NCBI GenBank assembly: GCA_900769075.1
Contig: CAAGFE010000111.1
Coordinates: 752-64,751 of the forward strand
Source of the DNA: Clostridia bacterium
GTDB taxonomy: Bacteria > Bacillota > Clostridia > Christensenellales > Aristaeellaceae
Length of the DNA stretch: 64,000 bases
Reading direction: 5' to 3'
Notes under the pieces: model-generated
Told to the model about the DNA's origin: nothing
Database searches by the model: none
What the model saw: only the letters and a program-made list of their open reading frames with translations
Program-made: the position numbers and the translations under genes
Part shown: positions 1 to 64,000 of the stretch, in pieces
Numbering within the stretch: the first letter of the stretch is position 1
Layout: every line of letters begins with the position of its first letter

Positions 1-369
1 GCTCAGCCGGGTGATGCCGCCCCGGCGCATGGCCGTCAGCGTTTCGGTGCTGACCATGCCCGGATGCACCTTGAGGGTGATTTCCGCCCCCTCGGCAAAG
101 GGGAACCAGCCGCGCATGTCCCGCAGGAGCTCGCCCAGCTTCTCGTCGAAGAGATGGCCCGCGATGCCCCCGCCGATCCACACCGCCTGCACCTGGCAGT
201 CATCGAACTGGCGGGCGCTGGCCCGGACCTCCCGCGTCAGCGCATCGGCATAGCGATCCAGCAGCGCCAGATCCCCAATCACATCGCAGCCCTTGTCGCA
301 GTAGTCGCAGCGCTTGGGGCAGAAAGGAACGTTCAGGCTGATCAGCAAGGGCGTGAGCATAGCAGTCAT
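1..369 (-). CDS. Radical SAM protein of the HemN/HemW (oxygen-independent coproporphyrinogen oxidase-like) family, N-terminal part only; 3' end lies beyond the window edge
   Basis: Minus-strand translation from ATG at 369 reads MTAMLTPLLISLNVPFCPKRCDYCDKGCDV... with a CxxxCxxC radical-SAM cluster motif. GGAAGGA RBS at 370-376. No stop before position 1, which is why it is absent from the complete-ORF track. Confidence 0.6.
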   Translation of the reverse strand, partial: MTAMLTPLLISLNVPFCPKRCDYCDKGCDVIGDLALLDRYADALTREVRASARQFDDCQVQAVWIGGGIAGHLFDEKLGELLRDMRGWFPFAEGAEITLKVHPGMVSTETLTAMRRGGITRLS

Positions 370-385
370 CCTTCCGTGGAAAAGT

Positions 386-415
386 GCTCAGCGGTGCAGC
401 ACTGCCCCGCTGAGC
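386..415 (-). terminator. Putative hairpin terminator downstream of the flavoprotein gene (perfect 9-bp inverted repeat GCTCAGCGG/CCGCTGAGC)
   Basis: Perfect inverted repeat at 386-394 and 407-415, followed on the minus strand by ACTTTTCC. The U-tract is weak. Confidence 0.35.
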
Positions 416-428
416 TGGCGATGTTGAA

Positions 429-2510
429 TCAAACGGTGCCGTGGGCGCTGGTCGCGCTGTCACCGGTGGAAACGACGGGCGCTTCGGTCCCGATGTATTC
501 GCCGGTCAGGGCACCCAGAACGGTCGCCATGCCGATGGAGATGCCGTTCATCGGGCTGGTGTACTGGAGGGGGAAGCGGCCGCCGGAGGCATTGCCCACC
601 GCGAACAGGCCGGGGATGGGCTCGAAGTGCTGGTTGAGCACCGCGCCGTTGCCATCCACGAACAGGCCCGCCAGGGTGACCAGCACCAGGTTGGCGTTGC
701 GCTCGATCTTCTCGGCGTAGAAGGGGCCCTCGTTGATGCGAACCATCATATTTGCGCTCTTGGCATAATCGGGGTCCTTGCCGTTGGCGGCGTATTCATC
801 GTAGGTTCTGACGGACTGGACGAAGTTCTCCGCCGCTTCGCCCTCGTAGCCCAGGTAGGAGGCCAGGGTTTCCAGGTCATCCGCAGCGTAAACGCCCCGC
901 ACGCCGTCCGCACCGGCGGCATAGACCTGCGCCAGTTTGGTTTCGTAGTCCGCCATCTTCGCGTCGCTGATGTCCGCGGCGTTGAAGTGGCCCAGGGGCT
1001 GGTTCTGCGCGAACTCGCGCCAATGCCCGTTGTCCCACACCTGCACGATGTGGCTGCCGATGGGCTGACGGGCGCTCTGGCAGCCCGCCACGAAGGGAAC
1101 GCCAAAGGCCTCGTTGCAGAAGCGCTTGCCGTACTTGTTGATCCACAGTCCGCCCGCCGCGCCGAAGAAGCCCATCGGGAGCGCGGAGGTCGCGCCGCCC
1201 ATGGCTGCACGGGGGCCGATTTCCATCACGCCGCCGGCCCAGATGCCCATGCGGGTGCCATAGCCGTTGCGGCCCGCGCCGGTCAGCTTGGTGTAGGGAT
1301 TGCACTCCTGCACCTCGGTGCACAGGGCGCTGTACATCTCGCTGTTGGCAGAGAAGTCGCCGGTGGCCAGGACGGTGGCCTTGCGGCTCATGAAGCGGTA
1401 ATAGCGCCCGTCCTCCTCGCTCTTGCAGATCACGCCGCAGACGGTGTCGCCATCCTTGATGAGCACCTTGGCGGTCATCTGATAGAAGGCGCGGCTGGCG
1501 GGAGAGGCTTCAATGCCCTTCTCGATCTGTGCAACGCAGAACGCGCCGGAGGAGCCCATGTTGCCGCTGCCCAGGTTGGCCACCGCCGGATAGGTCCAGA
1601 AATGGCCCTTCTGATAATTGTACTTGTTGCTGGCCTGGTCGATGGTGCAGACGCTGGTGACCTGGGTGATGTCGTCGTAGACCTCCATCAGCCAGTCCAC
1701 GATTTCGCCGTTGCGCTGGGCGAACTTGCGGATCAGGTCGGGCTGCGCGCGGCCGGCGCACTGGAGCATGTAGCTGTCGATGAAGTCGGTGGGATCAAAG
1801 GTGCTCTTGGGCACGCCGAGCACCTTTTCCTGCCACTCGGAGTTGAAATGACCCAGCTGGCCGCCGTAGCTGTTGAAGGCGTCCTTGGCCTGGGAGTCGA
1901 TCACGATGCAGGTGTTGCCCTTCTCGCAGGCCATGCGGAAGCAGGGCGCACCGGAGTAGTTCGCGCCGATGACGATCACATCCGCGCTGTATTCGCCGGC
2001 GATGTCGCTCTCGGCGATCCTCGGGGGTTCGCCCACCCAGCTGCGGCGCATGCTGTAATACACCCTGTCGCCGTTGGCGTCCACCTGTTCCACAGGATCG
2101 GTGCTGGCGGCGGAGGCAGCCACATAGGGCACGCCCTTGGCCTGGGCGATACACCTGGCGGCGGCTTCCTTCACGCCGTCGGAGGTAATGGTCGCGCCGG
2201 TGACGGCATCCACGTCGGCGCTCTGGGCGTCGAACATGGCCTTGGTCAGCTTTTCGGCGGCAGGGCCGGCAATGGACTCGGTTTCGCCGGACACATCCAG
2301 CACGATGTTGGTGATGGAGGTCTCGTCGAAGGTCATGGTGACGGTCACATCACCGTTGCGGCCGGCGGCGGTGGCGGTGTAGGTGCCGGGGGTGTAGAGG
2401 GGCGCGCCCTCCGCCCTGGTCACCATCGCGGGAATCATGCTTGCGGCGACGGCGCCAACAGCGCCCTTGCCTGCAAACCGGAGGAAATCGCGGCGGGAAA
2501 TATTTGCCAT
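429..2510 (-). CDS. Tat-exported flavoprotein reductase: twin-arginine signal + FMN_bind domain (putative covalent-FMN threonine motif) + FAD-binding fumarate-reductase/urocanate-reductase-like domain (693 aa)
   Basis: N-terminus MANISRRDFLRFAGKGAVGAVAA is a Tat motif. DAVTGATITS matches the ApbE flavinylation-type FMN_bind motif. DVIVIGANYSGAP marks the dinucleotide fold. GGAAGGAG RBS upstream of ATG at 2510. The track ORF extends 5' to 2645 but lacks an RBS there. Confidence 0.75.
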   Translation of the reverse strand: MANISRRDFLRFAGKGAVGAVAASMIPAMVTRAEGAPLYTPGTYTATAAGRNGDVTVTMTFDETSITNIVLDVSGETESIAGPAAEKLTKAMFDAQSADVDAVTGATITSDGVKEAAARCIAQAKGVPYVAASAASTDPVEQVDANGDRVYYSMRRSWVGEPPRIAESDIAGEYSADVIVIGANYSGAPCFRMACEKGNTCIVIDSQAKDAFNSYGGQLGHFNSEWQEKVLGVPKSTFDPTDFIDSYMLQCAGRAQPDLIRKFAQRNGEIVDWLMEVYDDITQVTSVCTIDQASNKYNYQKGHFWTYPAVANLGSGNMGSSGAFCVAQIEKGIEASPASRAFYQMTAKVLIKDGDTVCGVICKSEEDGRYYRFMSRKATVLATGDFSANSEMYSALCTEVQECNPYTKLTGAGRNGYGTRMGIWAGGVMEIGPRAAMGGATSALPMGFFGAAGGLWINKYGKRFCNEAFGVPFVAGCQSARQPIGSHIVQVWDNGHWREFAQNQPLGHFNAADISDAKMADYETKLAQVYAAGADGVRGVYAADDLETLASYLGYEGEAAENFVQSVRTYDEYAANGKDPDYAKSANMMVRINEGPFYAEKIERNANLVLVTLAGLFVDGNGAVLNQHFEPIPGLFAVGNASGGRFPLQYTSPMNGISIGMATVLGALTGEYIGTEAPVVSTGDSATSAHGTV

Positions 2511-2720
2511 GCATGTACTCCTTCCGAAGCTTGCGCTTCTGTTGATTGCGCATATTTTAGCAAACTTCGGAGGAAATGGAAACGGGCCTTGACCAAGTGG
2601 GCGCAGAAGCGGACCAACTGGGCATTCCCGGGCGCGTCCGGGCAAGAAAGAGCGCGCCTCATGCCGCCGCGGCGCACAGGGAGAACCGTCCGTCTGCGCC
2701 TGCGCCGGGCAATCCGGTTT

Positions 2721-3425
2721 TCACGGGTCGGCCGCGGGGAACAGGCGGTACTGCGCCATGCTGGTGAAGGCGGCGTAGTGCAGGGCCCGCATGTCCAATC
2801 GCCATTCGCGGCGCTCCCTGCCGATGGACGCCAGCGCCGTCCGGAGCCGGTGGAGCATGTCCTGACTGTACTCGCCGGGCTTGTAGTAAGCCAGCGTCAC
2901 ATGGAGCGTCAGCGGATACCCCAGCGGGACAATCCGCTGAAACCGTTCATACATGCCCATCAGCGCGGCGCAGTCGGCCTCCGCGGAAGGCTCGAAGCCC
3001 ATGACAAGGCTCGTGCCGACCATGCTGAACAGGCTGCAGCTGCGGACGCCGATGGGAGATGGGCGTTCCGCGCAAGCCTGCCTGATTGCCGCCTGGGCCA
3101 GCGGCCGATTGTCGTTCGTCCCCTCGGGCATGGTTTCCGGCTGGCTCAGCAGATCATGGAGCGTGATATGGAAGGTGTCCGGGGCGATGCGTTCGGCCAG
3201 GCACTCGCCCCAGGCGTCATATAGCGCCGCCTGCACCCCCGCCAGCCAATCCACCATGTCCTGCGGGAGGGTAAAAATCACGGTGTCGCCGCAGAACGGG
3301 CGGAAGCTGCCGTCCGGGTTCACCTTCCTTGCCAGTCCGGCGCCGGTGCACAGCCGACCGTCCCGGGGCAGGCTGTCCCACATGAACGCCGTGCGCGCCC
3401 GATATGCCTGCAAGCTCTCCAGCAT
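2721..3425 (-). CDS. 2H phosphoesterase superfamily protein (LigT / 2'-5' RNA ligase-like), 234 aa
   Basis: Two H-x-T-x motifs, FHITLHDL and LHVTLAYY, at the spacing typical of 2H phosphoesterases. Lies 15 bp downstream of the GH28 gene on the same strand. Confidence 0.55.
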   Translation of the reverse strand: MLESLQAYRARTAFMWDSLPRDGRLCTGAGLARKVNPDGSFRPFCGDTVIFTLPQDMVDWLAGVQAALYDAWGECLAERIAPDTFHITLHDLLSQPETMPEGTNDNRPLAQAAIRQACAERPSPIGVRSCSLFSMVGTSLVMGFEPSAEADCAALMGMYERFQRIVPLGYPLTLHVTLAYYKPGEYSQDMLHRLRTALASIGRERREWRLDMRALHYAAFTSMAQYRLFPAADP

Positions 3426-3440
3426 CTGTCATTCATCCCT

Positions 3441-5006
3441 TCAGCGGACGTCCTCCAGCACCACCTCGGGCCGGGTGTTGCAGCTGCGCGGCGTGACGGA
3501 CAGCCCCTCCAGGGTCAGCCCGTCCACATGGCGGGCATAGACGCCGCAGGCCGGCACATCGCCATGGGCGTTGCTCTCCGGGTAATCAAAGAGCAGCTCG
3601 TCCACCTTTTCCGGCAGGAAGAGGACTTCCTCATTGTCCCGGTAGCGCATGGTCAGATCCCGCACGGTGATGTTTTCCAGGGCCCGGCGCACCGTGATTT
3701 CCCCCGCCAGGGCACTCTCGTAGCCGGTGATGATGCAGGGCAGCTCACAGTTCAGGGCCGTCACCCCGCTGATGGTCACCCGGCGGATCCGTCCGCCCCA
3801 GAAGCGGTCATTCACATCCTCGGTGTAGGGGCGCTGATAGCGGTTGCGGCGGTTGAGGGCGATGTAGATCGGGCAGAGCACCTGGTTCATGCGGATGTTG
3901 CGGACGGTCACGTCCTCCACCACGGTTCCGTCGCAGCTTTCCACGCTGATGCCGCTGACGCTGCCGGGGTAGATGTCCGGCAGGAGGAAATCGCAGTCCT
4001 CCACCAGCACATGGCGGATATCGCAGCCGGTTTCCGTGCCGATCTTGAAGGCGTTCATCACCGTCAGCACCGTGCAGCGGCGGATGGTGACGTCCTCCAT
4101 GGCCCGGTGGGTAAAGGCGGGATTTTTCAGCACGATGCCGTCATCCGCACAGCTGACGAAGCAGTGCTCCACCAGGGCGTGGCTGGTGGCGCTCAGGTCA
4201 ATGCCGTCCGCGTTGGCGACATGGCGGTTGTCGTTGATGACCACGTCCCGCAATGTCACCCGGTCGCAGCATTCCGTATGGAGCGTCCAGCTCATGGCGG
4301 CTTCCAGCACGATGTTCTCCATGCGCACATCCTGGCTCTCCCGCACCCACACCATCGCCGAGGGACGGCGCAGCCGGGGCTTTCCCTCGCCATACTTGTC
4401 CTCGCAGTAGCGGATGCGGTCCCGGTAGAAGGTTCGCACCGAGCCGGGCACGGTGTTGATCTGCGCCTTCTGATCCCGCCGGGGCAGCATGGTCACCGGG
4501 AAGGGCGCGAGGGCCGGCTTCCGGCGGGGCTCGTAGACATACCACTCGCCGCTGCCGCAGATTTTGCCGCCGCCGGTCACCGTCACGTCGGAGGCGTGGT
4601 CGATCAGCAGCAGCGCGCCCTGGCTGGATTCACCCTTGCGGTCATCGGGAGAAGCGCCGTCGTGAATCATCAGCTGCTCCACATCCCGGCTGGCCACCAG
4701 CGCGCTTCCCGGGGCGATAAACAGGGTCGTGTGGGCAGGCAGGCGCACCGTGCCGGTCACATAGCGTCCGCCGTCCACCAGAATCACGCCGCCGCCCTGT
4801 TCCGCACAGGCCCGGCAGCAGGCCGCGATGGCCTCCGTATTCAGCCGGTCCGGCTCAGCCTTCGCGCCCCAGTCACGAATGTCAAACACCGGCATCTCCG
4901 GCAGGGGCTGGTGAGGGTTGATGTACGCATCCCAGGGGATGTCGGGATAATAGTCGCCCGGATAGACGGCGCCGAATTGGGGATAGGTCGGTTTGTCAAG
5001 CATCAT
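3441..5006 (-). CDS. Glycoside hydrolase family 28-like right-handed beta-helix protein (polygalacturonase/rhamnogalacturonase-type), no signal peptide
   Basis: NADGIDL (NTD-type motif), CADDGIVLK (DD motif) and repeated beta-helix-like segments. AGGAG RBS about 11 nt before ATG at 5006. The track ORF start at 5153 is probably too long. Confidence 0.6.
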   Translation of the reverse strand: MMLDKPTYPQFGAVYPGDYYPDIPWDAYINPHQPLPEMPVFDIRDWGAKAEPDRLNTEAIAACCRACAEQGGGVILVDGGRYVTGTVRLPAHTTLFIAPGSALVASRDVEQLMIHDGASPDDRKGESSQGALLLIDHASDVTVTGGGKICGSGEWYVYEPRRKPALAPFPVTMLPRRDQKAQINTVPGSVRTFYRDRIRYCEDKYGEGKPRLRRPSAMVWVRESQDVRMENIVLEAAMSWTLHTECCDRVTLRDVVINDNRHVANADGIDLSATSHALVEHCFVSCADDGIVLKNPAFTHRAMEDVTIRRCTVLTVMNAFKIGTETGCDIRHVLVEDCDFLLPDIYPGSVSGISVESCDGTVVEDVTVRNIRMNQVLCPIYIALNRRNRYQRPYTEDVNDRFWGGRIRRVTISGVTALNCELPCIITGYESALAGEITVRRALENITVRDLTMRYRDNEEVLFLPEKVDELLFDYPESNAHGDVPACGVYARHVDGLTLEGLSVTPRSCNTRPEVVLEDVR

Positions 5007-5220
5007 GAACACGCCACTCCTTTTCGATTGTTTTCGCGGGTTCTGCGCATGGACAGTATAGCGCAAACCCTCGCGGTTTTCAACCGGAATCAGATGAAAA
5101 GGGCGCACCGGCTGCTGATGCACAGAAAAGCCGCCCATGCGAGCAGCTCGCACAGGCGGCCGGGTGCAGCCATGCAGAAAATGCCCGAATCGGCGGTAAA
5201 CCTCCGCCCTCGCGGAACGA

Positions 5221-5625
5221 TCAGTTCTGGGCTTCGAGTTTTTCCAGGTTGCGCAGCATCAGCTGGCAGTAGGAAAGCTGCATATCCTCCTCGCTCGGCG
5301 TGGTATACGCAGACAGCACCAGCAGATTCTCCCCTTCCCGGACATATTCCACGCCGTATTCACGGGCGAAATTGGCCATCGAGCCATCGTCGCAGGTAAT
5401 CCGGGGATGATTTGCCGTCGCTGCGATGAGGCGCAGATCCAGTTCGCCCATTTCAGCGATGTAGCGCATCAGCCTTTTGTATTGCGGCCTGTTGAAATCC
5501 TTGCCGGACTGCTTTTCCACAACGATGTTCTGGGCCTTGACACCATATTCGGTCATCGCAATCACTTGTCTGGTTTCATTCTGATCCTTTGTCGACACCC
5601 GAACATATCCGTATACCGTACTCAT
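5221..5625 (-). CDS. Serine recombinase (resolvase) catalytic-domain stub, 134 aa, lacking HTH DNA-binding domain; possibly degenerate
   Basis: N-terminus MSTVYGYVRVSTKDQNETRQ... has the GYxRVST..Q resolvase active-site signature and ..EKQSGKDFNRPQYKRLMRYI... After about 65 aa it diverges from canonical resolvases. Strong AGGAGG RBS. Confidence 0.5.
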   Translation of the reverse strand: MSTVYGYVRVSTKDQNETRQVIAMTEYGVKAQNIVVEKQSGKDFNRPQYKRLMRYIAEMGELDLRLIAATANHPRITCDDGSMANFAREYGVEYVREGENLLVLSAYTTPSEEDMQLSYCQLMLRNLEKLEAQN

Positions 5626-5814
5626 TGTTTCCTCCTATCACATTATGATGCCTCCGCAATTCTACCGGAATCCCACGGGGATGAGGTACGATTGGCCTTG
5701 CGATGATTGGAAAAACGTTGGACAAACAAACGGAAGAACGCAATCTCTGGGAAAAACCCGCCGAACAATCAAAAAAGGCTGACGGATCAGACGCCGCCAG
5801 CCGATGGTCATTCT

Positions 5815-6735
5815 TCAAAACAAATCCAGCATGTTATCCAGATAGATGGCTTCCCTGACCTGGAGCTGGTACTCCGGCTTGGTCATGTAATAGAGCAGAA
5901 ACTCCAGGATCAATGCGCTGCCCAGCCCGCGGCCTTCTATCTTGAAGTGGGAAAAGCCCATCGGCAGGTAGCGGTTCACAATGTCCGCCGGACCGATGAA
6001 GCCCGGATTCTGCATCGCCCTGGAGAAGCGATAGCCGCCGCTGGCGCCGGGCGCCGTGCAGATGTGCTCCGGGCCGGGTTCGCCCAGGCTCTTCCGGCTG
6101 ACCGCCTCATAGCAGGCTTTTCTGTCCCTGCAGCCAAACCAGCAGCATTCGTTGCACAGGAATTCCACCTTCGCCCTGAGGGGAAGCGCCAGCGTATCCA
6201 GCAGGTCAAAGGCTCGGTTCAGGCGGAAATCCGGCACGACATAGCGGAATTCCTCCCGTTCCGTCTCGCGCCGGAACTGCTCAAAATCGGTCAGCACCTT
6301 GGTGGTGGAGGACACCAGGTACATTTCCGGATACGTCCGCCGGAGGTAGTCCGTCAGCAGTTCCGAATGGACGATGACGCCATGCTGTGGCCCATCGCTC
6401 CGCGCGAACAGCCGGCAGAGCGCATTGCACCGGGGATCGCCCAGATGTTCCTCCCGCAGGAGGGAATTGCTGAACGTCAGCCGGGCAGAAATGCCGTATT
6501 CCCGCGTCAGCCGGAGCACCGACGCCGCGTCGTCCTCCCCGAAGCCCACCCGGCCGCCGCCCCAGAGGCAGTCCGCCGGCGCGCCGTAAATCGAGCCGAT
6601 GTCACACCAATCGTAGAAATACTCCCGGTGTTCCCGGAACAGCGGCAAAAACGCTGCGTACAGCGCGCCGAACTCAAACAGGCCGGGCAGGTGGTAATAT
6701 GCAACGCCCATCTGTTCCTGTTTCACCATGTTCAT
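5815..6735 (-). CDS. Hypothetical protein with Cys-rich motif (CNECCWFGCRDRKAC), 306 aa, unknown function
   Basis: Long ORF with high GC3 consistent with coding. Cys cluster EFLCNECCWFGCRDRKACY. No confident family match from the sequence alone. Confidence 0.45.
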   Translation of the reverse strand: MNMVKQEQMGVAYYHLPGLFEFGALYAAFLPLFREHREYFYDWCDIGSIYGAPADCLWGGGRVGFGEDDAASVLRLTREYGISARLTFSNSLLREEHLGDPRCNALCRLFARSDGPQHGVIVHSELLTDYLRRTYPEMYLVSSTTKVLTDFEQFRRETEREEFRYVVPDFRLNRAFDLLDTLALPLRAKVEFLCNECCWFGCRDRKACYEAVSRKSLGEPGPEHICTAPGASGGYRFSRAMQNPGFIGPADIVNRYLPMGFSHFKIEGRGLGSALILEFLLYYMTKPEYQLQVREAIYLDNMLDLF

Positions 6736-6746
6736 CACCCGTTTTG

Positions 6747-6775
6747 ATTATACATCATCCCCCGGCGGACGGCAA
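6747..6775 (-). promoter_or_regulatory. Putative sigma-70-type promoter (-35 TTGCCG, 17-nt spacer, -10 TATAAT) about 11 nt upstream of the 5815-6735 CDS start; near-leaderless
   Basis: Minus-strand sequence reads TTGCCGtccgccgggggatgatgTATAATcaaaacgggtgATG. Confidence 0.4.
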
Positions 6776-7311
6776 GCACCCGCTGTCCCCAAGCGGCGCG
6801 GCCCGCTGACAATCCCGTGCCGGATTGTGTAGGTATGTCAAACAATTTGGACAGAGAAGGAAGAGAGCCGCTGCCCGGGAGACAGGCAGGCAAGAGGACG
6901 CATGGGGCGGGAGCTGCTTCGATCTTCACGCCTTTGCGGGAGAATGAAGCGACCACTTTGCGAAGAAAATCGGCAGATGAATAGGTGCTCTGTTCCGGAT
7001 AGACTCCCCGGATTCGACAGCGCGAGTATTCGTTCATGGCGGTGTACTGGTACGGCTTCGCAGCCTTGCCAGAGCTCCACGATGCCCAGGTGAGGGGGCC
7101 TTCGGTGCATGTTCCGGATGAGCGTCAGTTCCTCCTCCGTGTGCTGGTTGGGATGGCTGTGCGGCTTACGCGACTGACAGGCCAGCTCCGTTTTGTTGTT
7201 TGTGCAACTCAACGAGAACAGAGTGGCTCTCAAGTCTCACTTCTTTTTGGGCTGTGTCCAACATGTATTGTTGCTCTACAGGGAAAAAACAGTTTCCAGC
7301 GGGGAAACGGC

Positions 7312-7342
7312 TTTACAAGGTCAATAGAAATATGATACAATG
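7312..7342 (+). promoter_or_regulatory. Possible promoter for the coiled-coil gene pair (-35 TTTACA, extended -10 TGaTACAAT)
   Basis: TTTACA at 7312-7317 and TGaTACAAT at 7333-7342. The spacer is 19 nt, which is long. Confidence 0.3.
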
Positions 7343-7382
7343 AATCAAATAATTGCCCTGTGCAAAAGGAGGTTGTACGGTC

Positions 7383-7826
7383 ATGAATCAGCCGCTGTCC
7401 CGAGGGTTTACCGCGATCATCGTGGCGGTGCTGCTCCTTTGCAGCGTTGTGGTGGCAGGATCCTTGTGCTATCAGGTGTCGGTGACGGAGCAGATTGGCG
7501 AGGCGGAGGTCAAGCTGGAGGCTGTGCAGGGCCGCCTGCGCAAGCAGGAAGCGGAATTTGCCCAGTACCGGACGGAGCTTCCCCTGGTGGAGGCCCAGCT
7601 GGCGGAGCTTCAGCCCGTGGCCGATGCGGCGTATGAGCAGGAGCAGGCCCTGCGCCAGCAGCGCAAGGAGCTGCGCGCGGAGAAATCTGCCCTGGAAGAG
7701 CAGCTTGCCGCCCTGCAGGCCCAGGCGTCCGAGGCCGGCGAGGAAGCCCTTCAGCTGAGCGCCGCCATCGAGCGGCTCCAGGAAGCCCTGGTCGCCCTTG
7801 GCGAAATTGGCGGACTGCTGAAGTAA
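7383..7826 (+). CDS. Membrane-anchored coiled-coil protein (N-terminal TM helix + heptad-rich region), 147 aa
   Basis: MNQPLSRGFTAIIVAVLLLCSVVVAGS (TM helix) followed by an E/Q/A/L/R-rich coiled-coil region. AAAGGAGG RBS 7367-7374. Confidence 0.5.
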   Translation: MNQPLSRGFTAIIVAVLLLCSVVVAGSLCYQVSVTEQIGEAEVKLEAVQGRLRKQEAEFAQYRTELPLVEAQLAELQPVADAAYEQEQALRQQRKELRAEKSALEEQLAALQAQASEAGEEALQLSAAIERLQEALVALGEIGGLLK

Positions 7827-7889
7827 GCCGCCGCTGTATCCCGCATCCCATGGTATGTGATTCCATCTGAAATGAAGGAGGTTATCCCC

Positions 7890-8585
7890 ATGTCCGAAAA
7901 GGAAACGAAGCCCCAGGCTGCACCGAAGAAGAAAAATTCATCCGCCATAGCGCTGATTGTGGTGCTGGTGGTCGCCATTGCGCTGATTGCCGTGCTCTGC
8001 GCCCGTTCCAACAGCCTGAACAGCCAGCTGGACAGCCTGAACACCGAGCTGGCGGAAACCGACGCGACCCTGCAGCAGACCATCGCCGACAAGGAGACGG
8101 TCGAGAAGCAGCTGAAGGCCGCGGAGGAAAGCCTGCGCGAAGCCCAGCTGGTGGTGGAGGAATCCACCAATAAGGTGGCGGAGCTGGAGGCCCAGCTGAC
8201 CGCCCTGAACGAGGAAAACAACGCCAACAGGGCCCAGATTGCCGTGCTGAGCGCGGATCTGGAAACCGCCCGCGCCAACAAGGAAGCGGCCGAAGTGTAT
8301 CTGGCGAACGTGGAGTTCAGCATTCAGATGGCGCTCAATGCCCTCAACGGCATCACCCCCGCGCCCACTGCCGAGCCCACCCCCGCGCCGACCGCTGAGC
8401 CCACCCCCGCGCCGACCGCCGAGCCTGCTCCCGAGGAGGCTGAGGAGGAAGCCGCGGCGCTGACCGAGGACGAACCCGCTGCGGAAGCAACCGAAGCGCC
8501 CGTCGCGGAAGCCGAAGCAACCCCCGCCCCCGAAGCAACCGTGGAACCCGACGCCGAAGCGACCGAGGAAGTCCCTGCGGCATAA
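7890..8585 (+). CDS. Membrane-anchored coiled-coil protein with C-terminal Pro/Thr/Ala/Glu-rich repeat tail, 231 aa; paralog-like of 7383-7826
   Basis: MSEKETKPQAAPKKKNSSAIALIVVLVVAIALIAVL (TM helix), coiled-coil region, then APTAEPTP repeated three times. GAAGGAGG RBS. Confidence 0.5.
   Translation: MSEKETKPQAAPKKKNSSAIALIVVLVVAIALIAVLCARSNSLNSQLDSLNTELAETDATLQQTIADKETVEKQLKAAEESLREAQLVVEESTNKVAELEAQLTALNEENNANRAQIAVLSADLETARANKEAAEVYLANVEFSIQMALNALNGITPAPTAEPTPAPTAEPTPAPTAEPAPEEAEEEAAALTEDEPAAEATEAPVAEAEATPAPEATVEPDAEATEEVPAA
8357..8428 (+). repeat. Three tandem copies of a 24-bp in-frame repeat (cccgcgccSacYgcYgagcccacc) encoding APTAEPTP
   Basis: Direct reading of 8357-8380, 8381-8404 and 8405-8428. 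Confidence 0.7.
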
Positions 8586-8592
8586 TGGTCTG

Positions 8593-8630
8593 AATCCCCG
8601 GGTTTGTGTGGCCCGGGGATTGCTGCTTTG
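8593..8630 (+). terminator. Hairpin terminator after the coiled-coil gene (perfect 10-bp stem AATCCCCGGG/CCCGGGGATT, 9-nt loop, then GCTGCTTTGTCC)
   Basis: Inverted repeat at 8593-8602 and 8612-8621. Downstream tract is T-containing. Confidence 0.5.
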
Positions 8631-8663
8631 TCCACAGATGCGGAACAAAGAAGGAGGCTGCCC

Positions 8664-9110
8664 ATGTCCGTATACCTCAAGCCGGTGGATGAAGACAATT
8701 TCCTGGAGGTATTTCGCCTGAAGCTGGGGGCGGGACAGGACGAATATGTGTCCCACCCGATCCGCAGCCTTGCCCAGGCGTATGTGTACCGTGCCCAGTG
8801 CCAGCCCTTTGCCATCTGCGCGGAGGAGCGTGTGGTCGGCTATGTGATGGTGATCTATGATGACGACATCCCGGAATACGACATCTGGCACATGATGATC
8901 GACGCATCCCACCAGGGCCGGGGGTATGGCAGAGCCGCCCTCCGGCTGGTGCTGGAATATATCCGCCGGAAGCCCTTTGGCGATTCCAGCCGGGTTGCCC
9001 TGACCTGCCACCGGGAGAACGCGCCGGCCCTTGCGCTGTACCGGTCGATGGGCTTTGCGCCCACCGGTCAGCAGGACGAAGACGAACTGGAGCTTGCCCT
9101 CACGCTGTGA
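8664..9110 (+). CDS. GNAT family N-acetyltransferase, 148 aa
   Basis: MSVYLKPVDEDNFLEVFRL...HQGRGYGRAAL... is a GNAT acetyl-CoA binding motif (Q/RxxGxG/A). GAAGGAGG RBS before ATG at 8664. Confidence 0.65.
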   Translation: MSVYLKPVDEDNFLEVFRLKLGAGQDEYVSHPIRSLAQAYVYRAQCQPFAICAEERVVGYVMVIYDDDIPEYDIWHMMIDASHQGRGYGRAALRLVLEYIRRKPFGDSSRVALTCHRENAPALALYRSMGFAPTGQQDEDELELALTL

Positions 9111-9128
9111 TTGGCAGCAGCGCCCGCA

Positions 9129-9365
9129 TCCCCCGTATGCATCCCGCATACGGGGGATACTGCGTATCGGCAAAGTGCCTGGGCACTTTGCCGAGAGGCT
9201 GAAGAATGTTTTCCTCCGCAAAATGGCATTATGCTGCGGAAAACGCCCCGCCCGACCGGCAAAGCCGGCCGATACGAATTCGGTCAGAGGGCCTGCGGGC
9301 CCTCCGACACCTCCCATGGGTTTGTTGATGATCTGTCCTCCGTATGCACCCTGCATACGGGGGAT
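9129..9365. repeat. Cluster of strong hairpins: two copies of a CCGTATGCA..TGCATACGG(GGGA) stem-loop (9129-9156 and 9339-9365) plus a perfect 11-bp inverted repeat GGCAAAGTGCC/GGCACTTTGCC (9169-9192)
   Basis: Direct reading. Stems are 9-11 bp perfect. None is followed by a U-tract. Confidence 0.5.
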
Positions 9366-9495
9366 ATTTGTTTGTTGGGGCATTCAGGCTGCGGCGCCCG
9401 AGAGCATGCGAAGCAGCGGAGAAGAATGTTTCAAAAAATTGAGAAACAACGCATAAAGCGAATGAAAATTGCTGACTATTACAGTTTTTTCTCTT

Positions 9496-9510
9496 CCGAA
9501 AACGTTTCCA
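9496..9510 (+). promoter_or_regulatory. cre-like (CcpA-type) near-palindrome CCGAAAACGTTTCCA upstream of module-1 promoter
   Basis: Matches the cre core G-AA-CG-TT-C. Two mismatches to the WTGNAANCGNWNNCW consensus at the 5' end. Confidence 0.25.
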
Positions 9511-9586
9511 TCCGACAAGAATACGAGAACATTTGTAATATAAGGAAAATTTCAGGCCAAAATATACACATATTCCACAAGAGCTA

Positions 9587-9615
9587 TTGCCAAGTTTCCA
9601 TGTATATGATAAAAT
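9587..9615 (+). promoter_or_regulatory. Putative promoter of module 1 (-35 TTGCCA, 17-nt spacer, -10 TAAAAT) inside an AT-rich island
   Basis: TTGCCAagtttccatgtatatgaTAAAAT. Lies about 50 nt upstream of GTG 9666. The local GC is far below the window average. Confidence 0.4.
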
Positions 9616-9665
9616 CCAGATATGATGAAACAAACGTATATGATGGATATGTAGGGGGATTCGTT

Positions 9666-12503
9666 GTGAAGCGTATGCTGAAAATCTGGAGTTGCCTCTG
9701 TGTGCTGCTTCTGATTCTGCCGCTGCATGCGGCCGGTGAAAGCCTGACGCAGCTTTATCTGGAACGCTCAGATAAGAATGATTATGCTGCGTATCTTGCT
9801 TCCGTGGGCGAACCGGCGATCGTGACAGACAGCATGAAGCTCTATGAGGCCGAAGAAGGGACGCTGCTGGCCGAGGGTGAACAGCTGACCTTCCCAGTGT
9901 CCGTGGCGCAGAGCATCTTCGGTTATCCCGTGCTGACCTACGCCATGACCGGCAGCAACATCCTGGACAACGGCATTACCCTGATGGTGGACGGCAAGCT
10001 CCCCTATGCGGAGTGCAGCACCCTGACCCTTGACAGCCTGTGGACGCAGAGCGGGACATTCAATCTGGACCGCTACGGCAACGAGGTCGTGTCCATGCCG
10101 GTGAAGTCCCACGACATCACCTCCTGCCGGCTGATGGGCAAGGCCGGGATGTACGCCAAGGGCATGGGCCTGTACCTGACAGCGGGCGAGCACGAGATCA
10201 CCGTCATCTGCCGGGTAGGCCCCTTCCGGCTGTACAGCATGACGCTGGAAGGCGAGATTCCCGTTCTGCAGGCCGCCCAGGGCAAGCCCCAGGGCGAAGC
10301 CCTCATCACCCTGCAGGCCGAGCAGGTGCCGGTGCGCAACAACCCCAACATCCGCCCGCTGGCTGATTACGACATGCGCCTGACGCCTTACTCCAGCGGC
10401 AAGAAGGTCATCAATCATATTGACGATACTTCCTATAAGTATCCCGGCGATACGCTCACCTACACCTTCACCGTGGAGGAAGCCGGGTATTACGCCATGG
10501 CGCTGCGGCTGAGGCAGGGCGAGCTGGCAAACTTCCCGGTATACCGCACGGTGCTGATCGACGGCGTCATCCCCGGCCCCGCCTTTGAGAATGCCGAGCT
10601 TGGCTACACCCTGCAATTCCGGAATCAGACCCTGCTGGATGAAAACGGCAGCCCTGCCCTCCTGCACCTGACCGAGGGCGAGCATACCCTGACGCTGCTG
10701 ACCAGCGTGGATCCCCTTCGCCCTTCACTCCTGCTTTTGCAGACCATCTCCGACGAAATTGCGGATCTTTCCCTGCAGATCACCAAGATCACCGGCGGCA
10801 ATACGGATTTCTTCCGGGACTTCGCGCTGGAGGATTTTGATTTTCACATCGCGGATGACCTGACCCGCTGGATCGGCGAACTGACGGCTGTCCGGGCAGA
10901 GCTGGGCAGGATCGCCCATGCGGAGGGGCGCGTCGGTGCGCTGTCCAACCTGGACATGGCCATTCAGGCCCTGGAACAGCTTGCCACGGAACCGGATAAT
11001 CTGCCCAAGAAGCTGACCCTGTTTTCCCAGGGTTCCTCCTCCGCGCGGGGCTTCCTGGTCAGCACGGTGGAGAGCCTCTCCACCAGCCCCGTGGGGCTGG
11101 ACGCGATCTACCTCTATACAAAGGAAGAGCTCCTGCCCAAGGAGCCTAATTTCCTGGAGCGCGCAGCCGACACCGTCCGGCGCTTTGCGGCTTCCTTCAC
11201 CGATGACAGCTATGTGGCGGACAACGCCGACGAAAGCAAGCTCCAGGTGTGGGTGAACCGTCCCCGTCAGTACCTGGAAATCCTCCAGCGCATGGCGGAC
11301 ACCACCTTCACCCCCGCCACGGGCATTGAGGTCGAGTTCTCCATCATGCCCGATGAGAGCAAGCTCATCCTGGCCAATGCCTCCGGCACCGCGCCGGACG
11401 TGGCGCTGGGGGTCTCCACCACCCGCGTGTATGACCTGGCAGTCCGCGGCGCGCTGAAGAACCTGCGGGCGTATGAGGACTTCGCCGCGGTGGGCAAGTG
11501 GTTCCCCACGGGATTGCTGATGCCCGCTGTCTGCGACGACGGCCTGTACGCCCTGCCGGAAACCTTCAACTTCAATGTGCTCTTCTACCGCAAGGATATC
11601 CTGGATTCCATCGGGCTGGAGGTGCCCAACTCCTACGAGGAAGTGCTGCAGATGCTCCCCGCGCTCCACCGCTACGGCCTGAACTACAACAATTTCGTGG
11701 CCAATGCGGTGGGCTACAAGGCCTTCTCCATCACCACGCCCTTCCTGTACCAGAACGGCGCTGTGCTGTATGCGGACGGCAATCTCCACGTTCAGCTGGA
11801 CACGGAGGAAGCCATCGAAGCCCTCAAGGTGATGACGGATTCCTTCGTCATCTATGACATGGACTTTGAGGTCAACAGCTTCTACCAGAGCTTCCGCGAC
11901 GGTACGCTCCCCATCGGCACCTCCAATTACGGCATGTACAACCTGGTGATGAACGCCGCGCCGGAGCTGGCGGACAAGTGGGCCATCGCCCTCTACCCCG
12001 GATTGACGGACGAAAACGGTGAGGTGCAGCGCTGGATCTCCGGCGCGGAGCAGAGCTGCTTCATCTTCGACAGCACCAACATGCCCGAGGCCTCCTGGCA
12101 GTTCCTCTCCTGGTGGATGAGCGAGGAGATCCAGACGGAGTTCGCCTTTACCCTCCAGTCCACCCTGGGCAATGAATACATGTGGAACAGCGCCAATTCG
12201 GCCGCCTACATGAACGCGCCCTGGCCCACGGAGCACAAGAAGATCATTGCCGAGCAGATGAACTGGATCTACGAAACGCCCCGCAACCCCGGTTCCTACA
12301 TGGTGGAACGTGAGCTCTCCAACGCAGTCAACGCCGTGTGCCTGGAGGGCAAAAACCTCCGCGCGGCGCTGGATGAAGCGATCAAGCGCATTGACCGTGA
12401 GCTGGAGCGCAAGCTGGAGGAATTTGGCCGCATGAAGGATGGACAGCTGACCCAGCCCTTCATCGTGCCGGACATCAATACAGTGAAGGAGTGGCTGGAA
12501 TGA
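9666..12503 (+). CDS. Large secreted bipartite glycan-binding/solute-binding protein (module 1): signal peptide + two CBM-like beta-sandwich repeats + C-terminal family-1 extracellular solute-binding domain, 945 aa
   Basis: GTG start at 9666 with AGGGGG RBS. Signal peptide [19 protein letters not shown]. The N-terminal half has two tandem repeats ending in AGEHEITV and [10 protein letters not shown]. The C-terminal half ([14 protein letters not shown]...) is a clear paralog of the SBP domain of 39627-42551. Confidence 0.7.
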
Positions 12504-13408
12504 CCAAGGCTGTCAAAATGCGCGGCCCCAGGGATCAACACATTGCATGGGCATTCCTCGCTCCCTACATCCTGCTGTTCACGCTGTTCATCATCGTGCC
12601 GGTGGTGATCGCCATCGGGCTGTCCTTCACGAACTTCAACACCATCCAGGCGCCTGATTTCGTGGGCTTCATGAACTATGTGAACCTCCTGACCCGCGAC
12701 GCGATCTTCATGCAGTACGTCCTGCCCAACACGATCCTCTTCGCCATCATCGTGGGGCCCGGCGGATACCTGCTGTCGTTCTTCCTGGCCTGGTGTCTGA
12801 GCCAGATCACCAAGGGCCCGCGCACGGTGCTGGCGCTGCTGATCTACAGCCCCTCCATGACCTCCGGCGTGGCGATGAACGTCGTCTGGCGCATCATCTT
12901 CTCCGGCGATGAGCGCGGCTACCTGAACGCGCTGCTGCTGAATCTGGGCTGGATCTCAGAGCCCATTCAGTTCCTGCAGTCCACCCAGTACCTGATGCCG
13001 GTGATGATCATCGTGGCCCTGTGGTCCTCCATGGGCGTGGGCTTCCTGGCGATGCTGGCCGGCATGATGAACATTGATGAGAGCGTCTATGAAGCGGCGG
13101 AGATCGACGGATTGCGCAACCGCTTCCAGGAAGTGTTCTACATCACCATTCCCATGATGAAGCCCCAGATGCTCTTCGGCCTGGTGATGGCGGTGGTCAA
13201 CACCTTCCAGGTGGGCCACATCGGCGTGAGCCTGTCCGGCGCGAACCCCACGCCCCAGTACGCAGGTCAGCTGATCGTCAACCTGATCGAGGACTACGGC
13301 TTCATCCGCTACGAGATGGGCTACGCATCCGCTGCCTCCGTGGTGCTCCTCGTGCTGATCTACACCATCACCCGCTGGAGCGGCAAGATGTTCAAGGAAG
13401 ACGAATGA
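12500..13408 (+). CDS. CUT1 ABC transporter permease, MalF/UgpA-type (module 1), 302 aa
   Basis: Six TM segments and the EAAEIDG permease signature. ATG at 12500 overlaps the upstream stop as ATGA. Paralog of 42548-43432. Confidence 0.8.
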
Positions 13409-13421
13409 AAGGGAGAACGCC

Positions 13422-15443
13422 ATGCGCATCAAACGCATCCTGGTATTCCTGCTCTGTTTGGCGCTTCTGCCCCTGACTGCCCGGGCGGATGAGGCGCCCT
13501 ACTACACCCTGACTGAGATCTACTCCAGCGAGGCGGCTCACTCTCCCGCAGGCTACCTGCCGGAGGGGACTTACACCGAGTTTGACGGGAAGGCCCTCAA
13601 GCGCCCGGCGGACGTGTTTGTAGATGACGAGGATCATCTGTTCATCTCCGATGAAGGCAACAAGCGCGTGCTGATGTGCACGCTGGAGGGCGAGTGGATC
13701 CGCACCTTCGGCAGCAAGGACCTCAAGCAGCCCGGCGGCCTCTACGTCCGGGACGGGAAGCTCTATGTGGCGGACCTGAAGCTCCAGCAGGTTGTGGTCT
13801 ATGACGTCGCAACCGGTGAGCAGGTCTTTGCCCTGGTGCATCCCGGCACGCCGCTGTACGGTGTGAAGGCCAGATTTGAGCCGCTGAAGGTCGCCGTGGA
13901 TGCGGCGGGCAGCATGTATGTCATCTCCAAGGGCAACACCAACGGCATTGCCCAGTTTGCCGCAGACGGCACCTTCCTTGGTTACTTCGGTGCCAATGAT
14001 ACCCGTCTCAGCCTGGGCGAGATGCTCAAGCGCCTCACCTACACCGAGGAGCAGCTGGCCAAGCTCAAGCGGGTGATCCCTGCCACACCCACCAGCGTGG
14101 ATATGGACGGGCGCGGTCTGCTCTATACCGTCACCACCGGCGTCAGGGGCGTGAAGCGCCTGAACATGTCCGGCCTGAACATCATGGAACCCACCGGCTG
14201 GGGGCATGACAACACCATTGACGTGGCGGTGGGCGCTCAGGAGAACATCTTCGTCATCAACGAGCTGGGCTACATCATGGAGTACACCCGGGACGGGCGC
14301 TGCCTGTTCTACTTCGGCGGCCAGGATCAGGATCGTACCCGCACGGGCCTGTTCGTCAACACGGTCGCCATCGACGTGGATCAGTACGGCAATCTGTACG
14401 TCCTTGACCGCGACAAGGCGCTGGTGCAGCGCTTTGCCGTGACGGACTATGCAAACCTGGTTCACCGTGGTCTGGCCCTTTATCAGGAGGGCCGCTACGC
14501 CGAAAGCCGCGAGCCCTGGGAACAGGTGCTGGAGCTCAACGCCATGTTTGACTATGCCCACATGGGTCTGGGCCGGGCGTATTACAAGCTGGAAATGTAC
14601 GAGGAGGCCATGCGGGCCTCCCGCCGGGGCGGGGACAAGGAAGGCTACTCCGATTCCTTCTGGGAAGTCCGCAATGTCGTCCTCCAGGGCGGCATCATGT
14701 GGATGATCGGCGGCCTGCTCGCGCTTTTCCTCGTCAGAAAGCTCTGGAAGCTGCTCAAGGCCCGTGTGAAGCCCGTGCAGACCTGCTGCGCCAGGGTGCA
14801 TGCCATCTTCGATGTGAAGCTGCTGCACGAGCTGAAATTCATGACCTACTTCCTCCGCAATCCGGCGGATGCCTTCTACGGCGTGAAGCATGAGGGCAAG
14901 GTCAGCGTCCTGTCCGCGACGATCCTCTACATCGCGGTGATCGTGATCTACATCGTCAACAAGTATTTCTGCGGCTTCCTGTTCAAGTCCATCCCCGACG
15001 GGCAGTTCGAGGTTGGCGTGGATCTGGTGCTTCTCATCGGCGGCATTGCCCTGTTCCTGATCGCCTGCAACCTGATCTGCTCCATCCGTGACGGCGAGGG
15101 CACCTTCAAGCAGATGTACTGCTCCTTCGCCTACGCGCTGGGCCCGTATGTGATGCTGGGGCCCATCACCTTCGCGCTGTCCTTCGTGCTGACGTTCAAC
15201 GAGGCGTTCATCATCACCCTCATGGATGTTGTCACGCTTGGCCTGTGCCTGATGCTGGTGGTGATGATGGTCAAGTCGCTCCAGAACTACAGCTTCACCG
15301 AAACCTTCGCGGCGCTGCTGCTGACGCTGTTCACCATGCTGATGATCGTCATTGCACTGGTCATTGCGGCGGCCCTGGTGGCGCAGCTGTGGGAGTTCCT
15401 GACGGCCGTGTGGAAGGAGGCCCGATTCTACAATGAAGTGTAA
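13422..15443 (+). CDS. Signal peptide + NHL-repeat beta-propeller + TPR + C-terminal Yip1-family polytopic membrane domain protein (module 1), 673 aa
   Basis: MRIKRILVFLLCLALLPLTARA signal peptide. Repeated ...LYVAD/...MYVISKGNTNGI... NHL blades. TPR-like ALYQEGRYAESREPWEQVLELNAMFDYAHMGLGRAYYKLEMYEEAM. Five C-terminal TM helices with the Yip1-like LRNPADAFYG motif. Paralog of 44328-46364. Confidence 0.7.
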   Translation: MRIKRILVFLLCLALLPLTARADEAPYYTLTEIYSSEAAHSPAGYLPEGTYTEFDGKALKRPADVFVDDEDHLFISDEGNKRVLMCTLEGEWIRTFGSKDLKQPGGLYVRDGKLYVADLKLQQVVVYDVATGEQVFALVHPGTPLYGVKARFEPLKVAVDAAGSMYVISKGNTNGIAQFAADGTFLGYFGANDTRLSLGEMLKRLTYTEEQLAKLKRVIPATPTSVDMDGRGLLYTVTTGVRGVKRLNMSGLNIMEPTGWGHDNTIDVAVGAQENIFVINELGYIMEYTRDGRCLFYFGGQDQDRTRTGLFVNTVAIDVDQYGNLYVLDRDKALVQRFAVTDYANLVHRGLALYQEGRYAESREPWEQVLELNAMFDYAHMGLGRAYYKLEMYEEAMRASRRGGDKEGYSDSFWEVRNVVLQGGIMWMIGGLLALFLVRKLWKLLKARVKPVQTCCARVHAIFDVKLLHELKFMTYFLRNPADAFYGVKHEGKVSVLSATILYIAVIVIYIVNKYFCGFLFKSIPDGQFEVGVDLVLLIGGIALFLIACNLICSIRDGEGTFKQMYCSFAYALGPYVMLGPITFALSFVLTFNEAFIITLMDVVTLGLCLMLVVMMVKSLQNYSFTETFAALLLTLFTMLMIVIALVIAAALVAQLWEFLTAVWKEARFYNEV

Positions 15444-17589
15444 ATGGCTGATCCTCCTGGCCCTGCTGCTGCTGCTGCTGCCGGCCCTTGCCCTGGCGGA
15501 CACGCATACGGTGGAAAACGAGCGCCTCCTCCTGACCATTGACGACGCCACCCTGTACATGACCGTCACCGACAAGGCCACCGGCAAGCACTTTGCAAGC
15601 AGCATCGAACCGGATTCCGGCAAGCTCACGGGATGGAAAGCCTTCGTGGCGTCCCCCCTGGTGCTGGATGTGGTGGACGGTCAGTCCGTCATCACCAAGC
15701 AGCAGGCGCTGATGGGCAATCAGGTCGCCATTGATTTCACGCTCCTGGCTAACGGCGCGGATGCACGGGTGGACTTCACCGCCCTGGGCGTGAGGATCAA
15801 GCTGGAGATCCGGCTGGACGAGGATTCCGTGGCCATCACCATGCCCAAGGACGGTCTGGAGGAATATCCGGTCTCCAAGGGCGTGGATAAGAACACCGGC
15901 GCGGAGAGCTTCACCGATACCCGCGTGTGCGGCGTGTACCTGCTTCCCTGCTTCGGTGCGACGGAGCTGGACGAGAAGTCGGGCTACATGCTGGTGCCGG
16001 AAGCGGCGGGGGCGCTCATCGCCTTCTCCAATGGCCGGGGCGTGGGCAACACCCCCTTCAGCAAGCGCATCTACGGCACGAACATCGGCGTGGACAAGTC
16101 GGTCATGACGGCTTTGAACCGCCCTGCCGAGCAGATCACCATGCCGGTTTACGGCATGGCGTATACCGATGAGGGGCTGGGCTACCTGGCCGTGGTGGAG
16201 AATGGCTCCGAAGCCGCCGAGATCATGGCCTACCCCGCCGGCGTCATCACCAATTACAACTGGGCGGCCGCGCACTTCACCCTGCGCGAGCAGTTCATCG
16301 CCCAGACCACCCGCACCCTGGGCCTCAACAGCCGCGAAAGCAAGCCCTACCTGCGGGACATGACCGTGCGCTTCTACATTCTCTCCGGCGAAGATGCAAG
16401 CTACACCGGCATGGCCCAACGCTACCGCAGAGCCCTGCAGGAAAGCGGCGGGCTCAACGCCGCGGATACCGCCTATCGCCCCCGCGTGGATTTTCTGGGG
16501 GCCGAAAGCGCGGAGTTCCTGCTGTGGAACAGCGTGGAGCCCATGACCACCGTGGCGCAGATGGGGGAGATCATCGCAAGCTGCGATGAGAGCGGCGTCA
16601 GCGATCCGCTGGTGATCTACCGGGGCTGGCAGCCCGGCGGCCTGACCTGGGCGCTCGGCAGCGGAAGCGTGGAGCTGGAGCGCAAACTGGGCAAAGCGGA
16701 TGACCTGATCGCCCTGGCCCGGTCTGTCAGGGAAAGCGGCGGAAAGTTCATGCTGGAGATCGACCCGGTGCAGGCCAATCCCAACCGTGTGTACAACAAT
16801 CGGGTGGATGTGGTGCGCACCATCGGCCAGACCATCGCTGAGCATCAGACCGGCAAGGAGCTTTTCCCGACCATGTACTACCTCACGCCCAGCCGTTCAA
16901 GCGAGATTCTCCAGGCGATTTCGGACAAATGGGGCGGGCATGTGGACGGCCTGGCGCTGGTCACGCTGCCCAACACCCTGTTCTCCTATTACGCCCGCGG
17001 CGGCAATCACTCCCGCGGCGACACGCTGGCCGCCTATCAGGACATGCTGGCAAACACCAACGCGGTGCTTGCCCTGCAGAACCCCCTCAGCGGCTACCTG
17101 GAGCAGACGGATGTGTTCCTCGATCTGCCCCTGGATACCACCAGCTATTCCTTCCTGTCGGCGGAGGTGCCCTTCCTGCCCATGGTGCTCAGCGGGAGCA
17201 TCCCCTACTATTCCACCTGGCTGAACTTCGAGAGCAACCAGCACAAGGCGCTGCTCAAGCTGGTGGAGTACGGCGCCTATCCCTCCTGGCTGCTGACCGG
17301 TGAGGACGTGCAGCCCCTGATCCACACCAACTCCTCCGATGTGTTCTCCGCCAAATGGGACGTGCTGCTGCCCACGATGGCGGACATCAACGCCCGGCTG
17401 CAGGCCCTGCACGAGGCCATCGGCGGAAGCCGCATGATCAAGCATGAGCTGCTGGCGTCCGACGTCGTCAAGGTGACCTACGAAAACGGGACGCTGGTAT
17501 ACGTCAACTACCGCAAGGCGGAGGCCGCCATCGACGGCGTGAGCATTCCGGCCCTGGACTACCTGGTGAAAGGAGGCGATGCGCGATGA
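15433..17589 (+). CDS. Secreted protein of unknown function (module 1), 718 aa; N-terminal beta-rich region + putative (beta/alpha)-barrel-like core; DUF-type, possibly glycoside-hydrolase-like
   Basis: Signal peptide MKCKWLILLALLLLLLPALALA. Conserved blocks shared with 46348-48915 (PVYGMAYTDEG / PVFGMVHTDSE; IYRGWQPGGLT / TYRGWQKNGLT; FLPMVLSGSIPYY / FLTIALSGQIPYY). Start overlaps the upstream stop by 11 nt. Confidence 0.6.
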   Translation: MKCKWLILLALLLLLLPALALADTHTVENERLLLTIDDATLYMTVTDKATGKHFASSIEPDSGKLTGWKAFVASPLVLDVVDGQSVITKQQALMGNQVAIDFTLLANGADARVDFTALGVRIKLEIRLDEDSVAITMPKDGLEEYPVSKGVDKNTGAESFTDTRVCGVYLLPCFGATELDEKSGYMLVPEAAGALIAFSNGRGVGNTPFSKRIYGTNIGVDKSVMTALNRPAEQITMPVYGMAYTDEGLGYLAVVENGSEAAEIMAYPAGVITNYNWAAAHFTLREQFIAQTTRTLGLNSRESKPYLRDMTVRFYILSGEDASYTGMAQRYRRALQESGGLNAADTAYRPRVDFLGAESAEFLLWNSVEPMTTVAQMGEIIASCDESGVSDPLVIYRGWQPGGLTWALGSGSVELERKLGKADDLIALARSVRESGGKFMLEIDPVQANPNRVYNNRVDVVRTIGQTIAEHQTGKELFPTMYYLTPSRSSEILQAISDKWGGHVDGLALVTLPNTLFSYYARGGNHSRGDTLAAYQDMLANTNAVLALQNPLSGYLEQTDVFLDLPLDTTSYSFLSAEVPFLPMVLSGSIPYYSTWLNFESNQHKALLKLVEYGAYPSWLLTGEDVQPLIHTNSSDVFSAKWDVLLPTMADINARLQALHEAIGGSRMIKHELLASDVVKVTYENGTLVYVNYRKAEAAIDGVSIPALDYLVKGGDAR

Positions 17590-18560
17590 AAAAGCTACGC
17601 ATCGGCCTGGTCACCCGGCGCGAAATGAAGGGCTATGTGTTCCTGCTCCCGTGGCTGATTGGTTTTGTGACCTTCTTTCTGATCCCGCTGGTTCAGTCTG
17701 TGTGGTACTCCTGGCATGATGTGAAGGTCACCGCCAATGGCCTGAAAATGGTTTGGGTCGGCTGGGATAATTACCGTTACATCTTCCGGGGAGATACCGT
17801 CTTTGTGGAACAGCTGAGCAACTTCTTCACCGATGCCGTGCTGCGCCTGGCGGTGATTCTGGTGTTCTCCCTGGTGATCGCCATGATGCTCAATCAGCCC
17901 CTGAGGGGCAAGGGGATCTTCCGCACGCTGTTCTTCCTGCCCATCATCGTGGTGTCCGGCCCCGTGCTGGAGCGCCTGGTGAACGAGGGCGCAACGGCGG
18001 TGCCCCTGATTGAATCCTACGGTGTGAACGGAATCGTTGAGGCGATGCTGCCGCCCATGCTGGCGCGTCCGCTCTCCGGCCTGTTCAGCCAGCTGATCCT
18101 GGTGCTGTGGTACTCCGGCGTGCCGATTCTCATCTACATGACCGGCCTGCAGAAGATTGACAGCACCCTCTATGAAGCTTCCATGATCGACGGCGCCAAC
18201 GGCTGGGTTTCCTTCTGGAAGATCACCCTGCCTGCGCTGCGCCCGATGATCCTCATCAACGGCGTGTATACGATGGTGTTCCTGGCAACCACGGGCCTGA
18301 ATGAGGTCATCGCAACGATCAATGCGCGCATGTTTGCCGACAGCAGCCGGGGCGGCGGCTACGGCATTGCCAGCGCGATGGCCTGGGTGTACGCGCTGTG
18401 CCTGGCGGCAGCCCTGATCGTCCTGCTGCTGATCACCAGGGAACGCAAAGGGCAGCAGATCGCCATCCAGAAGACCGGCGAGCAGATCGCCATTGAGCGG
18501 ATGCACGCAGAGCGCGCCAGGAACATGAAGCGGAAGGGAGGAAAGAGGCATGGCAGATAA
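17586..18560 (+). CDS. CUT1 ABC transporter permease, MalF-type (second transporter of module 1), 324 aa
   Basis: TM-rich protein with EASMIDGANGW permease loop. ATGA overlap with the upstream gene. Paralog of 48905-49894. Confidence 0.8.
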   Translation: MKKLRIGLVTRREMKGYVFLLPWLIGFVTFFLIPLVQSVWYSWHDVKVTANGLKMVWVGWDNYRYIFRGDTVFVEQLSNFFTDAVLRLAVILVFSLVIAMMLNQPLRGKGIFRTLFFLPIIVVSGPVLERLVNEGATAVPLIESYGVNGIVEAMLPPMLARPLSGLFSQLILVLWYSGVPILIYMTGLQKIDSTLYEASMIDGANGWVSFWKITLPALRPMILINGVYTMVFLATTGLNEVIATINARMFADSSRGGGYGIASAMAWVYALCLAAALIVLLLITRERKGQQIAIQKTGEQIAIERMHAERARNMKRKGGKRHGR

Positions 18561-19518
18561 GCCGATCCTTCACAAGGTGAAAAGGATCGCCATTGGCGGC
18601 TACCGTCAGATGGGCCTGCTGCCCAAGGCGGCGCTGTATGTGATGCTGATCTCCCTGTGCTTTGTGTATGTGTACCCGATCCTCCACATGGGGATCACCT
18701 CTCTCAAATCCCTGACCGACCTGCTGGACCCCTCCGTGCAGTGGCTGCCCCATGAGATCACCTTCAGCAACTACACCCAGGCGCTGGACATCATGGGCTT
18801 CTCCGAGCATCTGGTGGATACGCTGCTGGTGACGGTGGTTCCGGCACTTTGCCAGACGTTTTCCTGCGCGCTGGCGGGCTACGCCTTCGCCCGCTTCCGC
18901 TTCAAGGGGCGCGGCATCCTCATGGCCTGCGTGCTGCTGACGTTCATCGTGCCCTTCCCGGTGCTCATGGTGCCCACCTACACCATGTATGTGGACTACG
19001 GCATCATCCGCACCATCTGGACGATGATCCTGCCCGCCATCACCGGGCAGGGCTTGCGGGCGGCGATCTTCATCCTCATCTACCGCGCCACCTACGAGCA
19101 GATCCCCTTCTCCCTGGATGAGGCCGCCCGGGTGGACGGCGCCAGCGAAACCCGCGTGTTCCTGACCATCGGCGTGCCCCTGGGCCTGCCGGCGATGATC
19201 ACCAGCTTCCTCTTCTCCTTTGTGTGGTACTGGAACGAAACCTATTCCACCTCCCTGTTCATGGGCAACGCCGCCATGGGCAGCACGAAATACGTTTCCA
19301 CCCTGGTGATGGAGCTGGCCAAGTTTGAGGACAGCTACCTGGCCTATCTGCAAAAGGCAGGCGGATGGGCAGCCCAGAGCGGCGGCGCCAACATTCAGAA
19401 CGAGGCCGTCACCATGGCCGGCACGATGCTGGTCATTGCGCCGCTGCTGATCGTTTACTTCTGCCTCCAGCGCTATTTCACCGAGGCCATTGATCGCAGC
19501 GGCATCACCGGTGAATGA
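18550..19518 (+). CDS. CUT1 ABC transporter permease, MalG-type (second transporter of module 1), 322 aa
   Basis: DEAARVDGAS permease loop. GGGAGGAAAGAGG RBS. Paralog of 49910-50884. Confidence 0.8.
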   Translation: MADKPILHKVKRIAIGGYRQMGLLPKAALYVMLISLCFVYVYPILHMGITSLKSLTDLLDPSVQWLPHEITFSNYTQALDIMGFSEHLVDTLLVTVVPALCQTFSCALAGYAFARFRFKGRGILMACVLLTFIVPFPVLMVPTYTMYVDYGIIRTIWTMILPAITGQGLRAAIFILIYRATYEQIPFSLDEAARVDGASETRVFLTIGVPLGLPAMITSFLFSFVWYWNETYSTSLFMGNAAMGSTKYVSTLVMELAKFEDSYLAYLQKAGGWAAQSGGANIQNEAVTMAGTMLVIAPLLIVYFCLQRYFTEAIDRSGITGE

Positions 19519-19609
19519 GTGCGCTCGGATTCAACACGGTATCCATACAGGCAAGCGGTGCGTCGCAGGGCCTGTACACGGTATAAATCATGAAAGGAGA
19601 CTCCAACGT

Positions 19610-20953
19610 ATGAAGAAACTGCTTTCTCTGGTTCTGGCATGCATGATGATGCTGTCCCTGGTACCCGCGATGGCCGAAGAAGGCCTCGCGCCCATGACCA
19701 CTGAAAACATCACCCTGACCGTAGCCCATTGGGGCCAGGCCGAAGCCGGCGAGCCCGAAGTCATCGAGGCACTGATCGCCCAGTTTGAGGCTGCCTATCC
19801 CAACATCAATGTGGAATTCGTTGCCATCGACCAGGGCACCTGGGATCAGGGCCTGACCAACCTGGCCTCCGAGGGCAAGCTGCCCGACGTGTTCTGGGTC
19901 TTCAACGTGCCCAACGCCGTCGCCAACGGCTGGGCGCTGGACATCACCGAGTTCTTCGAGAAGGACCCTGACGCACAGGAGCTCTATCCTGCCATGCGTG
20001 AGGCGGCCAAGATCGGCGGCAGGAACTACTCCTACCCCGCTGTCATGTTCCCCCATGTGATGTTCATGAACGTGACCCTGTTCGAGAAGTACAACGTGGA
20101 ACTGCCCGCCATCGACTGGACCTGGGATGACTACTTTGAGCTGGCTGACGAGCTGAGCCACCCCGAGGAGTACAACTTCGGCATCTCCAACCCCCTGTAC
20201 ACCGACCTGTTCCCGGCTGCCTACAACGGCAACCAGGGCAAGTGGGGCTGGGACGGCGAGAAGTTCAACTTCGACGAGGTTTGGGTCAACGCCGTTGAGA
20301 AGCGCGCGGAGGTCATCAACAACAAGATCTGCGAGTGGATGAGCGCTGACGAAAAGACCGCCGTGCTGGGCGACCCCGGCGCATGGCCTCCCGGCATGGG
20401 CCGCACCGCCATGCACATTGACTGGCCCTGGACCATCGCGCAGTTCCAGACCTTCCGCAAGGATGAAACCGGCTGTGAATGGGTGTTCTACCCCCTGCCC
20501 ATGGGCCCCGGCAAGGGTGAGCTGGCCATCGTGGACAACGGCGTGATCTCCGCCGCCACCGAGCATCCCCGCGAGGCGTGGGAGCTGGCCAAGTGGATGT
20601 CCTGGGGCCCCCAGGCTGCGCTGTGCCGCCAGAAGACCTACCGCGACCTCGGCTATGCCGTGTCCCGCATGCCCGTTGTCTCCACGCCCGAAGTGTGGCA
20701 GGATCTGCTGGACAACGCCACTGAGGATCTGGTGCCCTTCTACCGCGGCTTCATCGAGCGCGGCGTGAATATCGTTCCCTCCAACTGGCCCGTTGCGCCC
20801 GGCTGGGGCACCATTGACGCTTACTACGGCGGCAACGACATCGACGGCAAGATCCTGCGCGGCGAGCTGTCTGCCTCCGACGTGGCGGACGAGCTGCAGG
20901 CCGTGGCGGACCAGGGCGTGGCCGACCACCTGAAGGCCCTGCTGGGCGAGTAA
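19610..20953 (+). CDS. Extracellular solute-binding protein, family 1 (second transporter of module 1), 447 aa
   Basis: MKKLLSLVLACMMMLSLVPAMAEEG signal sequence. AAAGGAGA RBS 9 nt before ATG at 19610. Paralog of 50976-52406. Confidence 0.75.
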   Translation: MKKLLSLVLACMMMLSLVPAMAEEGLAPMTTENITLTVAHWGQAEAGEPEVIEALIAQFEAAYPNINVEFVAIDQGTWDQGLTNLASEGKLPDVFWVFNVPNAVANGWALDITEFFEKDPDAQELYPAMREAAKIGGRNYSYPAVMFPHVMFMNVTLFEKYNVELPAIDWTWDDYFELADELSHPEEYNFGISNPLYTDLFPAAYNGNQGKWGWDGEKFNFDEVWVNAVEKRAEVINNKICEWMSADEKTAVLGDPGAWPPGMGRTAMHIDWPWTIAQFQTFRKDETGCEWVFYPLPMGPGKGELAIVDNGVISAATEHPREAWELAKWMSWGPQAALCRQKTYRDLGYAVSRMPVVSTPEVWQDLLDNATEDLVPFYRGFIERGVNIVPSNWPVAPGWGTIDAYYGGNDIDGKILRGELSASDVADELQAVADQGVADHLKALLGE

Positions 20954-21085
20954 GCATCGCAAGCAGTGCTGCGCGTTTCCCGCCCCGGCGGGCGCCAGCA
21001 CGCATGACTGATTGGGAGGGCAGGCAACGCACTGCCTGCTCTCCTGATCCCTTCGCATCACAATCATCGGAAAGGTGGACGCACC

Positions 21086-21949
21086 ATGCGCAAAACACGC
21101 TTCAATCCGGATCATTTCCATCCGAACCAGATCCCCATGTATCTGGTTCTGGTTCCGCTGGCGGTTTTCATGGCCGTCCCCATCGTGTTCATCATCAACC
21201 ACGCCTTCAAGCCCATCGAGGAGCTCTTTGCCTTCCCGCCGCGCTTCCTGGTGGAGAACCCCGTGCTGGATAACTTCACCCGTCTGGCACGCCAGGCGAG
21301 TGCGGGCGGCATCTCCATCAGCCGCTACATTTTCAACAGCCTCATCGTGACCGCTTCGGTGGTGTTCCTGAGCATGGCGATGTCCTCCATGGCCGCCTTC
21401 GCGCTGAGCAAGCTGCGCTTCCGCGCCAAGGCCACGCTGATGGAGATCAACAACCTCGCCATGATGTTCGTGCCCATCGCGGTCATCATTCCCCGCTATT
21501 TGCTGGTGGACAAGCTTGGCATGATCAATACCTATTTCGCCCACATTCTGCCGCTTCTGGCCCTGCCGGTGGGCATGTTCCTGGTCAAGCAGTTCACCGA
21601 TCAGGTGCCTGATTCCCTGATCGAAGCCGCCATCGTCGATGGCGCCGGATACTTCAAGGTCTACCGCAGGATCATCCTGCCGATGATCAAGCCTGCGCTG
21701 GCGACGGTCGCCATCCTGGCTTTCCAGTCCGTGTGGAACAACACGGAGACCTCTGCCATGTACACCAACAAGGAAAGCATGCGCACACTGACCTTCTATA
21801 TGAGCACGCTTTCCAGCAACACCAACTCCGTTGCCGGACAGGGCATGGCGGCCGCCTCGTCGCTGATCATGTTCCTGCCCAACCTGATTCTGTTCATTCT
21901 CTGCCAGAGCAAGGTCATGAACACCATGGCCCACTCCGGTATCAAATAA
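21086..21949 (+). CDS. CUT1 ABC transporter permease, MalG-type, displaced partner of 12500-13408 (module 1), 287 aa
   Basis: Clear paralog of 43449-44315 (AFKPIEELFAFPPRFLVENP vs AFKPMDELFAFPPKFFVSNP; shared C-terminus VMNTMAHSG). In module 2 the counterpart sits directly after the MalF-type gene. GGAAAGGTGG RBS. Confidence 0.8.
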   Translation: MRKTRFNPDHFHPNQIPMYLVLVPLAVFMAVPIVFIINHAFKPIEELFAFPPRFLVENPVLDNFTRLARQASAGGISISRYIFNSLIVTASVVFLSMAMSSMAAFALSKLRFRAKATLMEINNLAMMFVPIAVIIPRYLLVDKLGMINTYFAHILPLLALPVGMFLVKQFTDQVPDSLIEAAIVDGAGYFKVYRRIILPMIKPALATVAILAFQSVWNNTETSAMYTNKESMRTLTFYMSTLSSNTNSVAGQGMAAASSLIMFLPNLILFILCQSKVMNTMAHSGIK

Positions 21950-21981
21950 TCCCTCGCATCGCTTGAAAGGGGTTCTTTCCT

Positions 21982-24258
21982 GTGAAGGTGCTGATCATCA
22001 TCATGCTTCTTGCCGCCTCCATGCTGGGGATTGCCTCCGCGGAGGACTATCAGAACCCCATTCCCGTCCTGAACGACCGGGGAGAAAAGATGGACGCCGC
22101 CGACCCCTTTGTCCTGCGCTTCAACGGGAAGTACTACCTGTATACCACCGGTGCGGAAGAGATCCGCGTCTACGAATCGGAGGATCTCGTCCACTGGACG
22201 TTCAGGGGCCACTGCACCCGCCATGGCGAAGGCGCCATCGCCTTTGCGCCGGAGGTGATCTACTGGCGCGGCGCGTTCTATATGATCACTTCGCCCTACG
22301 GCCGCGGGCACTATATCATGAAAAGCGATTCTCCCCTGGGGCCCTTCGACCGGGTGACGGAGAACTTCGGCTATTCCATTGACGGTTCCCTCTTTGCGGC
22401 GGACAACGGCAAGCTCTACCTGTTCAACCTACCGGGCAACAAGTCCATCGGCATGGTGGAGATCGACGGGGACACGCTCACCCCCAGGGGCGTGAACAAG
22501 TCCACCGGCGTGACCCTCAACCACTGGACGGAGGGCCCCGGCATGATCCGCCGCGGCGAGTGGACCTACCTGACCTTTACCGGCAACCATTATCTTTCCA
22601 CGGGCTACCGCATTGCCTGGGCCAGCCGCAAGGGCGATGCCCTGGGCCGCTACACCCAGCCCAAGGATCACACGCTGATGATCAACAGCGTTTTCAAGGA
22701 TCCTTTCACCGGCCTGGGCCATTCCGCCAATTTTTACGGGCCCGACCTGGACAGCATCTATACCTCCTACCACTGCCATGCCCCAGAGCAGACCGGCGGC
22801 GGGCTGGTGCGCTGGTATTGCCTGGACCGCCTGCTGACCAACGGCGGATGGCTCTATACCACCGGCCCCAGCGATACGGCGATGCCCCTTCCGGATCAGC
22901 CGGATGTGCGGGGCGATGCCCAGGGAGACCTGCGTGACTTTGCTGAAACGGCCACGGGCTTCTTCGCTCAGGTCAATGCCGGCAGCCGCTTCACCCAGGA
23001 GTGCAATTTTCTGCTCAACGGCGGCGAAATGGCCTGGCGGATGGGCAGCCGTGACGGGGAGGCCGCGCTGATCACCACGGACGGCAGCAAGCTGGTATTC
23101 AAGGCGGGCGACAAGACCATCGCCCAGGCCCCTGTGCCGGAGCTGGGCGAAGCCGGACGCCTCCATACCCTGCGCGTGGAATGCACGCAGGATATCCTCT
23201 ATGTGTACATCGACACCATGCGCCTCCTGACGGTGAAGCATCCCGGGGTGACGGCGGATCTCATCGGCGCAGTGAAGCAGGAGGGCGCAGCCTATAGCTT
23301 CATGGCCCACACGGCCAGGGCCCTGGGCGACGGCGACCTGTCCGCCGTGAAGGCCATCCCCGGACGCTTCGCGGCGGTGCACGCGATCAACGGCGCCACG
23401 CTGGAAACCGTGGAGGGCCCGGAGCTGGAGGCGCAGGCTGCCCTGCTTGGCGAAGCGGCGTACCCTGTGCGCGTGGCGGCGGAAGGCGCCTACTGTTTTG
23501 ATCTGACCCTCCGGGCCAAGGACGCGGGCCGCCGGATCACCATCACCCTGAATGCCAAGCCCATCCTGGAATTCACCGTGCCCGAAGCGCCGGACAAGGC
23601 GGACTGGTTCACCTATACCACAGCGCCGGTGCAGCTGCCCGCAGGCGATCACACCCTGGGCATTTCCGGCGATCAGACGGCCGTGCTGATGATCTCCGCC
23701 TTCCTCCATGAGCGCATGGAAGAAAAGACCTGGGCGCTGGATCAGAACAAGCGCGAAGGCATCATCACCCTGGGCAGCTTCGCCGTCGGGAACGGGGCGC
23801 TGTCCGTCGGCACGGGCAAAAACAGCTTCGCACTCATCGGCAGCATGGGCTGCACGGATTACGAGTTGCGGGTGACCTTCGATATGCCCAGCCAGGGCAG
23901 CGGATACAGCGGTTTCCTGATGCACGCGGCCCATGCTTCCATCCACCCGGATCAGGTGGCGGAGGCTTGCTTCGGCTACGGCGTGGCCATCACCGCCACC
24001 GGTCTGACCATCCGCCGGATGAACTATGGTCATGCGATGGAGGCCACCAAGGTCAGGCTCGACGGTTGGGGAACCCTTGAACAGGCTACGCTCACGCTGC
24101 GGATGGAGGACAATGTGCTGTCCGTCTTCGTGGGGGACGGACAAGTGCCGGTGGCCGTGATTCAGGACAGCATGCCCTTCACCCACGGCATGTGCGGCCT
24201 GTTCTCCACGGGCAGGGAGCTGCGGGTGACGGAGCTGTTCGTCAGGCCGCTGGAATAA
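21982..24258 (+). CDS. Secreted GH43 family glycoside hydrolase (beta-xylosidase/alpha-L-arabinofuranosidase-type five-bladed propeller) with about 450-aa C-terminal beta-sandwich extension, 758 aa
   Basis: GTG start with AAAGGGG RBS. Signal peptide MKVLIIIMLLAASMLGIASA. GH43 motifs DPFVLRFNGKYYLY (Asp base), FAPEVIYWRGAFYMITSP and WTEGPGMIRRGEWTYLTFTGNH (Glu acid). Confidence 0.8.
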   Translation: MKVLIIIMLLAASMLGIASAEDYQNPIPVLNDRGEKMDAADPFVLRFNGKYYLYTTGAEEIRVYESEDLVHWTFRGHCTRHGEGAIAFAPEVIYWRGAFYMITSPYGRGHYIMKSDSPLGPFDRVTENFGYSIDGSLFAADNGKLYLFNLPGNKSIGMVEIDGDTLTPRGVNKSTGVTLNHWTEGPGMIRRGEWTYLTFTGNHYLSTGYRIAWASRKGDALGRYTQPKDHTLMINSVFKDPFTGLGHSANFYGPDLDSIYTSYHCHAPEQTGGGLVRWYCLDRLLTNGGWLYTTGPSDTAMPLPDQPDVRGDAQGDLRDFAETATGFFAQVNAGSRFTQECNFLLNGGEMAWRMGSRDGEAALITTDGSKLVFKAGDKTIAQAPVPELGEAGRLHTLRVECTQDILYVYIDTMRLLTVKHPGVTADLIGAVKQEGAAYSFMAHTARALGDGDLSAVKAIPGRFAAVHAINGATLETVEGPELEAQAALLGEAAYPVRVAAEGAYCFDLTLRAKDAGRRITITLNAKPILEFTVPEAPDKADWFTYTTAPVQLPAGDHTLGISGDQTAVLMISAFLHERMEEKTWALDQNKREGIITLGSFAVGNGALSVGTGKNSFALIGSMGCTDYELRVTFDMPSQGSGYSGFLMHAAHASIHPDQVAEACFGYGVAITATGLTIRRMNYGHAMEATKVRLDGWGTLEQATLTLRMEDNVLSVFVGDGQVPVAVIQDSMPFTHGMCGLFSTGRELRVTELFVRPLE

Positions 24259-24282
24259 GAACCCTTGGGAGGAAGGAGAACC

Positions 24283-26580
24283 ATGAAGCTTCTGCTGCTT
24301 CTGCTGGCGCTGATGCTGCCCCTGTGTGCATTGGCAGACGATTATGTGAATCCCATGACGGTGGAGGGGCAGTATCCGCCCTTCCCCGGTGCGACGGATG
24401 ATTACGGCATTGGCGATCCCTTCGTCCTGCGCTGGAATGGCATGTACTACCTGTATCCCTCCACCTGCGAGGAACGGGTGAAGGTCTTTACCTCCCGCGA
24501 TCTGGTTCACTGGACGGACGCAGGCTACTGCACCCAGGGCCGCGATGTGGACTTCGCCTACGCGCCGGAGGTCATCTACTGGCGCGGCAGCTTCTACATG
24601 ATCACATCGCCCAATGGGCGCGGACATTACATCCTCAGGAGCGATTCTCCCCTCGGCCCCTTTGAGCTGGTGACCGGGAACTTCGGCCACGCCATTGACG
24701 GCTCCTTCTTCAAGACGGACGACGGCAAGCTGATGATGCTCTTCCCGGACAACTGGATCATCAAGTCCGCCATGCTCGACGAGGATACCCTGCTGCCCTC
24801 CAAGCTGGCCTCCAGCACCGGCGCGACCCTCAGGCACTGGACGGAGGGCCCGGGGCTGTTCCGGCGGGGAGATTGGTATTACCTGACCTTCACCGGCAAT
24901 CATGTCTGTTCCACCGGCTACCAGGTGAGCTTCGCCTCGCGCAAGGGCGGCCCGCGCGGCAGCTTCGCCCAGCGCGAGGACGCGACGCTGCTGATTCACA
25001 GCGTTTTCAAGGATGAATTCAAGGGCCTGGGGCATTCCTCCAACGTGGTCGGCCCCGACCTGGACAGCATGTACATCGCCTATCATTCCCTGGTGAGCCT
25101 GGGCGGGCCGGCCCGGCTGTACAACCTGGATCGCCTGTTCACCAACAATGGTCTGCTCTATACCTCCGGCCCCAGCCATTCGCCCATGCCCGTGCCTGAC
25201 ATGCCGGACGTCTGGGGGGATGCGGGCGGAGCGCTCCACGGCTTCAGCGAGCAGGCGAACGGCTGGTTTGCGGAAATCCCCGAAACGCCCATTTTCACCC
25301 AGGAATGGAACTTCACCCTGCATGGGCAGGAAGCCTCCCTGCTCATCGGCCAGCAGAACGGCAGGGATGCTGCGGTCCTCGTGAATCAGGACAGCCTCCG
25401 CGTGGCGCTGGTCACCGGGGATGTCGACGTGCTGGCCAAGGCGTCGCTGCCGGACATTGGCCCGGCGGACTGTCTCCACACCCTGCGTGTGGAGGTCACC
25501 CCGGAGATTGCCTACTTCTACATCGATGACATGCGCGTGCTGACCATGAAGAAGCCCGGCATCACCGCCTCCCGCATCGGCGCGGTCGCCTCCGGCGGCG
25601 TGACCTACGGCTTCATGGCCTGCACGGCGCAGGCGCTGGGCTCCTCCGACAACACGGCCCTGAAGCGCCTGCCCGGCGGATTCAGCGCGCGCCACGCCCT
25701 CAACGCTGCTGACCTGACGCTCAAGGATTTCGGCACGCAGGAGGAACTGGCGGCGCTGTTGGGCGAGGCGGATTACAATGTGCGCATCGCCCAGGCAGGC
25801 GAATACTGCTTTGACCTGATGGTGAAGAAGGCTGACCAGGGCAAGCGCATCTCCATCGCGCTGGACGGCGAAGTGCTGTGGACGGGCGTTGTTCCGCCAT
25901 ATACCGGTCGGGACAAGAGCTTCACCTTCACCACGGACGCGGTGACCCTTCCCGAGGGGGATCATACCCTGACGGTGTCCGCGGAGCAGGTGCTCCTCAA
26001 TCGCATCAGCGCCTTTGCCCATACGCCTGTGGAGCCGATGGCCTTCGACTTCACCGCAAAGGCCCAGCGGGAGCACTTCATCACCTACGGCAATTTCATG
26101 CAGCGGCCCGCCGCCGGCAACCTGCACATCCCCAGCGGGAAAAAAGGGTTTGCACTCTTCGGGCAAGAGGGGTATACTGATTACGCTTTGGATGTAACCT
26201 TTTCCATCCCGCGCGGCGGCAGCGGCGCCTGCGGGATTCTGCTGCGGGCAACGGATGTATCCTACTATGACGCCCAGGTGGATGACAGCTACTTCGGCTA
26301 CAGCATCATGCTGTCCGAGAAGGGCGTGACACTGCGGCGATCCCGTTACGGCCAGGTGGGTGCCAGCCCCTTTGAGGCGGTCAAAGCCTGGGAAACGTCG
26401 GAAACAGGCTCGCTGCATATTGAGGTGCGGGGCAGCCGTGTGGCGATTTTCCTCCCCGGCGAAGAGGAGCCGCTGCTGACCATGGATGACGCCAAGCCCT
26501 TCACCCATGGGATGTGGGGATTCTTCTCCAAGGGCAGGGAGCTGACGGTGCTGGAATGCGCCGTTTCACCGCTGGAATAG
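24283..26580 (+). CDS. Secreted GH43 family glycoside hydrolase with C-terminal extension, paralog of 21982-24258, 765 aa
   Basis: Signal peptide MKLLLLLLALMLPLCALA. GDPFVLRWNGMYYLY, YAPEVIYWRGSFYMITSP, WTEGPGLFRRGDWYYLTFTGNH. GGAGGAAGGAG RBS before ATG at 24283. Confidence 0.8.
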   Translation: MKLLLLLLALMLPLCALADDYVNPMTVEGQYPPFPGATDDYGIGDPFVLRWNGMYYLYPSTCEERVKVFTSRDLVHWTDAGYCTQGRDVDFAYAPEVIYWRGSFYMITSPNGRGHYILRSDSPLGPFELVTGNFGHAIDGSFFKTDDGKLMMLFPDNWIIKSAMLDEDTLLPSKLASSTGATLRHWTEGPGLFRRGDWYYLTFTGNHVCSTGYQVSFASRKGGPRGSFAQREDATLLIHSVFKDEFKGLGHSSNVVGPDLDSMYIAYHSLVSLGGPARLYNLDRLFTNNGLLYTSGPSHSPMPVPDMPDVWGDAGGALHGFSEQANGWFAEIPETPIFTQEWNFTLHGQEASLLIGQQNGRDAAVLVNQDSLRVALVTGDVDVLAKASLPDIGPADCLHTLRVEVTPEIAYFYIDDMRVLTMKKPGITASRIGAVASGGVTYGFMACTAQALGSSDNTALKRLPGGFSARHALNAADLTLKDFGTQEELAALLGEADYNVRIAQAGEYCFDLMVKKADQGKRISIALDGEVLWTGVVPPYTGRDKSFTFTTDAVTLPEGDHTLTVSAEQVLLNRISAFAHTPVEPMAFDFTAKAQREHFITYGNFMQRPAAGNLHIPSGKKGFALFGQEGYTDYALDVTFSIPRGGSGACGILLRATDVSYYDAQVDDSYFGYSIMLSEKGVTLRRSRYGQVGASPFEAVKAWETSETGSLHIEVRGSRVAIFLPGEEEPLLTMDDAKPFTHGMWGFFSKGRELTVLECAVSPLE

Positions 26581-26626
26581 GCCACCCGGAAAAACGTTGA
26601 CGAATGGAGTGCAGCAGTTGAAGAAC

Positions 26627-27562
26627 ATGGATCTGAACCTGTCCGATCCCGGCAGGCTGCAAAAGGTTGCCCATGCGCTGTCCAATGAATTGCGTCTCAA
26701 AATCCTGTCCCTGCTGGACGAATGCAGCATGAACGTGCTGGAGCTCAGCCAGCGGCTGGGCGAGCCCATCTCGACCGTGTCCAGCAGCATTGTGGTGCTG
26801 GAGGCGGCGGATCTCATCCGCACGGAGCGCCAGAGCGGCGTGCGCGGCGTATCCAAGCTGTGCAGCCGCAAGAAGGACAACATCACCATCCACCTGGCGA
26901 ATACCGCCAAGCGGGAATTGGAGAGCTTCTTCTACAATATGCCCATCGGTGCCTATTCGGATTTTGACGTGACCCCGACCTGCGGGCTGCTCAGCCACGA
27001 GAGCAATCTGGGTGAAAACGATAACCCGGCCTCCTTCTATGACCCGGCGCGCTTTATGGCGCAGCTGCTGTGGTTTCAGCAGGGCTATGTGGAGTATCGC
27101 TTTTCCTCCCAGGCGCTCATGGAATATGAAGCCAAATGCCTGGCCATCTCCTTTGAGGCCTGCTCCGAGGCGCCCAACTACCGCAAGGATTGGCCCAGCG
27201 ACATCACCGTCAGCATCAACGGCGTGGAGCTGGGTACCTGGTGCTGCCCAGGGGATTTCGGCGGCAGGCAGGGGCGCTACACGCCGGAATGGTGGCTGCC
27301 ATCCTCCACGCAGTACGGCCTGCTGAAGCGCTGGAAGGTCACGCCCGAGGGCTGCTACCTGGACGATGTGCGCATCTCCGATGTCACGCTGGCCCAGCTG
27401 CGCCTGACGGACAAGCCCTACATCGCGGTGCGGATCGCGGTCAAGCCCGATGCGGCGCATCAGGGCGGCATCAACCTCTTTGGGGAAAAATTCGGCGATC
27501 ATCACCAAGCGATTGTGATGCGCCTGGATTGTACAGCAAAACAAACGATTTCGGACACATGA
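26627..27562 (+). CDS. ArsR-family HTH transcriptional regulator with about 220-aa C-terminal domain of unknown function, 311 aa (alternative TTG start at 26597)
   Basis: MDLNLSDPGRLQKVAHALSNELRLKILSLLDECSMNVLELSQRLGEPISTVSSSIVVLE is a typical ArsR/SmtB HTH. The long Trp/Cys-containing C-terminal domain has no recognisable family. Confidence 0.6.
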   Translation: MDLNLSDPGRLQKVAHALSNELRLKILSLLDECSMNVLELSQRLGEPISTVSSSIVVLEAADLIRTERQSGVRGVSKLCSRKKDNITIHLANTAKRELESFFYNMPIGAYSDFDVTPTCGLLSHESNLGENDNPASFYDPARFMAQLLWFQQGYVEYRFSSQALMEYEAKCLAISFEACSEAPNYRKDWPSDITVSINGVELGTWCCPGDFGGRQGRYTPEWWLPSSTQYGLLKRWKVTPEGCYLDDVRISDVTLAQLRLTDKPYIAVRIAVKPDAAHQGGINLFGEKFGDHHQAIVMRLDCTAKQTISDT

Positions 27563-27577
27563 GAGGAGTACAGGAGC

Positions 27578-29332
27578 ATGAACGAAGCCCTGCGCATGGA
27601 ATATCCCCGCCCCGACCGGGTTCGCGGAACCTGGTGTACCTTGAACGGCCAGTGGGGGTTTGCCTTCGACCCTGAAAAGGTCGGCAAAAAGGAAAAGTGG
27701 TACCGCAAGCTGCCTGCCACCCACACGATTGAGGTGCCCTTCTGCTACCAGAGCAAGCTGAGCGGCATCAACAGCCAGGAGCATTGCGACGTGGTGTGGT
27801 ACGCCCGGAAGATCACCGTCCCGGCAGATATGACCGCCCGCCGCCTGCTCCACTTCGGCGCGGTGGATTACATCGCTGACGTCTGGCTGGACGGCCAGTA
27901 TCTGGGTGGGCACGAGGGCGGTTACACCCCCTTCACCTTTGATGTGACCGATCTGACCGAGGCCGGCGGCGAGTACACGCTGACCGTCCGCGCGGAGGAT
28001 CGGCTGGACTTCGATCAGCCCCGCGGCAAGCAGTCCTTCCGGCCCGAGCCCTTCGAGTGCTGGTATACGCCCGTCACCGGTATCTGGCAGAGCGTCTGGC
28101 TGGAAGGCGTGGGCGAGTTCTATCCCGTGGACTTCCGCCTCACCCCCTGCCTGGAGCGCGCCAGCGTGAAGGTGGAGGTGTACCTCAACGAGCTGCCCAA
28201 GGACGGCGCGATCCGGCTGACTGCCTCCTACCAGGGCGACGTGGTGGCTGTGAGCGACGTGAAGGTGCTCTCTGACCGCTGCGTGCAGACGGAGCTCTTC
28301 CTGCGCCACAATGAGCGGCTGGAGGGCATCCACATGTGGTGGCCCCATGATCCCCGCCTGTACGATCTGACCCTCGAGACCCTCGTGAACGGCGAGGTGC
28401 AGGATCGGGTGGACACCTACTTCGGCATGCGGAAGGTCGAGGCGGTGAATGGCAAGATCCTGCTGAACAACCATGTGCTGTACCAGAAGCTGATCCTGGA
28501 TCAGGGCTACTGGCCCGACGGGCTGCTGACCGCCCCCAGCGACGATGCGCTGCGCAGGGATGTCGAGCTGACGAAGGCCATGGGCTACAACGGTGCCCGA
28601 AAGCATCAAAAGTTTGAAGATCCCCGCTATCTGTACTGGGCCGATAAGCTGGGCCTGCTGGTCTGGGGCGAGCTGCCCAGCGCCTACTGGCTGCGTGACA
28701 GCGAGAAGCGCAACATGATGCGTGACCTCTCCGAGGCCATCAAGCGCGACTACAACCATCCCTGCCTGATCGCCTGGGTGCCGATCAATGAGAGCTGGGG
28801 CGTGCCCTACATCCAGACCCAGGTGGAGGCCCAGGAGCTGTCCGACGCCCTTTATCACATGACCCACAGCCTGGACGGCACCCGTATCGTCTCCGGCAAC
28901 GACGGCTGGGAGCAAGCTTCCACCGATCTGCTGACTGTGCATGACTACACCGCCTGGCCGGAGCAGCTCAGCCCTGAATACGGCAGCGTGGATACCATCT
29001 GTGACGGCAATCCCGGCTCCGGACGCATCGTGACGGCATGCGGCTATGACCATCGCGGCAAACCCATGCTGATCACCGAGTACGGCGGCATTGCCATGGC
29101 GAAGGACTCCGAGGGCGGCAACTGGGGCTATAACGGCGCGGCGAAGGACGAGGCAGCCTTCCTCCAGCGCTTCGAGGCCATCACCCAGGCCTTCAAGCAT
29201 ATGCCCGGCTTCGTGGGCTACTGCTACACCCAGCTGACGGACGTGTTCCAGGAGGTCAACGGATTGCTGGATATGGATCGCAACCCCAAGGCGAGCATCG
29301 ACGAGATCCGCCGTATCAACAGCCAGCGTTAA
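27578..29332 (+). CDS. GH2 family glycoside hydrolase, beta-glucuronidase(GUS)-like architecture, cytoplasmic, 584 aa
   Basis: LNGQWGFAFD...HEGGYTPFTFDVTDL sugar-binding domain. NHPCLIAWVPINESWG (acid/base Glu region). ITEYGG (nucleophile Glu region). No signal peptide. Confidence 0.75.
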   Translation: MNEALRMEYPRPDRVRGTWCTLNGQWGFAFDPEKVGKKEKWYRKLPATHTIEVPFCYQSKLSGINSQEHCDVVWYARKITVPADMTARRLLHFGAVDYIADVWLDGQYLGGHEGGYTPFTFDVTDLTEAGGEYTLTVRAEDRLDFDQPRGKQSFRPEPFECWYTPVTGIWQSVWLEGVGEFYPVDFRLTPCLERASVKVEVYLNELPKDGAIRLTASYQGDVVAVSDVKVLSDRCVQTELFLRHNERLEGIHMWWPHDPRLYDLTLETLVNGEVQDRVDTYFGMRKVEAVNGKILLNNHVLYQKLILDQGYWPDGLLTAPSDDALRRDVELTKAMGYNGARKHQKFEDPRYLYWADKLGLLVWGELPSAYWLRDSEKRNMMRDLSEAIKRDYNHPCLIAWVPINESWGVPYIQTQVEAQELSDALYHMTHSLDGTRIVSGNDGWEQASTDLLTVHDYTAWPEQLSPEYGSVDTICDGNPGSGRIVTACGYDHRGKPMLITEYGGIAMAKDSEGGNWGYNGAAKDEAAFLQRFEAITQAFKHMPGFVGYCYTQLTDVFQEVNGLLDMDRNPKASIDEIRRINSQR

Positions 29333-29403
29333 GTGAATCTTTCCAGCGCGAACAGCCTGCAGCATTAGAGGTCTGTTCGCGCATTTTTTACGGAGGTATG
29401 TGT

Positions 29404-31584
29404 ATGAGTATTCAGACGGTGCGGAATCCATATGCGCTGACCGATTTGTGGGATGGCCGGGAAATCGGCGATCCCTTCCTGATGCGCCACGACGGACGTT
29501 TCTACCTCTACTGCTCCAGCCACAGCCTGGAGCCGGGGATCAAATGCTGGGTCAGCGATGATATGATCCACTTTGATTATCAGGGCTTTGTCTGCGTGGA
29601 TGCGCGCACCATCGGCGCCTATGCGCCGGAGGTGATGTACAATGCGGGGAAATTCTGGATGGTCACCTCCCCCCGCGGCAGCGGGCATTATCTGCTTCGT
29701 TCCGACAGTCCCCTGGGGCCCTTTGAGGTGGTCAGCGATAACCTGGGCGTGGGCATTGACGGCAGCCTCTTTGTGGATGACGATGGGCGCAGCTGGTTCT
29801 ACCGGGCCAGCCATCAGGGCATCCGCGTGCATGAGATGCCCTCCCCCGATGAGATTGACGTGCGCTCCAGGCCCATCGAAGCCAGCTGGCTGGGCCACTG
29901 GACAGAGGGCCCCCAGGTCATCAAGCGGGACGGACGCTATTTCCTGACCGACACGGGCAACCATGTCTGCTGCCGGGGATACCATGTGAACTACACCGTG
30001 TCCCATGAGGGCGCGGACCGGGGCTACCGGCGGCTCCGTGACGATGTGCTCCTCCTGGAAACGCGGGATGAATACCATGCCCTGGGGCATTCCTCCACCT
30101 GCGTCGGCCCGGATATGGATACCCTGTACATCGTTTATCACAAGAACATCATCGGCGAATACAACAATCCGCTCCACCGATCGCTGTGTATGGACAGGCT
30201 GTTCTTCAACGGCGATCGCATGTATACCAATGCCACCTGGTGGCATCAGCCCGCGCCGCGCCAGCCGCTGTGCGTCAGCCGGGACGGCGAAGGCCTGACG
30301 GACGGTCTGCTCCCTGCGATCGCGCCGGATACCTACACGGCGGAAATCAATGTGTGCCTGACGGAGGCGGAAGGCAGCGTGCGTTTCTCCGGTGAAACGC
30401 TGGTCATCCGCAGGGACCGCCGCTGGACGCTCTCCACCGGCGAGAGCGGCACGTTCCCGCCCAATGTGGCGACGGATGCGCTCATCACCATCAAGGTCAG
30501 CCTGCACAAGGGGATGCTGGTGCTGTGCGTCAACGGCATGGAGTTCCTGCGCAGGCAAACCGGCCTTGGCGGCGGGAGGATCGGTGTGGGAAGGGGCTGC
30601 GCACCGTCCTTCATCGGCTTCTCGGAGGTGGCCCAGGGCAGCGAGGATCACCGCGCGCCCAAATCCGTCCCCGGTGCCTTCGATGCGGTGCACTTGAGCC
30701 GGTGCGCTGAAACCGCGGAGGGCGAAACCGGATGCAAGGCCCTGGTGCTGCGGCCCGGACAGACGGCTGCTTACGCGCTGAACGTGTGGAAAACCCGCCG
30801 CTATCACCTTGGCATGACCACGAAAGCCGGGGATGCTCCCGTCACGCTGATCGTGAACGGTCAGCCCATGACCGCCCAGCCCACCGGTGCCGGGACAGAG
30901 GATGGCATGGAGAAGCTGTATTTCGGCACCATCGAGCTGGCAGCCGGGATGCAGACCCTGACCATCGGGGCGGAGCATGCCATCCTGATCGACCGCATCT
31001 TCCTCACCGAGGCGGACGAATTTACGCCCGCCGTCATCATCGACAAGGGCGAGGACGTCACCGGGGGCGCGCTGCATGTGATCGGCCACAAGCAGCAGGC
31101 CAGCATGCACCGCAAGTTCTGCGGCTACACGGCGGCTGAAGGCTACGGGGAAGCATGGTTCGGCGGGAAGGGCTGGAATGGCGACAACTGGCGGGACTGT
31201 GCGCTGCACATGGTCATCAACTGCAAGCCCTGCGCGCCGGAAGCCCGTATCAGCGCGTATATCCGTTCCAGCCGGGAAACATGGCATCCCGATCAGGTGG
31301 CGGCGTCCCGTTTTGCCTATGCGGTGCATATCACCGAGAACAGCATCCGCCTGTGCAAGCAGGCATACGGCGAAACCGTGCTGGCTGAATCCCCCCTCAC
31401 GATGCCCTGGGGCAGCCGGATGAAGCTGACGCTGCGGGCCCAGGGGAGCCGCATCACCGTGGAGGGCGACAACGGCATCCTGCTGGCATATGTGGATCCC
31501 ATGCCGCTGATCGCCGGCCGCGTGGGGATCAGCGCCCACACGGACGGCCTGGGCTTTGAGTCGCTGTACGTCAGCGAGGAATGA
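29404..31584 (+). CDS. Cytoplasmic GH43 family glycoside hydrolase with C-terminal extension, third paralog, 726 aa
   Basis: MSIQTVRNPYALTDLWDGREIGDPFLMRHDGRFYLY, YAPEVMYNAGKFWMVTSP, WTEGPQVIKRDGRYFLTDTGNH. No signal peptide. GGAGG RBS is 7 nt before ATG 29404; the track ATG at 29398 is too close to the RBS. Confidence 0.75.
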   Translation: MSIQTVRNPYALTDLWDGREIGDPFLMRHDGRFYLYCSSHSLEPGIKCWVSDDMIHFDYQGFVCVDARTIGAYAPEVMYNAGKFWMVTSPRGSGHYLLRSDSPLGPFEVVSDNLGVGIDGSLFVDDDGRSWFYRASHQGIRVHEMPSPDEIDVRSRPIEASWLGHWTEGPQVIKRDGRYFLTDTGNHVCCRGYHVNYTVSHEGADRGYRRLRDDVLLLETRDEYHALGHSSTCVGPDMDTLYIVYHKNIIGEYNNPLHRSLCMDRLFFNGDRMYTNATWWHQPAPRQPLCVSRDGEGLTDGLLPAIAPDTYTAEINVCLTEAEGSVRFSGETLVIRRDRRWTLSTGESGTFPPNVATDALITIKVSLHKGMLVLCVNGMEFLRRQTGLGGGRIGVGRGCAPSFIGFSEVAQGSEDHRAPKSVPGAFDAVHLSRCAETAEGETGCKALVLRPGQTAAYALNVWKTRRYHLGMTTKAGDAPVTLIVNGQPMTAQPTGAGTEDGMEKLYFGTIELAAGMQTLTIGAEHAILIDRIFLTEADEFTPAVIIDKGEDVTGGALHVIGHKQQASMHRKFCGYTAAEGYGEAWFGGKGWNGDNWRDCALHMVINCKPCAPEARISAYIRSSRETWHPDQVAASRFAYAVHITENSIRLCKQAYGETVLAESPLTMPWGSRMKLTLRAQGSRITVEGDNGILLAYVDPMPLIAGRVGISAHTDGLGFESLYVSEE

Positions 31585-31649
31585 GCGGAAACGGCTGAGC
31601 CCCTTCTTCCCGGGAGCGGCTTGGGCCGCTGCGAAACCGAACAGAAAAG

Positions 31650-31699
31650 GGCCGGTGCTTTGCGGTTGATTCAAAGCACCGGCCTTCTTCTGTTTTGTG
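31650..31699. terminator. Bidirectional rho-independent terminator between convergent genes (13-bp perfect stem GGCCGGTGCTTTG/CAAAGCACCGGCC, A-tract 5' and T-tract 3')
   Basis: Stem at 31650-31662 and 31672-31684. Preceded by gaacagaaaag and followed by ttcttctgttttgtg. Confidence 0.75.
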
Positions 31700-31743
31700 A
31701 ATGAAACCTTGGCATCCCTGCCAGGCCATGGTTCGTTTGTCCG

Positions 31744-32451
31744 TTATTTCAGCTCGAACACGATGGTCACGCTGGCGCTGACGGAGGTGTCGTCCGGGAT
31801 GATGCTGTTGCCCACGGCGTCCGCGCTCAGCTTGGAGGCGTAGGTGCGGGTGCTGACGCTCCAGGACGCGGTGCTCTCGCTGATGGACACGATGCCGCCC
31901 AGCTGGAGGCCGGCTGCATCCGCCAGGAGCCTGGCGCGGCGCATCGCATCCTCCACGGCATAGCCGGTGGCTTCATCCTGGGCTGCGTCCGCGTTGGTGG
32001 ACAGGAAGCGGATGTTGTAGATGTTGTTGGCGCCGGCGTCGGTGGCCTTGTCCAGGGTCGCGCCGATGTGCTCCATGTCGCGGATGATGACCGTCAGCTG
32101 ATTGGTCACGTTGTAGCCCGTCAGCTTCTGCCCGCCAAGGGAGGAATAGTCGTACTGCGCATTGACGGAATAGCTGCTGGTGGCGATGTCCTCCTCCGCG
32201 ATCCCGACGGCCTTCAGCGCCTCAATCACGGCATTGATGCTGACGGTGTTCTGCCGGGAGGCGGCCTCCACGGTCTTGTCGGTGGTGGAAACGCCGATGC
32301 TGATGCAGGCATAATCCGCCTTGAGGGTCACGGTGGCGCTGCCGGTCACGGAGATGGTCGCACCCTCCGCCACGGAAGCAGGCTCCTCCGCCAGGGCGAA
32401 GCAGGGCAGGAACAGCGCCAGGATCAAACACAGCGCGAGACATTTTTTCAT
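31744..32451 (-). CDS. SIMPL domain (DUF541) secreted protein, 235 aa
   Basis: Signal peptide MKKCLALCLILALFLPCFALA. SIMPL-like alternating beta-strand pattern (VTLKADYACISIGVST...). Overlaps the upstream anti-sigma stop by 4 nt. Confidence 0.6.
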   Translation of the reverse strand: MKKCLALCLILALFLPCFALAEEPASVAEGATISVTGSATVTLKADYACISIGVSTTDKTVEAASRQNTVSINAVIEALKAVGIAEEDIATSSYSVNAQYDYSSLGGQKLTGYNVTNQLTVIIRDMEHIGATLDKATDAGANNIYNIRFLSTNADAAQDEATGYAVEDAMRRARLLADAAGLQLGGIVSISESTASWSVSTRTYASKLSADAVGNSIIPDDTSVSASVTIVFELK

Positions 32452-33581
32452 TTAGAATTCCTCCTTTTGATGAGCTTGATGATGATGACCACGATCACCA
32501 CAATCAGGATGAAGGGCAGTGCAGCCACCAGGAACACCGCCATGTCGCCGAGGAAGTTCACCAGGCACTCCCAGCCAACCTGAATGGCGGATACGACGCG
32601 CTCCCCGAAGGAAACGGTGGTTTCGGTCAGCGGAGCGGTCTTTTCCTCCTTCAGCGTGATGCTGACGGTGGAATAGTCCACCTTGCGGTCCGTGGCGTTG
32701 AGCGAGGACTGCAGGGTGTCAATCTGATACTGGGTGTCGGCAATCTGGTTTTCCAGCGCCAGCAGGTCGGAGAGATCGGCGGATTCGGTGATCAGCGCCT
32801 GCAGGCGATCCATCAGGGCCAGCTGGGTGTTCAGGCGGGTGCGGGTATCCTGGTAGGACGCGGTCACATCCTGGGAAGATTCGGAGCGGGAGGTGGTGCG
32901 GCCCAGGCTTTCCGTTCCGGCGAGATAATCGTCCAGCATGCTCTGGGGGATGCGCAGCGTCAGGTAAGCGGTGCGCAATCCGGAATAGCTGTTCACGTTT
33001 TCGGACAGGGACTCAATCCAGCCGCCCTTCCCTTCGCAGGAGGCCTTCAGGGCGTTCAGGCTGTCCTCGAAGGTCTGGGTGGTGATGGTCATGCTGGCGG
33101 TGCGGATGATCTTCTTCTCCGCGGCTGCGGCCAGGGGATCGCCGGCATCGTCCTCAGCCATCCTGCTCCGGGCCGCGGTGCCCGTCCCCTGGTCAGCGCC
33201 GTAGGCTGTAGCCGCATACTCCTCAACGGCGTAGTCTTCCGCCGCGTCCTTCATGTAGTCGTAGAGGCCATCGTTGGCAACGGCGGTGCTCATCAGGGAG
33301 TAGCCAGCGTCGGATTGGTTGGCGGACTTGCGGGGCAGAGCCGCGTCCAGTCCGTCCCTGGTCAGCAGCGTGCCGCCGACGACGAATACCAATGCCGCCG
33401 CGACGCTCAGGAAACGGGTGACGCCTCTGCGGGTACGGGTCTTTTCAATGCGGGTTTCTGTCATATCCTCCTCCACCTTCTGCATCCAGGCGGCGTGAAG
33501 CTGCTCCGGCATGGGCGGAACATCCTCGTTCAGCCTGGACAGCGCGTCCCGGAGGACTTCGTTTTCATGGATATCAGGCAT
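32448..33581 (-). CDS. Anti-sigma factor-like membrane protein: cytoplasmic N-terminus + single TM + extracellular coiled-coil domain (DUF4349-like), 377 aa
   Basis: Operonic, with an 8-nt overlap onto the ECF sigma gene. TM segment FLSVAAALVFVVGGTLL plus a C-terminal TM. Architecture is typical of ECF anti-sigma factors. Confidence 0.55.
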   Translation of the reverse strand: MPDIHENEVLRDALSRLNEDVPPMPEQLHAAWMQKVEEDMTETRIEKTRTRRGVTRFLSVAAALVFVVGGTLLTRDGLDAALPRKSANQSDAGYSLMSTAVANDGLYDYMKDAAEDYAVEEYAATAYGADQGTGTAARSRMAEDDAGDPLAAAAEKKIIRTASMTITTQTFEDSLNALKASCEGKGGWIESLSENVNSYSGLRTAYLTLRIPQSMLDDYLAGTESLGRTTSRSESSQDVTASYQDTRTRLNTQLALMDRLQALITESADLSDLLALENQIADTQYQIDTLQSSLNATDRKVDYSTVSITLKEEKTAPLTETTVSFGERVVSAIQVGWECLVNFLGDMAVFLVAALPFILIVVIVVIIIKLIKRRNSK

Positions 33582-34188
33582 GGATTTGTCCTCCTTTCAC
33601 TTTGTCAGACGCGGAAAACGGCGGATTGTTCCCGGGTTGGGCCAGAAAAGCTGCGATTTTCTGCCGCGCCCGGTTGAGGCGGCTCTTGACCGTGCCGACG
33701 GAGGTTTTCATCACATCGGCAATTTCCTCGTATCCCAGGCCCTGCAGCGCGTACAGGATGATGACCGTGCGCATGTCGCCGGGCAGGGAATCAATGGCGG
33801 CGCGGATGTTTTCGGCGGATTCCGCCTTCAGGACGGCCTCGTCCGGGGTGGGGGCGGTGTCCACCGGCGCAAAACCGTCCTCCGCCAGCTCATCGGCGGA
33901 TTCGGTGGGGGGCAGGCGCTTCTGTTTGCGCAGGAAATCCAGGCAGACCGTGGCGGCGATGCGGTACAGCCAGGAGGAAAAGGCGCATTCCCCCCGGTAG
34001 CTTCGGATGGCCCGCCAGGCCTTGAGCATGGTTTCCTGCAGGCAGTCCGCCGCGTCCTCCTGGTGGTGGGTATAGTGCCAGCACACGCGCCACAGCATCT
34101 GCTCATGGGGGGTGACAAGCCGCTCGAAGGCCTGCGCATCCCCCTTCTGCGCGCGCACCAGGGTCAAATCGGTGATCATGCTTCTTCC
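33574..34188 (-). CDS. RNA polymerase sigma-70 factor, ECF subfamily, 204 aa
   Basis: MITDLTLVRAQKGDAQAFERLV...YRIAATVCLDFLRK (region 2) ...GLGYEEIADVMKTSVGTVKSRL (region 4 HTH). GAGGGAAG RBS before ATG 34188. The track ORF start at 34254 is probably too long. Confidence 0.75.
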   Translation of the reverse strand, partial: GRSMITDLTLVRAQKGDAQAFERLVTPHEQMLWRVCWHYTHHQEDAADCLQETMLKAWRAIRSYRGECAFSSWLYRIAATVCLDFLRKQKRLPPTESADELAEDGFAPVDTAPTPDEAVLKAESAENIRAAIDSLPGDMRTVIILYALQGLGYEEIADVMKTSVGTVKSRLNRARQKIAAFLAQPGNNPPFSASDKVKGGQIHA

Positions 34189-34374
34189 CTCGCTTTCGCA
34201 TGGGGCGATTCTGCCAAGCATCCGCCGGAGGACACTGGCAGGGTGATTCTTCATATAGGACGGTTCATCGGATGATTTTGTTCCCTCTGGCGGGAAATTT
34301 CTTCTTCCTCATTATAGCATAGCTCACGCCGAAAGAAAACCTGTATCCGGGACGAATAGGAAAACGAAATTTTG

Positions 34375-34401
34375 TTAGCACTCTCGGTCGATGAGTGCTA
34401 A
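34375..34401 (+). promoter_or_regulatory. CIRCE element (HrcA operator) TTAGCACTC-N9-GAGTGCTAA upstream of htpG
   Basis: Exact match to the CIRCE consensus inverted repeat: ttagcactc tcggtcgat gagtgctaa. Confidence 0.85.
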
Positions 34402-34409
34402 TTTTCTCT

Positions 34410-34437
34410 TGCATTTCGGGAAAACTGGTGGTACAAT
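34410..34437 (+). promoter_or_regulatory. Putative htpG promoter (-35 TTGCAT, 17-nt spacer, -10 TACAAT)
   Basis: cTTGCATttcgggaaaactggtggTACAATatc lies immediately downstream of the CIRCE element. Confidence 0.45.
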
Positions 34438-34501
34438 ATCCCCTGTGATCAGCGAATCACAGAAAAATCATCTGCAATCTGTTACCAGGAGGTACTTATT
34501 G

Positions 34502-36388
34502 ATGGCTATCAACATGGAAAAGGGTTCCGTATCCATCGACGCGCAGAATATTATGCCCGTCATCAAGCGCTGGCTGTATTCCGACCAGGACATCTTCCTG
34601 CGGGAGGTGGTGTCCAACGCCTGCGACGCGATCACCAAGTTCCGCATGAAGTACGGCACGGAGGAGGAGATGCAGGTTCTCGTCACCGTGGACAAGGAGA
34701 ACAAGACCATCACCATCTCCGATACCGGCATCGGCATGACCGCCGACGAGGTGCGCCGCTATATCAACCAGGTGGCGTTCTCCGGCGCGAGCGAGTTCAT
34801 GAAGAACTTTGAGGGCGATGAGAAGAAGGGCGACATCATCGGTCACTTCGGCCTGGGCTTCTACAGCGTGTTCATGGTGAGCGACAAGGTCGAGATCGTC
34901 ACCCTGTCCGCCGAGGAGGGCGCGGAAGCGGTGCATTGGGTCTCCGAGGACGGCATGTCCTTTGAAATGGAGGCGGGTGAACGTGCTTCCCACGGCACCG
35001 ACATCATCCTGCACATCAGCGAGGACGCGAAGGAATTCCTCGAAATGTACCGCGTGCGCGAGGTATTGACCCGCTACTGCGGCTACATGGCCTACCCCGT
35101 GAACCTCTTTGACGCCAACGCCAAGCCCTTCGAGCGCGAGGAGGAGGTGGAGGGCGAGACCGACGCGGACGGCAAGCCCCTCAAGCGCAAGGTCATGGTG
35201 GATCCCAAGCCCAGCCGCATCAACGAAACCGCGCCCCTGTGGCTGAAGAAGCCCTCCGAGTGCGAGGAGCAGGAGTACATCGACTTCTACCACAAGATGT
35301 TCGGCTACGAGGATCCGCTGTTCTGGGTGCACCTGAACGTGGACTACCCCTTCAACCTCAAGGGCATCCTCTACTTCCCCAAGCTCAAGAACGAGTTCGG
35401 CGCCAACGAGGGCCAGGTGAAGCTGTTCTCCGGTCAGGTATTCGTGGCGGACAATGTCAAGGAGGTCATCCCCGAGTTCCTGATGCTGCTCAAGGGCGTG
35501 ATCGACTGCCCCGATCTGCCGCTGAACGTCAGCCGTTCCTTCCTGCAGAACGACGGCACGGTCAAGAAGCTTTCCGCCCACATCACCAAGAAGGTGGCGG
35601 ATCGCCTGGTCGGCCTGTTCAACACCGAGCGCGAGAGCTACGAGAAGTACTGGGATGACATCAACCCCTTCGTCAAGTTCGGCTGCATGAAGGACAGCAA
35701 GTTCTACGAGGCGGTCAAGAAGGCGCTGCTGCTCAAGCTGACCGATGACCGCTATGTCACCTTCACCGAATACCGGGACGCCAACGGCGAAAAGGCCGAC
35801 AAGAAGATCTTCTACACCAACGATCCCAAGCGCCAGGCCGCCAGCGTCGCCATGTACACCAGCCGCGGCATTGACGTGGCGGTGATGGATCACATCATCG
35901 ACGCCAACTTCCAGTCCTTCATGGAGTATTCCGGCGGGGACGACGCGGTGACCTTTGCCCGGGTGGACGCGGATGTGTCCGGCCTGACGGAGGAGTCCGA
36001 CGAGGGCGCAAGCCTGGATCAGGCCAAGCTGGCGGAGATGTTCCGCAAGGCCCTGGGCCAGGAGGAGCTGCCCGTGGAGCTGTCCGCCCTGGCGGATGCC
36101 GAGCTGCCCGCCATCGTCACCGAGGATGAGCAGATGCGCCGCATGAAGGATATGTACCGCATGTATGGGCAGAATTTCATGATGCCCGACCGGTACACCC
36201 TGGTGCTGAACCGCCGCAACGCCACCGTCCAGGCCCTGGCGGAGCGCGACCCGGAGGACGAAACGACGGCGATGCTCTGCCAGCAGCTCTACGACCTGGC
36301 CCGGATGTCCGCCAAGCCCCTGGAGGCGGAGGAAATCACCGAGTTCCTCAAGCGCAGCCAGAAGCTGGTCGCCATGGCCGTCAAATAA
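34502..36388 (+). CDS. htpG: Molecular chaperone HtpG (Hsp90 family), 628 aa
   Basis: ...IFLREVVSNACDAITKFR... (GHKL ATPase N-box) and GIGMTADEVRRYINQVAFSGASEF. AGGAGG RBS 10 nt before ATG 34502. Confidence 0.9.
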   Translation: MAINMEKGSVSIDAQNIMPVIKRWLYSDQDIFLREVVSNACDAITKFRMKYGTEEEMQVLVTVDKENKTITISDTGIGMTADEVRRYINQVAFSGASEFMKNFEGDEKKGDIIGHFGLGFYSVFMVSDKVEIVTLSAEEGAEAVHWVSEDGMSFEMEAGERASHGTDIILHISEDAKEFLEMYRVREVLTRYCGYMAYPVNLFDANAKPFEREEEVEGETDADGKPLKRKVMVDPKPSRINETAPLWLKKPSECEEQEYIDFYHKMFGYEDPLFWVHLNVDYPFNLKGILYFPKLKNEFGANEGQVKLFSGQVFVADNVKEVIPEFLMLLKGVIDCPDLPLNVSRSFLQNDGTVKKLSAHITKKVADRLVGLFNTERESYEKYWDDINPFVKFGCMKDSKFYEAVKKALLLKLTDDRYVTFTEYRDANGEKADKKIFYTNDPKRQAASVAMYTSRGIDVAVMDHIIDANFQSFMEYSGGDDAVTFARVDADVSGLTEESDEGASLDQAKLAEMFRKALGQEELPVELSALADAELPAIVTEDEQMRRMKDMYRMYGQNFMMPDRYTLVLNRRNATVQALAERDPEDETTAMLCQQLYDLARMSAKPLEAEEITEFLKRSQKLVAMAVK

Positions 36389-36441
36389 TCCATTGAAATT
36401 AGGACGCTGTTCCCTCTCCGGAGCAGCGTCCTTTTCTGCGT

Positions 36442-36636
36442 CTATTCAAACAGCGTGCAGCCCATCTCGCGGAACTCTGCGGCCTTCTGCCTGAGTACCT
36501 CCACCGTCACGGCGAAATGCGCCGCCATGCAGCCGTAGCACAGGAATTCCGCCGCGCCCCGGTTGATGAGCTTCTTCGTCAGACCGACCTCGTCCCGGGT
36601 GAGGTCAGCCCCGCATTGACGGCAATGCTCAGGCAT
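36442..36636 (-). CDS. Small CxxC...CxxC zinc-ribbon-like protein, 64 aa, translationally coupled to the GH27 gene (8-nt overlap)
   Basis: MPEHCRQCGADLTRDE...EFLCYGCMAAHF. Start overlaps the GH27 stop. Confidence 0.45.
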   Translation of the reverse strand: MPEHCRQCGADLTRDEVGLTKKLINRGAAEFLCYGCMAAHFAVTVEVLRQKAAEFREMGCTLFE

Positions 36637-37801
36637 TTGTCTTCACCAGCCTGCACAGGTACAGCTTGCAGTCGTGCCCCTCGATGTGGGGATTGAAAAA
36701 ATCGGAAACCGGGCCGAGATGTTCGCCGGTGAACACGTCGGTCATGTCCAGGGCAACGCCGCCGGTGACGGGCAGCCCCATGTCCACAAATTCACCGTGC
36801 ACCTCCGCGCCCTCATCCGCCAGGTTGGCGTAGAAAAGCGCAAACTCGTTGTCCGTCAGGTGGCGCAGGAGGATGAACGCCGAATCCGGCACAGGGCGCC
36901 ACTGACCATTCGCTGTGATGATCACGCTGTCCCGGCGGACAAGGTAGGGCGCGCGGCATTCCTCATCCTGATTGATCCGCAGCAGCGTCCTGTTCTGCAT
37001 CAGCTCCCTGTAAACGGGCGCCAGATTGCGCAGATCGGCGCCCATCATCAGCGGCACGCCGCACAGGCACCACAGGGTGAACTGGAGCCGGTATTCCTCG
37101 TAGGTGCAGACCTTGCCCAGCCCCACGTTGCCCTTGCCGCACATGCCGACGGTCAGCATGTCCATATCGTTGAAGCAGCAGCTGCCGGACATGCACAGCT
37201 TGTCCAGCTGGGACTTGACAATGTCAGTGAAGGACTGGAAATTGTCGAAGATATCGCCCGTGGAGCGGTACATGTGCGCGCCGATCTGGCGCATCCACTG
37301 GCCGGGCTCCTGCTGGCCCCAGTTGCAGGCGGAGAAAAGGATCTCCCGGCCCGTGGCCTTCAGCGCCATGGACATGGTCAGATACCGGGCCTTGCAGTTG
37401 CCGGAGGACGGGAAGTTGCAGAAGTCGTACTTGAGGAAGTCCACGCCCCAGTCCGCGAAGGTTTGGGCGTCGACAAATTCGTGGTCGTAGCTGGCCGGAT
37501 ACCCTGCGCAGGTGCGCGCCCCGGCACAGGAGTACATGCCGAATTTCAGGCCCTTGCTGTGCACATAATCCGCCACGGCCTTCATGCCATGGGGGAATTT
37601 CTGCGGGTCGGGCACGAGTCTTCCGTCCGCGCCGCGCTGGCGAAGGCTCCAGCAATCGTCAATGACCAGGTATTCATAGCCTGCATCCCTGTAGCCCTCG
37701 CTGACCATGTGATCCGCGATTTCCCGGATGAGGGCCTCGCTGATGTTCGAGCCGAAGGTGTTCCAGGAATTCCAGCCCATCGGGGGCGTGCGTGCAATCA
37801 T
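36629..37801 (-). CDS. GH27 family alpha-galactosidase (or alpha-N-acetylgalactosaminidase-type), cytoplasmic, 390 aa
   Basis: MIARTPPMGWNSWNTFGSNISEALIREIADHMVSEGYRDAGYEYLVIDDCW is a canonical GH27 N-terminus. AGGAGG RBS. Confidence 0.85.
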   Translation of the reverse strand: MIARTPPMGWNSWNTFGSNISEALIREIADHMVSEGYRDAGYEYLVIDDCWSLRQRGADGRLVPDPQKFPHGMKAVADYVHSKGLKFGMYSCAGARTCAGYPASYDHEFVDAQTFADWGVDFLKYDFCNFPSSGNCKARYLTMSMALKATGREILFSACNWGQQEPGQWMRQIGAHMYRSTGDIFDNFQSFTDIVKSQLDKLCMSGSCCFNDMDMLTVGMCGKGNVGLGKVCTYEEYRLQFTLWCLCGVPLMMGADLRNLAPVYRELMQNRTLLRINQDEECRAPYLVRRDSVIITANGQWRPVPDSAFILLRHLTDNEFALFYANLADEGAEVHGEFVDMGLPVTGGVALDMTDVFTGEHLGPVSDFFNPHIEGHDCKLYLCRLVKTNA

Positions 37802-38060
37802 GTTGATTTTCCTCCTTTATCCTTCCCTGCGGGAAGCCGCGATCTATGGGATAGCAATTCGCGCTGAAACGGGAGAATCCTGCCGCGCCCCGCATTTCTT
37901 TGAAACCCCGGCGCGGAGAGGCCCCGCTTGTACAGGTTGCACAAAACCGTTTTTGCTGCGCATGAGGAGAAGGAGCGTCCGAAAGAAGCAAAAAATGAGC
38001 ATAAATCGGAGGGAAATCAGAAAAAACCGTCACAAAATTTGCTGATTTGGCAAAATTTCC

Positions 38061-38090
38061 TTGACAAATATGATATGATACATGTAAAAT
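38061..38090 (+). promoter_or_regulatory. Putative promoter of module 2 (-35 TTGACA, 18-nt spacer, TG-extended -10 TAAAAT) in AT-rich divergent intergenic region
   Basis: TTGACAaatatgatatgatacaTGTAAAAT. Confidence 0.5.
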
Positions 38091-38123
38091 AGATTCGGTT
38101 ACAAATTGTTCAAAATCACCGAA

Positions 38124-38152
38124 TCCGAGGAATGATACACTCGGAGCTTTTT
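38124..38152 (+). promoter_or_regulatory. Leader hairpin (6-bp stem TCCGAG/CTCGGA, 10-nt loop) followed by GCTTTTT between promoter and RBS; possible attenuator
   Basis: Direct reading. The stem is short, so stability is modest. Confidence 0.25.
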
Positions 38153-38175
38153 CGGTGCGTTGGAGGAGTGATGCT

Positions 38176-39630
38176 ATGCGGATACGCAAAATCGCAGCGA
38201 TCCTTCTGGCCGCCCTGCTGGGCATGAGTCCCCTCGCCGCCGCAGCGGAGGACGCCATCCCCAACCGCAGCCTGCCCATGCCCAAGTTCATGAAGAACGT
38301 GGCAGTCCATGATCCGTCGATCATCAAGGCAGACGACGGATACTATTACATTTACGGCTCCCACATGGCAGCGGCCCGAAGCAGCGACCTGATCGACTGG
38401 CAGATGATCTCCGCCGGGCCCTCCAATGCCGCCTGCACGCTGGTGGACAACGTGCAGACCCAGATGCAGGAAGCGCTCTCCTACGCCAGGACGACCACCT
38501 TCTGGGCGCCGGACGTGGTGCGGCTGGCCAACGGCACCTATGTGATGTACTACTGCACCTGCGAGGGCTCCAGCCCGCTGTCCGCCCTGGGCATCGCCTA
38601 TGCGGACAAGCCGGAAGGCCCCTTTGTCAACCAGGGCATCATCCTCAAATCCGGATACAGCGGGTATAACGCCACGGTCTACCCCAACGCGGTGGATCCC
38701 TGCACCTTCTTTGACAAAGAGGGCAGGCTGTGGATGGTCTACGGCTCCTACTCCGGCGGCATCTACATCCTGGAGATGGACCCCGAAACCGGCTTCCCGC
38801 TGACCGGGCAGCCCACCTACGGCAAACGGCTGCTGGGCGGCAATCACGCCCGCATCGAGGCGCCCTACATCCTGTACAGCCCGGATACGGACTACTACTA
38901 CCTGTTCCTGTCCTTCGGCGGGCTGGGCGCGGCGGACGGATACAACATCCGCGTCTGCCGGTCGAAGAACCCCGACGGCCCCTATGAGGACGCCCTGGGG
39001 CAGGACATGATCAAGTGCATGGGTCGCCCCGGCACCTTCTTCAACGACCCGGATTACGAGCCCTATGGCGTGAAGCTCCTGGGCGGCTACGAATTCCTCG
39101 CGGCCGAGGGCGACAGGAACCGCATCACCGTCGCCTACCGCAGCCCCGGTCACAACAGCGCCTATTATGATGAAGAAACCGGGCGGTACTTCCTCGTGTT
39201 CCATACCCGCTTCGCCAACAGCGGCGAGTCCTTCCAGGTGCGCGTCCATCAGATGTACATGAACGCCGAGGGCTGGCCGGTGGTGTCCCCGCTGCGCTAC
39301 GCGGGCGAGAAGCCGGAAACGGTGGATGCGTCCCTGCAAACGGGTGCGTACAAGGTGCTGCTGCACGAGCGGGACATCAACAAGGCGGAGCATGAGAGCC
39401 AGGTGATGACGCTGAACGCGGACGGAACCGTCACCGGCGATCACACCGGCACCTGGGCCTGCGAGGACGGCGTGAACGTCCAATTGACCCTGGACGGTCT
39501 CGCCTACACCGGCGTGATGCATACCGCCCTGGATGCTTCCCAGCGAACCTGGGTCACCTGTATTTCCGCACTGGATGAAAACGGCGCTGCGCTCTGGGCC
39601 ACCCGGGCGTACAGCAACGATCAAGAATGA
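38176..39630 (+). CDS. Secreted GH43 family endo-alpha-1,5-L-arabinanase-like enzyme, 484 aa
   Basis: Signal peptide MRIRKIAAILLAALLGMSPLAAAA. VHDPSIIKADDGYYYIYGSH is an arabinanase-type GH43 N-terminal blade. GGAGG RBS 8 nt upstream. Stop overlaps the next gene start as ATGA. Confidence 0.75.
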   Translation: MRIRKIAAILLAALLGMSPLAAAAEDAIPNRSLPMPKFMKNVAVHDPSIIKADDGYYYIYGSHMAAARSSDLIDWQMISAGPSNAACTLVDNVQTQMQEALSYARTTTFWAPDVVRLANGTYVMYYCTCEGSSPLSALGIAYADKPEGPFVNQGIILKSGYSGYNATVYPNAVDPCTFFDKEGRLWMVYGSYSGGIYILEMDPETGFPLTGQPTYGKRLLGGNHARIEAPYILYSPDTDYYYLFLSFGGLGAADGYNIRVCRSKNPDGPYEDALGQDMIKCMGRPGTFFNDPDYEPYGVKLLGGYEFLAAEGDRNRITVAYRSPGHNSAYYDEETGRYFLVFHTRFANSGESFQVRVHQMYMNAEGWPVVSPLRYAGEKPETVDASLQTGAYKVLLHERDINKAEHESQVMTLNADGTVTGDHTGTWACEDGVNVQLTLDGLAYTGVMHTALDASQRTWVTCISALDENGAALWATRAYSNDQE

Positions 39631-42551
39631 ATGGGGTGAATCGCTTGCGCACAAGGATGCTTGTACTGGTCATGGCATTGTGCTGCCTGTTCTCCTTCGC
39701 CCTGGCGGAGGACGCCATGACAACGCAGACCGTGGAAACGCTCTATACCGCGCTTTCCAGGGGTTACACGCTGCCCGTCTACGCGGGAGAGGATGTGAGG
39801 GCGGAAACCGCCCTGTCCCTGCCGCTGAACGCGACGGGAGAGGTGACGGTGACCGCGCCGGAGGACGCCCAGTATGAAATCTGGCTGTCCTACGTCAACA
39901 CCACCACCTCGACCCTGCCCACGGAAATGACCGTGACCATCGACGGAAAGGTGCTCTGCGCGGAAATGCAGCGCGTGAAGTTCAATTCCATCTGGGTGGA
40001 TGACGGCGTTTTCCCCACGGATCGCTACGGCAACGAGATCGCCACCACGCCCTATCCGGCGGAGGGCACCCTGGACGCCGGCATCTGCGATTCCACCTTC
40101 CGCACCGCCGAGCCCATGCTCTTCGAGCTGACGGCCGGTGAGCACACCCTCCGCTTCTCCGTGCAGGACGGCGGCATGGAGGTTTCCGCCGTGACGCTGA
40201 AGGCGCCCGTCCAGGTGCCCGAAAAGCAGAGCGGCGATGCCAAGGGTGACAAGCTCATTGTCATCGAGGCGGAACAGATTGCGGCCCGCAACGAGTCCGC
40301 CATCCGCGGCGCGGGCGAGTTCAACGCCCGGCTGTCCCCCTACGACAACAACTACCGCAGGGTGAACTTCCTCGACGGCGCGTCCTTCGATGAGGCGGGC
40401 GATATGGTCACCTGGCGCTTCACCGTGGAGGAAAGCGGCTGGTATTACCTGGGCGCTTACTACCGCCAGTCCGCCCGCGCGGATTTCCCCACCTATGTGG
40501 ACATCTACGTGGACGGCGCGATCCCCCATCAGGGCGCCCAGCGGGTCGCCTTTGACTACACCACCTCCTTCAAAACCATGCAGGCCAAGGCCGGGGACGA
40601 ACCGCTGACGCTCTACCTGGAAAAGGGCGAGCACACCCTGTCCTTCTGCATCAATGCCGCCCACCTGACCCCTGTGTACGAGACCATCGACGTGCTGCTG
40701 GACGAGATCAACGTCCTGTCCAACGACGTCAAGTCCCTCATGGGCGGCGCCACGGCGGATGCCTACCGCACCTACAACATGCTCAAGAATTTCCCCGACC
40801 TGGTGGAACGCCTCAATGGCTGGGCCGACCAGTGCGAGGAATGCGTGGCGTACACCAGGCAGTTCTCCTCCAAGCAGTCCGGCGCAGCGTTCTCCTCCAT
40901 GACCCTGAGCGCGGATCAGCTCCGCCGCCTGGCCGAGGAGCCGGAGAACCTGCCCCGCCGCATGTCCGAGTTCTCCACCGGCTCCAACTCCGCTGCCCGC
41001 ATGCTCGCCCTGCAGCTGACCGACATGGCTGTCAACGACCTGTCCATTGACCAGATTTACCTCTACCAGGCGGACGCCAAGCTGCCCGCCAAGGTCAACT
41101 GGCTCCAGAACATGTGGGCGGGCGTGGAGCGCTTCTTCACCTCCTTCACCAAGAAGGACTACACCGCAGGCGCCGCCAAGGAGACGACCTGGGTGGACAA
41201 GAACGGCAAGGAACAGCCGGTTATCCAGGTGTGGATGGGCCGCAGCCGCCAGTATGTGGAAACGCTGCAGAACATGATCGACACCCAGTTCACGCCCGAA
41301 ACCGGCATCAAGGTCAACCTGTCCCTGATGCCCGACGCGAACAAGCTGGTGCTGGCCAATGCCGCCGGGACCGCGCCGGACGTGGTGCTGTCGCTGCAGT
41401 ACGTCGTGCCCTCCTACCTGAACATCCGCGGCGCGCTTTACGATCTGACAAAGTTCGAGGACTTCGGGGAGGTCGCCCAGCGCTTCTCCAGCGGCCTGTT
41501 CATCCCCTACACCCTGAAGGACGGCATCTACGCCATGCCCGAAACGGTCAACTTCTGGGTGATGTTCTACCGCAAGGACATCCTGGAATCCCTCCAGATT
41601 GAGGTGCCGGACTCCATGGACGAGGTCAAGCTCATCCTGCCCGAGCTCCAGCGCCGCTCCATGAATTTCTACTTCCCCACCGCCGGCATGGTCGGCACCA
41701 AGGTGTTCCCGGGCACGCTGCCCCTGATCCTCCAGTCCGGCGGCTCCATCTATGACACCACCATCGGCGATACCACCCTGGACAGCGAGATCTCCCTCAA
41801 GGGCTTCCGCGAGATGACCGAGCTGTTCACCGTGTACAACATGCCCACGGACGTGCCCTCCCCCGGCTTCTACCAGCAGTTCCGCGACGGCACGCTGCCC
41901 ATCGGCATTGCTGATCTGTCCACCTACAACCTGCTGCTCAACGCCGCGCCCGAGCTGGACGGATTGTGGGACATCGCCCTGTTCCCCGGCCTGACCAACG
42001 ACAGCGGCGAGGTGGAACGCTGGACCACCGGCGGCGCGGAAACCATGGCGATCATGTCCGCCGCCGAGGACCACGACCGCCTGGACGAAAGCTGGACCTT
42101 CCTGAAGTGGTGGTCCTCCGCGGAAGTCCAGAGCCAGTTCGGCAACCTGCTCCAGTCCACCTACGGCTCCGAGTACATCTGGCCCACCGCCAATACCCAG
42201 GCCTTCTCCGAGCTGCCGCTGCGCAGCGCCCACAAGAAGGTCATCATTGAGCAGATGGAGTGGATGACCGAAGCGCCCTGGGTGCTGGGCACCTATATGC
42301 TGGAGCGCGAGCTGTCCAACGCCTTCATCTCCGTGACGGCGGACGGCGTGGAGGCCCGCCGCGCGATGGATACCGCCGTGAAGCGCATCAACCGTGAAAC
42401 CTACCGCAAGCTGGAAGAATTCGGCTATTACAAGGACGGGCAGATGCTCGAGGAATTCCCGACCCCCACGGCGGAGGTTGTGAAGAGAATCATCGAGGAA
42501 TGGAACGCCGCCCATCCTACCCATGATGCAGAGGAGGGTACAGTGCAATGA
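39627..42551 (+). CDS. Large secreted bipartite glycan-binding/solute-binding protein (module 2), paralog of 9666-12503, 974 aa
   Basis: Signal peptide ...[17 protein letters not shown]. Two CBM-like repeats ([12 protein letters not shown] and [12 protein letters not shown]). C-terminal SBP domain [18 protein letters not shown]... is colinear with module-1 protein. Confidence 0.7.
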
Positions 42552-43432
42552 TCACCAGCAAGAAAACGCCGTATCTGTTCCTGCTGCCCTATCTGCTGCT
42601 GTTTACGGTGTTCATCATCATCCCCGTGGGCATGGCGGTGATCCTGTCCTTCACCAACTACAACGCCGTGCAGACGCCCCAGTTTGTCGGCCTGACCAAC
42701 TACATCAACCTGTTCACCCAGGATACCATCTTCCTGCAGTATGTGCTGCCCAACACGCTGGTGTTCTCCATCATCGTGGGCGTGGGCGGCTACATCCTCA
42801 GCTTCGCGCTGGCCTGGTCCCTCAGCCAGGTGCCCAAGGCGCCCCGCACCGTGCTGGCGCTGATCCTCTACTCGCCCTCCATGACCGCCGGCGTGGCCAT
42901 GAGCGTGGTGTGGCGCACGGTGTTCCTGGGCAACCAGAGCGGCATCGCCAACTATGTGCTGACCTCCCTAGGCATCATCAACGAGCCCATCCTGTGGCTG
43001 TCCAACGCCACCTACATCATGCCCATCGTCATCATCGTGGCGCTGTGGTCCTCCATGGGCGTGGGCTTCCTGGCGATGCTGGCAGGTCTGCTGAACGTCA
43101 GCCCCGAGCTGTATGAGGCCGGCGCCATCGACGGCATCAAGAACCGCTTCCAGGAGGTCATCTACATCACGGTTCCCTCCATGAAGCCCCAGATGCTCTT
43201 CGGCGCGGTCATGGCGGTCACCAGCGCCTTCCAGCAGGGCTCCATCGGCGTGATGCTGACCGGCTCCAACCCCACCCCGTCCTACGCGGCCCAGCTGATG
43301 GTCAACCACGTGGAGGACTACGGCTTCATCCGCTATGAGATGGGCTACGCAGCTGCGGTTTCCGTGGTGCTGCTGGGCCTGATCTACGCGTTCTCCTTCG
43401 TGGCCCGCAAGCTCTTTGAAGAAAAGGATTAA
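42548..43432 (+). CDS. CUT1 ABC transporter permease, MalF-type (module 2), 294 aa
   Basis: ATGA overlap with the upstream stop. EAGAIDG permease loop. Paralog of 12500-13408. Confidence 0.8.
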
Positions 43433-43448
43433 GAAAGGAGGGAATCCC

Positions 43449-44315
43449 ATGGCAGTTGGCGGAACCAAGGTAAACCCCAAAAAGTTTGAAAAATCCCAGC
43501 TCCCGCTTTACGTCTATCTGCTGCCCCTGGCGGTCTTGATGGGTGCGCCGATTGTGTACATCGTGTGCCATGCCTTCAAGCCCATGGACGAGCTGTTCGC
43601 ATTCCCCCCGAAGTTCTTCGTCTCGAATCCCTCGGGCATCAACTTCACCAACCTTTTCCAGCAGGCGGCCAGCTCCACCGTGCCCTTCTCCCGCTATGTG
43701 TTCAACTCCCTGGTGGTGACGGCGGCGGTCGTCGTGCTGTCCATCCTGATTTCTACCATGGCAGCCTTCGCCCTGAGCAAGATGAAGTTCCGGCTCAAGG
43801 GCACGATCATGGAGATCAACAACCTGGCGCTGATGTTCGTGGCGACGGCCGTGGTCATCCCGCGCTACCTGACCATCTCGGCCATCGGGATCCTGGATTC
43901 CTGGTGGGCCCACATCCTGCCCCTGATCGCCATGCCTGTTTGTCTGTTCCTGATCAAGCAGTTCATGGATCAGGTGCCGGACTCCCTCCTGGAGGCCGCG
44001 CAGCTGGAGGGCGCCAACGCCTTCACCATCTACCTGAAGATCATTCTTCCCATGGTGAAGCCCGCCATCGCCACCGGCGCGATCCTGTCCTTCCAGCAGG
44101 TGTGGAACAACACCGAAACCTCGAACCTGTTCACCTCGACGGAAAGCATCCGCACGCTGGCGTTCTACATGAACACCCTGTCCGGCGTGGGCACGGTGCA
44201 GGGCCAGGGCATGGCGGCGGCTGCGGCGCTGATCATGTTCGTCCCGAACCTGGTGCTGTTCATCGTCAGCCAGAGCGCGGTCATGAACACCATGGCCCAC
44301 TCCGGATTGAAGTAA
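43449..44315 (+). CDS. CUT1 ABC transporter permease, MalG-type (module 2), 288 aa
   Basis: AAAGGAGG RBS. LEAAQLEGANAF loop. Paralog of 21086-21949. Confidence 0.8.
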   Translation: MAVGGTKVNPKKFEKSQLPLYVYLLPLAVLMGAPIVYIVCHAFKPMDELFAFPPKFFVSNPSGINFTNLFQQAASSTVPFSRYVFNSLVVTAAVVVLSILISTMAAFALSKMKFRLKGTIMEINNLALMFVATAVVIPRYLTISAIGILDSWWAHILPLIAMPVCLFLIKQFMDQVPDSLLEAAQLEGANAFTIYLKIILPMVKPAIATGAILSFQQVWNNTETSNLFTSTESIRTLAFYMNTLSGVGTVQGQGMAAAAALIMFVPNLVLFIVSQSAVMNTMAHSGLK

Positions 44316-44327
44316 AGGAGGATCGAG

Positions 44328-46364
44328 ATGAAGAAATATGCAGCCTGGCTGCTCCTGATCCTTCTGGCGTTTACCGGTCTGACCGCGCAGGCCGCTACAC
44401 CCTACCGCACCTATACCCAGGGCACCGACCGGGATCTGGTGGAAACCCAGACCGCCTACGAGCCCATCCGCACCATGATCCGCTTCGGGGATGAAACCCT
44501 CAAGATGCCCCAAGATATGCGCATGGGCCCCGATGGGTACCTCTACATTGCCGACAACGGCAACAAGCGCATCCTCGTCATTGATACGGAGGGCAACTTC
44601 ATCCGCGAAATCGTGGACAAGAAGAACATGAAGAGCCCCATGGGCGTGTTCGTGGACGATGACCTCAACGTCTACGTCGCGGACGACAAGGCCCGGGCGG
44701 TGCTGGTGTATGACAAGGACGGCAAGTTCGTCATGGAATACACCAAGCCGACCCACCAGCTCTTCGGTGACACCGCGCCCTATGTGCCCCAGAAGATCGT
44801 GCTGGACAAGCGCGGCAACCTCTACATCGTCTCCAAGGGCAACACCAACGGCATCGTCCAGATCAGCCCGGTGGGCGGCGGCGAGTTCCTGGGCTACTAC
44901 GGCGCGAACGCCTCCCGCATCTCCTTCCTGACCCGCATCCGCCGCGTCATCTTCGGCGAAAACTCCGCCGCGGTGGGCGACATCGTCCCGATTTCCGTCA
45001 AGAACCTGACCATCGACCAGAAGGGCATGGTCTACACCGTCACCGAGGCCGCGGACGAAAGCTCCCTGCGCCGTCTGAACGTGGCGGGCAAGTCCACCAT
45101 GACGCCTGAATGGTGGATCGAGCTGAACAGCGCGGTGGCGGTCAATTCCTCCAACTCCATCTTCACCGCCAACGCCAACGGCTTCATCATGGAGTACACC
45201 TCCGAGGGCGATCTGCTCTTCCTCTTCGGCGCCAACGACGCCCAGAGCGAGCAGCGCATCGGCATGTTCAAGTCCGTCACCGGATTGGTGGTCACCGATG
45301 ATTACACCATCTACGTCCTGGACGCGAACCTGAACAGCATTCAGGTGCTCAAGCCCACCGAGTTCACCGACCTGGTGCATCAGGCGTTCACCCTGTTCCA
45401 GCAGGGCAAGTACGCCGAGTCGAAGGTGCCGTGGACGGAGGTTCTGCGCATGAACTCCCTGTTCACCTACGCCTCCACCGGCCTGGGCGAAGCGCTTTAC
45501 CGCGAGGGCAACTACGAGGAGGCCATGGAGGCCTTCCGCAACGGCGGCTACCGCCAGGGCTATTCCGACGCCTGGTGGGAGCAGCGCTCCAACCTGCTGC
45601 ACACCAACATGTCCACCGTGATCTATGTCGCCGTGGCGGTGATCGTGCTGTGGGTGGTCATCAAGCAGCTGGACAAGCGGTTCCACATCCTCAATCCCCT
45701 TCGCTTTGTGGGCCGCAGGATCGGTTCCGTCAAGCTGGTCAGCCAGGTGGGCTGGAGCACCATGATGCTCCGGAACCCCTACGACGCCTGCTACGGCATC
45801 AAGCGGGAAAAGCGGGCGAGCTGGCTGAGCGCCGTCATCGTGCTGCTGGCCTTCTTCGTGCTGTATGTGGCGAACAAGTACTTCGCGGGCTTCCTGTTCA
45901 AATCCATGCCCGATGGGTATTACGAGCTGATCAACGACTTCCTGATCGTCTTTGGCCTGTTCCTGCTGCTGACGATCTGCTGCTACCTGGTCTGCACCAT
46001 CACCGACGGCGAGGCGCGCTTCCGGGATATCTTCATCAGCGCCGCCTACGCGCTCATCCCGATGATCGTGTTCCTGCCCATCCGCCTGGTGCTGACCAAC
46101 GTGCTGACCTATAATGAAGAATTCTTCATTACGCTGATTGACTTTGTGTCCATCGGCTGGACGGCGCTGCTGATCGTCCTGATGCTGATGTACCAGAATG
46201 ACTATACCCTCAAGCAGACCCTCAAGACCATCTTCCTGACGCTGTTCTGCGTGCTGGTGGTGGTGGCGCTGATGGTTGTGCTGTACATGCTGATCAGCCA
46301 GCTGGTGGACTTCGTTGTGTCCATCTACGGAGAGGTGGTGTATCGCTTTGTTAAGAAGGTTTAA
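44328..46364 (+). CDS. Signal peptide + NHL-repeat beta-propeller + TPR + Yip1-family polytopic membrane domain protein (module 2), 678 aa
   Basis: MKKYAAWLLLILLAFTGLTAQA. DGYLYIADNGNKRILVID... NHL blades. LFQQGKYAESKVPWTEVLRMNSLFTYASTGLGEALYREGNYEEAM (TPR). LRNPYDACYG Yip1 motif plus five TM helices. Confidence 0.7.
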   Translation: MKKYAAWLLLILLAFTGLTAQAATPYRTYTQGTDRDLVETQTAYEPIRTMIRFGDETLKMPQDMRMGPDGYLYIADNGNKRILVIDTEGNFIREIVDKKNMKSPMGVFVDDDLNVYVADDKARAVLVYDKDGKFVMEYTKPTHQLFGDTAPYVPQKIVLDKRGNLYIVSKGNTNGIVQISPVGGGEFLGYYGANASRISFLTRIRRVIFGENSAAVGDIVPISVKNLTIDQKGMVYTVTEAADESSLRRLNVAGKSTMTPEWWIELNSAVAVNSSNSIFTANANGFIMEYTSEGDLLFLFGANDAQSEQRIGMFKSVTGLVVTDDYTIYVLDANLNSIQVLKPTEFTDLVHQAFTLFQQGKYAESKVPWTEVLRMNSLFTYASTGLGEALYREGNYEEAMEAFRNGGYRQGYSDAWWEQRSNLLHTNMSTVIYVAVAVIVLWVVIKQLDKRFHILNPLRFVGRRIGSVKLVSQVGWSTMMLRNPYDACYGIKREKRASWLSAVIVLLAFFVLYVANKYFAGFLFKSMPDGYYELINDFLIVFGLFLLLTICCYLVCTITDGEARFRDIFISAAYALIPMIVFLPIRLVLTNVLTYNEEFFITLIDFVSIGWTALLIVLMLMYQNDYTLKQTLKTIFLTLFCVLVVVALMVVLYMLISQLVDFVVSIYGEVVYRFVKKV

Positions 46365-48915
46365 TCAGAAGCTGCTCTCCCTGGTGCTTGCGGCGATGAT
46401 GCTCCTGGGCTGCCTGCCCGCGCTGGCGGAGGATGCGGCGGCCTCGAACATCCCCGAGGGGTACAAGCTGGTGGCGGAAAACAGCGGCTTCCGGCTGTAT
46501 CTGCTGGAGAGCACCATGGCGGTCATCGTCCAGAGCAAGGCGAACGGACATCTGCTCTACTCCACCGTGCAGAACGCCGATACCGGCAACAAGACCTGGA
46601 AGGGCTTCTACCAGTCCGGCATCGTCATCGAGTACCTCGAGGACGTGAAGGACAAGCCCATTCAGGCGGATTTCATCAACAATGCCTCGACCATCGCCTA
46701 CGAGTATGGGGACAACGGCTTCCTTGCCCATGTGGCCTACACCGATCTGGGCATCTCCTTCGATGTGAAGGTGTGGATGGACGAGGAAGGCATGCATGTG
46801 TATCTGCCCACCGATTCCATCGTGGAGGTCAAGGATCAGACCTACATGATCGTCAAAAATGACCAGGGTGGGGAAGAACGCATCGACACGACCAAGTACA
46901 CCAAGACCTCCGAGGAGAGTGAATTCCTGCTCACCGCCGCGGACGGCACGGTGTATACCCTCAGCAAATCCTGCTATGTATCCACCAAGGACAATACCGT
47001 GACGGTCAAGGATCAGGCGGGCATCACCCAGGTGACGCTCCCCCTGGCCAAGCCGCTGGACAAGGCCTTTGACGTGTCCGTCATCAACGCCGCCGGAAAG
47101 ACCGTGCTGATTCCTGCGGAATCCGTCACGGCGGTGCAGAAGAATCTCTACACCACCGGCACGGCGCAGGACGGCTCCGCCCTGCGCATCCCCAAGGAGA
47201 ACGTGGTGGAGATCAGCGAGTATTCCTACACCATCGCCAGCATCTATGTGTATCCCTTCATGGGGCACAGCCGGGCGGGCGAGGGCCAGGGCTACATGAT
47301 CATCCCCGACGGCCAGGGCGCGGTGGTCGGCTTTGAGGACAACGAGGGCCGCTATCCCACCCCCTTCGACAAGCAGGTGTACGGCGTGAACATCGGCGTG
47401 GAGGATCAGTACCTCTCCGAGGATCGCGTGCCCGCGGAGGACGTGATCATGCCCGTCTTCGGCATGGTGCATACGGACTCCGAGATCGCCGTGCTGAGCG
47501 TGATTGAGCAGGGCGACCTGGCCGCCCGCATCCAGGCTTACCCCAACGGCGTGCGCAACCTGCCCTTTGACTGGGTGACGGCGAAATTCACCCTTCGCTT
47601 CGTGTTCAACCAGCCCATGGGCCCCAGCGCCGGCAACGTCGCCACCCGTACCGAGAAGCGCCGCGATGTGGACATCCTGCAGCATTTCCTCTTCCGCAGC
47701 GGCGAGGAAGCCGACTATGCGGGCCTGGCGGTGGCGTACCGCAACTACCTGATCGCCAACGATACCTTCGCCCAGGCGGATCGGCGCGATTTCGACATCC
47801 AGATTGATTTCCTGGGCATTGAGCGCGAGAATTACATCCTGGGCAAGCAGGACGTGGTGATGACCAGCTTCGACCAGGCCGCCGGCATCCTGGATGACCT
47901 GACGGAGGCCGGCGTCAAGGCCATGAACGTGACCTACCGTGGCTGGCAGAAGAACGGTCTGACCGGCGGCGTGCCCACGGACAGCTTCGATGTGGCGAAG
48001 TCCCTGGGCGGCAAGTCCGGCCTGATGGCACTCGCCCGGAAGGCAGCGGACATGGGCGTTCCCTTCGCCCTGGAAGCGGATGTGCTGAGCCTGAACACGG
48101 AAACCCATCCTTCGCTGGTGTTCTCCGCGCTCAAGAAGATCACCGCCCAGACCTGGTCCCGCGCCACCTACGGCAAGGTCTACGAAACCCTGTACTACTG
48201 CAACCCGACCACGTCCGAGAGCGCAGCGGCATCGCTGACCTCCGCCATGGTCAAGGAGGGCCTGACCGGCATCTCCTTCACCGGCATCACCCAGGTGCTG
48301 ACCGATTACTGCCACAAGGACAAATACCACGACACCAGCGAGATGGCGGCGATCTATACCGGCATTCTGGACCGGGCGAACGATCATCTGACCACCGCCC
48401 TGGTCAGCCCCAACGCCTATCTGTGGCAGTACGCCGATGTGATCACCGATATCCCCGCCGCCGGCAGCGATTACACCTATACCGATGCGGAGATTCCCTT
48501 CCTGACCATCGCGCTGAGCGGGCAGATCCCCTACTACCTGGAGTACACCAACTTCCAGGCCAACACCCGGGAGTTCTTCCTGCACCTGGTGGAGCAGGGC
48601 GCGCGCCCGTCCTTCCTGCTGACCTGGGAGGATCCCATCGAGCTCCAGAACACCAACTCCTCCTCCATCTACTCCTCCCGGTATGAGCTGTACAGGGACA
48701 TGGTGGTCGAATGGTACAGGGATCTGTCCGAGGTGTACCAGGCCGTGGGCGAGGATGGCATGATCGTGGATCACGTCCGCCAGGGCGACCTGGTTCGGGT
48801 CACCTGGAGCAACGGCACGCAGATCTACCTCAACTTCGGCGACAGGGCCGGCGAGATGGACGGCATTGCCCTGGAAAAAATGAGCTTTAAGGTGGTGAAC
48901 GGCAATGGCAATTAA
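46348..48915 (+). CDS. Secreted protein of unknown function (module 2), paralog of 15433-17589, about 855 aa (start uncertain: TTG 46348, alternatives TTG 46315 or ATG 46393)
   Basis: Signal peptide LLRRFNQKLLSLVLAAMMLLGCLPALA. Conserved blocks shared with the module-1 protein. Carries an extra N-terminal beta-rich region of about 140 aa. Confidence 0.55.
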   Translation: MLRRFNQKLLSLVLAAMMLLGCLPALAEDAAASNIPEGYKLVAENSGFRLYLLESTMAVIVQSKANGHLLYSTVQNADTGNKTWKGFYQSGIVIEYLEDVKDKPIQADFINNASTIAYEYGDNGFLAHVAYTDLGISFDVKVWMDEEGMHVYLPTDSIVEVKDQTYMIVKNDQGGEERIDTTKYTKTSEESEFLLTAADGTVYTLSKSCYVSTKDNTVTVKDQAGITQVTLPLAKPLDKAFDVSVINAAGKTVLIPAESVTAVQKNLYTTGTAQDGSALRIPKENVVEISEYSYTIASIYVYPFMGHSRAGEGQGYMIIPDGQGAVVGFEDNEGRYPTPFDKQVYGVNIGVEDQYLSEDRVPAEDVIMPVFGMVHTDSEIAVLSVIEQGDLAARIQAYPNGVRNLPFDWVTAKFTLRFVFNQPMGPSAGNVATRTEKRRDVDILQHFLFRSGEEADYAGLAVAYRNYLIANDTFAQADRRDFDIQIDFLGIERENYILGKQDVVMTSFDQAAGILDDLTEAGVKAMNVTYRGWQKNGLTGGVPTDSFDVAKSLGGKSGLMALARKAADMGVPFALEADVLSLNTETHPSLVFSALKKITAQTWSRATYGKVYETLYYCNPTTSESAAASLTSAMVKEGLTGISFTGITQVLTDYCHKDKYHDTSEMAAIYTGILDRANDHLTTALVSPNAYLWQYADVITDIPAAGSDYTYTDAEIPFLTIALSGQIPYYLEYTNFQANTREFFLHLVEQGARPSFLLTWEDPIELQNTNSSSIYSSRYELYRDMVVEWYRDLSEVYQAVGEDGMIVDHVRQGDLVRVTWSNGTQIYLNFGDRAGEMDGIALEKMSFKVVNGNGN

Positions 48916-49894
48916 GAAAAAAGCAAAGGCAGAGCAGGAAATCGCCATCACGCCGAAGAAACCTAATAAGCGTGAAAAGAACCCGCACGATAAGCACAGA
49001 ATCACAAAGCGCAAGCTCCGCGACTGGATGTATGGCTACATCTTCCTCGCCCCGTGGATTATCGGCATCCTCTTCTTCTTCGTCTGGGCCATGGGGCAGT
49101 CGCTGAACTATTCCGTACACAAGATCGTCATGGACAACGGCGTGCAGACCTACCCGCTGGAACACTGGTATGACAACTATGCCGCCGTGTTCTCGCTGGA
49201 GACCAATCTGCCGACCACCCTGGGCTCCTTTGCAATCTCCCTGGTGCTGCAGGTGCCGATCATCATCGCGTTCTCGCTGATCATCGCCATGCTGCTCAAC
49301 AGCAAGATCCGCTGCCGCGGCCTGTTCCGCATGATCTTCTTCCTGCCGGTGATCATCGCTACCGGCCCGGTGATGAACATGCTGACCGCCCAGGGCGCCG
49401 CGTCGGTGCCCATGATGTCCGATGGCAGCTTGCTGAATCTGCTCTCCGGGCTGCCCCAATTCCTGCTGGAACCCATCACCGAGCTGTTCAACAGCCTGAT
49501 CCTGATCCTGTGGAATTCCGGCATCCAGATCCTGATCTTCCTGTCCGGCTTGCAGAAGGTGTCCACCACCATGTATGAGGCCGCGAAGATTGACGGCGCC
49601 AGCGGCTGGGAGACCTTCTGGAAGATCACCCTGCCCACGGTGAAGCCCATCATCCTGCTCAACGCCATCTACACCGTGGTGTCCCTGGCCACCGGCGGCA
49701 CGAACGAAATCATCGAGCTGATCTACGCGGCCACCTATACCACCCCCTGGACGAAGGGGTACAGCTACGGCATGGCCTTCTCCTGGATTTACACCGCCAT
49801 CATCGGCGTGATTCTGATCGGCGTGTTCCTGCTGCTCAAGGAAAAGAGCGACAAAAAAGTCAAGTACGAGAAGAAACTCGTTACGCTGCGCTAA
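48905..49894 (+). CDS. CUT1 ABC transporter permease, MalF-type (second transporter of module 2), 329 aa
   Basis: Long basic N-terminal tail, six TM segments, EAAKIDGASGW loop. Confidence 0.8.
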   Translation: MAIKKKAKAEQEIAITPKKPNKREKNPHDKHRITKRKLRDWMYGYIFLAPWIIGILFFFVWAMGQSLNYSVHKIVMDNGVQTYPLEHWYDNYAAVFSLETNLPTTLGSFAISLVLQVPIIIAFSLIIAMLLNSKIRCRGLFRMIFFLPVIIATGPVMNMLTAQGAASVPMMSDGSLLNLLSGLPQFLLEPITELFNSLILILWNSGIQILIFLSGLQKVSTTMYEAAKIDGASGWETFWKITLPTVKPIILLNAIYTVVSLATGGTNEIIELIYAATYTTPWTKGYSYGMAFSWIYTAIIGVILIGVFLLLKEKSDKKVKYEKKLVTLR

Positions 49895-49909
49895 GGAGGG
49901 GGAAAGACA

Positions 49910-50884
49910 ATGAAAATCAGACAACTCCCCAAGGATGCGCGCAAGGATTACTACAAGAAAATTCTCTTTGGCAACAACGACCGCCGCGGTGCGATCATGA
50001 CCTTCGTGGTCTATCTGCTGCTGATCACCATTGCCTTCATCTACCTGTACCCGGTGCTGTACATGTTCTCCCGCTCGCTGATGGGCAAGTCCGACCTGCT
50101 GGATTCCTCTGCCAAGTGGATCCCTTCCTCCATCACCCTGAGCAACTACACCCAGGCCATCGACACGATGGATTACTGGCACTCCCTGTGGAAGAACCTC
50201 ATCATCGCCGTGTCCGCCACATTGTGCCAGGTGTTTGTCACCTCCTGGGTCGGCTACGGCTTTGCGCGGTATAACTTCCCGGGCAAGATGCTCTGGATGG
50301 TGCTGCTGATCCTGTCGTTCCTGCTGCCCGCCCAGACCATCGCGGTGCCCAACTTCCTGCTGTTCAACAAGTGGCACCTGATTGACGGCTCGGTCAAGCC
50401 CTTCATCATCACCGCCGTTTCCGGCCAGGGCATCAAGAGCTGCCTGTGTATCCTGATCTTCTACAACTTCCATCGTCAGACGCCCCAGAGCCTGATTGAA
50501 GCGGCGGAAATCGACGGCGCGGGCCACATCAAGGCCTACTTCCGCATTGCGGTGCCGCTGTGCTCCGCGGCCATCGTGGTGGTGGCGCTGTTCTCCTTCG
50601 TGTGGTACTGGAACGAGGTGGACATCGTCCGCACCTACCTGGGATCGAGCAACACCCGCGACAAGGGCCTGACGACCCTGATGCTGGAGCTGAACAAGTT
50701 CGAGGACAGCTACAACGCGGTCTACGCCACCCACGCCCAGTCCACCACGTCCACCAACCGCCTGAACGACGCCATCAAGATGGCGGGCACGATGCTCGCC
50801 GTGGCCCCGATGATGATTCTGTACATGTTCCTGCAGAAGCAGTTCGTGGAATCCATCGACCGGGCCGGCATCACCGGCGAGTAA
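49910..50884 (+). CDS. CUT1 ABC transporter permease, MalG-type (second transporter of module 2), 324 aa
   Basis: IEAAEIDGAGH loop. GGAGGGGGAAAG RBS. Confidence 0.8.
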   Translation: MKIRQLPKDARKDYYKKILFGNNDRRGAIMTFVVYLLLITIAFIYLYPVLYMFSRSLMGKSDLLDSSAKWIPSSITLSNYTQAIDTMDYWHSLWKNLIIAVSATLCQVFVTSWVGYGFARYNFPGKMLWMVLLILSFLLPAQTIAVPNFLLFNKWHLIDGSVKPFIITAVSGQGIKSCLCILIFYNFHRQTPQSLIEAAEIDGAGHIKAYFRIAVPLCSAAIVVVALFSFVWYWNEVDIVRTYLGSSNTRDKGLTTLMLELNKFEDSYNAVYATHAQSTTSTNRLNDAIKMAGTMLAVAPMMILYMFLQKQFVESIDRAGITGE

Positions 50885-50975
50885 TCCCCTGCCCCGGATG
50901 CGCCGGGGAGGACATCCCATTCCCATGCATCAAAGCCTGGTCAGAGGCTTTAGATAAAAAAAGGAGGACACCCCA

Positions 50976-52406
50976 ATGAAAAAGCTGGTTTCCCTGGTTC
51001 TGGCGCTGTGCATGGTGCTGTCCCTGGGCTCCTTTGCGAGCGCAGAGGGCGAGTACAACATTCCCGCCATGAACACCACCGATCCCATCACCCTGTCCGT
51101 CATGATCTGGGACGACTTCGAGATGGCCGAAGCGCTGGCCGCTTCCTTCTCGGAGATGTATCCCAACATCACCGTTGAAATCATCCGCACCACCACCGGT
51201 ACCGTGACTGCGGATCTGACCAACTACGCCGCCAACGGCTCCCTGCCGGACATCTTCATGTGGCTGGATCTGGATCCCCTGCTCGCCGCTCCCTACATGG
51301 CCGATATCGCGCCCTACCTGGAGAACGACGAGGAAGCCCAGACCAAGCTGTACTACACCATCCGCAACGCCGGCTACATTGACGGCGAGCGCTGCTTCTT
51401 CCTGGCTGGCGAGTTCCTGCCCGCAACCGTTTATCTGGACATGAACGTGTTCGAGATGCTGAACGTCGAAATGCCCGGTCAGGACTGGACCTGGGATCAG
51501 TTCGTTGAGCTGACCCAGACCATGACCGATCCCACCCAGGGCATCTGGTCCTACACCAACGGCATGTACGCCCCCGTCACCTGCGGCCCCATCGCGCTGA
51601 CCGAGAACTCCATCGGCGAATTCGGCTGGAACGGCGAGAGCTACAACTTCGAGTCCGGCTGGGCCGAGTCCCTCGAGCTCCAGCTGGAGAACATCCGCCT
51701 GGGCAACACCTGCGTGGGCGGCTCCGATGCTTACCTGGCGGTTGACCCCTCCAACGAGTGGCCCGGCCAGACCGGTCATGTGGCTGTCCTGACCGACGCC
51801 TCCTGGACCCTGAACAACATCTACACCCAGCCCCTGGCACTGGATCGCGGCATCAAGATGGTGCCCTACAATCCTCCGGTGGGCGCCGAGAACTGCGGCC
51901 AGCTGGGCTTCCTGGACAATGTGTCCATCTCCGCTCAGTGCGAGCATCCCCGTGAGGCCTATGAGCTGATGAAGTACATGTTCTGGGGCAAGGATGGCTG
52001 GATGAAGCGCTGCGAGCTGTTCCCCACCCTGGTGTGGGAAGGCACCGACCAGAAGGCCTACAATGTGCCCAACTGCTTCCCCCTGATCCAGGACGACGAG
52101 CTGAACGAGGCCTTCGCCGCGCTGCTGCCTGACCTGGGCTACTGGAATGACTGGACCGGCTTCCTGGAGAACATCCAGAACCCCGTCACCTGGGGCGCCC
52201 GTACCATCCCCGGCTTCAACGCCTTCCTGGCCAATGCCTACAGCGGCGGCGACTTCAACGGCACCATCGGCATCGAGGCCGCTGTGTCCAATGGCTCCGC
52301 GGATCCCTGGGATTACACGGATTGGCTGGCTGAGCAGGGCCGTTACTACTACGACCAGGCCATGTCCGCCTTCTATGACATCTACGGCAGGCCCGACGCG
52401 GAGTAA
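50976..52406 (+). CDS. Extracellular solute-binding protein, family 1 (second transporter of module 2), 476 aa
   Basis: MKKLVSLVLALCMVLSLGSFASAEG signal. AAAGGAGG RBS. Confidence 0.75.
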   Translation: MKKLVSLVLALCMVLSLGSFASAEGEYNIPAMNTTDPITLSVMIWDDFEMAEALAASFSEMYPNITVEIIRTTTGTVTADLTNYAANGSLPDIFMWLDLDPLLAAPYMADIAPYLENDEEAQTKLYYTIRNAGYIDGERCFFLAGEFLPATVYLDMNVFEMLNVEMPGQDWTWDQFVELTQTMTDPTQGIWSYTNGMYAPVTCGPIALTENSIGEFGWNGESYNFESGWAESLELQLENIRLGNTCVGGSDAYLAVDPSNEWPGQTGHVAVLTDASWTLNNIYTQPLALDRGIKMVPYNPPVGAENCGQLGFLDNVSISAQCEHPREAYELMKYMFWGKDGWMKRCELFPTLVWEGTDQKAYNVPNCFPLIQDDELNEAFAALLPDLGYWNDWTGFLENIQNPVTWGARTIPGFNAFLANAYSGGDFNGTIGIEAAVSNGSADPWDYTDWLAEQGRYYYDQAMSAFYDIYGRPDAE

Positions 52407-52438
52407 TCCATCTGACATCCTGCGTTTCGGTTTCCCAT

Positions 52439-52470
52439 GGGGAGCGGCCTTCGGGCTGCTCCCCTTTTTT
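52439..52470 (+). terminator. Rho-independent terminator (GGGGAGCGGCC-UUCG-GGCUGCUCCCC + U6) ending the module-2 operon
   Basis: 11-bp stem with one mismatch, UUCG tetraloop, followed by TTTTTT. Confidence 0.8.
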
Positions 52471-52522
52471 GATGGATGCTTTTCCGCCGGTTGGGAAGCG
52501 CCGTCTTTCCGCGCGGAAGCGC

Positions 52523-52550
52523 TTGCTTTTTTCCCGGCATATGGTATAAT
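52523..52550 (+). promoter_or_regulatory. Promoter for GH51 genes (-35 TTGCTT, 16-nt spacer, extended -10 TGgTATAAT)
   Basis: TTGCTTttttcccggcatatggTATAAT lies about 50 nt upstream of ATG 52599. Confidence 0.55.
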
Positions 52551-52598
52551 CGTATTATCGGGTGATTGTCACAATTCAACAAAGGAGTGAACCCACGC

Positions 52599-54551
52599 AT
52601 GAAGAAATTCGTTGCGCTGCTGCTGGCTCTTCTGCTGCCGCTGACGGCCGGCGCGTCCACCCTGACGGCAGATATGAACCATCCGACCGTCGAGATGAGC
52701 GATACCCTGTATGGCCTCTTTTTTGAGGACATCAACTACGGTGCGGACGGCGGTTTGTACGCGGAAATGCTGCAGAATCGCTCCTTTGAGTACGAGGACA
52801 TCCTCAATCCCCGGGTGACGGACCATTACAACGGCTGGGGCTTCAACCTGGCCTTCGGCGCGACCGGCACCGCCACGGTGATGACCGAGCATCCGCTGAA
52901 TGAGAACAACCCCACCTACATGCGCATCAGCTGCACCAAGGGTGAGTATCGGTTTGCTAACCTGGGGTACCAGTCCACCACCTTCGCGGGAGGCATTCCT
53001 GTGGAGGAGGGCAAGACCTACCGCTGCTCCGTGTGGATGCGCAACGGCGGCGACTTTGACGGTCAGGTCGAGATTGCCCTGACCAAGCGCACCGGCAAGT
53101 CCCTCGCCGTGCCCAAGCGCTTCACCCTGACCAACGAATGGCAGAAGTACGAGCTGAGTTTCACCTCCTCCTACACCGAGGACGCGGTGCTGTCCTTCGT
53201 CCTGCACGGGACGGGCGCGGTGGATATCGACATGGCATCCCTGATGCCCGCCGACGCCTTCGGGGCGGATTGGCCAAGCGGCGGTCTGCGGGCCGATCTG
53301 GTGCAGGCCCTGATGGATTTGCACCCTGCCTTCCTGCGCTTCCCCGGCGGCTGCATCACCGAGGGCAGCTACTACCGCAGCAATTTCTACAACTGGAAGG
53401 ACACCGTCGGCCCGATTGAAACCCGCAAGGAAAACTTCAACACCTGGGGCTACATGCAATCCTATGGCCTGGGGTATTACGAGTATTTCATGCTGGCGGA
53501 AGCCCTCGGCGCGCAGCCCCTGCCGGTGGTGCACAGCGGATTGCTCTGCCAGGCCCGCGACACCAAGGAGGAATCCCTCACCATCGCCGAAACGAAGGAA
53601 TACGCCCAGGACATTCTCGACCTGATCGAATTCGCCAACGGCGATGTGACGACCACCTGGGGTGCACTCCGGGCGGAGATGGGGCATCCCGAGCCCTTCC
53701 ACCTCAAGTACCTGGGCATCGGCAACGAAAACTGGGACAGCCCCTACTGGAACCGCTTTGATGTGCTGTACAAGGCAGTGAAGGCCGCCTACCCGGAGAT
53801 CGAGATCATTTCCTCCGCCGGGCCGGTGGCGGAGGGCGCGCTCCCGGCCTACGCCTGGCGGGTGATCCGCGCCAAGTACCCGGACACCATCGTGGACGAG
53901 CATTACTACATGGGCGTCGACTGGTTCCTGAACAACGTCAGCCGCTATGACAGCTATCCCCGCACCACCCGCGTGTTCGTGGGGGAATATGCCGCCCATG
54001 AGGCCGTCCAGGCCAACGGCCGCCGGCCCAACAGCCTGTACAGCGCCCTGTGCGAGGCGGCCTACATGACCGGCCTGGAGCGCAACAGCGATGTGGTGGT
54101 CATGGCTTCCTACGCGCCCCTGCTGGCCCGGGAGGGCATGCAGCAGTGGACGCCGGACATGATCTGGTTCAACGCCCGGGAGGTGCTGCTGACCCCGAAC
54201 TACCATGTGCAGGCGATGTTCGCCGCCACGGTGGGCGATCAGGTGGTGGAGAGCAGCTACGAGGGCGACAACGGGCTGCTCTACCATGTTGTCTCCCGGA
54301 CGGAGGACAAGCTCTACGTCAAGCTGGTGAATGTTTCCGACAATGCGGAGGACATGACGCTGAAGCTGGCGGGCGTTCCCGATGGGACGGCAGCCTTCAC
54401 CCAGCTGACGGGCGAGAAGAACGCCATCAACACCTTCGCCAACAAGGAGCGGGTGGCGCCGGTGACCGGTGAATCCGCCATCTCCGGCGGCAAAATGTCC
54501 CTCACCCTCCCCGCCTATTCCGTCACCATCCTGACCTTTGCAACCAAATAA
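52599..54551 (+). CDS. Secreted GH51 family alpha-L-arabinofuranosidase (long form with N-terminal CBM-like domain), 650 aa
   Basis: Signal peptide MKKFVALLLALLLPLTAGAS. LYGLFFEDINYGADGGLYAEMLQNRSFEY. FLRFPGGCITEGSYY. IGNENWDS (acid/base Glu in GNE). Confidence 0.75.
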   Translation: MKKFVALLLALLLPLTAGASTLTADMNHPTVEMSDTLYGLFFEDINYGADGGLYAEMLQNRSFEYEDILNPRVTDHYNGWGFNLAFGATGTATVMTEHPLNENNPTYMRISCTKGEYRFANLGYQSTTFAGGIPVEEGKTYRCSVWMRNGGDFDGQVEIALTKRTGKSLAVPKRFTLTNEWQKYELSFTSSYTEDAVLSFVLHGTGAVDIDMASLMPADAFGADWPSGGLRADLVQALMDLHPAFLRFPGGCITEGSYYRSNFYNWKDTVGPIETRKENFNTWGYMQSYGLGYYEYFMLAEALGAQPLPVVHSGLLCQARDTKEESLTIAETKEYAQDILDLIEFANGDVTTTWGALRAEMGHPEPFHLKYLGIGNENWDSPYWNRFDVLYKAVKAAYPEIEIISSAGPVAEGALPAYAWRVIRAKYPDTIVDEHYYMGVDWFLNNVSRYDSYPRTTRVFVGEYAAHEAVQANGRRPNSLYSALCEAAYMTGLERNSDVVVMASYAPLLAREGMQQWTPDMIWFNAREVLLTPNYHVQAMFAATVGDQVVESSYEGDNGLLYHVVSRTEDKLYVKLVNVSDNAEDMTLKLAGVPDGTAAFTQLTGEKNAINTFANKERVAPVTGESAISGGKMSLTLPAYSVTILTFATK

Positions 54552-54571
54552 TCCCCGGCTGCACCGGGTGA

Positions 54572-56086
<1,515 letters not shown>

Positions 56087-56095
56087 ATCCACCCC

Positions 56096-56346
56096 CTGAG
56101 GCGCGTTGTGCAAAACATAACGCGCCTCAAAGCATCGACAAAGTCGATGATTTGCAGGCCCTCAAAAAGGGCTGCAAGGCAAGGCGACAAGCCTGCAAAC
56201 GAGGGAGTTTACATGGATGTAAATGACCGAGATTTGCAGGTGCAGTCAACGAAGCAAGCGCATCCCTCTGCCTTGGGCAGAGGAATGCGCGGTTACGGCC
56301 CTTTTTGATGGCCTGAGGCGCGTTGTGCAAAACATGAGCATAACGC
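56096..56346. repeat. Hairpin-dense intergenic island: two copies of a 22-bp direct repeat TGAGGCGCGTTGTGCAAAACAT (56096 and 56310), each forming a GGCGCGTT...AACGCGCC stem-loop, plus at least four further perfect short palindromes
   Basis: Direct reading: catcgacaaagtcgatg (56133-56149), tttacatggatgtaaa (56207-56222), ctctgccttgggcagag (56265-56281). Confidence 0.6.
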
Positions 56347-56427
56347 GCCTTGATTTGTGTGGCAAATCCGGTCAGGATATAGTACAATCAGCACAAACAA
56401 ACCGGGAATGCCGAAAGGAGAATCATC

Positions 56428-57642
56428 ATGAAAAAGCTGCTGTCCCTGGTTTTTGCACTGATTCTGAGTCTGTCCTGGGCCATTGCGGAAGAAACCCGCG
56501 GCGCGCTGGACTATCAGCCCCTGAAGGAGCTGACCGCGAAATACGGCTTCACCATCGGCGCCCCCATGAGCGCCGGTCAGCTGGGGGATTTCAATTACCG
56601 CAAGCTGCTGATCCACCATTTTGACACCATCACCGCCACCAACGAGATGAAGGCGTACTCCCTGCTGGATCAGCGGGCCAGCCAGCAGAGCGAGGACGGC
56701 ATGCCCAGGATGAACTACGCCACCGCCGACAAGATGGTGAAGTTCGCCTCCGACTTCGGCCTGAAGGTGCGCGGGCATGTACTGGTCTGGGACGCCTACA
56801 TGACCCCCTGGTTCTTCCATGTGGGCTACGACACCAGGAATCCCATCGCGGATCAGGAAACGCTCAAGCTCCGCATGAAGTCCTACATCGAGCAGGTCGT
56901 CACCCATTTTGAAACCCAGTTCCCCGGCGTGGTGTACTGCTGGGACGTGGTGAACGAGGCAGTGGGCGACAATCGGGGCGAGTACGTCCCGGAGGATCCC
57001 CGCCATGTCCGCACGGTGCGCAGCGGAACCTCCAATCCCTTCTATTTCTATGTCGGATCGGATTACGTCGAGCTGGCCTTCCTCTATGCCCGCGACGTGG
57101 TGGAAGCCCTCGGCGCGGACATCAAGCTCTTCTACAACGATTACAACGCCCTGTACGACGGCAAGCGCGAGGCCATCAAGGCCCTGGTGACGAGCATCAA
57201 CAGCTACGCCGTGGACGAAAACGGCAATCCCCGCAAGCTGATCGACGGCGTGGGCATGCAGGGCTACATCGGCGGCTACGGGCATCAGGAGGGCTGCATG
57301 GCTGACAGCGACGTGGCCCTGGTGCGCAAGAGCATCCAGGAATACGCCGCCCTGGGCGTGGAGGTGCAGCTGACCGAAATGTCCCTGCGCAACTACGACA
57401 AGGACAAGCAATCCGAGCATGCCGCCTTCTATGCCAAGATGTTCGAGGTGTTCTGCCAGGCCAATGAGGGCGAGGGCAATCCCCTGACCAGCGTGACCCC
57501 CTGGGGCCTGGTGGACTGCAACAACCTGCCCAGCAATCATTATTCCTGGAAGCTGAACAGCCCCTACTGCGGTCTGTTTGACCTGCGGCTGAACGTGAAG
57601 GAATCCTTCAAGGCGATTTACTCCCTGATGGGCGGCGAATAA
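56428..57642 (+). CDS. Secreted GH10 family endo-1,4-beta-xylanase, 404 aa
   Basis: Signal peptide MKKLLSLVFALILSLSWAIA. VRGHVLVWD, WDVVNEA (acid/base Glu) and TEMS (nucleophile Glu region). AAAGGAGA RBS. Confidence 0.85.
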   Translation: MKKLLSLVFALILSLSWAIAEETRGALDYQPLKELTAKYGFTIGAPMSAGQLGDFNYRKLLIHHFDTITATNEMKAYSLLDQRASQQSEDGMPRMNYATADKMVKFASDFGLKVRGHVLVWDAYMTPWFFHVGYDTRNPIADQETLKLRMKSYIEQVVTHFETQFPGVVYCWDVVNEAVGDNRGEYVPEDPRHVRTVRSGTSNPFYFYVGSDYVELAFLYARDVVEALGADIKLFYNDYNALYDGKREAIKALVTSINSYAVDENGNPRKLIDGVGMQGYIGGYGHQEGCMADSDVALVRKSIQEYAALGVEVQLTEMSLRNYDKDKQSEHAAFYAKMFEVFCQANEGEGNPLTSVTPWGLVDCNNLPSNHYSWKLNSPYCGLFDLRLNVKESFKAIYSLMGGE

Positions 57643-57652
57643 GGCACAAGAA

Positions 57653-57682
57653 GAGCAGCGTCGAGTGACATCGGCGCTGCTC
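57653..57682. terminator. Hairpin (8-bp stem GAGCAGCG/CGCTGCTC, 14-nt loop) between convergent xylanase and suf genes; no clear U-tract
   Basis: Inverted repeat at 57653-57660 and 57675-57682. Confidence 0.35.
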
Positions 57683-57696
57683 ATTGCATATTCGGA

Positions 57697-58617
57697 TTAT
57701 TTGAGGAACCCGTTGATGATCTGCTCCTCGGCTTCGGCCTCGGTCAGGCCGAGGGTCATCAGCTTGATGATCTGCTCACCGGCGATTTTGCCGATGGCGG
57801 CCTCGTGGATCAGCGCCGCGTCGATGCTGTTGGCCTCCAGCTGGGGAATGGCCGCGATCTTCGCCTGATCCATGATGATCGCGTCGCACTCGGTGTGGCC
57901 GGTGCAATTCGCGTTGCCGGTGATCTTGCTGTCGAATTTCTGATAGCTCTCGTCCCGGGCGACGGAGCGGCTCACCACGTCGGTGGAAGCGCCATCGCCG
58001 TTCAGGCTGACCTCATAGCTGCTCAGGGCCACCTGACTGCCGTGGGTCATCAGCCGCTCCCGGACGACCAGGCGGGCGTTTGCCGCCAGATCAGCGCGGG
58101 TCACGCGGTTGGTGCTGTCCACGCCCTTGATCTGCACCATTTCCATCTCCATGGAGCTGCCCGCTTCCATGGTGACCTCGGTGACGGGATTCAGGATGCG
58201 CTTGCCCTGACCGTCGCCCTCGCCGTAGTGCTTTTCCACATACTTGACCTTGGCGTTCTCGCCCACAAAGAAGCGGTGAACGCCGTCATGCTCGGAGTCC
58301 TGATTGCCGCAGTTGTGGATGCCGCAGCCGGCGACGATGACCACGTCGCAGTTTTCACCCACATGGAAATCGTTGTACACGACCTCCTTGAGGCCGCTCT
58401 CGCTCAGCACCACCGGGATGTGTACGCTCTCGCCCACCGTGCCCGGCTTGATGTAAATGTCAATGCCGGAGCCGTCTTCCTTGGAAACGATGTCGATGTT
58501 GGCGGTGACGCTGCGGGCGGCGGACTTGCCATTGGCGCGGATGTTGTACGCGCCGGCGGGAACCTGCTCCAGCCCGGCGACCTCCATCAGAATGCGCTTC
58601 TGAATTGCATCCATCAC
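57697..58617 (-). CDS. SufB/SufD family Fe-S cluster assembly protein, 306 aa
   Basis: Beta-helix-like repeated GxxxxV segments typical of the SufBD fold. 4-nt overlap with the upstream ABC ATPase. Confidence 0.6.
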   Translation of the reverse strand: MMDAIQKRILMEVAGLEQVPAGAYNIRANGKSAARSVTANIDIVSKEDGSGIDIYIKPGTVGESVHIPVVLSESGLKEVVYNDFHVGENCDVVIVAGCGIHNCGNQDSEHDGVHRFFVGENAKVKYVEKHYGEGDGQGKRILNPVTEVTMEAGSSMEMEMVQIKGVDSTNRVTRADLAANARLVVRERLMTHGSQVALSSYEVSLNGDGASTDVVSRSVARDESYQKFDSKITGNANCTGHTECDAIIMDQAKIAAIPQLEANSIDAALIHEAAIGKIAGEQIIKLMTLGLTEAEAEEQIINGFLK

Positions 58618-59357
58618 TGAACGCCTCCCTTCGTGAGCTGACCGCAGGAGGACGCCACGGAGGACGTACCCAGCAGCGTGGGCAGGATTTCGTCCTTGGC
58701 GCCCTGGGCGATGATGCGTCCGCCGCCCAGCACGATGATCTCATCCGCGATGTTCAGGATGCGCTCCTGGTGGCTGATGACGATGATGGTGCGCTCGGCG
58801 TTGGCGGTGCGCATGCGCTCGAAAACCTCGATGAGGCTCTTGAAGCTCCACAGGTCAATGCCGGCCTCCGGCTCATCGAACACGGACAGCACCGTGCCCC
58901 GGGCCAGGACGGTGGCAATCTCGATGCGCTTGAGTTCGCCGCCGGAAAGGCTGGCGTTCACCTCGCGGTTGATGTAATCCCGGGCGCACAATCCGACCTC
59001 GGACAGGTAGCTGCATGCGTCGCCCACGGAGAGCTTCTTGCCGCTGGCAATGCGCAGTAGATCAATCACGCAGATGCCCTTGAACCGCACCGGCTGCTGG
59101 AAGGCGTAGCTCACGCCCATGTGGGCCCGCTCGGTGATGGTCTTGTCGGTCATGTCCACCCCGTCCAGCAGGATAGCACCCCCGGTGGGCTTTTCGATGC
59201 CCGCAATCAGCTTGGCGAGGGTGGATTTGCCGCCGCCGTTGGGGCCCGTGATGACCACAAACTTCCCCTTGCCGACGGTCAGGCTGATATCACGAATGAT
59301 TTCCTTTTCGTCCCGTTCGTCCGGCACGGAGAAGGAAAGATGCTTCAGCTCCAGCAT
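58614..59357 (-). CDS. sufC: SufC-like ABC-type ATPase, 247 aa
   Basis: Walker A GPNGGGKST. ABC signature LSGGELKR. Walker B VFDEPEAGID. H-loop ISH. Paired with the SufBD-family gene. Confidence 0.7.
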   Translation of the reverse strand: MLELKHLSFSVPDERDEKEIIRDISLTVGKGKFVVITGPNGGGKSTLAKLIAGIEKPTGGAILLDGVDMTDKTITERAHMGVSYAFQQPVRFKGICVIDLLRIASGKKLSVGDACSYLSEVGLCARDYINREVNASLSGGELKRIEIATVLARGTVLSVFDEPEAGIDLWSFKSLIEVFERMRTANAERTIIVISHQERILNIADEIIVLGGGRIIAQGAKDEILPTLLGTSSVASSCGQLTKGGVQ

Positions 59358-59405
59358 TGGTACATACCTCGCTGCTCTTTGAATCAGTGAAAATCACTGG
59401 CTCTC

Positions 59406-59447
59406 ATATTAGCACAGGAGCGGCGGGCTTGTCAAGGAATTGACAAG
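59406..59447 (-). promoter_or_regulatory. Putative suf promoter (-35 TTGACA, 18-nt spacer, -10 TAATAT) whose -35 lies inside a perfect palindrome CTTGTCAA-ggaa-TTGACAAG (59428-59447), a candidate repressor operator
   Basis: Minus strand reads ccTTGTCAAttccTTGACAAgcccgccgctcctgtgcTAATATgagagcc. The 5' UTR also contains palindrome CAGTGAttttTCACTG. Confidence 0.45.
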
Positions 59448-59567
59448 GCCCTGCCCTGATGCTGATAAAGTACCCATTTGGTCACGATTTGAAACACAGG
59501 AGCCAGGGCAAATCCTGCGCCCGTGAAAAGCCGCCCTCCATCGGGAGAGCGGCTTTTGGAGTCAGCG

Positions 59568-61340
59568 TCAATTGCGACAGACGGTGATGACCTCGCGCTC
59601 CCGGCAGGTGGTGGGATGGCCCAGGGCATCCATATCGCCGTCCATGTAGCGAACGATGGTCAGCGTATCGTCATCCACCGCCTCGATGTCGCACAGGCCG
59701 TACTTGAGCACATCGCTCTTCTGACGATGGGTCAGCTTGTTGCTGACGTAGTGCTGGAGGGCGGTGTCCTCCTTGCCCCAGGGGAAGGGGCGGCGGTTCC
59801 AGGGGTCATGGCAGCCGCACAGACCGGCCTCGTCGCCGTAGTAGATGGTCGGGCAGCCCGGCAGCGCACACAGCAGATCCACGCACATCTTGTAGCGCTT
59901 CACCGCCAGGCTGTATTCATCCACGGACAGGCGGATCCACTGCTGCTCATCCTTGGGCAGCTCCATGCAGCCCTTGTTCACCAGCATGTTCAGCGCGCGG
60001 GGACGGTCGTGGCTGCCAATCAGGTTCATCAGCGCGTAGCGGAACTGGGCCGGATACACCTCCGCCTGATGCTTCACCAGGCGCACGAGAGCCTTCGCGG
60101 AGGACTTCCCCGTGGCGAAGTCCAGAATCGCCTCGCGCAGGGGGTAGTTCATCACGGAGTCGAGGGTATCGCCGGTGCAGTAGCAGCGCATTTCGCCGTA
60201 AGCCACCTTGTTGGAGGCGTCCTCCCAGACCTCGCCCAGCACCACGGCTTCCGGGTTGGCCTTGTGGGCGGCGACGCGCAGCTTGCGCAGGAAGTCCATG
60301 GACAGCTCATCCGCCACGTCCAGGCGCCATCCGCAGGCGCCCCTGTGAATCCACCGGGGCACGATGCCCTCCTCGTCCCTGAACATGAACTGCTGGTACG
60401 CGGGATTGCCCTTGCGCAGCTCCGGCAGGCTCATGATGCCCCACCAGGCGCGGTAATCCTCCGGGAACTTCTTGAAGGTGTACCAGTCATAGTAGGGGGA
60501 AGAATCACCCTGGTACGCGCCCAGGTTCGGATAGTGACCGAAGTGGTTGAAGTACACGCTGTCCTCGCCCGTGTGGGAGAACACGCCGTCCAGCAGCACA
60601 CGGATGCCGTAGTCTTTGGCCTCCTCGCACAGGATCTGGAACTCTTCCTCAGTGCCGCACAGGGGGTCGATCCGGCTGTAATCGCCGGTGTCGTAGCGAT
60701 GGTTGGAGCGGGCGCGGAAGATGGGGTTGAGGTAGATGATGTCGATGCCCAGCTCCTTGAGGTAAGGGAGCTTTGCCCGGATGCCGTTCAGGTTGCCGCC
60801 GTAGAAATCCAGCTCCTGATACTTGCCGCCGCGCATATCGCCCACGGAGAGCATCTCTTCGTCCCAATGCTTGTGGACATAGCGATCCTCGCGGTCATCC
60901 TTGGCGGCGGTCTTGGCGCGGAAGAACCGGTCGGGGAAGATCTGGTAGATGTTCGCGCTGTGGAAGTAGGCCGGGGTGACAAAATTCCGGTCATACACCG
61001 TGATCTGGAAGGAGGCCGGATCGCCCCCGGTATAGGCCTGGCCCTCACCGCCCATCTGATCGGGCTGATTGCCATAAATCACGGTATGTCCGTCCTTGCG
61101 GTATACGATAAAGCGATACCAGTACAATCCGGGCGTTTCGGGCAGCTGAACGGCGGTTTCCCACACGTCGTCCCCCGTGTTGAGCATGGCATAGCACAGC
61201 TCTTCGTTCTGCCAGGTGCGCAGAATGATGGCGGTGGCCTCATCGCAGCGGAAGCGGATCATCACCGTGGACCCGGCGGCAGCAGGGCCCATGGGCTGGC
61301 GGTAGAATGCCTGATGGGAGTTGTGAAGCATCATCGTCAA
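59568..61340 (-). CDS. GH13 family alpha-glucan hydrolase of the neopullulanase/cyclomaltodextrinase/maltogenic amylase subgroup, cytoplasmic, 590 aa
   Basis: IYQIFPDRF hallmark. GIRVLLDGVFSHTG. GWRLDVADE (nucleophile Asp region). LIGSHD. N-terminal N-domain is present. Confidence 0.85.
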   Translation of the reverse strand: MTMMLHNSHQAFYRQPMGPAAAGSTVMIRFRCDEATAIILRTWQNEELCYAMLNTGDDVWETAVQLPETPGLYWYRFIVYRKDGHTVIYGNQPDQMGGEGQAYTGGDPASFQITVYDRNFVTPAYFHSANIYQIFPDRFFRAKTAAKDDREDRYVHKHWDEEMLSVGDMRGGKYQELDFYGGNLNGIRAKLPYLKELGIDIIYLNPIFRARSNHRYDTGDYSRIDPLCGTEEEFQILCEEAKDYGIRVLLDGVFSHTGEDSVYFNHFGHYPNLGAYQGDSSPYYDWYTFKKFPEDYRAWWGIMSLPELRKGNPAYQQFMFRDEEGIVPRWIHRGACGWRLDVADELSMDFLRKLRVAAHKANPEAVVLGEVWEDASNKVAYGEMRCYCTGDTLDSVMNYPLREAILDFATGKSSAKALVRLVKHQAEVYPAQFRYALMNLIGSHDRPRALNMLVNKGCMELPKDEQQWIRLSVDEYSLAVKRYKMCVDLLCALPGCPTIYYGDEAGLCGCHDPWNRRPFPWGKEDTALQHYVSNKLTHRQKSDVLKYGLCDIEAVDDDTLTIVRYMDGDMDALGHPTTCREREVITVCRN

Positions 61341-61424
61341 ATCAGTCCTGTTCTATTTGATGTCGGGCTATTCCGATGGCATCATCGCGGGCATGCCGGA
61401 AACGATTCCAGGCCTGGCAATCAT

Positions 61425-61460
61425 CTTGCCCGGACAGGGATAAGGCGTTGTCCGGGCAAG
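61425..61460. other. Perfect 12-bp inverted repeat CTTGCCCGGACA-N12-TGTCCGGGCAAG between glgP and the GH13 gene
   Basis: Direct reading. No U-tract on either side. Confidence 0.4.
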
Positions 61461-61484
61461 AGGTTCGGGCCTGTGCAGCGGCGA

Positions 61485-63941
61485 TCAATGCTTCTGCAGG
61501 GGGTCAAGGTGCCAGATGGTTTCATTATATTCGCGGATGGTGCGGTCAGAGGAGAACACGCCGGACATGGCGGTGTTGATGACGGCCATGCGGTTCCACT
61601 TGTCCTTGTCGGCATAGTCCGCGTCGATGCGGCGCTGGGCCATGGAGTAGGAGCCGAAGTCCTTCAGGACGAAGTAGGGATCGCCCATGGCGCCGTAATC
61701 GCCGATCAGCAGGCTGTGGTACAGATCCTGCAGGGCGCCGGGGGCGTCGGGCATCACGGTGCCGTCGATCATCTGGGTCAGGGCCAGGCGGAGCTCGGCG
61801 TTGGTCTCGAAGATGGACATGGGGTTGTAGCTCCGCTCGCGGTACATATCCAGCACCGTGTCGGAACGCATGCCGAAGATATAAATGTTGTCCATGCCGA
61901 CCTGCTGGCTGATTTCCACATTCGCGCCGTCCATGGTGCCGATGGTGACCGCGCCGTTCATCATGTACTTCATGTTGCCGGTGCCGCTGGCCTCCTTGGA
62001 GGCGGTGGACAGCTGCTCGGAAACCTCGGTGGCGGGGATGAGGATCTGGGCGCTGGACACGTCGTAGTTCTCCAGGAACACCACCTGGAGCATCTTGCTG
62101 GCGCGGGGATGCTTGGCGATCAGCTTGGACAGGGCGTTGATGAAGCGGATGATCTGCTTGGCGCGGTTGTAGCCGGGGGCAGCCTTGGAGCCGAAGATGA
62201 ACACCCGGGGCTGCATCGTGAAGTTTGCGTCGTTGACGATGCGGTTATACAGCACCAGGCAGTGCAGGGCGTTGAGCATCTGACGCTTGTACTCATGCAG
62301 GCGCTTGGACTGGGCGTCGAAGATGAAGGAGGGATCGACCACGGTGCCCTGGTGCTCCTTGAGGAACCTGGCCAAGCGCTCCTTGTTGTGGCGCTTGATT
62401 TTGGCGAACTCCTCGCGGAAGGCGGCGTCGTCGGCATAGGGCGCCAGGTTGGACAGCAACTCCGTGTTCTTGATCCAGTCGGTGCCGATGGTGTCGCAGA
62501 TGAGCCTGGTCAGCTCGGGGTTGCAGGCCATCAGCCAGCGGCGATGGGTGATGCCGTTGGTGATTGCGCTGAACTTCTCGGGCATCACCTGGTAGAAATC
62601 GCTGAAGGTTTCCTTCTTGAGGATATCGCCGTGGAGCTGGGACACGCCGTTGGTGCTGTAGGTCATGGCGACGCACAGGTTGGCCATGTGGATGTAGCCG
62701 TAGGAGATGATGGCCATCTTGCCCACGCGCTCCGCCTGGCCGGGGAAGTGATTCCACAGGCGTGCGCACAGGCGGCGGTTCATTTCCACCAGGATCTGGT
62801 AGATGCGGGGCAGCAGGGTCTTCACCATGCCCTCGGGCCACTTTTCCAGGGCCTCGGCCATGATGGTGTGGTTGGTGTAGGCGATGGTCTTGGAAACGAT
62901 GGCCTGCGCCTCGTCCCAGCCCAGTCCCTCTTCGTCCATCAGCAGGCGCATCAGCTCGGGGATGGCCAGGCCGGGATGGGTATCGTTGACGTGGACGACC
63001 ACCTTCTCCGGGAGCTTGTGCCAATCGTTGCCGTTGAGCTTCTTGAAGTCCTTGATCATGTACTGGAGGGTGGCGCTGGTGAAGAAGTACTGCTGCTTCA
63101 GCCGGAGGAGCTTGCCCTCATAATGATTGTCCTCGGGGTAGAGGATATTGGAGATGGCCTCGGCCAGCTCCTTCTCCTCGGTGGCCTGGACGAACTGACC
63201 GCGGCCGAAGGAGCTCAGGTCCATGCGCTTGGGGGAGCGGGCGCTCCACAGGCGCAGGCTGTTGACGGTGGAGGTGTCATAACCGACCAGGGGCATGTCA
63301 TAAGGGATGGCTTCCACGGTGTTGTAGCCCACATGTTTGAAGGTCAGCCGGCCGTTTTCCTCGGTCATCTCCACATGCCCGTTGAAGTGCACCTCGCAGG
63401 CATCCTCCATCACGGGCATTTCCCACACGTTGCCGTTGCCCAGCCAGTAGTCGGGCAGCTCCACCTGCTGGCCGTCGACGATCTTCTGGCGGAACAGGCC
63501 GTATTCGTAGCGGATGGAGCAGCCCATGGCGGGCAGGTCCAGGGAAGCGAGGGAATCCATGAAGCAGGCAGCCAGCCGGCCCAGGCCGCCGTTGCCCAGC
63601 GCGGGTTCAGGCTCTTCCTTGAGCACGGCGTCAATGTCGATGCCCAGCTCGTCGATGGCAGCCTTGTATTCATCGGTGGACACCAGGTTGAGGATATTGG
63701 TGTACAGGCTGCGGCCCATCAGGAATTCAACGGAGAGGTAGTACAGGCGCTTGGTGTTGTTGCGCTTGCGTTCCTCGCGGGAGATCATCCACTTCTGCAT
63801 GATCTGGTCGCGGACGGTGGAGGCCAGGGCACGGTAGATCTGCGCGTTGGAGGCCTCCTGGATGGTGCGGCCGTTATAGCGCTGCAGCTTGCCGATAATG
63901 GAAGCCTTGATGGACTCCTTGTCGAAGGAAGTGGTAGGCAT
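61485..63941 (-). CDS. glgP: Glycogen/maltodextrin phosphorylase (GT35), 818 aa
   Basis: MPTTSFDKESIKASIIGKLQ...LYYLSVEFLMGRSLYTNILNL...EASGTGNMKYMMNGAVTIGTMDGANVE (PLP-binding lysine region). AGGAGG RBS. Confidence 0.9.
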   Translation of the reverse strand: MPTTSFDKESIKASIIGKLQRYNGRTIQEASNAQIYRALASTVRDQIMQKWMISREERKRNNTKRLYYLSVEFLMGRSLYTNILNLVSTDEYKAAIDELGIDIDAVLKEEPEPALGNGGLGRLAACFMDSLASLDLPAMGCSIRYEYGLFRQKIVDGQQVELPDYWLGNGNVWEMPVMEDACEVHFNGHVEMTEENGRLTFKHVGYNTVEAIPYDMPLVGYDTSTVNSLRLWSARSPKRMDLSSFGRGQFVQATEEKELAEAISNILYPEDNHYEGKLLRLKQQYFFTSATLQYMIKDFKKLNGNDWHKLPEKVVVHVNDTHPGLAIPELMRLLMDEEGLGWDEAQAIVSKTIAYTNHTIMAEALEKWPEGMVKTLLPRIYQILVEMNRRLCARLWNHFPGQAERVGKMAIISYGYIHMANLCVAMTYSTNGVSQLHGDILKKETFSDFYQVMPEKFSAITNGITHRRWLMACNPELTRLICDTIGTDWIKNTELLSNLAPYADDAAFREEFAKIKRHNKERLARFLKEHQGTVVDPSFIFDAQSKRLHEYKRQMLNALHCLVLYNRIVNDANFTMQPRVFIFGSKAAPGYNRAKQIIRFINALSKLIAKHPRASKMLQVVFLENYDVSSAQILIPATEVSEQLSTASKEASGTGNMKYMMNGAVTIGTMDGANVEISQQVGMDNIYIFGMRSDTVLDMYRERSYNPMSIFETNAELRLALTQMIDGTVMPDAPGALQDLYHSLLIGDYGAMGDPYFVLKDFGSYSMAQRRIDADYADKDKWNRMAVINTAMSGVFSSDRTIREYNETIWHLDPLQKH

Positions 63942-64000
63942 GGGGGTGTTCCTCCTTTATCTTCAGGAAATGCATCCGAATGTCACTGTGGGAAAACATG

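Follow-up and report, generated by a model that had tools for sequence, protein, structure and literature searches.

The gene on the reverse strand at positions 429-2510 of the window, as we call the whole 64,000-nucleotide stretch of Clostridia DNA analysed here, is supported by its sequence as encoding an extracytoplasmic flavinylated reductase. Enzymes of this class are already known; what is new is that a small branch of them is nearly always paired with a degenerate HemW-like gene. This gene and a LytTR two-component system are the most distinctive features of the locus, and both lie outside the coordinates of the preliminary description of this DNA. On the whole, we regard it as fairly probable that the reductase is exported and flavinylated, is neither a fumarate nor a urocanate reductase, and has the HemW-like protein as its maturation or assembly partner, the system being flanked by LytTR regulators.

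Domain organization of the reductase

The open reading frame spans 429..2645 (−); translation probably begins at the ATG at 2510, which gives a protein of 693 residues. This ATG, with its ribosome-binding site, matches exactly the extent of the gene in the preliminary description. The upstream promoter-like site, which is defined only by its match to the consensus, is the sole such match in 3.6 kb, compared with 0.5 in shuffled sequences. The GC3 value in the coding frame is 0.85, and dN/dS against orthologues (0.16-0.30) indicates purifying selection. A database look-up of the exact sequence found no record.

Table 1. Positions of the features of the reductase gene and its surroundings in the window
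Feature	Position	Strand	Remark
Reductase CDS	429..2510	−	693 aa + stop; Tat signal, FMN_bind, FAD_binding_2
Promoter-like site	2554..2582	−	TTTCCA, 17-nt spacer, TAAAAT, extended −10 TG; ~44 nt 5' of ATG
Ribosome-binding site GGAAGGAG	2518..2525	−	7 nt 5' of ATG at 2510
Twin-arginine signal peptide, ~aa 1-34	2409..2510	−	TIGR01409 match
FMN_bind domain, aa 50-121	2148..2363	−	Pfam PF04205
FAD_binding_2 catalytic domain, aa 177-645	576..1982	−	Pfam PF00890
GANYSG Rossmann motif, aa 182-187	1950-1967	−	
Clade-invariant loop GPRAAMGG	1194-1217	−	
Clade-invariant loop GKRFCNE	1110-1130	−	
Clade-invariant loop SARQP	1062-1076	−	
Clade-invariant loop GNASGGRFPLQY	561-596	−	
C-terminal tail STGDSATSAHGTV	432..470	−	Consensus S[ST]G[DE]S[AS]TSAxGT, conserved
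Intercistronic hairpin GCUCAGCGG...CCGCUGAGC then ACUUUUCC	386..415	−	Between reductase and partner
HemN/HemW-fold partner, N-terminal 120 codons	1..360	−	Alternative start 369; cut by window edge

At the N terminus, the sequence SRRDFLR (aa 5-11, nt 2478-2498) lies in a segment that matches the NCBIfam model TAT_signal_seq (TIGR01409) with 17.4 bits (cut-off 16.7), so that the twin-arginine signal named in the preliminary description is confirmed. Cleavage by signal peptidase I is predicted to occur most likely at TRA/EG. The lipobox Cys present in many homologues is absent from this signal. Nearly all homologues keep the RR motif, and several of them match the Pfam model TAT_signal (PF10518).

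Among solved structures, the FMN_bind domain (E 3.6e-13, 50.4 bits, cut-off 22) matches 8p2b and 8p2a, both of them flavinylated FMN-binding domains. The FMN_bind domain of the reductase contains the DAVTGATITS sequence described previously (aa 101-110, nt 2181-2210), in which D101-A-V-T-G-A-T107 forms an ApbE-type flavinylation motif with Thr107 as the predicted flavin acceptor. The Thr/Ser at this site is conserved across the clade. The FAD_binding_2 domain scores 104 bits (E 1.3e-29, cut-off 20.4) and, judging from the profile matches, both domains are far beyond chance. The combination of an export signal, FMN_bind, and FAD_binding_2 is that of the extracytoplasmic flavin reductases of gut anaerobes (bioRxiv 10.1101/2022.12.26.521950; PMC10979944), which supports the assignment to this class in the preliminary description. 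The protein has neither a CxxCH motif nor a cytochrome domain, in agreement with the lack of a cytochrome domain claimed there.

The atypical dinucleotide-binding motif GANYSG, also pointed out in that description, is real and recurs across the clade. The second Gly of GxGxxG normally touches the pyrophosphate. This position varies among Gly, Asn, Ala, and Cys within the clade; about half of the clade has Asn, other members keep GxGxxG, for example as GAGYAG, and the Asn form is kept in about 40 cluster representatives with 60-91% identity. GANYSG is thus, as far as the homologues indicate, a lineage-wide polymorphism, neither an error nor a quirk of one gene. The Asn residue could weaken ADP binding. 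The usual contact of this Gly with the pyrophosphate and the variability of the position could also suggest that the motif marks a decaying or non-flavin pseudo-enzyme, but such a reading is extremely improbable, judging from the retention of the Asn form in these representatives and the low dN/dS values. In addition, the frame is intact, the ribosome-binding and promoter-like sites are in place, and the FAD-contact motifs apart from the middle Gly, namely Asp205 at the end of β2, LATGDF, and GLFAVGNASGG, are all invariant.

The C-terminal tail occurs only in a Firmicutes sub-branch. It was considered as a second ApbE flavinylation site, since FMN_red provides a precedent for C-terminal flavinylation (PMC10979944), and was ruled out because it has no G-A-[ST] core and a variable "A" position.

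Comparison with characterized enzymes and candidate reactions

Shewanella Fcc3 (1qjd) and UrdA (6t85) are the best solved-structure matches of the reductase in both sequence and fold. The FAD domain matches UrdA (E 2e-28), Fcc3, and KstD in fold. With Fcc3 and UrdA, the reductase also has in common the ATGG/ATGD motif and, at the C terminus, the GxGxxxGG motif that contacts FAD. The term "fumarate/urocanate-reductase-like" used in the preliminary description is appropriate at the level of fold and superfamily, but not beyond it. The protein is about 19-20% identical to UrdA and Fcc3, the tetraheme domain is absent, and the catalytic and substrate-binding His/Arg set is not recognizable in the alignments, which were made with Fcc3 only and leave exact positions uncertain at about 20% identity. 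In these alignments, His504 and His505 of Fcc3 correspond to Leu610 and Val611 of the reductase, Arg545 to Pro653, and both Glu378 and Arg381 to Gly. Arg402 falls in an unalignable region, where the reductase has an insertion of approximately 10 residues (NEAFGVPFVAGCQSAR481), and His365 is ambiguous, with Gly432 or Arg434 as its counterpart. The AF2 model of the reductase is moderate (pLDDT 74.8) and weakest in the conserved active-site loops, so the catalytic residues could not be placed.

The curated families give a similar picture. The best NCBIfam match, vinyl phenol reductase VprA (NF053717), scores 108 bits with a cut-off of 600, and flavo_cyto_c (TIGR01813) scores 92.6 bits with a cut-off of 285.45. 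Because the His/Arg residues of Fcc3 are unrecognizable and all curated family scores fall short of their cut-offs, the enzyme is regarded as neither a fumarate nor a urocanate reductase. A conventional extracellular fumarate reductase (Listeria FrdA, Shewanella Fcc3) or urocanate reductase (UrdA) would have the superfamily and fold in common with this protein, and Gram-positive extracellular FrdA and UrdA are said, in work attributed to Light and co-workers in 2019, to combine FMN_bind and FAD_binding_2 as well. Nevertheless, such an identity is scarcely credible in view of the replaced residues, the low identity, and the flavocytochrome c score. Furthermore, according to Little et al. (bioRxiv 10.1101/2022.12.26.521950), the Arg pair is retained in their clade 1 alone, the home of UrdA and CirD.

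Listeria FrdA, Enterococcus UrdA, and the Cir, Crd, and Urd enzymes of Holdemania and Eggerthella have an export signal, an FMN_bind [S/T]GA[S/T] site, and FAD_binding_2, as found here. The absence of a heme domain and the presence of an adjacent regulator, suitable for substrate-type regulation, are likewise common to this protein and the extracellular flavinylated reductases known from Gram-positive bacteria and gut anaerobes. The clade differs from FrdA, UrdA, and the reductases of Little et al. in its active-site loops and has no characterized member. It also differs from the known flavinylated extracellular reductases in the Asn residue found in about half of its Rossmann motifs and in its HemW-derived partner gene.

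The strong fold matches with KstD, Δ4-(5α)-dehydrogenase, and cyclohexanone dehydrogenase, which are also among the sequence-search matches, raise the alternative that the enzyme runs oxidatively and is an exported dehydrogenase or desaturase comparable with the 3-ketosteroid dehydrogenases or cyclohexanone dehydrogenase. The invariant Tyr650 in GGRFPLQY is near the segment in which the catalytic Tyr of KstD is presumably located. However, every KstD-type NCBIfam score is far under its cut-off (NF005882, 53.2 versus 788; NF009478, 44.4 versus 789), there is no evident system that would accept electrons outside the cell, and a Tat signal with an FMN_bind electron-entry domain in strict anaerobes is the signature of a reductase. 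We consider the oxidative direction quite improbable. Resveratrol reductase RER was also considered as a counterpart; RER is abundant in Eggerthella, and no Eggerthella-named protein is found among the matches of the clade.

The cardiac glycoside reductase Cgr2 of Eggerthella lenta resembles the reductase as a Tat-exported FAD_binding_2 protein of a gut anaerobe with conserved cysteines, of which four are invariant in the case of the reductase. Cys82 and Cys371 of Cgr2 are suggested, from the sequences of mutagenesis primers, to correspond to Cys190 (GxGxxGxxC) and Cys465 (RFC) of the reductase, whereas the remaining Cys residues essential in Cgr2 are not Cys here. Cgr2 differs in that it pairs with the cytochrome c Cgr1 and has neither FMN_bind nor a HemW-like gene. 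A Cgr2-like Fe-S site in the reductase was set aside, with just two Cys positions matched in primer-derived context.

HemN/HemW-like partner

The partner gene lies directly downstream of the reductase gene on the same strand in 17 of the 18 lineages of the clade; the clade member L029 has none. The fragment in the window contains CPKRCDYC and IGGGIAGH. A full-length orthologue (P0125) consists of 311 residues, and family members are approximately 310 residues in length. When searched from the partner side, all four further homologues (33-44% identity) are found directly downstream of a FAD_binding_2 gene, and the two proteins co-diverge (r = 0.83). Literature searches found no description of this gene pairing. 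A folding energy of −28.9 kcal/mol (z = −1.9) was obtained for the 81-nt stretch 360-440, which includes the intercistronic hairpin. The hairpin failed the criteria of the terminator scan and may be a weak terminator or an attenuator; because it separates the two genes, they need not be co-transcribed.

The best NCBIfam match of the partner is HemW (TIGR00539), but its cut-off of 205.4 bits is reached neither by the fragment in the window (60.5 bits) nor by the full-length orthologue from L002 (105.2 bits). The Pfam Radical_SAM score of the fragment (23.5 bits) is also below the cut-off (29.5). Members of the partner family score at least 218 bits and canonical HemW at most 155. The family was gathered with an alignment query, the 122-residue fragment alone giving one match, and among 1.84 billion proteins, 33 representatives were obtained at E<=1e-30 versus 4,964 at E<=1e-10. 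The partners thus constitute, in terms of sequence, a discrete family. This discreteness, the missing HemW motifs, and the adjacency conserved in both directions rule out a housekeeping HemW located there by chance.

In the AF2 model of the partner (pLDDT 93.7), the radical-SAM (β/α)6 core fold common to HemW, RSAD1, and HemN is present, and Foldseek matches the model with HemN (1olt; E 1e-21, TMq 0.82). Of the sequence motifs, GGG and GLPGQT persist in the family. In place of the canonical GGGTP, xNPG, and G(V/L)QS, the whole family has other sequences, for instance GGGIAGH for GGGTP and VHPGM for xNPG. Neither HNxxYW nor HemN_C (PF06969) is found in any of the 91 family representatives, while canonical HemW-like proteins have the CxxxCxxC triad in 25 of 25 cases, HNxxYW in 24 of 25, and PF06969 in nearly all. 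The triad itself is kept in 52 of the 91 partners (57%), including the copy in the window (CPKRCDYC), and is missing in 39 (43%). Its loss takes several independent patterns, namely YxxxSxxD, SxxxGxxG, and YxxxRxxT. The Cys-less copies have dN/dS values of 0.16-0.17 and still adjoin the same reductases.

Because HemN_C, HNxxYW, and often the triad are lost under purifying selection, an accessory or maturation role fits better than radical chemistry, and the partner most likely serves this reductase specifically, as a non-catalytic subunit or as a factor in its maturation or assembly, rather than working as a radical SAM enzyme. The retained triads, the GGG and GLPGQT motifs, and the match with the HemN fold would agree with an active radical SAM enzyme that modifies the reductase by C-methylation or crosslinking, or that makes or alters a cofactor or substrate; methyltransferases and cyclopropanases exist among HemN-like enzymes. 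Such an activity is nonetheless unlikely, since all or most of the triad is absent from the 39 members beside the same reductases while purifying selection persists, the three canonical motifs are replaced family-wide, and the substrate-binding HemN_C domain is absent. A role as an Fe-S electron-relay subunit is ruled out by the lineages L087, L088, and L093, in which FMN_bind and the Cys triad are both missing.

For an accessory role of the partner, HemW is the precedent as a HemN-fold cofactor chaperone of respiratory enzymes, whereas the client here, the reductase, has no recognizable heme site. We tentatively propose, as one possible reading, that the short HemW-derived proteins are a hitherto unrecognized family specialized in the assembly of Tat-exported flavin reductases. 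Their radical-SAM scaffold would have become a chaperone that loads or proof-reads cofactors in the cytoplasm, often with no need for the Fe-S cluster. Given its retained nucleotide-binding motifs GGG and GLPGQT, the partner might bind the adenosine moiety of FAD so that the cofactor can be inserted into a reductase whose Rossmann motif is weakened.

Regulators, proposed mechanism, and implications

The reductase clade is small (at least 60% identity) and horizontally spread, with members in Oscillospiraceae, Lachnospiraceae, and Eggerthellaceae, and the module occurs in Raoultibacter timonensis (strain Marseille-P3277, locus L007), a species that can be cultivated. A LytTR response regulator and an HPK10-type kinase usually flank the gene pair in convergent or divergent orientation. 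In the lineage of the window, the LytTR system is located just beyond the left edge (coordinate 1), as linked by 99.3% nucleotide identity. The reductases of E. lenta differ in this respect, typically using LuxR-type regulators. A distant reductase-partner pair, L107, has a GerE regulator. Three upstream genes, encoding a 2H-phosphoesterase-like protein (2721-3425), a GH28 protein (3441-5153), and a 307-residue protein (5815-6738), were rejected as parts of the system, as none of them is ever conserved beside homologues. Genes for ApbE/Ftp, Ndh2, EetAB, PplA, and menaquinone synthesis were not found among the 41 Pfam-scanned ORFs, which span almost the whole 64-kb window apart from two ORFs at 59568-63941.

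In the mechanism we propose, the two-component system would induce expression of the reductase, whose apo-protein would bind FAD in the cytoplasm. The folded protein would then be exported by Tat and flavinylated outside the cell by an ApbE/Ftp-type transferase encoded elsewhere. Electrons would pass from a membrane quinol-linked or flavinylated carrier to FMN and on to the FAD of the reductase, which would reduce a small organic acceptor, most likely at an activated C=C bond.

Extracytoplasmic flavin reductases enable gut anaerobes to respire dietary and host metabolites, and many of them are hard to produce in active form. The clade described here adds a conserved, testable module consisting of a reductase, a degenerate HemW-like partner, and a LytTR two-component system. 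That the Rossmann motif tolerates a change from Gly to Asn is, in a small way, useful for the prediction of sequence motifs in flavoproteins. Should the partner act in maturation, it would be an example of a radical-SAM fold turned into a non-radical accessory protein, and its co-expression could unlock the biochemistry of these enzymes. The assembly-factor reading, if true, could also explain why flavin reductases of gut bacteria, such as Cgr2, are unstable and flavin-free in heterologous hosts without native factors.

Architecture and surroundings of the reductase

The preliminary description had placed a Tat-secreted reductase with FMN_bind and FAD domains at 429–2510, and all of its details hold; the 693-aa product agrees with these coordinates. 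The cut-off of the NCBIfam TAT_signal_seq model is exceeded narrowly (17.4 bits versus 16.7). The heme-binding CxxCH motif is not found in the reductase sequence, in agreement with the described lack of a cytochrome domain. The GC3 of the frame is 0.85, and dN/dS against orthologues is 0.16–0.30. Judging from the sequence, the combination of an export signal, a flavinylatable FMN_bind domain, and an FAD_binding_2 domain matches the architecture of extracytoplasmic flavinylated reductases (bioRxiv 10.1101/2022.12.26.521950; PMC10979944), supporting the class assigned in that description. The clade is a new, uncharacterised one inside this known class.

Features of the reductase locus and its surroundings (window coordinates or reductase residues)
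Feature	Position	Strand	Remarks
Reductase ORF	429–2645	−	plausible start, ATG at 2510; product 693 aa
Ribosome-binding site GGAAGGAG	7 nt ahead of ATG at 2510	−	
Promoter-like site	~44 nt upstream of ATG	−	single match
Tat motif SRRDFLR	aa 5–11		
FMN_bind	aa 50–121		Pfam, E 3.6e-13
DAVTGATITS	aa 101–110		
FAD_binding_2	aa 177–645		Pfam, E 1.3e-29
GANYSG	aa 182–187		
C-terminal tail STGDSATSAHGTV	432–470, aa 681–693	−	conserved, hydrophilic; consensus S[ST]G[DE]S[AS]TSAxGT
Partner gene	start 360 (or 369), past window edge	−	69 nt beyond reductase stop, after hairpin
Hairpin-containing segment	384–416		
LigT-like gene	2721–3425	−	234 aa; 210 nt upstream of reductase
Resolvase ORF	5221–5625	−	134 aa; Pfam Resolvase, profile 1–61
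ORF adjoining resolvase	5815–6738	−	307 aa; no Pfam match
First cassette	9111–20953	+	
Second cassette	39627–52406	+	

Within the clade, only the Firmicutes sub-branch has the C-terminal tail, and there it is also present in a few members that lack FMN_bind. The tail is similar to an ApbE flavinylation motif, yet does not fit it, and matches no known anchoring signal.

The Pfam scan covers 41 ORFs, nearly all of the 64 kb, with two ORFs at 59568–63941 lying outside. Genes for ApbE/Ftp, Ndh2, EetAB, PplA, and menaquinone are absent from these 41 ORFs. The scan finds glycoside hydrolases (four GH43, GH51, GH10, GH2, GH28, and a GH27-like one), sugar ABC transporters, HtpG, an ECF sigma factor, and SufBC. 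Two paralogous cassettes of ~12–13 kb each encode a giant SBP-fusion protein, permeases, an NHL/TPR/Yip1 membrane protein, a DUF5696 protein, two further permeases, and an SBP, with 38–39% identity between cassettes for the proteins compared. They are probably arabinoxylan or pectin utilisation loci, since GH43, GH51, GH10, and GH2 genes surround them. In the resolvase ORF, a serine recombinase is represented by its N-terminal catalytic portion alone; the ORF is probably a truncated remnant.

The upstream neighbours of the reductase are not conserved beside any homologue compared. The LigT-like gene, likewise not conserved at the other loci compared, encodes two HxT motifs (HITLH and HVTLA) and gives weak, below-cut-off Pfam matches to 2′-5′ RNA ligase/LigT.

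Dinucleotide-binding motif and active site

The GANYSG motif noted earlier as atypical is real, and in a survey of the close clade (reductases at least 60% identical to the query) 25 of 83 cluster representatives carry it. The others have GAGYAG (28), GLNYSG (14), GLGYSG or GLGYAG (8), or, in a few cases, Ala or Cys at the second Gly position, and relatives further off (~38% identity) have GAGHAG. This distribution indicates that Asn at the second Gly is a derived, lineage-wide, tolerated state. The remaining FAD-contact motifs (D205 after β2, LATGDF, and GLFAVGNASGG) are invariant and purifying selection acts on the Asn-bearing genes; a pseudo-enzyme, as the altered motif might be read, is unlikely.

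The solved structures nearest in sequence are Shewanella flavocytochrome c3 (Fcc3; E ~1e-15) and urocanate reductase UrdA (E ~1e-11), followed by ketosteroid dehydrogenases, and the N-terminal domain matches two solved flavinylated FMN-binding domains (8p2b and 8p2a). The AlphaFold model (pLDDT 74.8) matches UrdA, Fcc3, KstD, and cyclohexanone dehydrogenase at 14–20% identity. No curated NCBIfam family cut-off is reached; the scores are 108 bits for VprA (cut-off 600), 92.6 for flavocytochrome c (285), and 53 for KstD (788).

The active site was mapped by pairwise and profile alignments to Fcc3 at ~20% identity, together with the moderate model. His504 and His505 of Fcc3 correspond to Leu610 and Val611, Arg545 to Pro653, and both Glu378 and Arg381 to Gly. 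His365 falls on Gly432 or Arg434 depending on the alignment, and the Arg402 region is unalignable owing to an insertion (NEAFGVPFVAGCQSAR481). Because the Fcc3 positions align to other residues or do not align, the comparison argues against a fumarate or urocanate reductase. The result is consistent with Little et al. (bioRxiv 10.1101/2022.12.26.521950), where the two active-site Arg residues occur only in clade 1 and clade-specific residues elsewhere. Arg434, Arg481, Arg645, and Tyr650, all invariant, are candidate residues for binding or protonating the substrate; the loops holding them have the lowest confidence in the model, so that they cannot be placed in the structure.

A partner gene and adjacent regulatory genes

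The window fragment of the downstream gene encodes CPKRCDYC and IGGGIAGH, the N terminus of a HemN/HemW-like radical-SAM protein. The corresponding place is taken by the same gene, ~305–315 aa long, in Raoultibacter timonensis and in two Clostridia sequences, one a rumen MAG and the other a contig. We scanned one genome per species and metagenomes, followed by tblastn and HMM searches. The partner lies downstream on the same strand, with a gap of 0–380 nt, in 17 of the 18 close-clade lineages with downstream sequence, the sole exception being a mouse Eggerthellaceae MAG (L029). It was found beside none of the relatives at ~36–38% identity. From the partner side, all four further homologues (33–44% identity) are directly downstream of an FAD_binding_2 gene, and one of the encoded reductases shares just 28.7% identity with the query; contig L039 holds a similar distant pair. 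The association may predate the close clade or extend beyond it, because partner-family genes accompany reductases only 28–29% identical to the query (L107 2940–5876, L039 10001–12983, and L028 10001–12820). A GerE/LuxR regulator adjoins the L107 pair. Pairwise identities of reductase and partner co-vary (r = 0.83), with the partner evolving faster (mean identity 44% versus 70%).

Variations of the locus should be noted. In L110 (6043–7008) and L111 (5011–5976, −), a second member of the partner family, scoring 207 bits against the partner HMM, lies between two FMN_bind and FAD_binding_2 reductase genes, in the same orientation as a kinase and LytTR regulator. Tandem paralogous reductases occur in L093 (163–8142; three, one of 1,156 aa), and a second reductase lies upstream in L002 (1–1833). 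In a pig-gut contig otherwise 98–99% identical to the window (L116, ~1030–1219), the intercistronic region is ~190 nt longer and matches the hairpin-containing segment twice, which may reflect a difference between strains or an error of assembly.

A LytTR response regulator and an HATPase_c_5 (HPK10-type) kinase lie beside the pair in at least 10 lineages. Contigs overlapping the left end of the window at 99.3% nucleotide identity continue with the partner (311 aa), then a convergent kinase (437 aa) and LytTR regulator (234 aa). The full module in this organism is therefore reductase, partner, and, on the opposite strand, kinase and regulator. Such an arrangement fits an inducible, substrate-responsive reductase.

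Family and possible role of the partner

The partner family is discrete, members scoring at least 218 bits and canonical HemW/HemN at most 155. Among 1.84 billion representatives, searched exhaustively, only 33 reach E ≤ 1e-30, versus 4,964 at E ≤ 1e-10. The AlphaFold model (pLDDT 93.7) superposes on HemN (TMq 0.82), and the protein stays below all curated family cut-offs (HemW, 105 versus 205 bits); NCBIfam has no partner-specific model. The HemN_C domain and HNxxYW motif are found in none of 91 members, in contrast to 24 of 25 canonical HemW-like proteins for HNxxYW, and GGGTP, xNPG, and G(V/L)QS of canonical HemW are replaced by GGGIAGH, VHPGM, and (D/E)Y(A/V)T.

The CxxxCxxC triad is lost in 39 of the 91 members, by several different routes. 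The Cys-less copies remain under purifying selection (dN/dS 0.16–0.17) beside the same reductases, suggesting that the conserved function is probably independent of radical SAM chemistry. The triad is intact in the window copy, so an enzymatic role is possible in part of the family. We prefer a reading in which the partner would be dedicated to the Tat-exported reductase, either as a factor acting in the cytoplasm in its maturation or assembly or as a non-catalytic subunit exported together with it. A precedent is known in HemW, which has the HemN fold and, as a chaperone, delivers a cofactor to respiratory enzymes. No description of a reductase paired with a degenerate HemW-like protein was found in the literature. 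Cgr2, a related reductase that is also Tat-exported, was reported to be unstable and to purify without flavin on heterologous expression. Only as a parallel, this lends plausibility to the idea of maturation factors missing for this enzyme class.

Follow-up and report, generated by a model that had tools for sequence, protein, structure and literature searches.

Gene content of the locus

The DNA analysed here (“the window”) is a 64-kb stretch from a Clostridia bacterium. It contains two gene modules, A (9666-21949) and B (39627-52406), both on the + strand; an earlier note on this DNA had placed them there, and Pfam finds their domains (Table 1). GC3 of the module reading frames is 0.83-0.85 where computed. 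Each module encodes two CUT1-type ABC importers, each consisting of two BPD_transp_1 permeases and a substrate-binding protein (SBP). The importers flank a polytopic membrane protein (extracytoplasmic NHL and TPR domains, transmembrane [TM] segments, and a Yip1 domain) and an exported DUF5696 protein. Neither module A nor module B contains an ABC ATPase gene.

Table 1. Features of the two modules and their surroundings, with positions in the window.
Feature	Position	Strand	Evidence or remark
Promoter-like site TTGCCA-17-TAAAAT with TG	9587..9615	+	~50 nt 5' of A1; consensus scan 10/12
A1 giant SBP, 945 aa	9666..12503	+	Pfam SBP_bac_8/1, residues 539-827
A2 MalF-type permease, transporter 1, 305 aa	12491..13408	+	BPD_transp_1; 65% to B2
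A3 NHL-TPR-Yip1 membrane protein, 673 aa	13422..15443	+	Pfam Yip1, NHL, TPR_11
A4 DUF5696 protein, 718 aa, signal peptide, GH129-like three-domain fold	15433..17589	+	PF18952, E 2e-146
A5 MalF-type permease, transporter 2, 324 aa	17586..18560	+	BPD_transp_1; 41% to B6
A6 MalG-type permease, transporter 2, 322 aa	18550..19518	+	BPD_transp_1; 40% to B7
A7 ordinary-size SBP, 447 aa	19610..20953	+	Pfam SBP_bac_1/8; 34% to B8
A8 MalG-type permease, transporter 1, 287 aa, at module end	21086..21949	+	62% to B3
Glycosidase block: GH43, GH43-CBM6, 321-aa ArsR-type HTH, GH2, GH43	21982..31584	+	Pfam; 3' of module A
Promoter-like site	38061..38090	+	11/12 consensus matches; 5' of GH43 gene preceding module B
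GH43 gene	38155-39630	+	4-nt overlap with B1
B1 giant SBP, 974 aa	39627..42551	+	39% to A1 over ~875 residues; weak CBM_35 at 252-281
B2 MalF-type permease, transporter 1	42548..43432	+	Pfam BPD_transp_1
B3 MalG-type permease, transporter 1	43416..44315	+	Pfam BPD_transp_1
B4 NHL-TPR-Yip1 membrane protein, 678 aa	44328..46364	+	NHL, Yip1 35.7 bits, TPR
B5 DUF5696 protein, ~855 aa	46348..48915	+	PF18952, E 5e-148
B6 MalF-type permease, transporter 2	48905..49894	+	Pfam BPD_transp_1
B7 MalG-type permease, transporter 2	49910..50884	+	Pfam BPD_transp_1
B8 ordinary-size SBP, 476 aa	50976..52406	+	Pfam SBP_bac_1
Intrinsic-terminator-like hairpin, 11 bp stem, 9 GC pairs, T-run	52439..52464	+	directly 3' of B8
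Glycosidase block: two GH51 arabinofuranosidases + GH10 xylanase	52566..57642	+	Pfam; 3' of module B

All eight proteins of each module find their counterpart in the other by reciprocal BLASTP, at 32-65% identity. For transporter 1, the values are 39% (giant SBP), 65% (MalF-type), and 62% (MalG-type); for the accessory proteins, 38% (NHL-TPR-Yip1) and 32% (DUF5696); for transporter 2, 41% and 40% (permeases) and 34% (small SBP). The modules are gene-for-gene paralogous, as the earlier note proposed, but they are not colinear: A2 has its MalG-type partner in A8, 3' of the small SBP gene, whereas in module B that partner directly follows B2. All 14 orthologous genome loci long enough to show it have the displaced MalG. 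At the DNA level, identity of 65-75% survives only in patches, which points to an old duplication rather than a recent one.

The junctions are tight, as the earlier note described: neighbouring genes overlap by 4-17 nt or lie 12-15 nt apart in both modules; the exceptions are 91 nt ahead of the small SBPs and 132 nt ahead of A8. Stop and start codons overlap where Yip1 meets DUF5696 and where DUF5696 meets MalF2, in modules A and B alike. Since gaps in the glycosidase block behind module A are 6-65 nt, module A and this block may form one transcription unit; a GH43/HTH/GH2 block also lies downstream of the cassette in orthologous loci. A terminator is seen only after B8, where the hairpin is the strongest terminator-like site of the region. 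A module-B orthologue (L030) shares the context GH27/GH43-cassette-GH51-GH51-GH10. The promoter-like site 5' of A1 is weak evidence, because the regional total of such sites is not above chance.

The giant substrate-binding protein

In A1, the SBP_bac_8/SBP_bac_1 domain is confined to residues ~540-830 (Pfam). The AF2 model (pLDDT 89.2, pTM 0.84) places two β-sandwich (CBM6/35-like) domains (~55-195 and 213-347) behind the signal peptide, followed by a helical bundle (349-471) and an oligosaccharide-type SBP (477-945). Foldseek matches A1 to β-1,2-gluco-, cycloisomalto-, malto-, and cello-oligosaccharide binding proteins (E about 1e-19). One SBP per cassette carries an N-terminal extension of ~500 residues, comprising two CBM-like β-sandwiches and a helical bundle. 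Weak CBM_35 matches occur in 12/31 homologues. For B1, such a match is the only one in Pfam, but its alignment to A1 spans ~875 residues at 39% identity. A database protein (P0121, 945 aa) is 100% identical to A1.

Known CUT1 importers of Gram-positive bacteria have SBPs that resemble the C-terminal half of A1/B1 and the small SBPs (e.g., Lin1841, 5ysb; CbpB, 7x0i). They use a shared MsmK/MsmX ATPase; MalF/MalG-like permeases and an ATPase-less operon are found here too. Known CUT1 SBPs, however, lack the ~500-residue extension, and here, unlike in the known type, two importers stand in fixed tandem around two non-transporter genes.

Conservation of the cassette

We compared 16 genome loci, the best 80 of at least 565 metagenome matches, and plasmids of Paenibacillus cellulosilyticus and Butyrivibrio fibrisolvens that carry the cassette; more divergent DUF5696 family members lie outside this sample. 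The core order bigSBP-MalF-MalG-[NHL-TPR-Yip1]-DUF5696-MalF-MalG occurs in essentially every relative examined, and strict synteny is kept in metagenome loci (best 80 of at least 565) with DUF5696 identity down to 24%. Within the same metagenome sample and the 16 genome loci, the closest cassette gene on the upstream side of DUF5696 is Yip1 (16/16 genome, 66/66 metagenome loci), NHL-TPR lies ahead of Yip1 (15/15 and 53/53), and MalF2-MalG2 lies downstream of DUF5696 (16/16 and 67/68). A UgpC-type ATPase gene lies directly upstream of the Paenibacillus cassette, and ATPase homologues lie upstream in about 8 of these best 80 metagenome loci.

Wherever a related locus has sufficient flanking sequence, the accessory genes lie between the two permease pairs, while the neighbours change completely (GH43/51/10, GH144-like, GH31, GH30, sulfatase, LacI/AraC regulators). 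The cassette is inherited en bloc, with variable glycosidases around it. The earlier note had tied the accessory genes to the transporters and named their absence from orthologous loci as a test; they are present in all, and neither NHL-TPR-Yip1 nor DUF5696 is a passenger gene. We lean towards reading each module as a copy of a conserved Bacillota double-importer unit for glycan capture, trimming, and import, working by the mechanism proposed below.

Alternatively, operon economy might be all that holds together two independent CUT1 importers and an extracellular glycosidase, with no dedicated multi-protein complex and with a separate role for NHL-TPR-Yip1, e.g., as a general membrane-protein assembly or quality-control factor. 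A stand-alone function is plausible for every component. Locus L096 carries NHL-Yip1-DUF5696-MalF2-MalG2-SBP, but no giant-SBP unit is present in ~5.6 kb of upstream or 6.7 kb of downstream sequence, so the two cassette halves are separable; in two further loci (L066, L072) the giant-SBP unit stands behind the other unit, and the small SBP shifts between both cassette ends. Against this, NHL-TPR-Yip1, DUF5696, MalF2, and MalG2 are never apart or reordered in 96 loci (16 genome loci and the best 80 of at least 565 metagenome matches), at identities down to about 25%, and overlapping stop/start codons join Yip1 to DUF5696 and DUF5696 to MalF2 in both window copies. Rigidity of this degree is unusual for merely co-regulated genes, and we consider operon economy alone a doubtful, if serious, explanation.

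An equivalent arrangement in Caldicellulosiruptor bescii

The earlier note held that such a complex had not been described. The arrangement matches, by annotation and gene order rather than sequence, the proximal xylan degradation locus of Caldicellulosiruptor (Anaerocellum) bescii, xloEFG-X-GH129-axoFGE (Athe_0174-0181 / Csac_2419-2412; PMC8579813, PMC12285236). The order there is SBP, two permeases, “NHL repeat-containing protein”, exported “putative GH129”, two permeases, SBP (PMC8579813), with GH43 and GH10 enzymes next, as in module B. Unlike the C. bescii locus, the window holds two diverged copies, one with a relocated MalG gene. The eight C. bescii genes form one XynR/AraR-controlled unit, and all are induced by xylan and by Avicel (PMC8579813; PMC12285236). 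Athe_0177 and Athe_0178 rise about 16-21-fold on xylan, alongside the transporter genes (PMC8579813 supplement); accessory genes that are equivalent by position, with homology judged by annotation and order, are thus co-regulated with the transporters, in line with the earlier note. The ATPase, MsmK, is encoded elsewhere (PMC8579813; PMC12285236). In the literature, XloEFG and AxoFGE count as two distinct transporters (PMC8579813), which fits operon economy. Only the transporters are named there; the NHL gene is labelled “X”, and no role is given for the GH129-like gene (PMC8579813; PMC12285236). The earlier note therefore goes too far: by annotation, the cassette arrangement has been described as part of the C. 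bescii xylan locus, although its accessory proteins are unstudied.

The DUF5696 proteins

A4 and B5 had been described as unknown and as candidate transporter subunits. Both belong to DUF5696, with a GH129-type fold of β-sandwich, TIM barrel, and Ig-like domain. Because this is a glycosidase-like fold, the protein probably works as an enzyme next to the transporters rather than as one of their subunits. The fold is kin to that of GH129 NagBb (α-N-acetylgalactosaminidase, 5wzn) and DagB/ZgGH129 (3,6-anhydro-D-galactosidase, 5opq, 8rzk), at only 13-16% identity, and the DUF5696 profile has a weak sequence match to DagB at both termini. The likeness is at the fold level: the catalytic residues of DagB/NagBb could not be mapped onto DUF5696, and their substrates (mucin GalNAc, carrageenan) do not suit this locus.

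These proteins could instead be catalytically dead, i.e., GH129-fold surface glycan-binding proteins or receptors that feed the importers, functionally comparable to SusE/F-type binding proteins of Bacteroidetes. No Pfam GH family matches A4 or B5 significantly, and few acidic residues in the barrel are conserved among 64 non-redundant members. Both window proteins differ from the family at highly conserved polar positions: A4 has N217 and Y519 where Asp stands in 50/64 and 47/64 of these, D519Y being common to its whole orthologous clade; B5 likewise has N217 and lacks R528. Most family members nevertheless retain D/E190, D217, D519, R528, N598, and E612, and further invariant acids persist in the A4 clade (D444, D560, D564, E578). 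A shifted catalytic apparatus also has precedent in this fold, since DagB and NagBb have just one catalytic residue in common (PMC5698469). We therefore regard a dead protein as improbable.

The start of B5 is most likely TTG at 46348, where the DNA reads a GGAGAGG Shine-Dalgarno sequence. In alignment, its N-terminal domain carries a ~110-residue insertion. A possible lipoprotein signal, MLRRFNQKLLSLVLAAMMLLG-C, suggests that B5 may itself be a lipoprotein, which would weaken for B5 the argument that it needs a tether.

The NHL-TPR-Yip1 proteins

A3 consists of a signal peptide, NHL β-propeller, TPR, one TM segment, and a 5-TM Yip1 domain, with hydropathy peaks at residues 1-19, 419-437, 494-512, 535-553, 572-590, 596-614, and 636-654; B4 has an equal TM pattern. 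Yip1 exceeds the gathering score in both (A3, 39.1 bits vs a cut-off of 28.6). NHL-TPR and Yip1 are fused in 41/53 and separate genes in 12/53 loci (from the best 80 of at least 565 metagenome matches), and in Butyrivibrio the split lies immediately behind the first TM segment, which indicates that both parts cooperate.

In the PDB, A3 matches NHL propellers of the PknD-sensor type and designed “Pizza” proteins by sequence (E 1e-10 to 1e-19). The protein is quite unlikely to be a sensor or gate whose propeller detects extracellular poly- or oligosaccharide and whose Yip1 domain switches importer activity or assembly: its NHL domain most closely resembles the extracellular sensor propeller of M. 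tuberculosis PknD kinase (1rwi, E 1e-10) and YknW offers a parallel for control of assembly, but it has no cytoplasmic output domain, the propeller has no known ligand, and the loci have conventional regulators of their own (LacI, AraC, two-component system, or ArsR-type HTH).

The earlier note cited YknW correctly: this Yip1-family membrane protein of Bacillus subtilis is encoded with the ABC transporter YknXYZ and is required for modulating the assembly of that transporter (PMC4887032). However, YknYZ is a MacB-type exporter with the MFP YknX, whereas the importers here are SBP-dependent, of CUT1 type, and without MFP, so YknW serves as an analogy only. YknW also lacks the NHL and TPR ectodomain of A3/B4.

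A model for the double-importer unit

In the double-importer unit that we favour, the extracellular GH43, GH51, and GH10 enzymes of the locus would cleave arabinoxylan or arabinan to oligosaccharides. The CBM-like domains would let the giant SBP catch longer or decorated oligosaccharides and deliver them to permease pair 1. DUF5696, as an (α-)glycosidase or glycan-binding derivative at the cell surface, would take off or hold a decoration, and products would enter through the small SBP and permease pair 2. We infer a physical complex, catalysis by DUF5696, and a scaffold role for Yip1: NHL-TPR-Yip1 would hold the giant SBP and DUF5696 near the two permease dimers, or govern assembly. The tethered proteins would generally be without lipoprotein anchors; in the Paenibacillus and Butyrivibrio cassettes, lipoboxes are found on the small SBPs and are missing from the giant SBP and DUF5696. 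ATP would be hydrolysed by a shared MsmK/MsmX/UgpC-type ATPase encoded elsewhere or, in some relatives, directly upstream.

Sus-like utilisomes of Bacteroidota combine SusCD with surface glycan-binding proteins and glycosidases. Here SusC/SusD and an outer membrane are absent, and no component is related to theirs in sequence or fold; the shared concept is co-encoded capture, surface trimming, and import, combined with glycosidase sets that are exchanged from locus to locus.

Both copies would go back to a single ancestral cassette, and presumably each takes up different oligosaccharides derived from arabinoxylan or arabinan. The arabinan/xylan assignment of the earlier note fits this clade but does not extend to distant cassettes, which adjoin GH144-like, GH31, GH30, or sulfatase genes.

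Two paralogous modules

Modules A and B each comprise eight genes, and each protein of module A has one partner in module B, with 32–65% identity by BLASTP. The earlier note's observation of two paralogous modules is borne out by coordinates, Pfam and BLASTP pairing, with corrections. The window, from an uncultured Clostridia bacterium, has a G+C content of ~61%, with a third-position G+C of 0.8–0.9 marking real reading frames. Each module encodes two transporters: transporter 1 (giant SBP, MalF1 and MalG1) and transporter 2 (small SBP, MalF2 and MalG2). The permeases of transporter 1 are the best conserved pairs (65% and 62% identity by BLASTP), and the DUF5696 proteins are the least conserved (32%). 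The two modules are not colinear: in module A, the MalG-type gene that pairs with A2 is A8, which lies last.

Genes of modules A and B
Gene	Product	Position	Strand	Basis
A1	Giant SBP, 945 aa	9666–12503	+	Pfam
A2	MalF-type permease	12491–13408	+	Pfam
A3	NHL-TPR-Yip1 protein	13422–15443	+	Pfam
A4	DUF5696	15433–17589	+	Pfam
A5	Permease	17586–18560	+	Pfam
A6	Permease	18550–19518	+	Pfam
A7	SBP	19610–20953	+	Pfam
A8	MalG-type permease	21086–21949	+	
B1	Giant SBP, 974 aa	39627–42551	+	Alignment with A1
B2	MalF-type permease	42548–43432	+	Pfam
B3	MalG-type permease	43416–44315	+	Pfam
B4	NHL-TPR-Yip1 protein	44328–46364	+	Pfam
B5	DUF5696	46348–48915	+	Pfam
B6	Permease	48905–49894	+	Pfam
B7	Permease	49910–50884	+	Pfam
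B8	SBP	50976–52406	+	Pfam

Neighboring genes overlap by 4–17 nt or are separated by 12–15 nt, except for gaps of 91 nt before the small SBP genes and 132 nt before A8. Terminator and promoter scans gave site counts not above shuffled expectation, so we cite only individually strong sites: a promoter-like site upstream of A1 (9587–9615), another upstream of a GH43 gene that overlaps B1 (38061–38090), and the strongest terminator-like hairpin, directly after B8 (52439–52464). The start codon of B5 is most likely TTG 46348, behind a GGAGAGG Shine-Dalgarno sequence. For A1, the start at 9666 fits, since a 945-aa database protein is 100% identical; the closest named relative is an Aristaeellaceae MAG protein (97% identity). 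An upstream extension of A1 to a 1130-aa ORF from TTG 9111 (9111–9665) is probably spurious; it contains a 15-bp-stem terminator-like hairpin (9334–9366) as well as the promoter-like site upstream of A1.

A recent duplication of the modules is rejected, given the protein identity of 32–65% and DNA similarity in patches only. Separate acquisition is not favored: leaving aside the module-B ortholog at locus L030, each of the eight module-B proteins has its best match in the module-A clade, in a sample biased toward relatives of A4.

Conservation of the cassette

In reference genomes, 16 loci were detected, which come from Clostridia MAGs and encode DUF5696 proteins of 50–85% identity. As far as the contigs extend, their gene order is that of module A, with A8 displaced as well. 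Among plasmids, tblastn detected the cassette in two records, with DUF5696 proteins of ~25% identity. One is from Paenibacillus cellulosilyticus (class Bacilli) and has a gene for a UgpC-type ATPase directly upstream of the cassette. The other is from Butyrivibrio fibrisolvens (Lachnospiraceae); here, separate genes encode NHL-TPR-TM and YIP1, with the break immediately behind the first TM segment.

With a diverse alignment as query, a metagenome scan yielded at least 565 relatives, of which the best 80 (24–85% identity) were analyzed. Cassette genes were scored by HMMs from four known cassettes and counted by HMM-hit coordinates, with denominators limited to loci with enough flank. Among these best 80 loci, the nearest cassette gene upstream of DUF5696 is Yip1 in 66/66 cases, and NHL-TPR precedes Yip1 in all 53 that could be scored (41 fused, 12 split). 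MalF2-MalG2 is directly downstream in 67/68, the exception being a contig that ends early. The giant SBP, MalF1 and MalG1 are present in 42 of 42 loci and in canonical order in 39 of these. At two metagenome loci (L066 and L072), the giant-SBP unit comes after the other unit, not before it. A third locus (L096) consists of NHL-Yip1-DUF5696-MalF2-MalG2-SBP; the ~5.6 kb upstream and 6.7 kb downstream of it contain no giant-SBP unit. The small SBP is found at either end of the cassette across the metagenome loci. Together, the counts, these three loci and the mobile small SBP define an invariant core of NHL-TPR-Yip1, DUF5696, MalF2 and MalG2, with the giant-SBP transporter as an almost constant partner.

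Some stop-to-stop ORFs at metagenome loci are much longer. Among L058 (7868–12067), L066 (13531–18183) and L069, there is a DUF5696 ORF of 1400 aa, and there are giant-SBP ORFs of 1420 aa (L069) and 1551 aa; L054 has an apparent MalF2-MalG2 fusion in one 628-aa ORF. The long ORFs may reflect extra domains, true fusions or artefacts of stop-to-stop ORF calling.

A matching locus in Caldicellulosiruptor

The xylan degradation locus of Caldicellulosiruptor bescii opens with the operon xloEFG-X-GH129-axoFGE (Athe_0174–0181), followed by GH43 and GH10 enzymes; Athe_0178, at the position equivalent to DUF5696 in the window, is annotated “GH129” (PMC8579813). The order, i.e., SBP, permease, permease, NHL protein, GH129-like protein, permease, permease, SBP (PMC8579813), and the annotated gene types equal those of module B gene for gene, a likeness by annotation only. 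The order is also the canonical one of the metagenome loci. In this presumed homologous locus, all genes of the operon are flagged as induced on xylan and Avicel, with mean log2 values for xylan versus cellobiose of +6.7 for XloE, +4.4 for Athe_0177 and +4.0 for Athe_0178, the pairing of columns with substrates being our reading (PMC8579813). The XynR operator that precedes Athe_0174 has in vitro confirmation (Kd 161 nM), and the locus occurs in 11 Caldicellulosiruptorales genomes (PMC12285236). The same locus is xylan-responsive in C. saccharolyticus (PMC5658599). These three papers discuss neither a role for the NHL or GH129-like gene nor wider conservation of the set. Our literature searches found no mention of DUF5696 or PF18952, and nothing relevant for Yip1 with an SBP or permease.

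The earlier note proposed that the accessory proteins are subunits of a glycan import complex that had not been described. Functional linkage of NHL-TPR-Yip1 and DUF5696 with the transporters is strongly supported, and a putative physical complex of the cassette proteins is plausible; “not described” was an overstatement, because the C. bescii locus has the same order by annotation. The cassette is best filed as an insufficiently recognized variant of Gram-positive ABC-based glycan utilization loci, with two conserved accessory proteins. It differs from the Sus-like polysaccharide utilization loci of Bacteroidota, with no SusC or SusD domains in the 41 window proteins scanned.

Transporters and the giant SBP

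CUT1-type sugar SBP domains are found by Pfam in the C-terminal half of A1 and in A7 (SBP_bac_1/8) and in B8 (SBP_bac_1). B1 has no Pfam SBP match at E ≤ 0.01; its assignment comes from the SBP half, which aligns with that of A1. By Pfam and BLASTP, the four BPD_transp_1 proteins of each module fall into two distinct permease pairs. Neither module contains an ABC ATPase; the sole ABC_tran protein found in the window (58614–59357, − strand) adjoins a SufBD gene. Besides the UgpC-type ATPase of Paenibacillus, ATPase homologs are encoded upstream of the cassette in ~8 metagenome loci. A shared ATPase encoded elsewhere is usual for the CUT1 importer family.

The AlphaFold model of A1 (pLDDT 89.2, pTM 0.84) predicts a signal peptide, two beta-sandwiches (residues ~55–195 and 213–347), a helical bundle (349–471) and a complete SBP (477–945). 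By structure, the SBP half matches binders of beta-1,2-gluco-oligosaccharides, cycloisomalto-oligosaccharides, malto-dextrins and cello-dextrins. The fold search was dominated throughout by this half and did not identify the N-terminal domains. With moderate confidence, we label the beta-sandwiches CBM6/35-like, based on sub-threshold sequence matches to CBM_35, Golvesin_C and GH115_C, with CBM_35 matched in 12 of 31 homologs. NCBIfam gave nothing specific for any cassette protein.

DUF5696 as a predicted remote relative of GH129-type enzymes

A4 and B5 match PF18952 over its full length (489.4 bits at profile positions 3–612 and 494.8 bits, respectively; gathering score 25.6), and Pfam reports no GH family for either protein. 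A DUF5696 model built from 22 sequences (pLDDT 79.6, pTM 0.85) has its best Foldseek matches to two GH129-type enzymes, DagB (5opq; E 1.8e-34) and NagBb (5wzn; E 9e-26), followed by GH101, GH36, GH31 and GH97 structures. The predicted fold is of the three-domain GH129 type, with an N-terminal beta-sandwich, a (beta/alpha)8 barrel and a C-terminal beta-sandwich, an architecture described for DagB (PMC5698469). The DUF5696 profile matches DagB weakly, in the N- and C-terminal 70–80 residues only (E 7e-5 to 1e-4). Together, the Foldseek matches and the profile matches at both ends of DagB indicate that DUF5696, as modeled, is a remote relative of GH129-type alpha-glycosidases with the full three-domain architecture in common. 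A homolog search with the N-terminal 72 residues of DagB found none.

The catalytic acids are D435 and E478 in NagBb, and D202, D486, E517 and E531 in DagB; the profile-to-PDB alignments span the termini only. Polar conservation among 64 non-redundant DUF5696 members is highest at D/E190, D217, D519, R528, N598 and E612 (A4 numbering). N217 and Y519 are found in A4 and throughout its orthologous clade; B5 and its ortholog have N217 and are missing R528. A shifted catalytic machinery has a precedent, in that DagB and NagBb have just one catalytic residue in common (PMC5698469). At E ≤ 0.001, the family counts 5,115 representatives (50% identity clusters), of which 3,004 remain at E ≤ 1e-30. The named carriers among the matches examined all belong to the Bacillota: Paenibacillus, Gracilibacillus, Streptohalobacillus, Butyrivibrio and Clostridia of rumen or gut, including MAGs, with Turicibacter for the giant SBP.

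The NHL-TPR-Yip1 protein and possible mechanisms

A3 and B4 match Yip1 (PF04893) in Pfam with 39.1 and 35.7 bits, above the gathering score of 28.6. Hydropathy indicates a signal peptide, a single TM segment behind the TPR and five more within the Yip1 domain, in line with the ~5 TM segments of this family; such a pattern would make the propeller and TPR extracellular. The NHL part is similar to the extracellular sensor propeller of PknD and to designs derived from that propeller. Bacillus subtilis YknW is a precedent for a Yip1 protein modulating assembly of an ABC transporter (PMC4887032), although that transporter is of a different class. A four-component transporter of the YknWXYZ type is not matched by Pfam, since the cassette permeases are BPD_transp_1, not MacB/FtsX, and there is no MFP.

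In the proposed mechanism, the giant SBP would capture an oligosaccharide via its CBM-like domains, DUF5696 would trim or bind it at the surface, the two importers would take up different products, and NHL-TPR-Yip1 would have a tethering or assembly role. In Paenibacillus and Butyrivibrio, canonical lipoboxes occur in the small SBPs, whereas the giant SBP and DUF5696 show nothing beyond a plain signal or anchor sequence, which lends small support to the tether idea. After the likely start at TTG 46348, B5 has a lipobox-like LLG-C; B5 may be a lipoprotein, which would weaken the tether argument for that copy. A more specific possibility, which we regard as rather unlikely, is that NHL-TPR-Yip1 serves as membrane hub in a Gram-positive “utilisome”. 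The ectodomain of propeller and TPR would dock the anchor-less giant CBM-SBP and the GH129-fold protein, and the Yip1 domain would contact both permease dimers, such that one assembly captures, trims and imports one complex oligosaccharide. If true, type-I ABC importers would gain a new class of accessory subunit, and a bacterial Yip1 ectodomain fusion would have a function assigned for the first time.

By the usual view, an SBP-dependent sugar ABC importer requires no more than an SBP, two permeases and an ATPase. In the cassette, two such importers enclose a GH129-fold protein and a polytopic Yip1 protein that has a large ectodomain. This arrangement is widespread (5,115 DUF5696 cluster representatives) and, by annotation, extends to the biotechnologically important Caldicellulosiruptor xylan locus. 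If both proteins are needed for uptake, the reading of Gram-positive polysaccharide utilization loci would change, DUF5696 would gain a function and possibly a CAZy family, and engineers of lignocellulose degraders would have two overlooked genes to consider. The question is directly testable, because genetically tractable hosts carry the cassette.

Variable neighbors of the cassette

Module A is followed, after short gaps, by genes for GH43, GH43-CBM6, a 321-aa ArsR-type HTH protein, GH2 and GH43. Module B has GH27 (opposite strand) and GH43 genes upstream, and two GH51 genes and a GH10 gene downstream; its ortholog at L030 has the same GH27/GH43-cassette-GH51-GH51-GH10 context. GH43, GH51 and GH10 neighbors are confined to close relatives of modules A and B, and arabinoxylan specificity as a property of the cassette is rejected on this ground. 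Distant cassettes are flanked by genes for GH144-like “Glycoamylase”, Lmo2446-like GH31, GH30, sulfatase, CBM6/35-rich proteins and LacI/AraC regulators. Because the flanking genes vary between loci, the cassette acts as an uptake module that is reused with different sets of degradative genes. On the Paenibacillus cellulosilyticus plasmid (locus L017, 16171–25394), the genes behind the cassette encode four LLM-class flavin-dependent oxidoreductases, one NADPH-dependent oxidoreductase and two lipoprotein SBPs instead of glycosidases, an odd context for a glycan importer.

The ArsR-type HTH protein within the GH43/GH2 block (26597–27562, + strand) has an N-terminal ArsR/HTH_20 domain and a ~240-residue C-terminal part without assignment. 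A homolog is encoded at the same position in 9 orthologous loci, and the protein may act as a local regulator for module A and the glycosidases next to it. Three GH43 proteins of 728–771 aa (21982–24258, 24265–26580 and 29398–31584) have C-terminal regions of ~450 residues, which have no Pfam assignment except one weak CBM_6 match. Upstream of module A are a 307-aa protein without a Pfam match (5815–6738, − strand) and two short coiled-coil proteins (7353–7826 and 7857–8585, + strand) with only sub-threshold Crescentin-rod-type matches. Between the modules (31744–36388), unrelated genes encode SIMPL (DUF541), a DUF4349 protein and an ECF sigma factor (− strand), then HtpG (Hsp90; + strand). 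Downstream of module B, also unrelated to the cassette and on the − strand, are genes for SufBD and a SufC-like ABC ATPase (57697–59357), and for a GH13 alpha-amylase-family protein and a glycogen/maltodextrin phosphorylase (59568–63941).

Follow-up and report, generated by a model that had tools for sequence, protein, structure and literature searches.

NTY, a Yip1-core membrane protein with a predicted extracellular NHL-TPR head encoded in a conserved ABC importer cassette of Bacillota

Described Yip1 proteins, NHL propellers and sugar importers

YknW, known from Bacillus subtilis and B. amyloliquefaciens, is a bare Yip1 protein whose gene shares an operon with the membrane components of the ABC transporter YknXYZ. 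It works with an exporter of the MacB type that includes a membrane fusion protein and confers resistance to a peptide toxin. YknW modulates the assembly of this ABC transporter complex, and the role reported for it lies in assembly and not in transport (PMC4887032). Eukaryotic members of the same Pfam family (Yip1/YIPF, PF04893) participate in ER-Golgi traffic with Rab GTPases. The protein analyzed here has been named NTY, after its NHL-TPR-Yip1 architecture, and it is encoded twice in the window (the whole 64,000-nt stretch of DNA that was analyzed), as NTY1 in module 1 and as NTY2 in module 2. NTY holds a Yip1 membrane core and is encoded in an operon with ABC membrane components, as is the case for YknW. 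In contrast, its neighbours are two sugar importers of type I (BPD_transp_1), and it carries a 400-aa head, predicted to be extracellular, and one extra transmembrane (TM) helix. With the eukaryotic proteins it shares the five-TM core, the cytosolic location of the N-terminal side of this core, and a motif of the D-x-x-Y-G type that precedes the first helix of the core, although those proteins have neither a signal peptide nor a lumenal propeller and are not known to be linked to ABC transport.

Six-bladed NHL propellers like that of NTY are known from the sensor domain of Mycobacterium tuberculosis PknD (1rwi, 1rwl) and from the Pizza designer proteins. In both PknD (E-value of 1e-10 and target-normalised TM-score of ~0.78) and NTY the propeller is located outside the cytoplasmic membrane on a single TM helix. 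However, the output of PknD is a cytoplasmic Ser/Thr kinase, while profile searches of NTY found neither a kinase nor any other output family, and its cytoplasmic part of ~55 aa leads to the Yip1 core. Features of NTY that PknD lacks are a TPR stalk and a helical insert that separates blade 3 from blade 4.

With regard to transport, the CUT1-family importers of Firmicutes share one ATPase, as occurs with AraNPQ and MsmX in B. subtilis. Like those importers, the cassette that contains NTY encodes pairs of BPD_transp_1 permeases and SBP_bac_1/8 substrate-binding proteins (SBPs), lacks an ATPase in the operon, and usually adjoins arabinan-type glycosidase genes. While a canonical CUT1 system consists of three genes, the cassette joins two such systems with a giant SBP, NTY, and a DUF5696 protein. 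A functional likeness, and only that, can also be drawn with the Sus-like utilisomes of Bacteroidetes, in which the genes for each glycan jointly encode a transporter and, at the surface, a binding protein and a glycosidase. Their components are non-homologous to those of the cassette, and they depend on TonB at the outer membrane. The capture and import of complex plant glycans is far less understood in Gram-positive gut and rumen bacteria than in the Sus-type systems of Bacteroidetes. Literature searches retrieved no paper combining Yip1 with NHL, SBP, or GH43, and no paper mentioning DUF5696.

Architecture and topology of NTY

NTY1 (673 aa) is encoded at positions 13422-15443 and NTY2 (678 aa) at 44328-46364, both on the + strand, as are all the features located below. 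The two proteins are 38% identical across their full length and share one layout: a signal peptide, a six-bladed NHL propeller, two TPR hairpins, an additional TM helix, a basic cytoplasmic linker, and a five-TM Yip1 core. A fusion of this kind, with a paralog in the second module, had been proposed in an earlier note on this DNA, and it is borne out by the open reading frames and their translations, by Pfam profiles, by the AlphaFold2 (AF2) model of NTY1 (pLDDT of 85.3 and pTM of 0.71), by Foldseek, and, for NTY2, by its full-length alignment to NTY1. The Yip1 profile (PF04893) scores 39.1 bits in NTY1 and 35.7 in NTY2 (cut-off of 28.6) and aligns over positions 3-172 of its 173, and the NHL profile scores 32.8 and 39.2 bits, respectively, against a cut-off of 20. 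TPR_11 reaches 28.9 bits in NTY1 (cut-off of 26.8), and all TPR matches of NTY2 are sub-threshold; the TPR assignment is marginal from sequence and clear from the modelled structure. Since the NCBIfam profiles only gave generic NHL and TPR matches below threshold (e.g., ScyF and NlpI), this collection has no curated family for the architecture.

The predicted signal peptide of NTY1 (aa 1-22; 13422-13487) comprises most of a hydrophobic segment (residues 1-24), with a predicted cleavage after ARA; in the homologs, AxA-type signal-peptidase sites likewise terminate the N-terminus immediately ahead of a conserved APY(Y/K)T. The propeller follows (aa 26-340; 13497-14441), with a helical insert at aa 193-219. 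In the AF2 model, 24 strands form the six blades (residues 29-340), followed by four TPR-like helices (342-403) and the membrane domain. Foldseek matched the head to the NHL domains of TRIM71, Brat, Thin, and PknD with target-normalised TM-scores of ~0.8, and phmmer matched the propeller to Pizza and PknD at 1e-10 to 1e-19. In the search against the PDB, the Foldseek list was dominated by the propeller and contained no match for the Yip1 core. The motifs GNTNGI, FLGYFGAN, GYIxEY, and FGGxD are conserved on the top face of the propeller. No catalytic-type conserved site stands out in NTY, and the conserved residues belong mostly to the structural NHL repeat motif and to these top-face loops. 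The four helices of the model, together with TPR_11, define the two TPR-like hairpins (aa 342-403; 14445-14630; conservation of 0.71).

The head leads to a juxtamembrane motif, YSDxFWEVRN, that runs into TM1 (aa 404-438; 14631-14735). Residues 406-448 form a single long helix in the model, with a hydropathy peak at 418-438. Few parts of the protein are better conserved than the juxtamembrane stretch (0.78), while conservation is poor in TM1 itself (0.52). The linker that follows (aa 439-495; 14736-14906) includes the motif NPADAxYGxK (0.73), which appears as FLRNPADAFYG in one copy and MLRNPYDACYG in the other, and the five-TM core occupies aa 496-673 (14907-15440). The core helices in the model span residues 496-516, 531-555, 562-589, 592-621, and 625-672, and the last of them protrudes on the outside. 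The loops GFLFK and LTYNEA (outside) and RDGEG (inside) are conserved at 0.73-0.84.

Because the signal peptide precedes them, the propeller and the TPR hairpins are placed outside the cell, as the earlier note had anticipated. Hydropathy and the model agree on the extra helix at 418-438 between this head and the ~55-aa basic cytoplasmic linker, and the loop after TM1 holds 8-14 K/R against 2-5 D/E in the 15 of 16 homologs in which the hydropathy of TM1 exceeded the threshold. The AF2 helices at 496-672 and the basic loop before them predict a cytoplasmic N-terminal side for the core. NTY is thus an integral membrane protein whose propeller and TPR head are extracellular according to the predicted topology, and TM1 is a tether ahead of a strongly conserved core. 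The count of five TM helices made earlier is right for the core, but the whole protein has six.

The fusion was also considered unusual; it is real, but far from rare, since this is how the members of a large family, annotated in databases as 'YIP1 family protein', are normally built. At least 583 loci in a collection with one genome per species encode it, with both Clostridia and Bacilli represented. A misassembly or artefactual fusion is ruled out by the hundreds of full-length homologs (more than 300). Among the 150 closest cluster representatives of the Yip1 subfamily of NTY, most are fused (640-850 aa), and the shorter ones are fragments and a few possible bare forms. The matches of 210-230 aa all come from contigs shorter than 1.6 kb. 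One of them (L082) is preceded by an open reading frame ending in NTY-like TPR and juxtamembrane sequence, which indicates a split gene or a frameshift.

The eight-gene cassette and the candidate partners of NTY

NTY is the fourth gene of an eight-gene cassette of Bacillota, with the order giant SBP (BIG), permease pair Ua/Ub, NTY, DUF5696, permease pair Da/Db, and lipoprotein SBP. It occupies the same slot in 80/80 fetched loci with enough flank, and ABC components and DUF5696 adjoin it in six further contexts (three from Yip1-profile matches and three seeded from DUF5696). Topology and co-occurrence, the two checks by which the earlier note could have been refuted, both came out in its favour. 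The carriers are gut and rumen Firmicutes, and the usual neighbours of the cassette are GH43, GH51, or GH2 genes. Cultured bacteria with the cassette include Gracilibacillus halotolerans DSM 11805, Evansella vedderi DSM 9768, Sporosarcina sp. ANT_H38, Butyrivibrio sp. MC2013, Anaerotaenia torta DSM 100431, and Clostridium thermosuccinogenes. A census of 94 open reading frames in the upstream flanks revealed 21 GH43, 15 GH51, 12 GH2, ~20 ArsR-type HTH, and only 2 ABC_tran. The assignment of the components to modules is coherent for type 1 loci (24/24 complete loci), while type 2 loci are too distant from both module 1 and module 2 for their components to be classified.

In module 1, BIG1 (9675-12503) holds a signal peptide, an N-terminal extension of ~510 aa, and a CUT1-type SBP domain (SBP_bac_8, SBP_bac_1), with its PDB SBP matches confined to the C-terminal part and no lipobox at its N-terminus. 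Its start was revised to 9675 by alignment with BIG2, as the listed start at 9111 falls in upstream non-coding sequence. NTY1 lies between genes matching the BPD_transp_1 profile, in agreement with the permease neighbours noted previously: upstream Ua1 (12491-13408; 65% identical to Ua2) and, beyond DUF5696 protein 1 (15433-17589; secreted), Da1 (17586-18560) and Db1 (18550-19518). They are followed by the small SBP1 (19610-20953), whose start was revised to the Met of MKKLLSLVLAC and whose orthologs are mostly lipoproteins, and by Ub1 (21086-21949), which is orthologous to Ub2 (62% identity) and sits out of order at the end of the module. Module 2 comprises BIG2 (39627-42551), Ua2 (42548-43432), and Ub2 (43416-44315) upstream of NTY2, and DUF5696 protein 2 (46348-48915), Da2 (48905-49894), Db2 (49910-50884), and SBP2 (50976-52406) downstream. 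DUF5696 protein 2 likely starts at a TTG at 46348, overlapping NTY2 by 17 nt, and this start gives it a lipoprotein-type signal (MLRRFNQKLLSLVLAAMMLLGC).

Each module thus encodes CUT1-type importer parts, namely two permease pairs and two SBPs. No sugar-type ATPase is encoded in the cassette or in the 64-kb window, where SufC is the sole ATPase, and the importers are assumed to draw on a shared ATPase in trans. Profile searches of the window found no MacB, FtsX, or MFP family; the partners of NTY are BPD_transp_1 type I importer permeases and SBPs. A census of lipoboxes across the loci gave 49/63 for the small SBP, 4/72 for BIG, and 11/77 for DUF5696, and some BIG N-termini resemble uncleaved signal anchors.

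Intergenic gaps and overlaps in the window measure 4-17 nt. The ATG of DUF5696 protein 1 is located at 15433 and the stop codon of NTY1 ends at 15443, which corroborates the 11-nt overlap reported in the note. An overlap of 8-14 nt was found in 73/77 loci (11 nt in 59, 14 nt in 11, and 8 nt in 3), each with a Shine-Dalgarno-like motif within the C-terminal codons of NTY. To judge from these sequences, the junction is a conserved translational-coupling overlap. The model of DUF5696 displays a GH129/DagB-like glycosidase fold; its likeness to GH129 NagBb (5wzn) and to the GH129-like DagB (5opq) is one of fold, with an identity of only 15-16%.

Covariation of evolutionary rates was analyzed with partial Mantel tests run on each cassette type separately. 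In these tests, which are liberal where sequences share phylogeny, NTY covaries with BIG (partial r of 0.54 and 0.41; p = 0.0003) and to a lower degree with Ub (0.23 and 0.26) and Ua (0.22 and 0.16), while its covariation with DUF5696 and with the small SBP is not significant. The signal between NTY and BIG maps to the N-terminal extension of the latter (0.55 and 0.45 for the head), and that of the SBP domain of BIG is inconsistent. These results point to BIG rather than DUF5696 as the closer partner of NTY. A fast-evolving extracellular regime shared by the BIG extension and the NTY head may by itself explain the covariation; DUF5696 serves as a negative control against this explanation. A trio of BIG, NTY, and DUF5696 had emerged when all 60 loci were run together, but the DUF5696 part vanished once the cassette types were separated, and it was dropped because it reflected the deep split between type 1 and type 2.

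Possible roles of NTY

By analogy with YknW, it is proposed, with slightly less than even confidence, that NTY serves the non-lipidated giant SBP as a dock or an adaptor in the membrane at the first importer. NTY would be a non-catalytic accessory subunit, whose propeller and TPR head would dock BIG through the ~500-aa N-terminal extension of this protein, while the Yip1 core would pack sideways against the upstream permease pair, in parallel with the way in which YknW modulates the assembly of YknXYZ. A cell without an outer membrane would in this manner keep BIG at its transporter on the cell surface. The DUF5696 protein would be produced in step with NTY by means of the overlapping start codon, and would probably trim the glycan close to the same site. 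The remaining products would enter through the second importer, whose SBP is an ordinary lipoprotein. The earlier note had suggested a scaffold or a gate at the transporter: the scaffold gains indirect support from the pattern of lipoboxes, the coupling overlap, and the covariation with BIG, while the gate finds none.

If NTY is an accessory subunit of an importer, the role of bacterial Yip1 proteins, known only from YknW and its exporter, would come to include type I importers, and the retention of a binding protein free of a lipid anchor on a cell without an outer membrane would be explained. The gene order of the cassette is tightly conserved and associated with arabinofuranose-type glycosidase genes, and three of its eight products (NTY, DUF5696, and the N-terminal half of the giant SBP) have no known function. 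For NTY, the analysis names concrete partners that can be tested.

Several observations count against the docking proposal. BIG may need no tether where its N-terminus looks like an uncleaved signal anchor, and the partner of YknW is a MacB-type exporter and not a type I importer. Tethering of DUF5696 cannot be the whole role of NTY, because the DUF5696 protein of module 2 is a lipoprotein and NTY2 nevertheless retains every motif. The cytoplasmic motifs NPADAxYG and RDGEG rank with the best conserved parts of NTY, although a passive anchor could do without them, and this conservation hints at a regulatory or coupling function. A broader proposal, which is regarded as doubtful, is that the whole cassette forms one cell-surface supercomplex in monoderms, in which the Yip1-core protein would couple two ABC importers, the giant non-lipidated SBP, and the GH129-like glycosidase as a Gram-positive counterpart of the utilisome, and the cytoplasmic face of Yip1 would also coordinate the shared ATPase.

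The same cytoplasmic motifs, superfluous for a pure anchor, would suit a ligand-sensing regulator, whose head would bind an external glycan or signal and whose juxtamembrane helix and Yip1 core would relay it to the permeases or to the shared ATPase, switching uptake. The head resembles the extracellular sensor domain of PknD, and conservation in the protein is highest in the juxtamembrane motif and on both faces of the Yip1 core. Nevertheless, only ~55 cytoplasmic residues are available, with no recognizable output domain; conservation is lowest in TM1 and the linker, a poor fit to a helix that transmits a signal; and the covariation with the N-terminal extension of BIG better suits a protein partner. 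For these reasons a sensory function is considered unlikely.

Beta-propellers can serve as lectins, and the outward orientation of the head, the conservation of its top-face loops, and the GH43, GH51, and GH2 genes of the locus would be in line with a surface protein that captures polysaccharide and feeds DUF5696 and the SBPs, as an equivalent, in Gram-positive bacteria, of the Bacteroidetes surface glycan-binding proteins. A substrate-binding site would, however, be expected to vary with the substrate, and the motifs of the head are kept across cassette types, even in a cassette with neighbours unrelated to arabinan, while the small SBP diverges to 25-38% identity in the same cassettes. As profile searches also gave no CBM-like family match, glycan binding by NTY seems quite unlikely. 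An enzymatic role of the propeller, as a lactonase or lyase comparable to SGL, PAL, or Vgb that would act at the membrane on a sugar derivative, is highly improbable and has been rejected: it was raised by weak SGL, Vgb_lyase, and DUF5128 matches, by PAL at Foldseek rank 50, and by the names 'sugar lactone lactonase YvrE' or 'pgl1' that some sources give to some homologs, but every enzyme-family match is sub-threshold (SGL, 23 bits against 26.3 and in NTY2 only; Vgb, 15 against 50), there is no conserved catalytic set, with neither an invariant His nor a metal-type triad in the propellers of 78 sequences, the best structural matches are non-catalytic NHL domains, and the invariant D, N, and R residues match the repeated NHL structural motif.

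The eight-gene cassette and the NTY family

The two related genes, at 13422-15443 (module 1) and 44328-46364 (module 2), both on the plus strand, were translated from their open reading frames into proteins of 673 aa (NTY1) and 678 aa (NTY2), which combine NHL, TPR and Yip1 regions and are 38% identical end to end. In both, the entire Yip1 model of Pfam is spanned, with 39.1 and 35.7 bits, respectively (curated cut-off, 28.6 bits), and NHL exceeds its cut-off, while TPR_11 does so marginally in NTY1; by these tests, NTY belongs to all three families, Yip1, NHL and TPR. The motifs FLRNPADAFYG and MLRNPYDACYG, quoted previously, are found in the two translations.

A tblastn survey with the window's proteins against 80 loci revealed the same cassette in every locus with enough flank, in the order BIG (a giant solute-binding protein), Ua and Ub (the upstream permease pair), NTY, DUF5696 (a secreted protein), Da and Db (the downstream pair), and SBP (a small solute-binding protein). 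The association with ABC components and DUF5696 observed in the window is kept in all of them. What matters here is the eight-gene cassette as a whole. Ub is shifted to the end in module 1 and in L001-L033, and directly follows Ua in module 2 and in L034-L080; the displaced permease of module 1 (21086-21949) is an ortholog of Ub2 (62% identical). The layout is also kept in three more cassettes retrieved as Yip1-profile hits, whose proteins with divergent heads (760 and 853 aa) yield Yip1 as the sole Pfam hit, and NTY lies directly upstream in three contexts seeded from DUF5696. The variant cassette of L084/L085 (4973-18777), whose 760-aa head protein gives no Pfam NHL hit, has one downstream permease of 942 aa, much above the usual size, and its neighbours, which include a NAGPA-family gene, are not arabinan-related.

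Full-length matches to NTY comprise more than 300 cluster representatives of 665-705 aa, labelled solely as 'YIP1 family protein', 'hypothetical' or with generic propeller terms; databases already list the family generically, and a literature search yielded no publication dealing with NTY, DUF5696 or the cassette. When a single genome was scanned for each species, at least 583 loci were identified, in Lachnospiraceae, Oscillospiraceae, Butyrivibrio, Acetatifactor, Anaerocolumna and Herbinix, as well as in the Bacilli Evansella, Gracilibacillus, Sporosarcina and Bacillus caseinilyticus. The nearest genome among the matches listed is the uncultured Clostridiales MAG SIG357 (92% identity), and several genomes hold two copies. 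With a profile built from just the Yip1 region, 1,551 representatives (50% clustering) were retrieved; the best 150 are mostly fusions of 640-850 aa, and the shorter ones are fragments, or putative bare or split proteins whose contigs are very short. Three of the latter, from metagenomes (L081-L083), encode Yip1 proteins of the same subfamily of 213-228 aa; in L082, the Yip1 ORF has a 4-nt overlap with an upstream ORF whose end resembles the TPR and juxtamembrane sequence of NTY; the gene may be split naturally or carry a frameshift.

Architecture and topology of NTY

The AlphaFold2 model of NTY, built on 78 homologs (mean pLDDT 85.3, pTM 0.71), shows a signal helix (residues 2-14), a propeller of six blades from 24 strands with a helical insert between blades 3 and 4 (29-340), four TPR-like helices (342-403), a single long helix (406-448) containing a hydrophobic span (418-438), short cytoplasmic helices (450-490) and five membrane helices (496-672). 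Together with the Pfam hits, this model bears out the fusion of signal peptide, six-blade NHL propeller, TPR and Yip1 described in the earlier note. The membrane part, to which five helices had been assigned, has to be corrected: according to the model and hydropathy, NTY has six transmembrane helices plus the signal peptide. The extra helix (TM1) is predicted to return the N-terminal side of the Yip1 domain to the cytoplasmic orientation.

In 16 diverse homologs, hydropathy places an N-terminal hydrophobic segment before approximately 395 acidic residues and the membrane helices, with TM1 above the threshold in 15 of them. TM1 is followed by a loop of 41-54 residues with 7-14 Lys/Arg versus 2-5 Asp/Glu, and AxA sites immediately precede a conserved APY(Y/K)T at the N-termini. 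Because of the signal segment, the AxA sites and this basic loop, the head is predicted to lie outside the cell, as had been proposed.

Conservation is lowest in TM1 (0.52) and the linker (0.41). It is highest in the juxtamembrane YSDxFWEVRN (0.78) and NPADAxYG (0.73) segments, the outside loops GFLFK (0.73) and LTYNEA (0.84), the inside loop RDGEG (0.79) and, in the head, the TPR (0.71) and blade 3 (0.71); the conserved propeller motifs DxxNxR, GNTNGI, FLGYFGAN and FGGxD appear, from the strand order in the model, to occupy the B-C and D-A loops, and hence the top face.

Neighbours, proposed partners and proposed role

BIG1 (9675-12503, 942 aa) and BIG2 (39627-42551, 974 aa) consist of a signal peptide, an N-terminal extension of ~510 residues and the SBP domain; the start of BIG1 is 9675 and not the listed 9111, which falls in upstream non-coding sequence. 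No family match was obtained for the extension, apart from a weak CBM35 hit in BIG2. Both proteins lack a lipobox, a motif found across loci by a rough regex in 49/63 small SBPs, 4/72 BIG, 11/77 DUF5696 and 2/79 NTY proteins.

Covariation of evolutionary rates was analysed in 60 complete cassettes by rank partial Mantel tests (3,000 permutations), within each cassette type and controlling for the mean distance of the other components. NTY covaries with BIG (partial r 0.54 in type 1 and 0.41 in type 2; p = 0.0003 in both), Ub (0.23 and 0.26; p ≤ 0.002) and Ua (0.22 and 0.16; p ~0.02). Values for Da and Db are inconsistent (-0.23 and -0.07 in type 1; 0.24 and 0.32 in type 2), and those for the small SBP (-0.02 and 0.10) and DUF5696 (0.15 and 0.06) are not significant; DUF5696, being likewise secreted and fast-evolving, serves as an internal negative control. 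When the proteins were split, the BIG extension gave 0.55 and 0.45 with the NTY head and 0.35 and 0.41 with the membrane half, and the SBP domain was inconsistent (0.36 and 0.37 in type 1; -0.18 and 0.00 in type 2). These tests, which are liberal under shared phylogeny, suggest that the signal localises to the BIG N-terminal extension.

NTY is most likely a non-catalytic accessory subunit, whose head would dock the giant non-lipidated BIG through this extension, while the Yip1 core would rest against the upstream permease pair; DUF5696 would be co-produced and active nearby. The earlier proposal of a scaffold organising both secreted proteins at the transporter is partly supported by the predicted outside head and the conserved cassette; its DUF5696 arm finds no significant rate covariation.

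The 11-nt overlap reported for module 1 is confirmed, with DUF5696 starting at 15433 and the NTY1 stop codon ending at 15443. In 73 of 77 loci, DUF5696 has an in-frame start codon that precedes the end of the NTY stop codon by 8-14 nt (by 11 nt in 59 loci, 14 nt in 11 loci and 8 nt in three). An SD-like motif precedes each of them, and this conserved translational coupling implies matched synthesis. Since in the window (15412-15443) the SD of DUF5696 (AAGGAGG) is made by the conserved C-terminal K/G-E-V codons of NTY, the invariant Glu666 may be under dual constraint.

NTY may also have a regulatory or coupling role, as passive anchoring alone fits poorly with three observations: its cytoplasmic motifs are strongly conserved, NTY2 is retained despite the predicted lipoprotein nature of the module 2 DUF5696, and some BIG proteins, with N-termini resembling uncleaved anchors, may anchor themselves. 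The head resembles the NHL domains of TRIM71, Brat and Thin and the sensor domain of PknD (Foldseek target-normalised TM-score ~0.8, in agreement with phmmer against PDB sequences). Readings of NTY as a lectin or an enzyme are less likely: the head motifs are kept across cassette types, where a substrate-binding site would be expected to vary, and hits to enzyme families stay below cut-off. Having no output domain, NTY is not a PknD-type sensor, nor is it an SGL-type enzyme, the SGL profile reaching 23 bits (cut-off, 26.3) in NTY2 only. To our knowledge, YknW is the only bacterial precedent for the role of a Yip1 protein. It is reported to modulate how the YknXYZ exporter assembles (PMC4887032). 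NTY is comparable only loosely, as another Yip1 protein whose gene accompanies those of an ABC transporter, but its presumed partner is a type I importer, whereas that of YknW is a MacB-type exporter.

Flanking genes, ATPase and probable regulator

The 94 upstream ORFs from 47 loci include GH43 (21), GH51 (15), GH2 (12), ArsR-type regulators (~20) and only two ABC ATPases. GH43, GH51 and GH2 also neighbour the cassettes of the window, along with GH27 and an ArsR-type HTH protein of 321 aa (26597-27562) with an uncharacterised C-terminal half. The latter is probably the locus regulator; similar proteins of ~305-320 aa recur beside the cassette in many genomes (for example, L087).

No sugar-type ATPase is encoded in either module or elsewhere in the 64-kb window, where the sole ABC_tran gene is SufC (58614-59357), adjoining SufBD. 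The four permease pairs would need an ATPase encoded elsewhere. Each module encodes permeases and binding proteins for two importers of CUT1 type, which would borrow an ATPase. In Firmicutes, sharing of an ATPase among such importers is established.

Between the modules (31744-36388), a minus-strand trio of SIMPL (DUF541), DUF4349 and an ECF sigma factor, followed by a plus-strand HtpG (Hsp90) gene, appears unrelated to the sugar loci. Upstream of BIG1, a 31-nt palindromic element, TCCCCCGTATGCATCCCGCATACGGGGGATA, occurs twice (9129-9159 and 9336-9366, 207 nt apart), and its 14-nt core is present three times in the window versus 0.02 expected; it may act as a terminator hairpin or represent a small repeat element.
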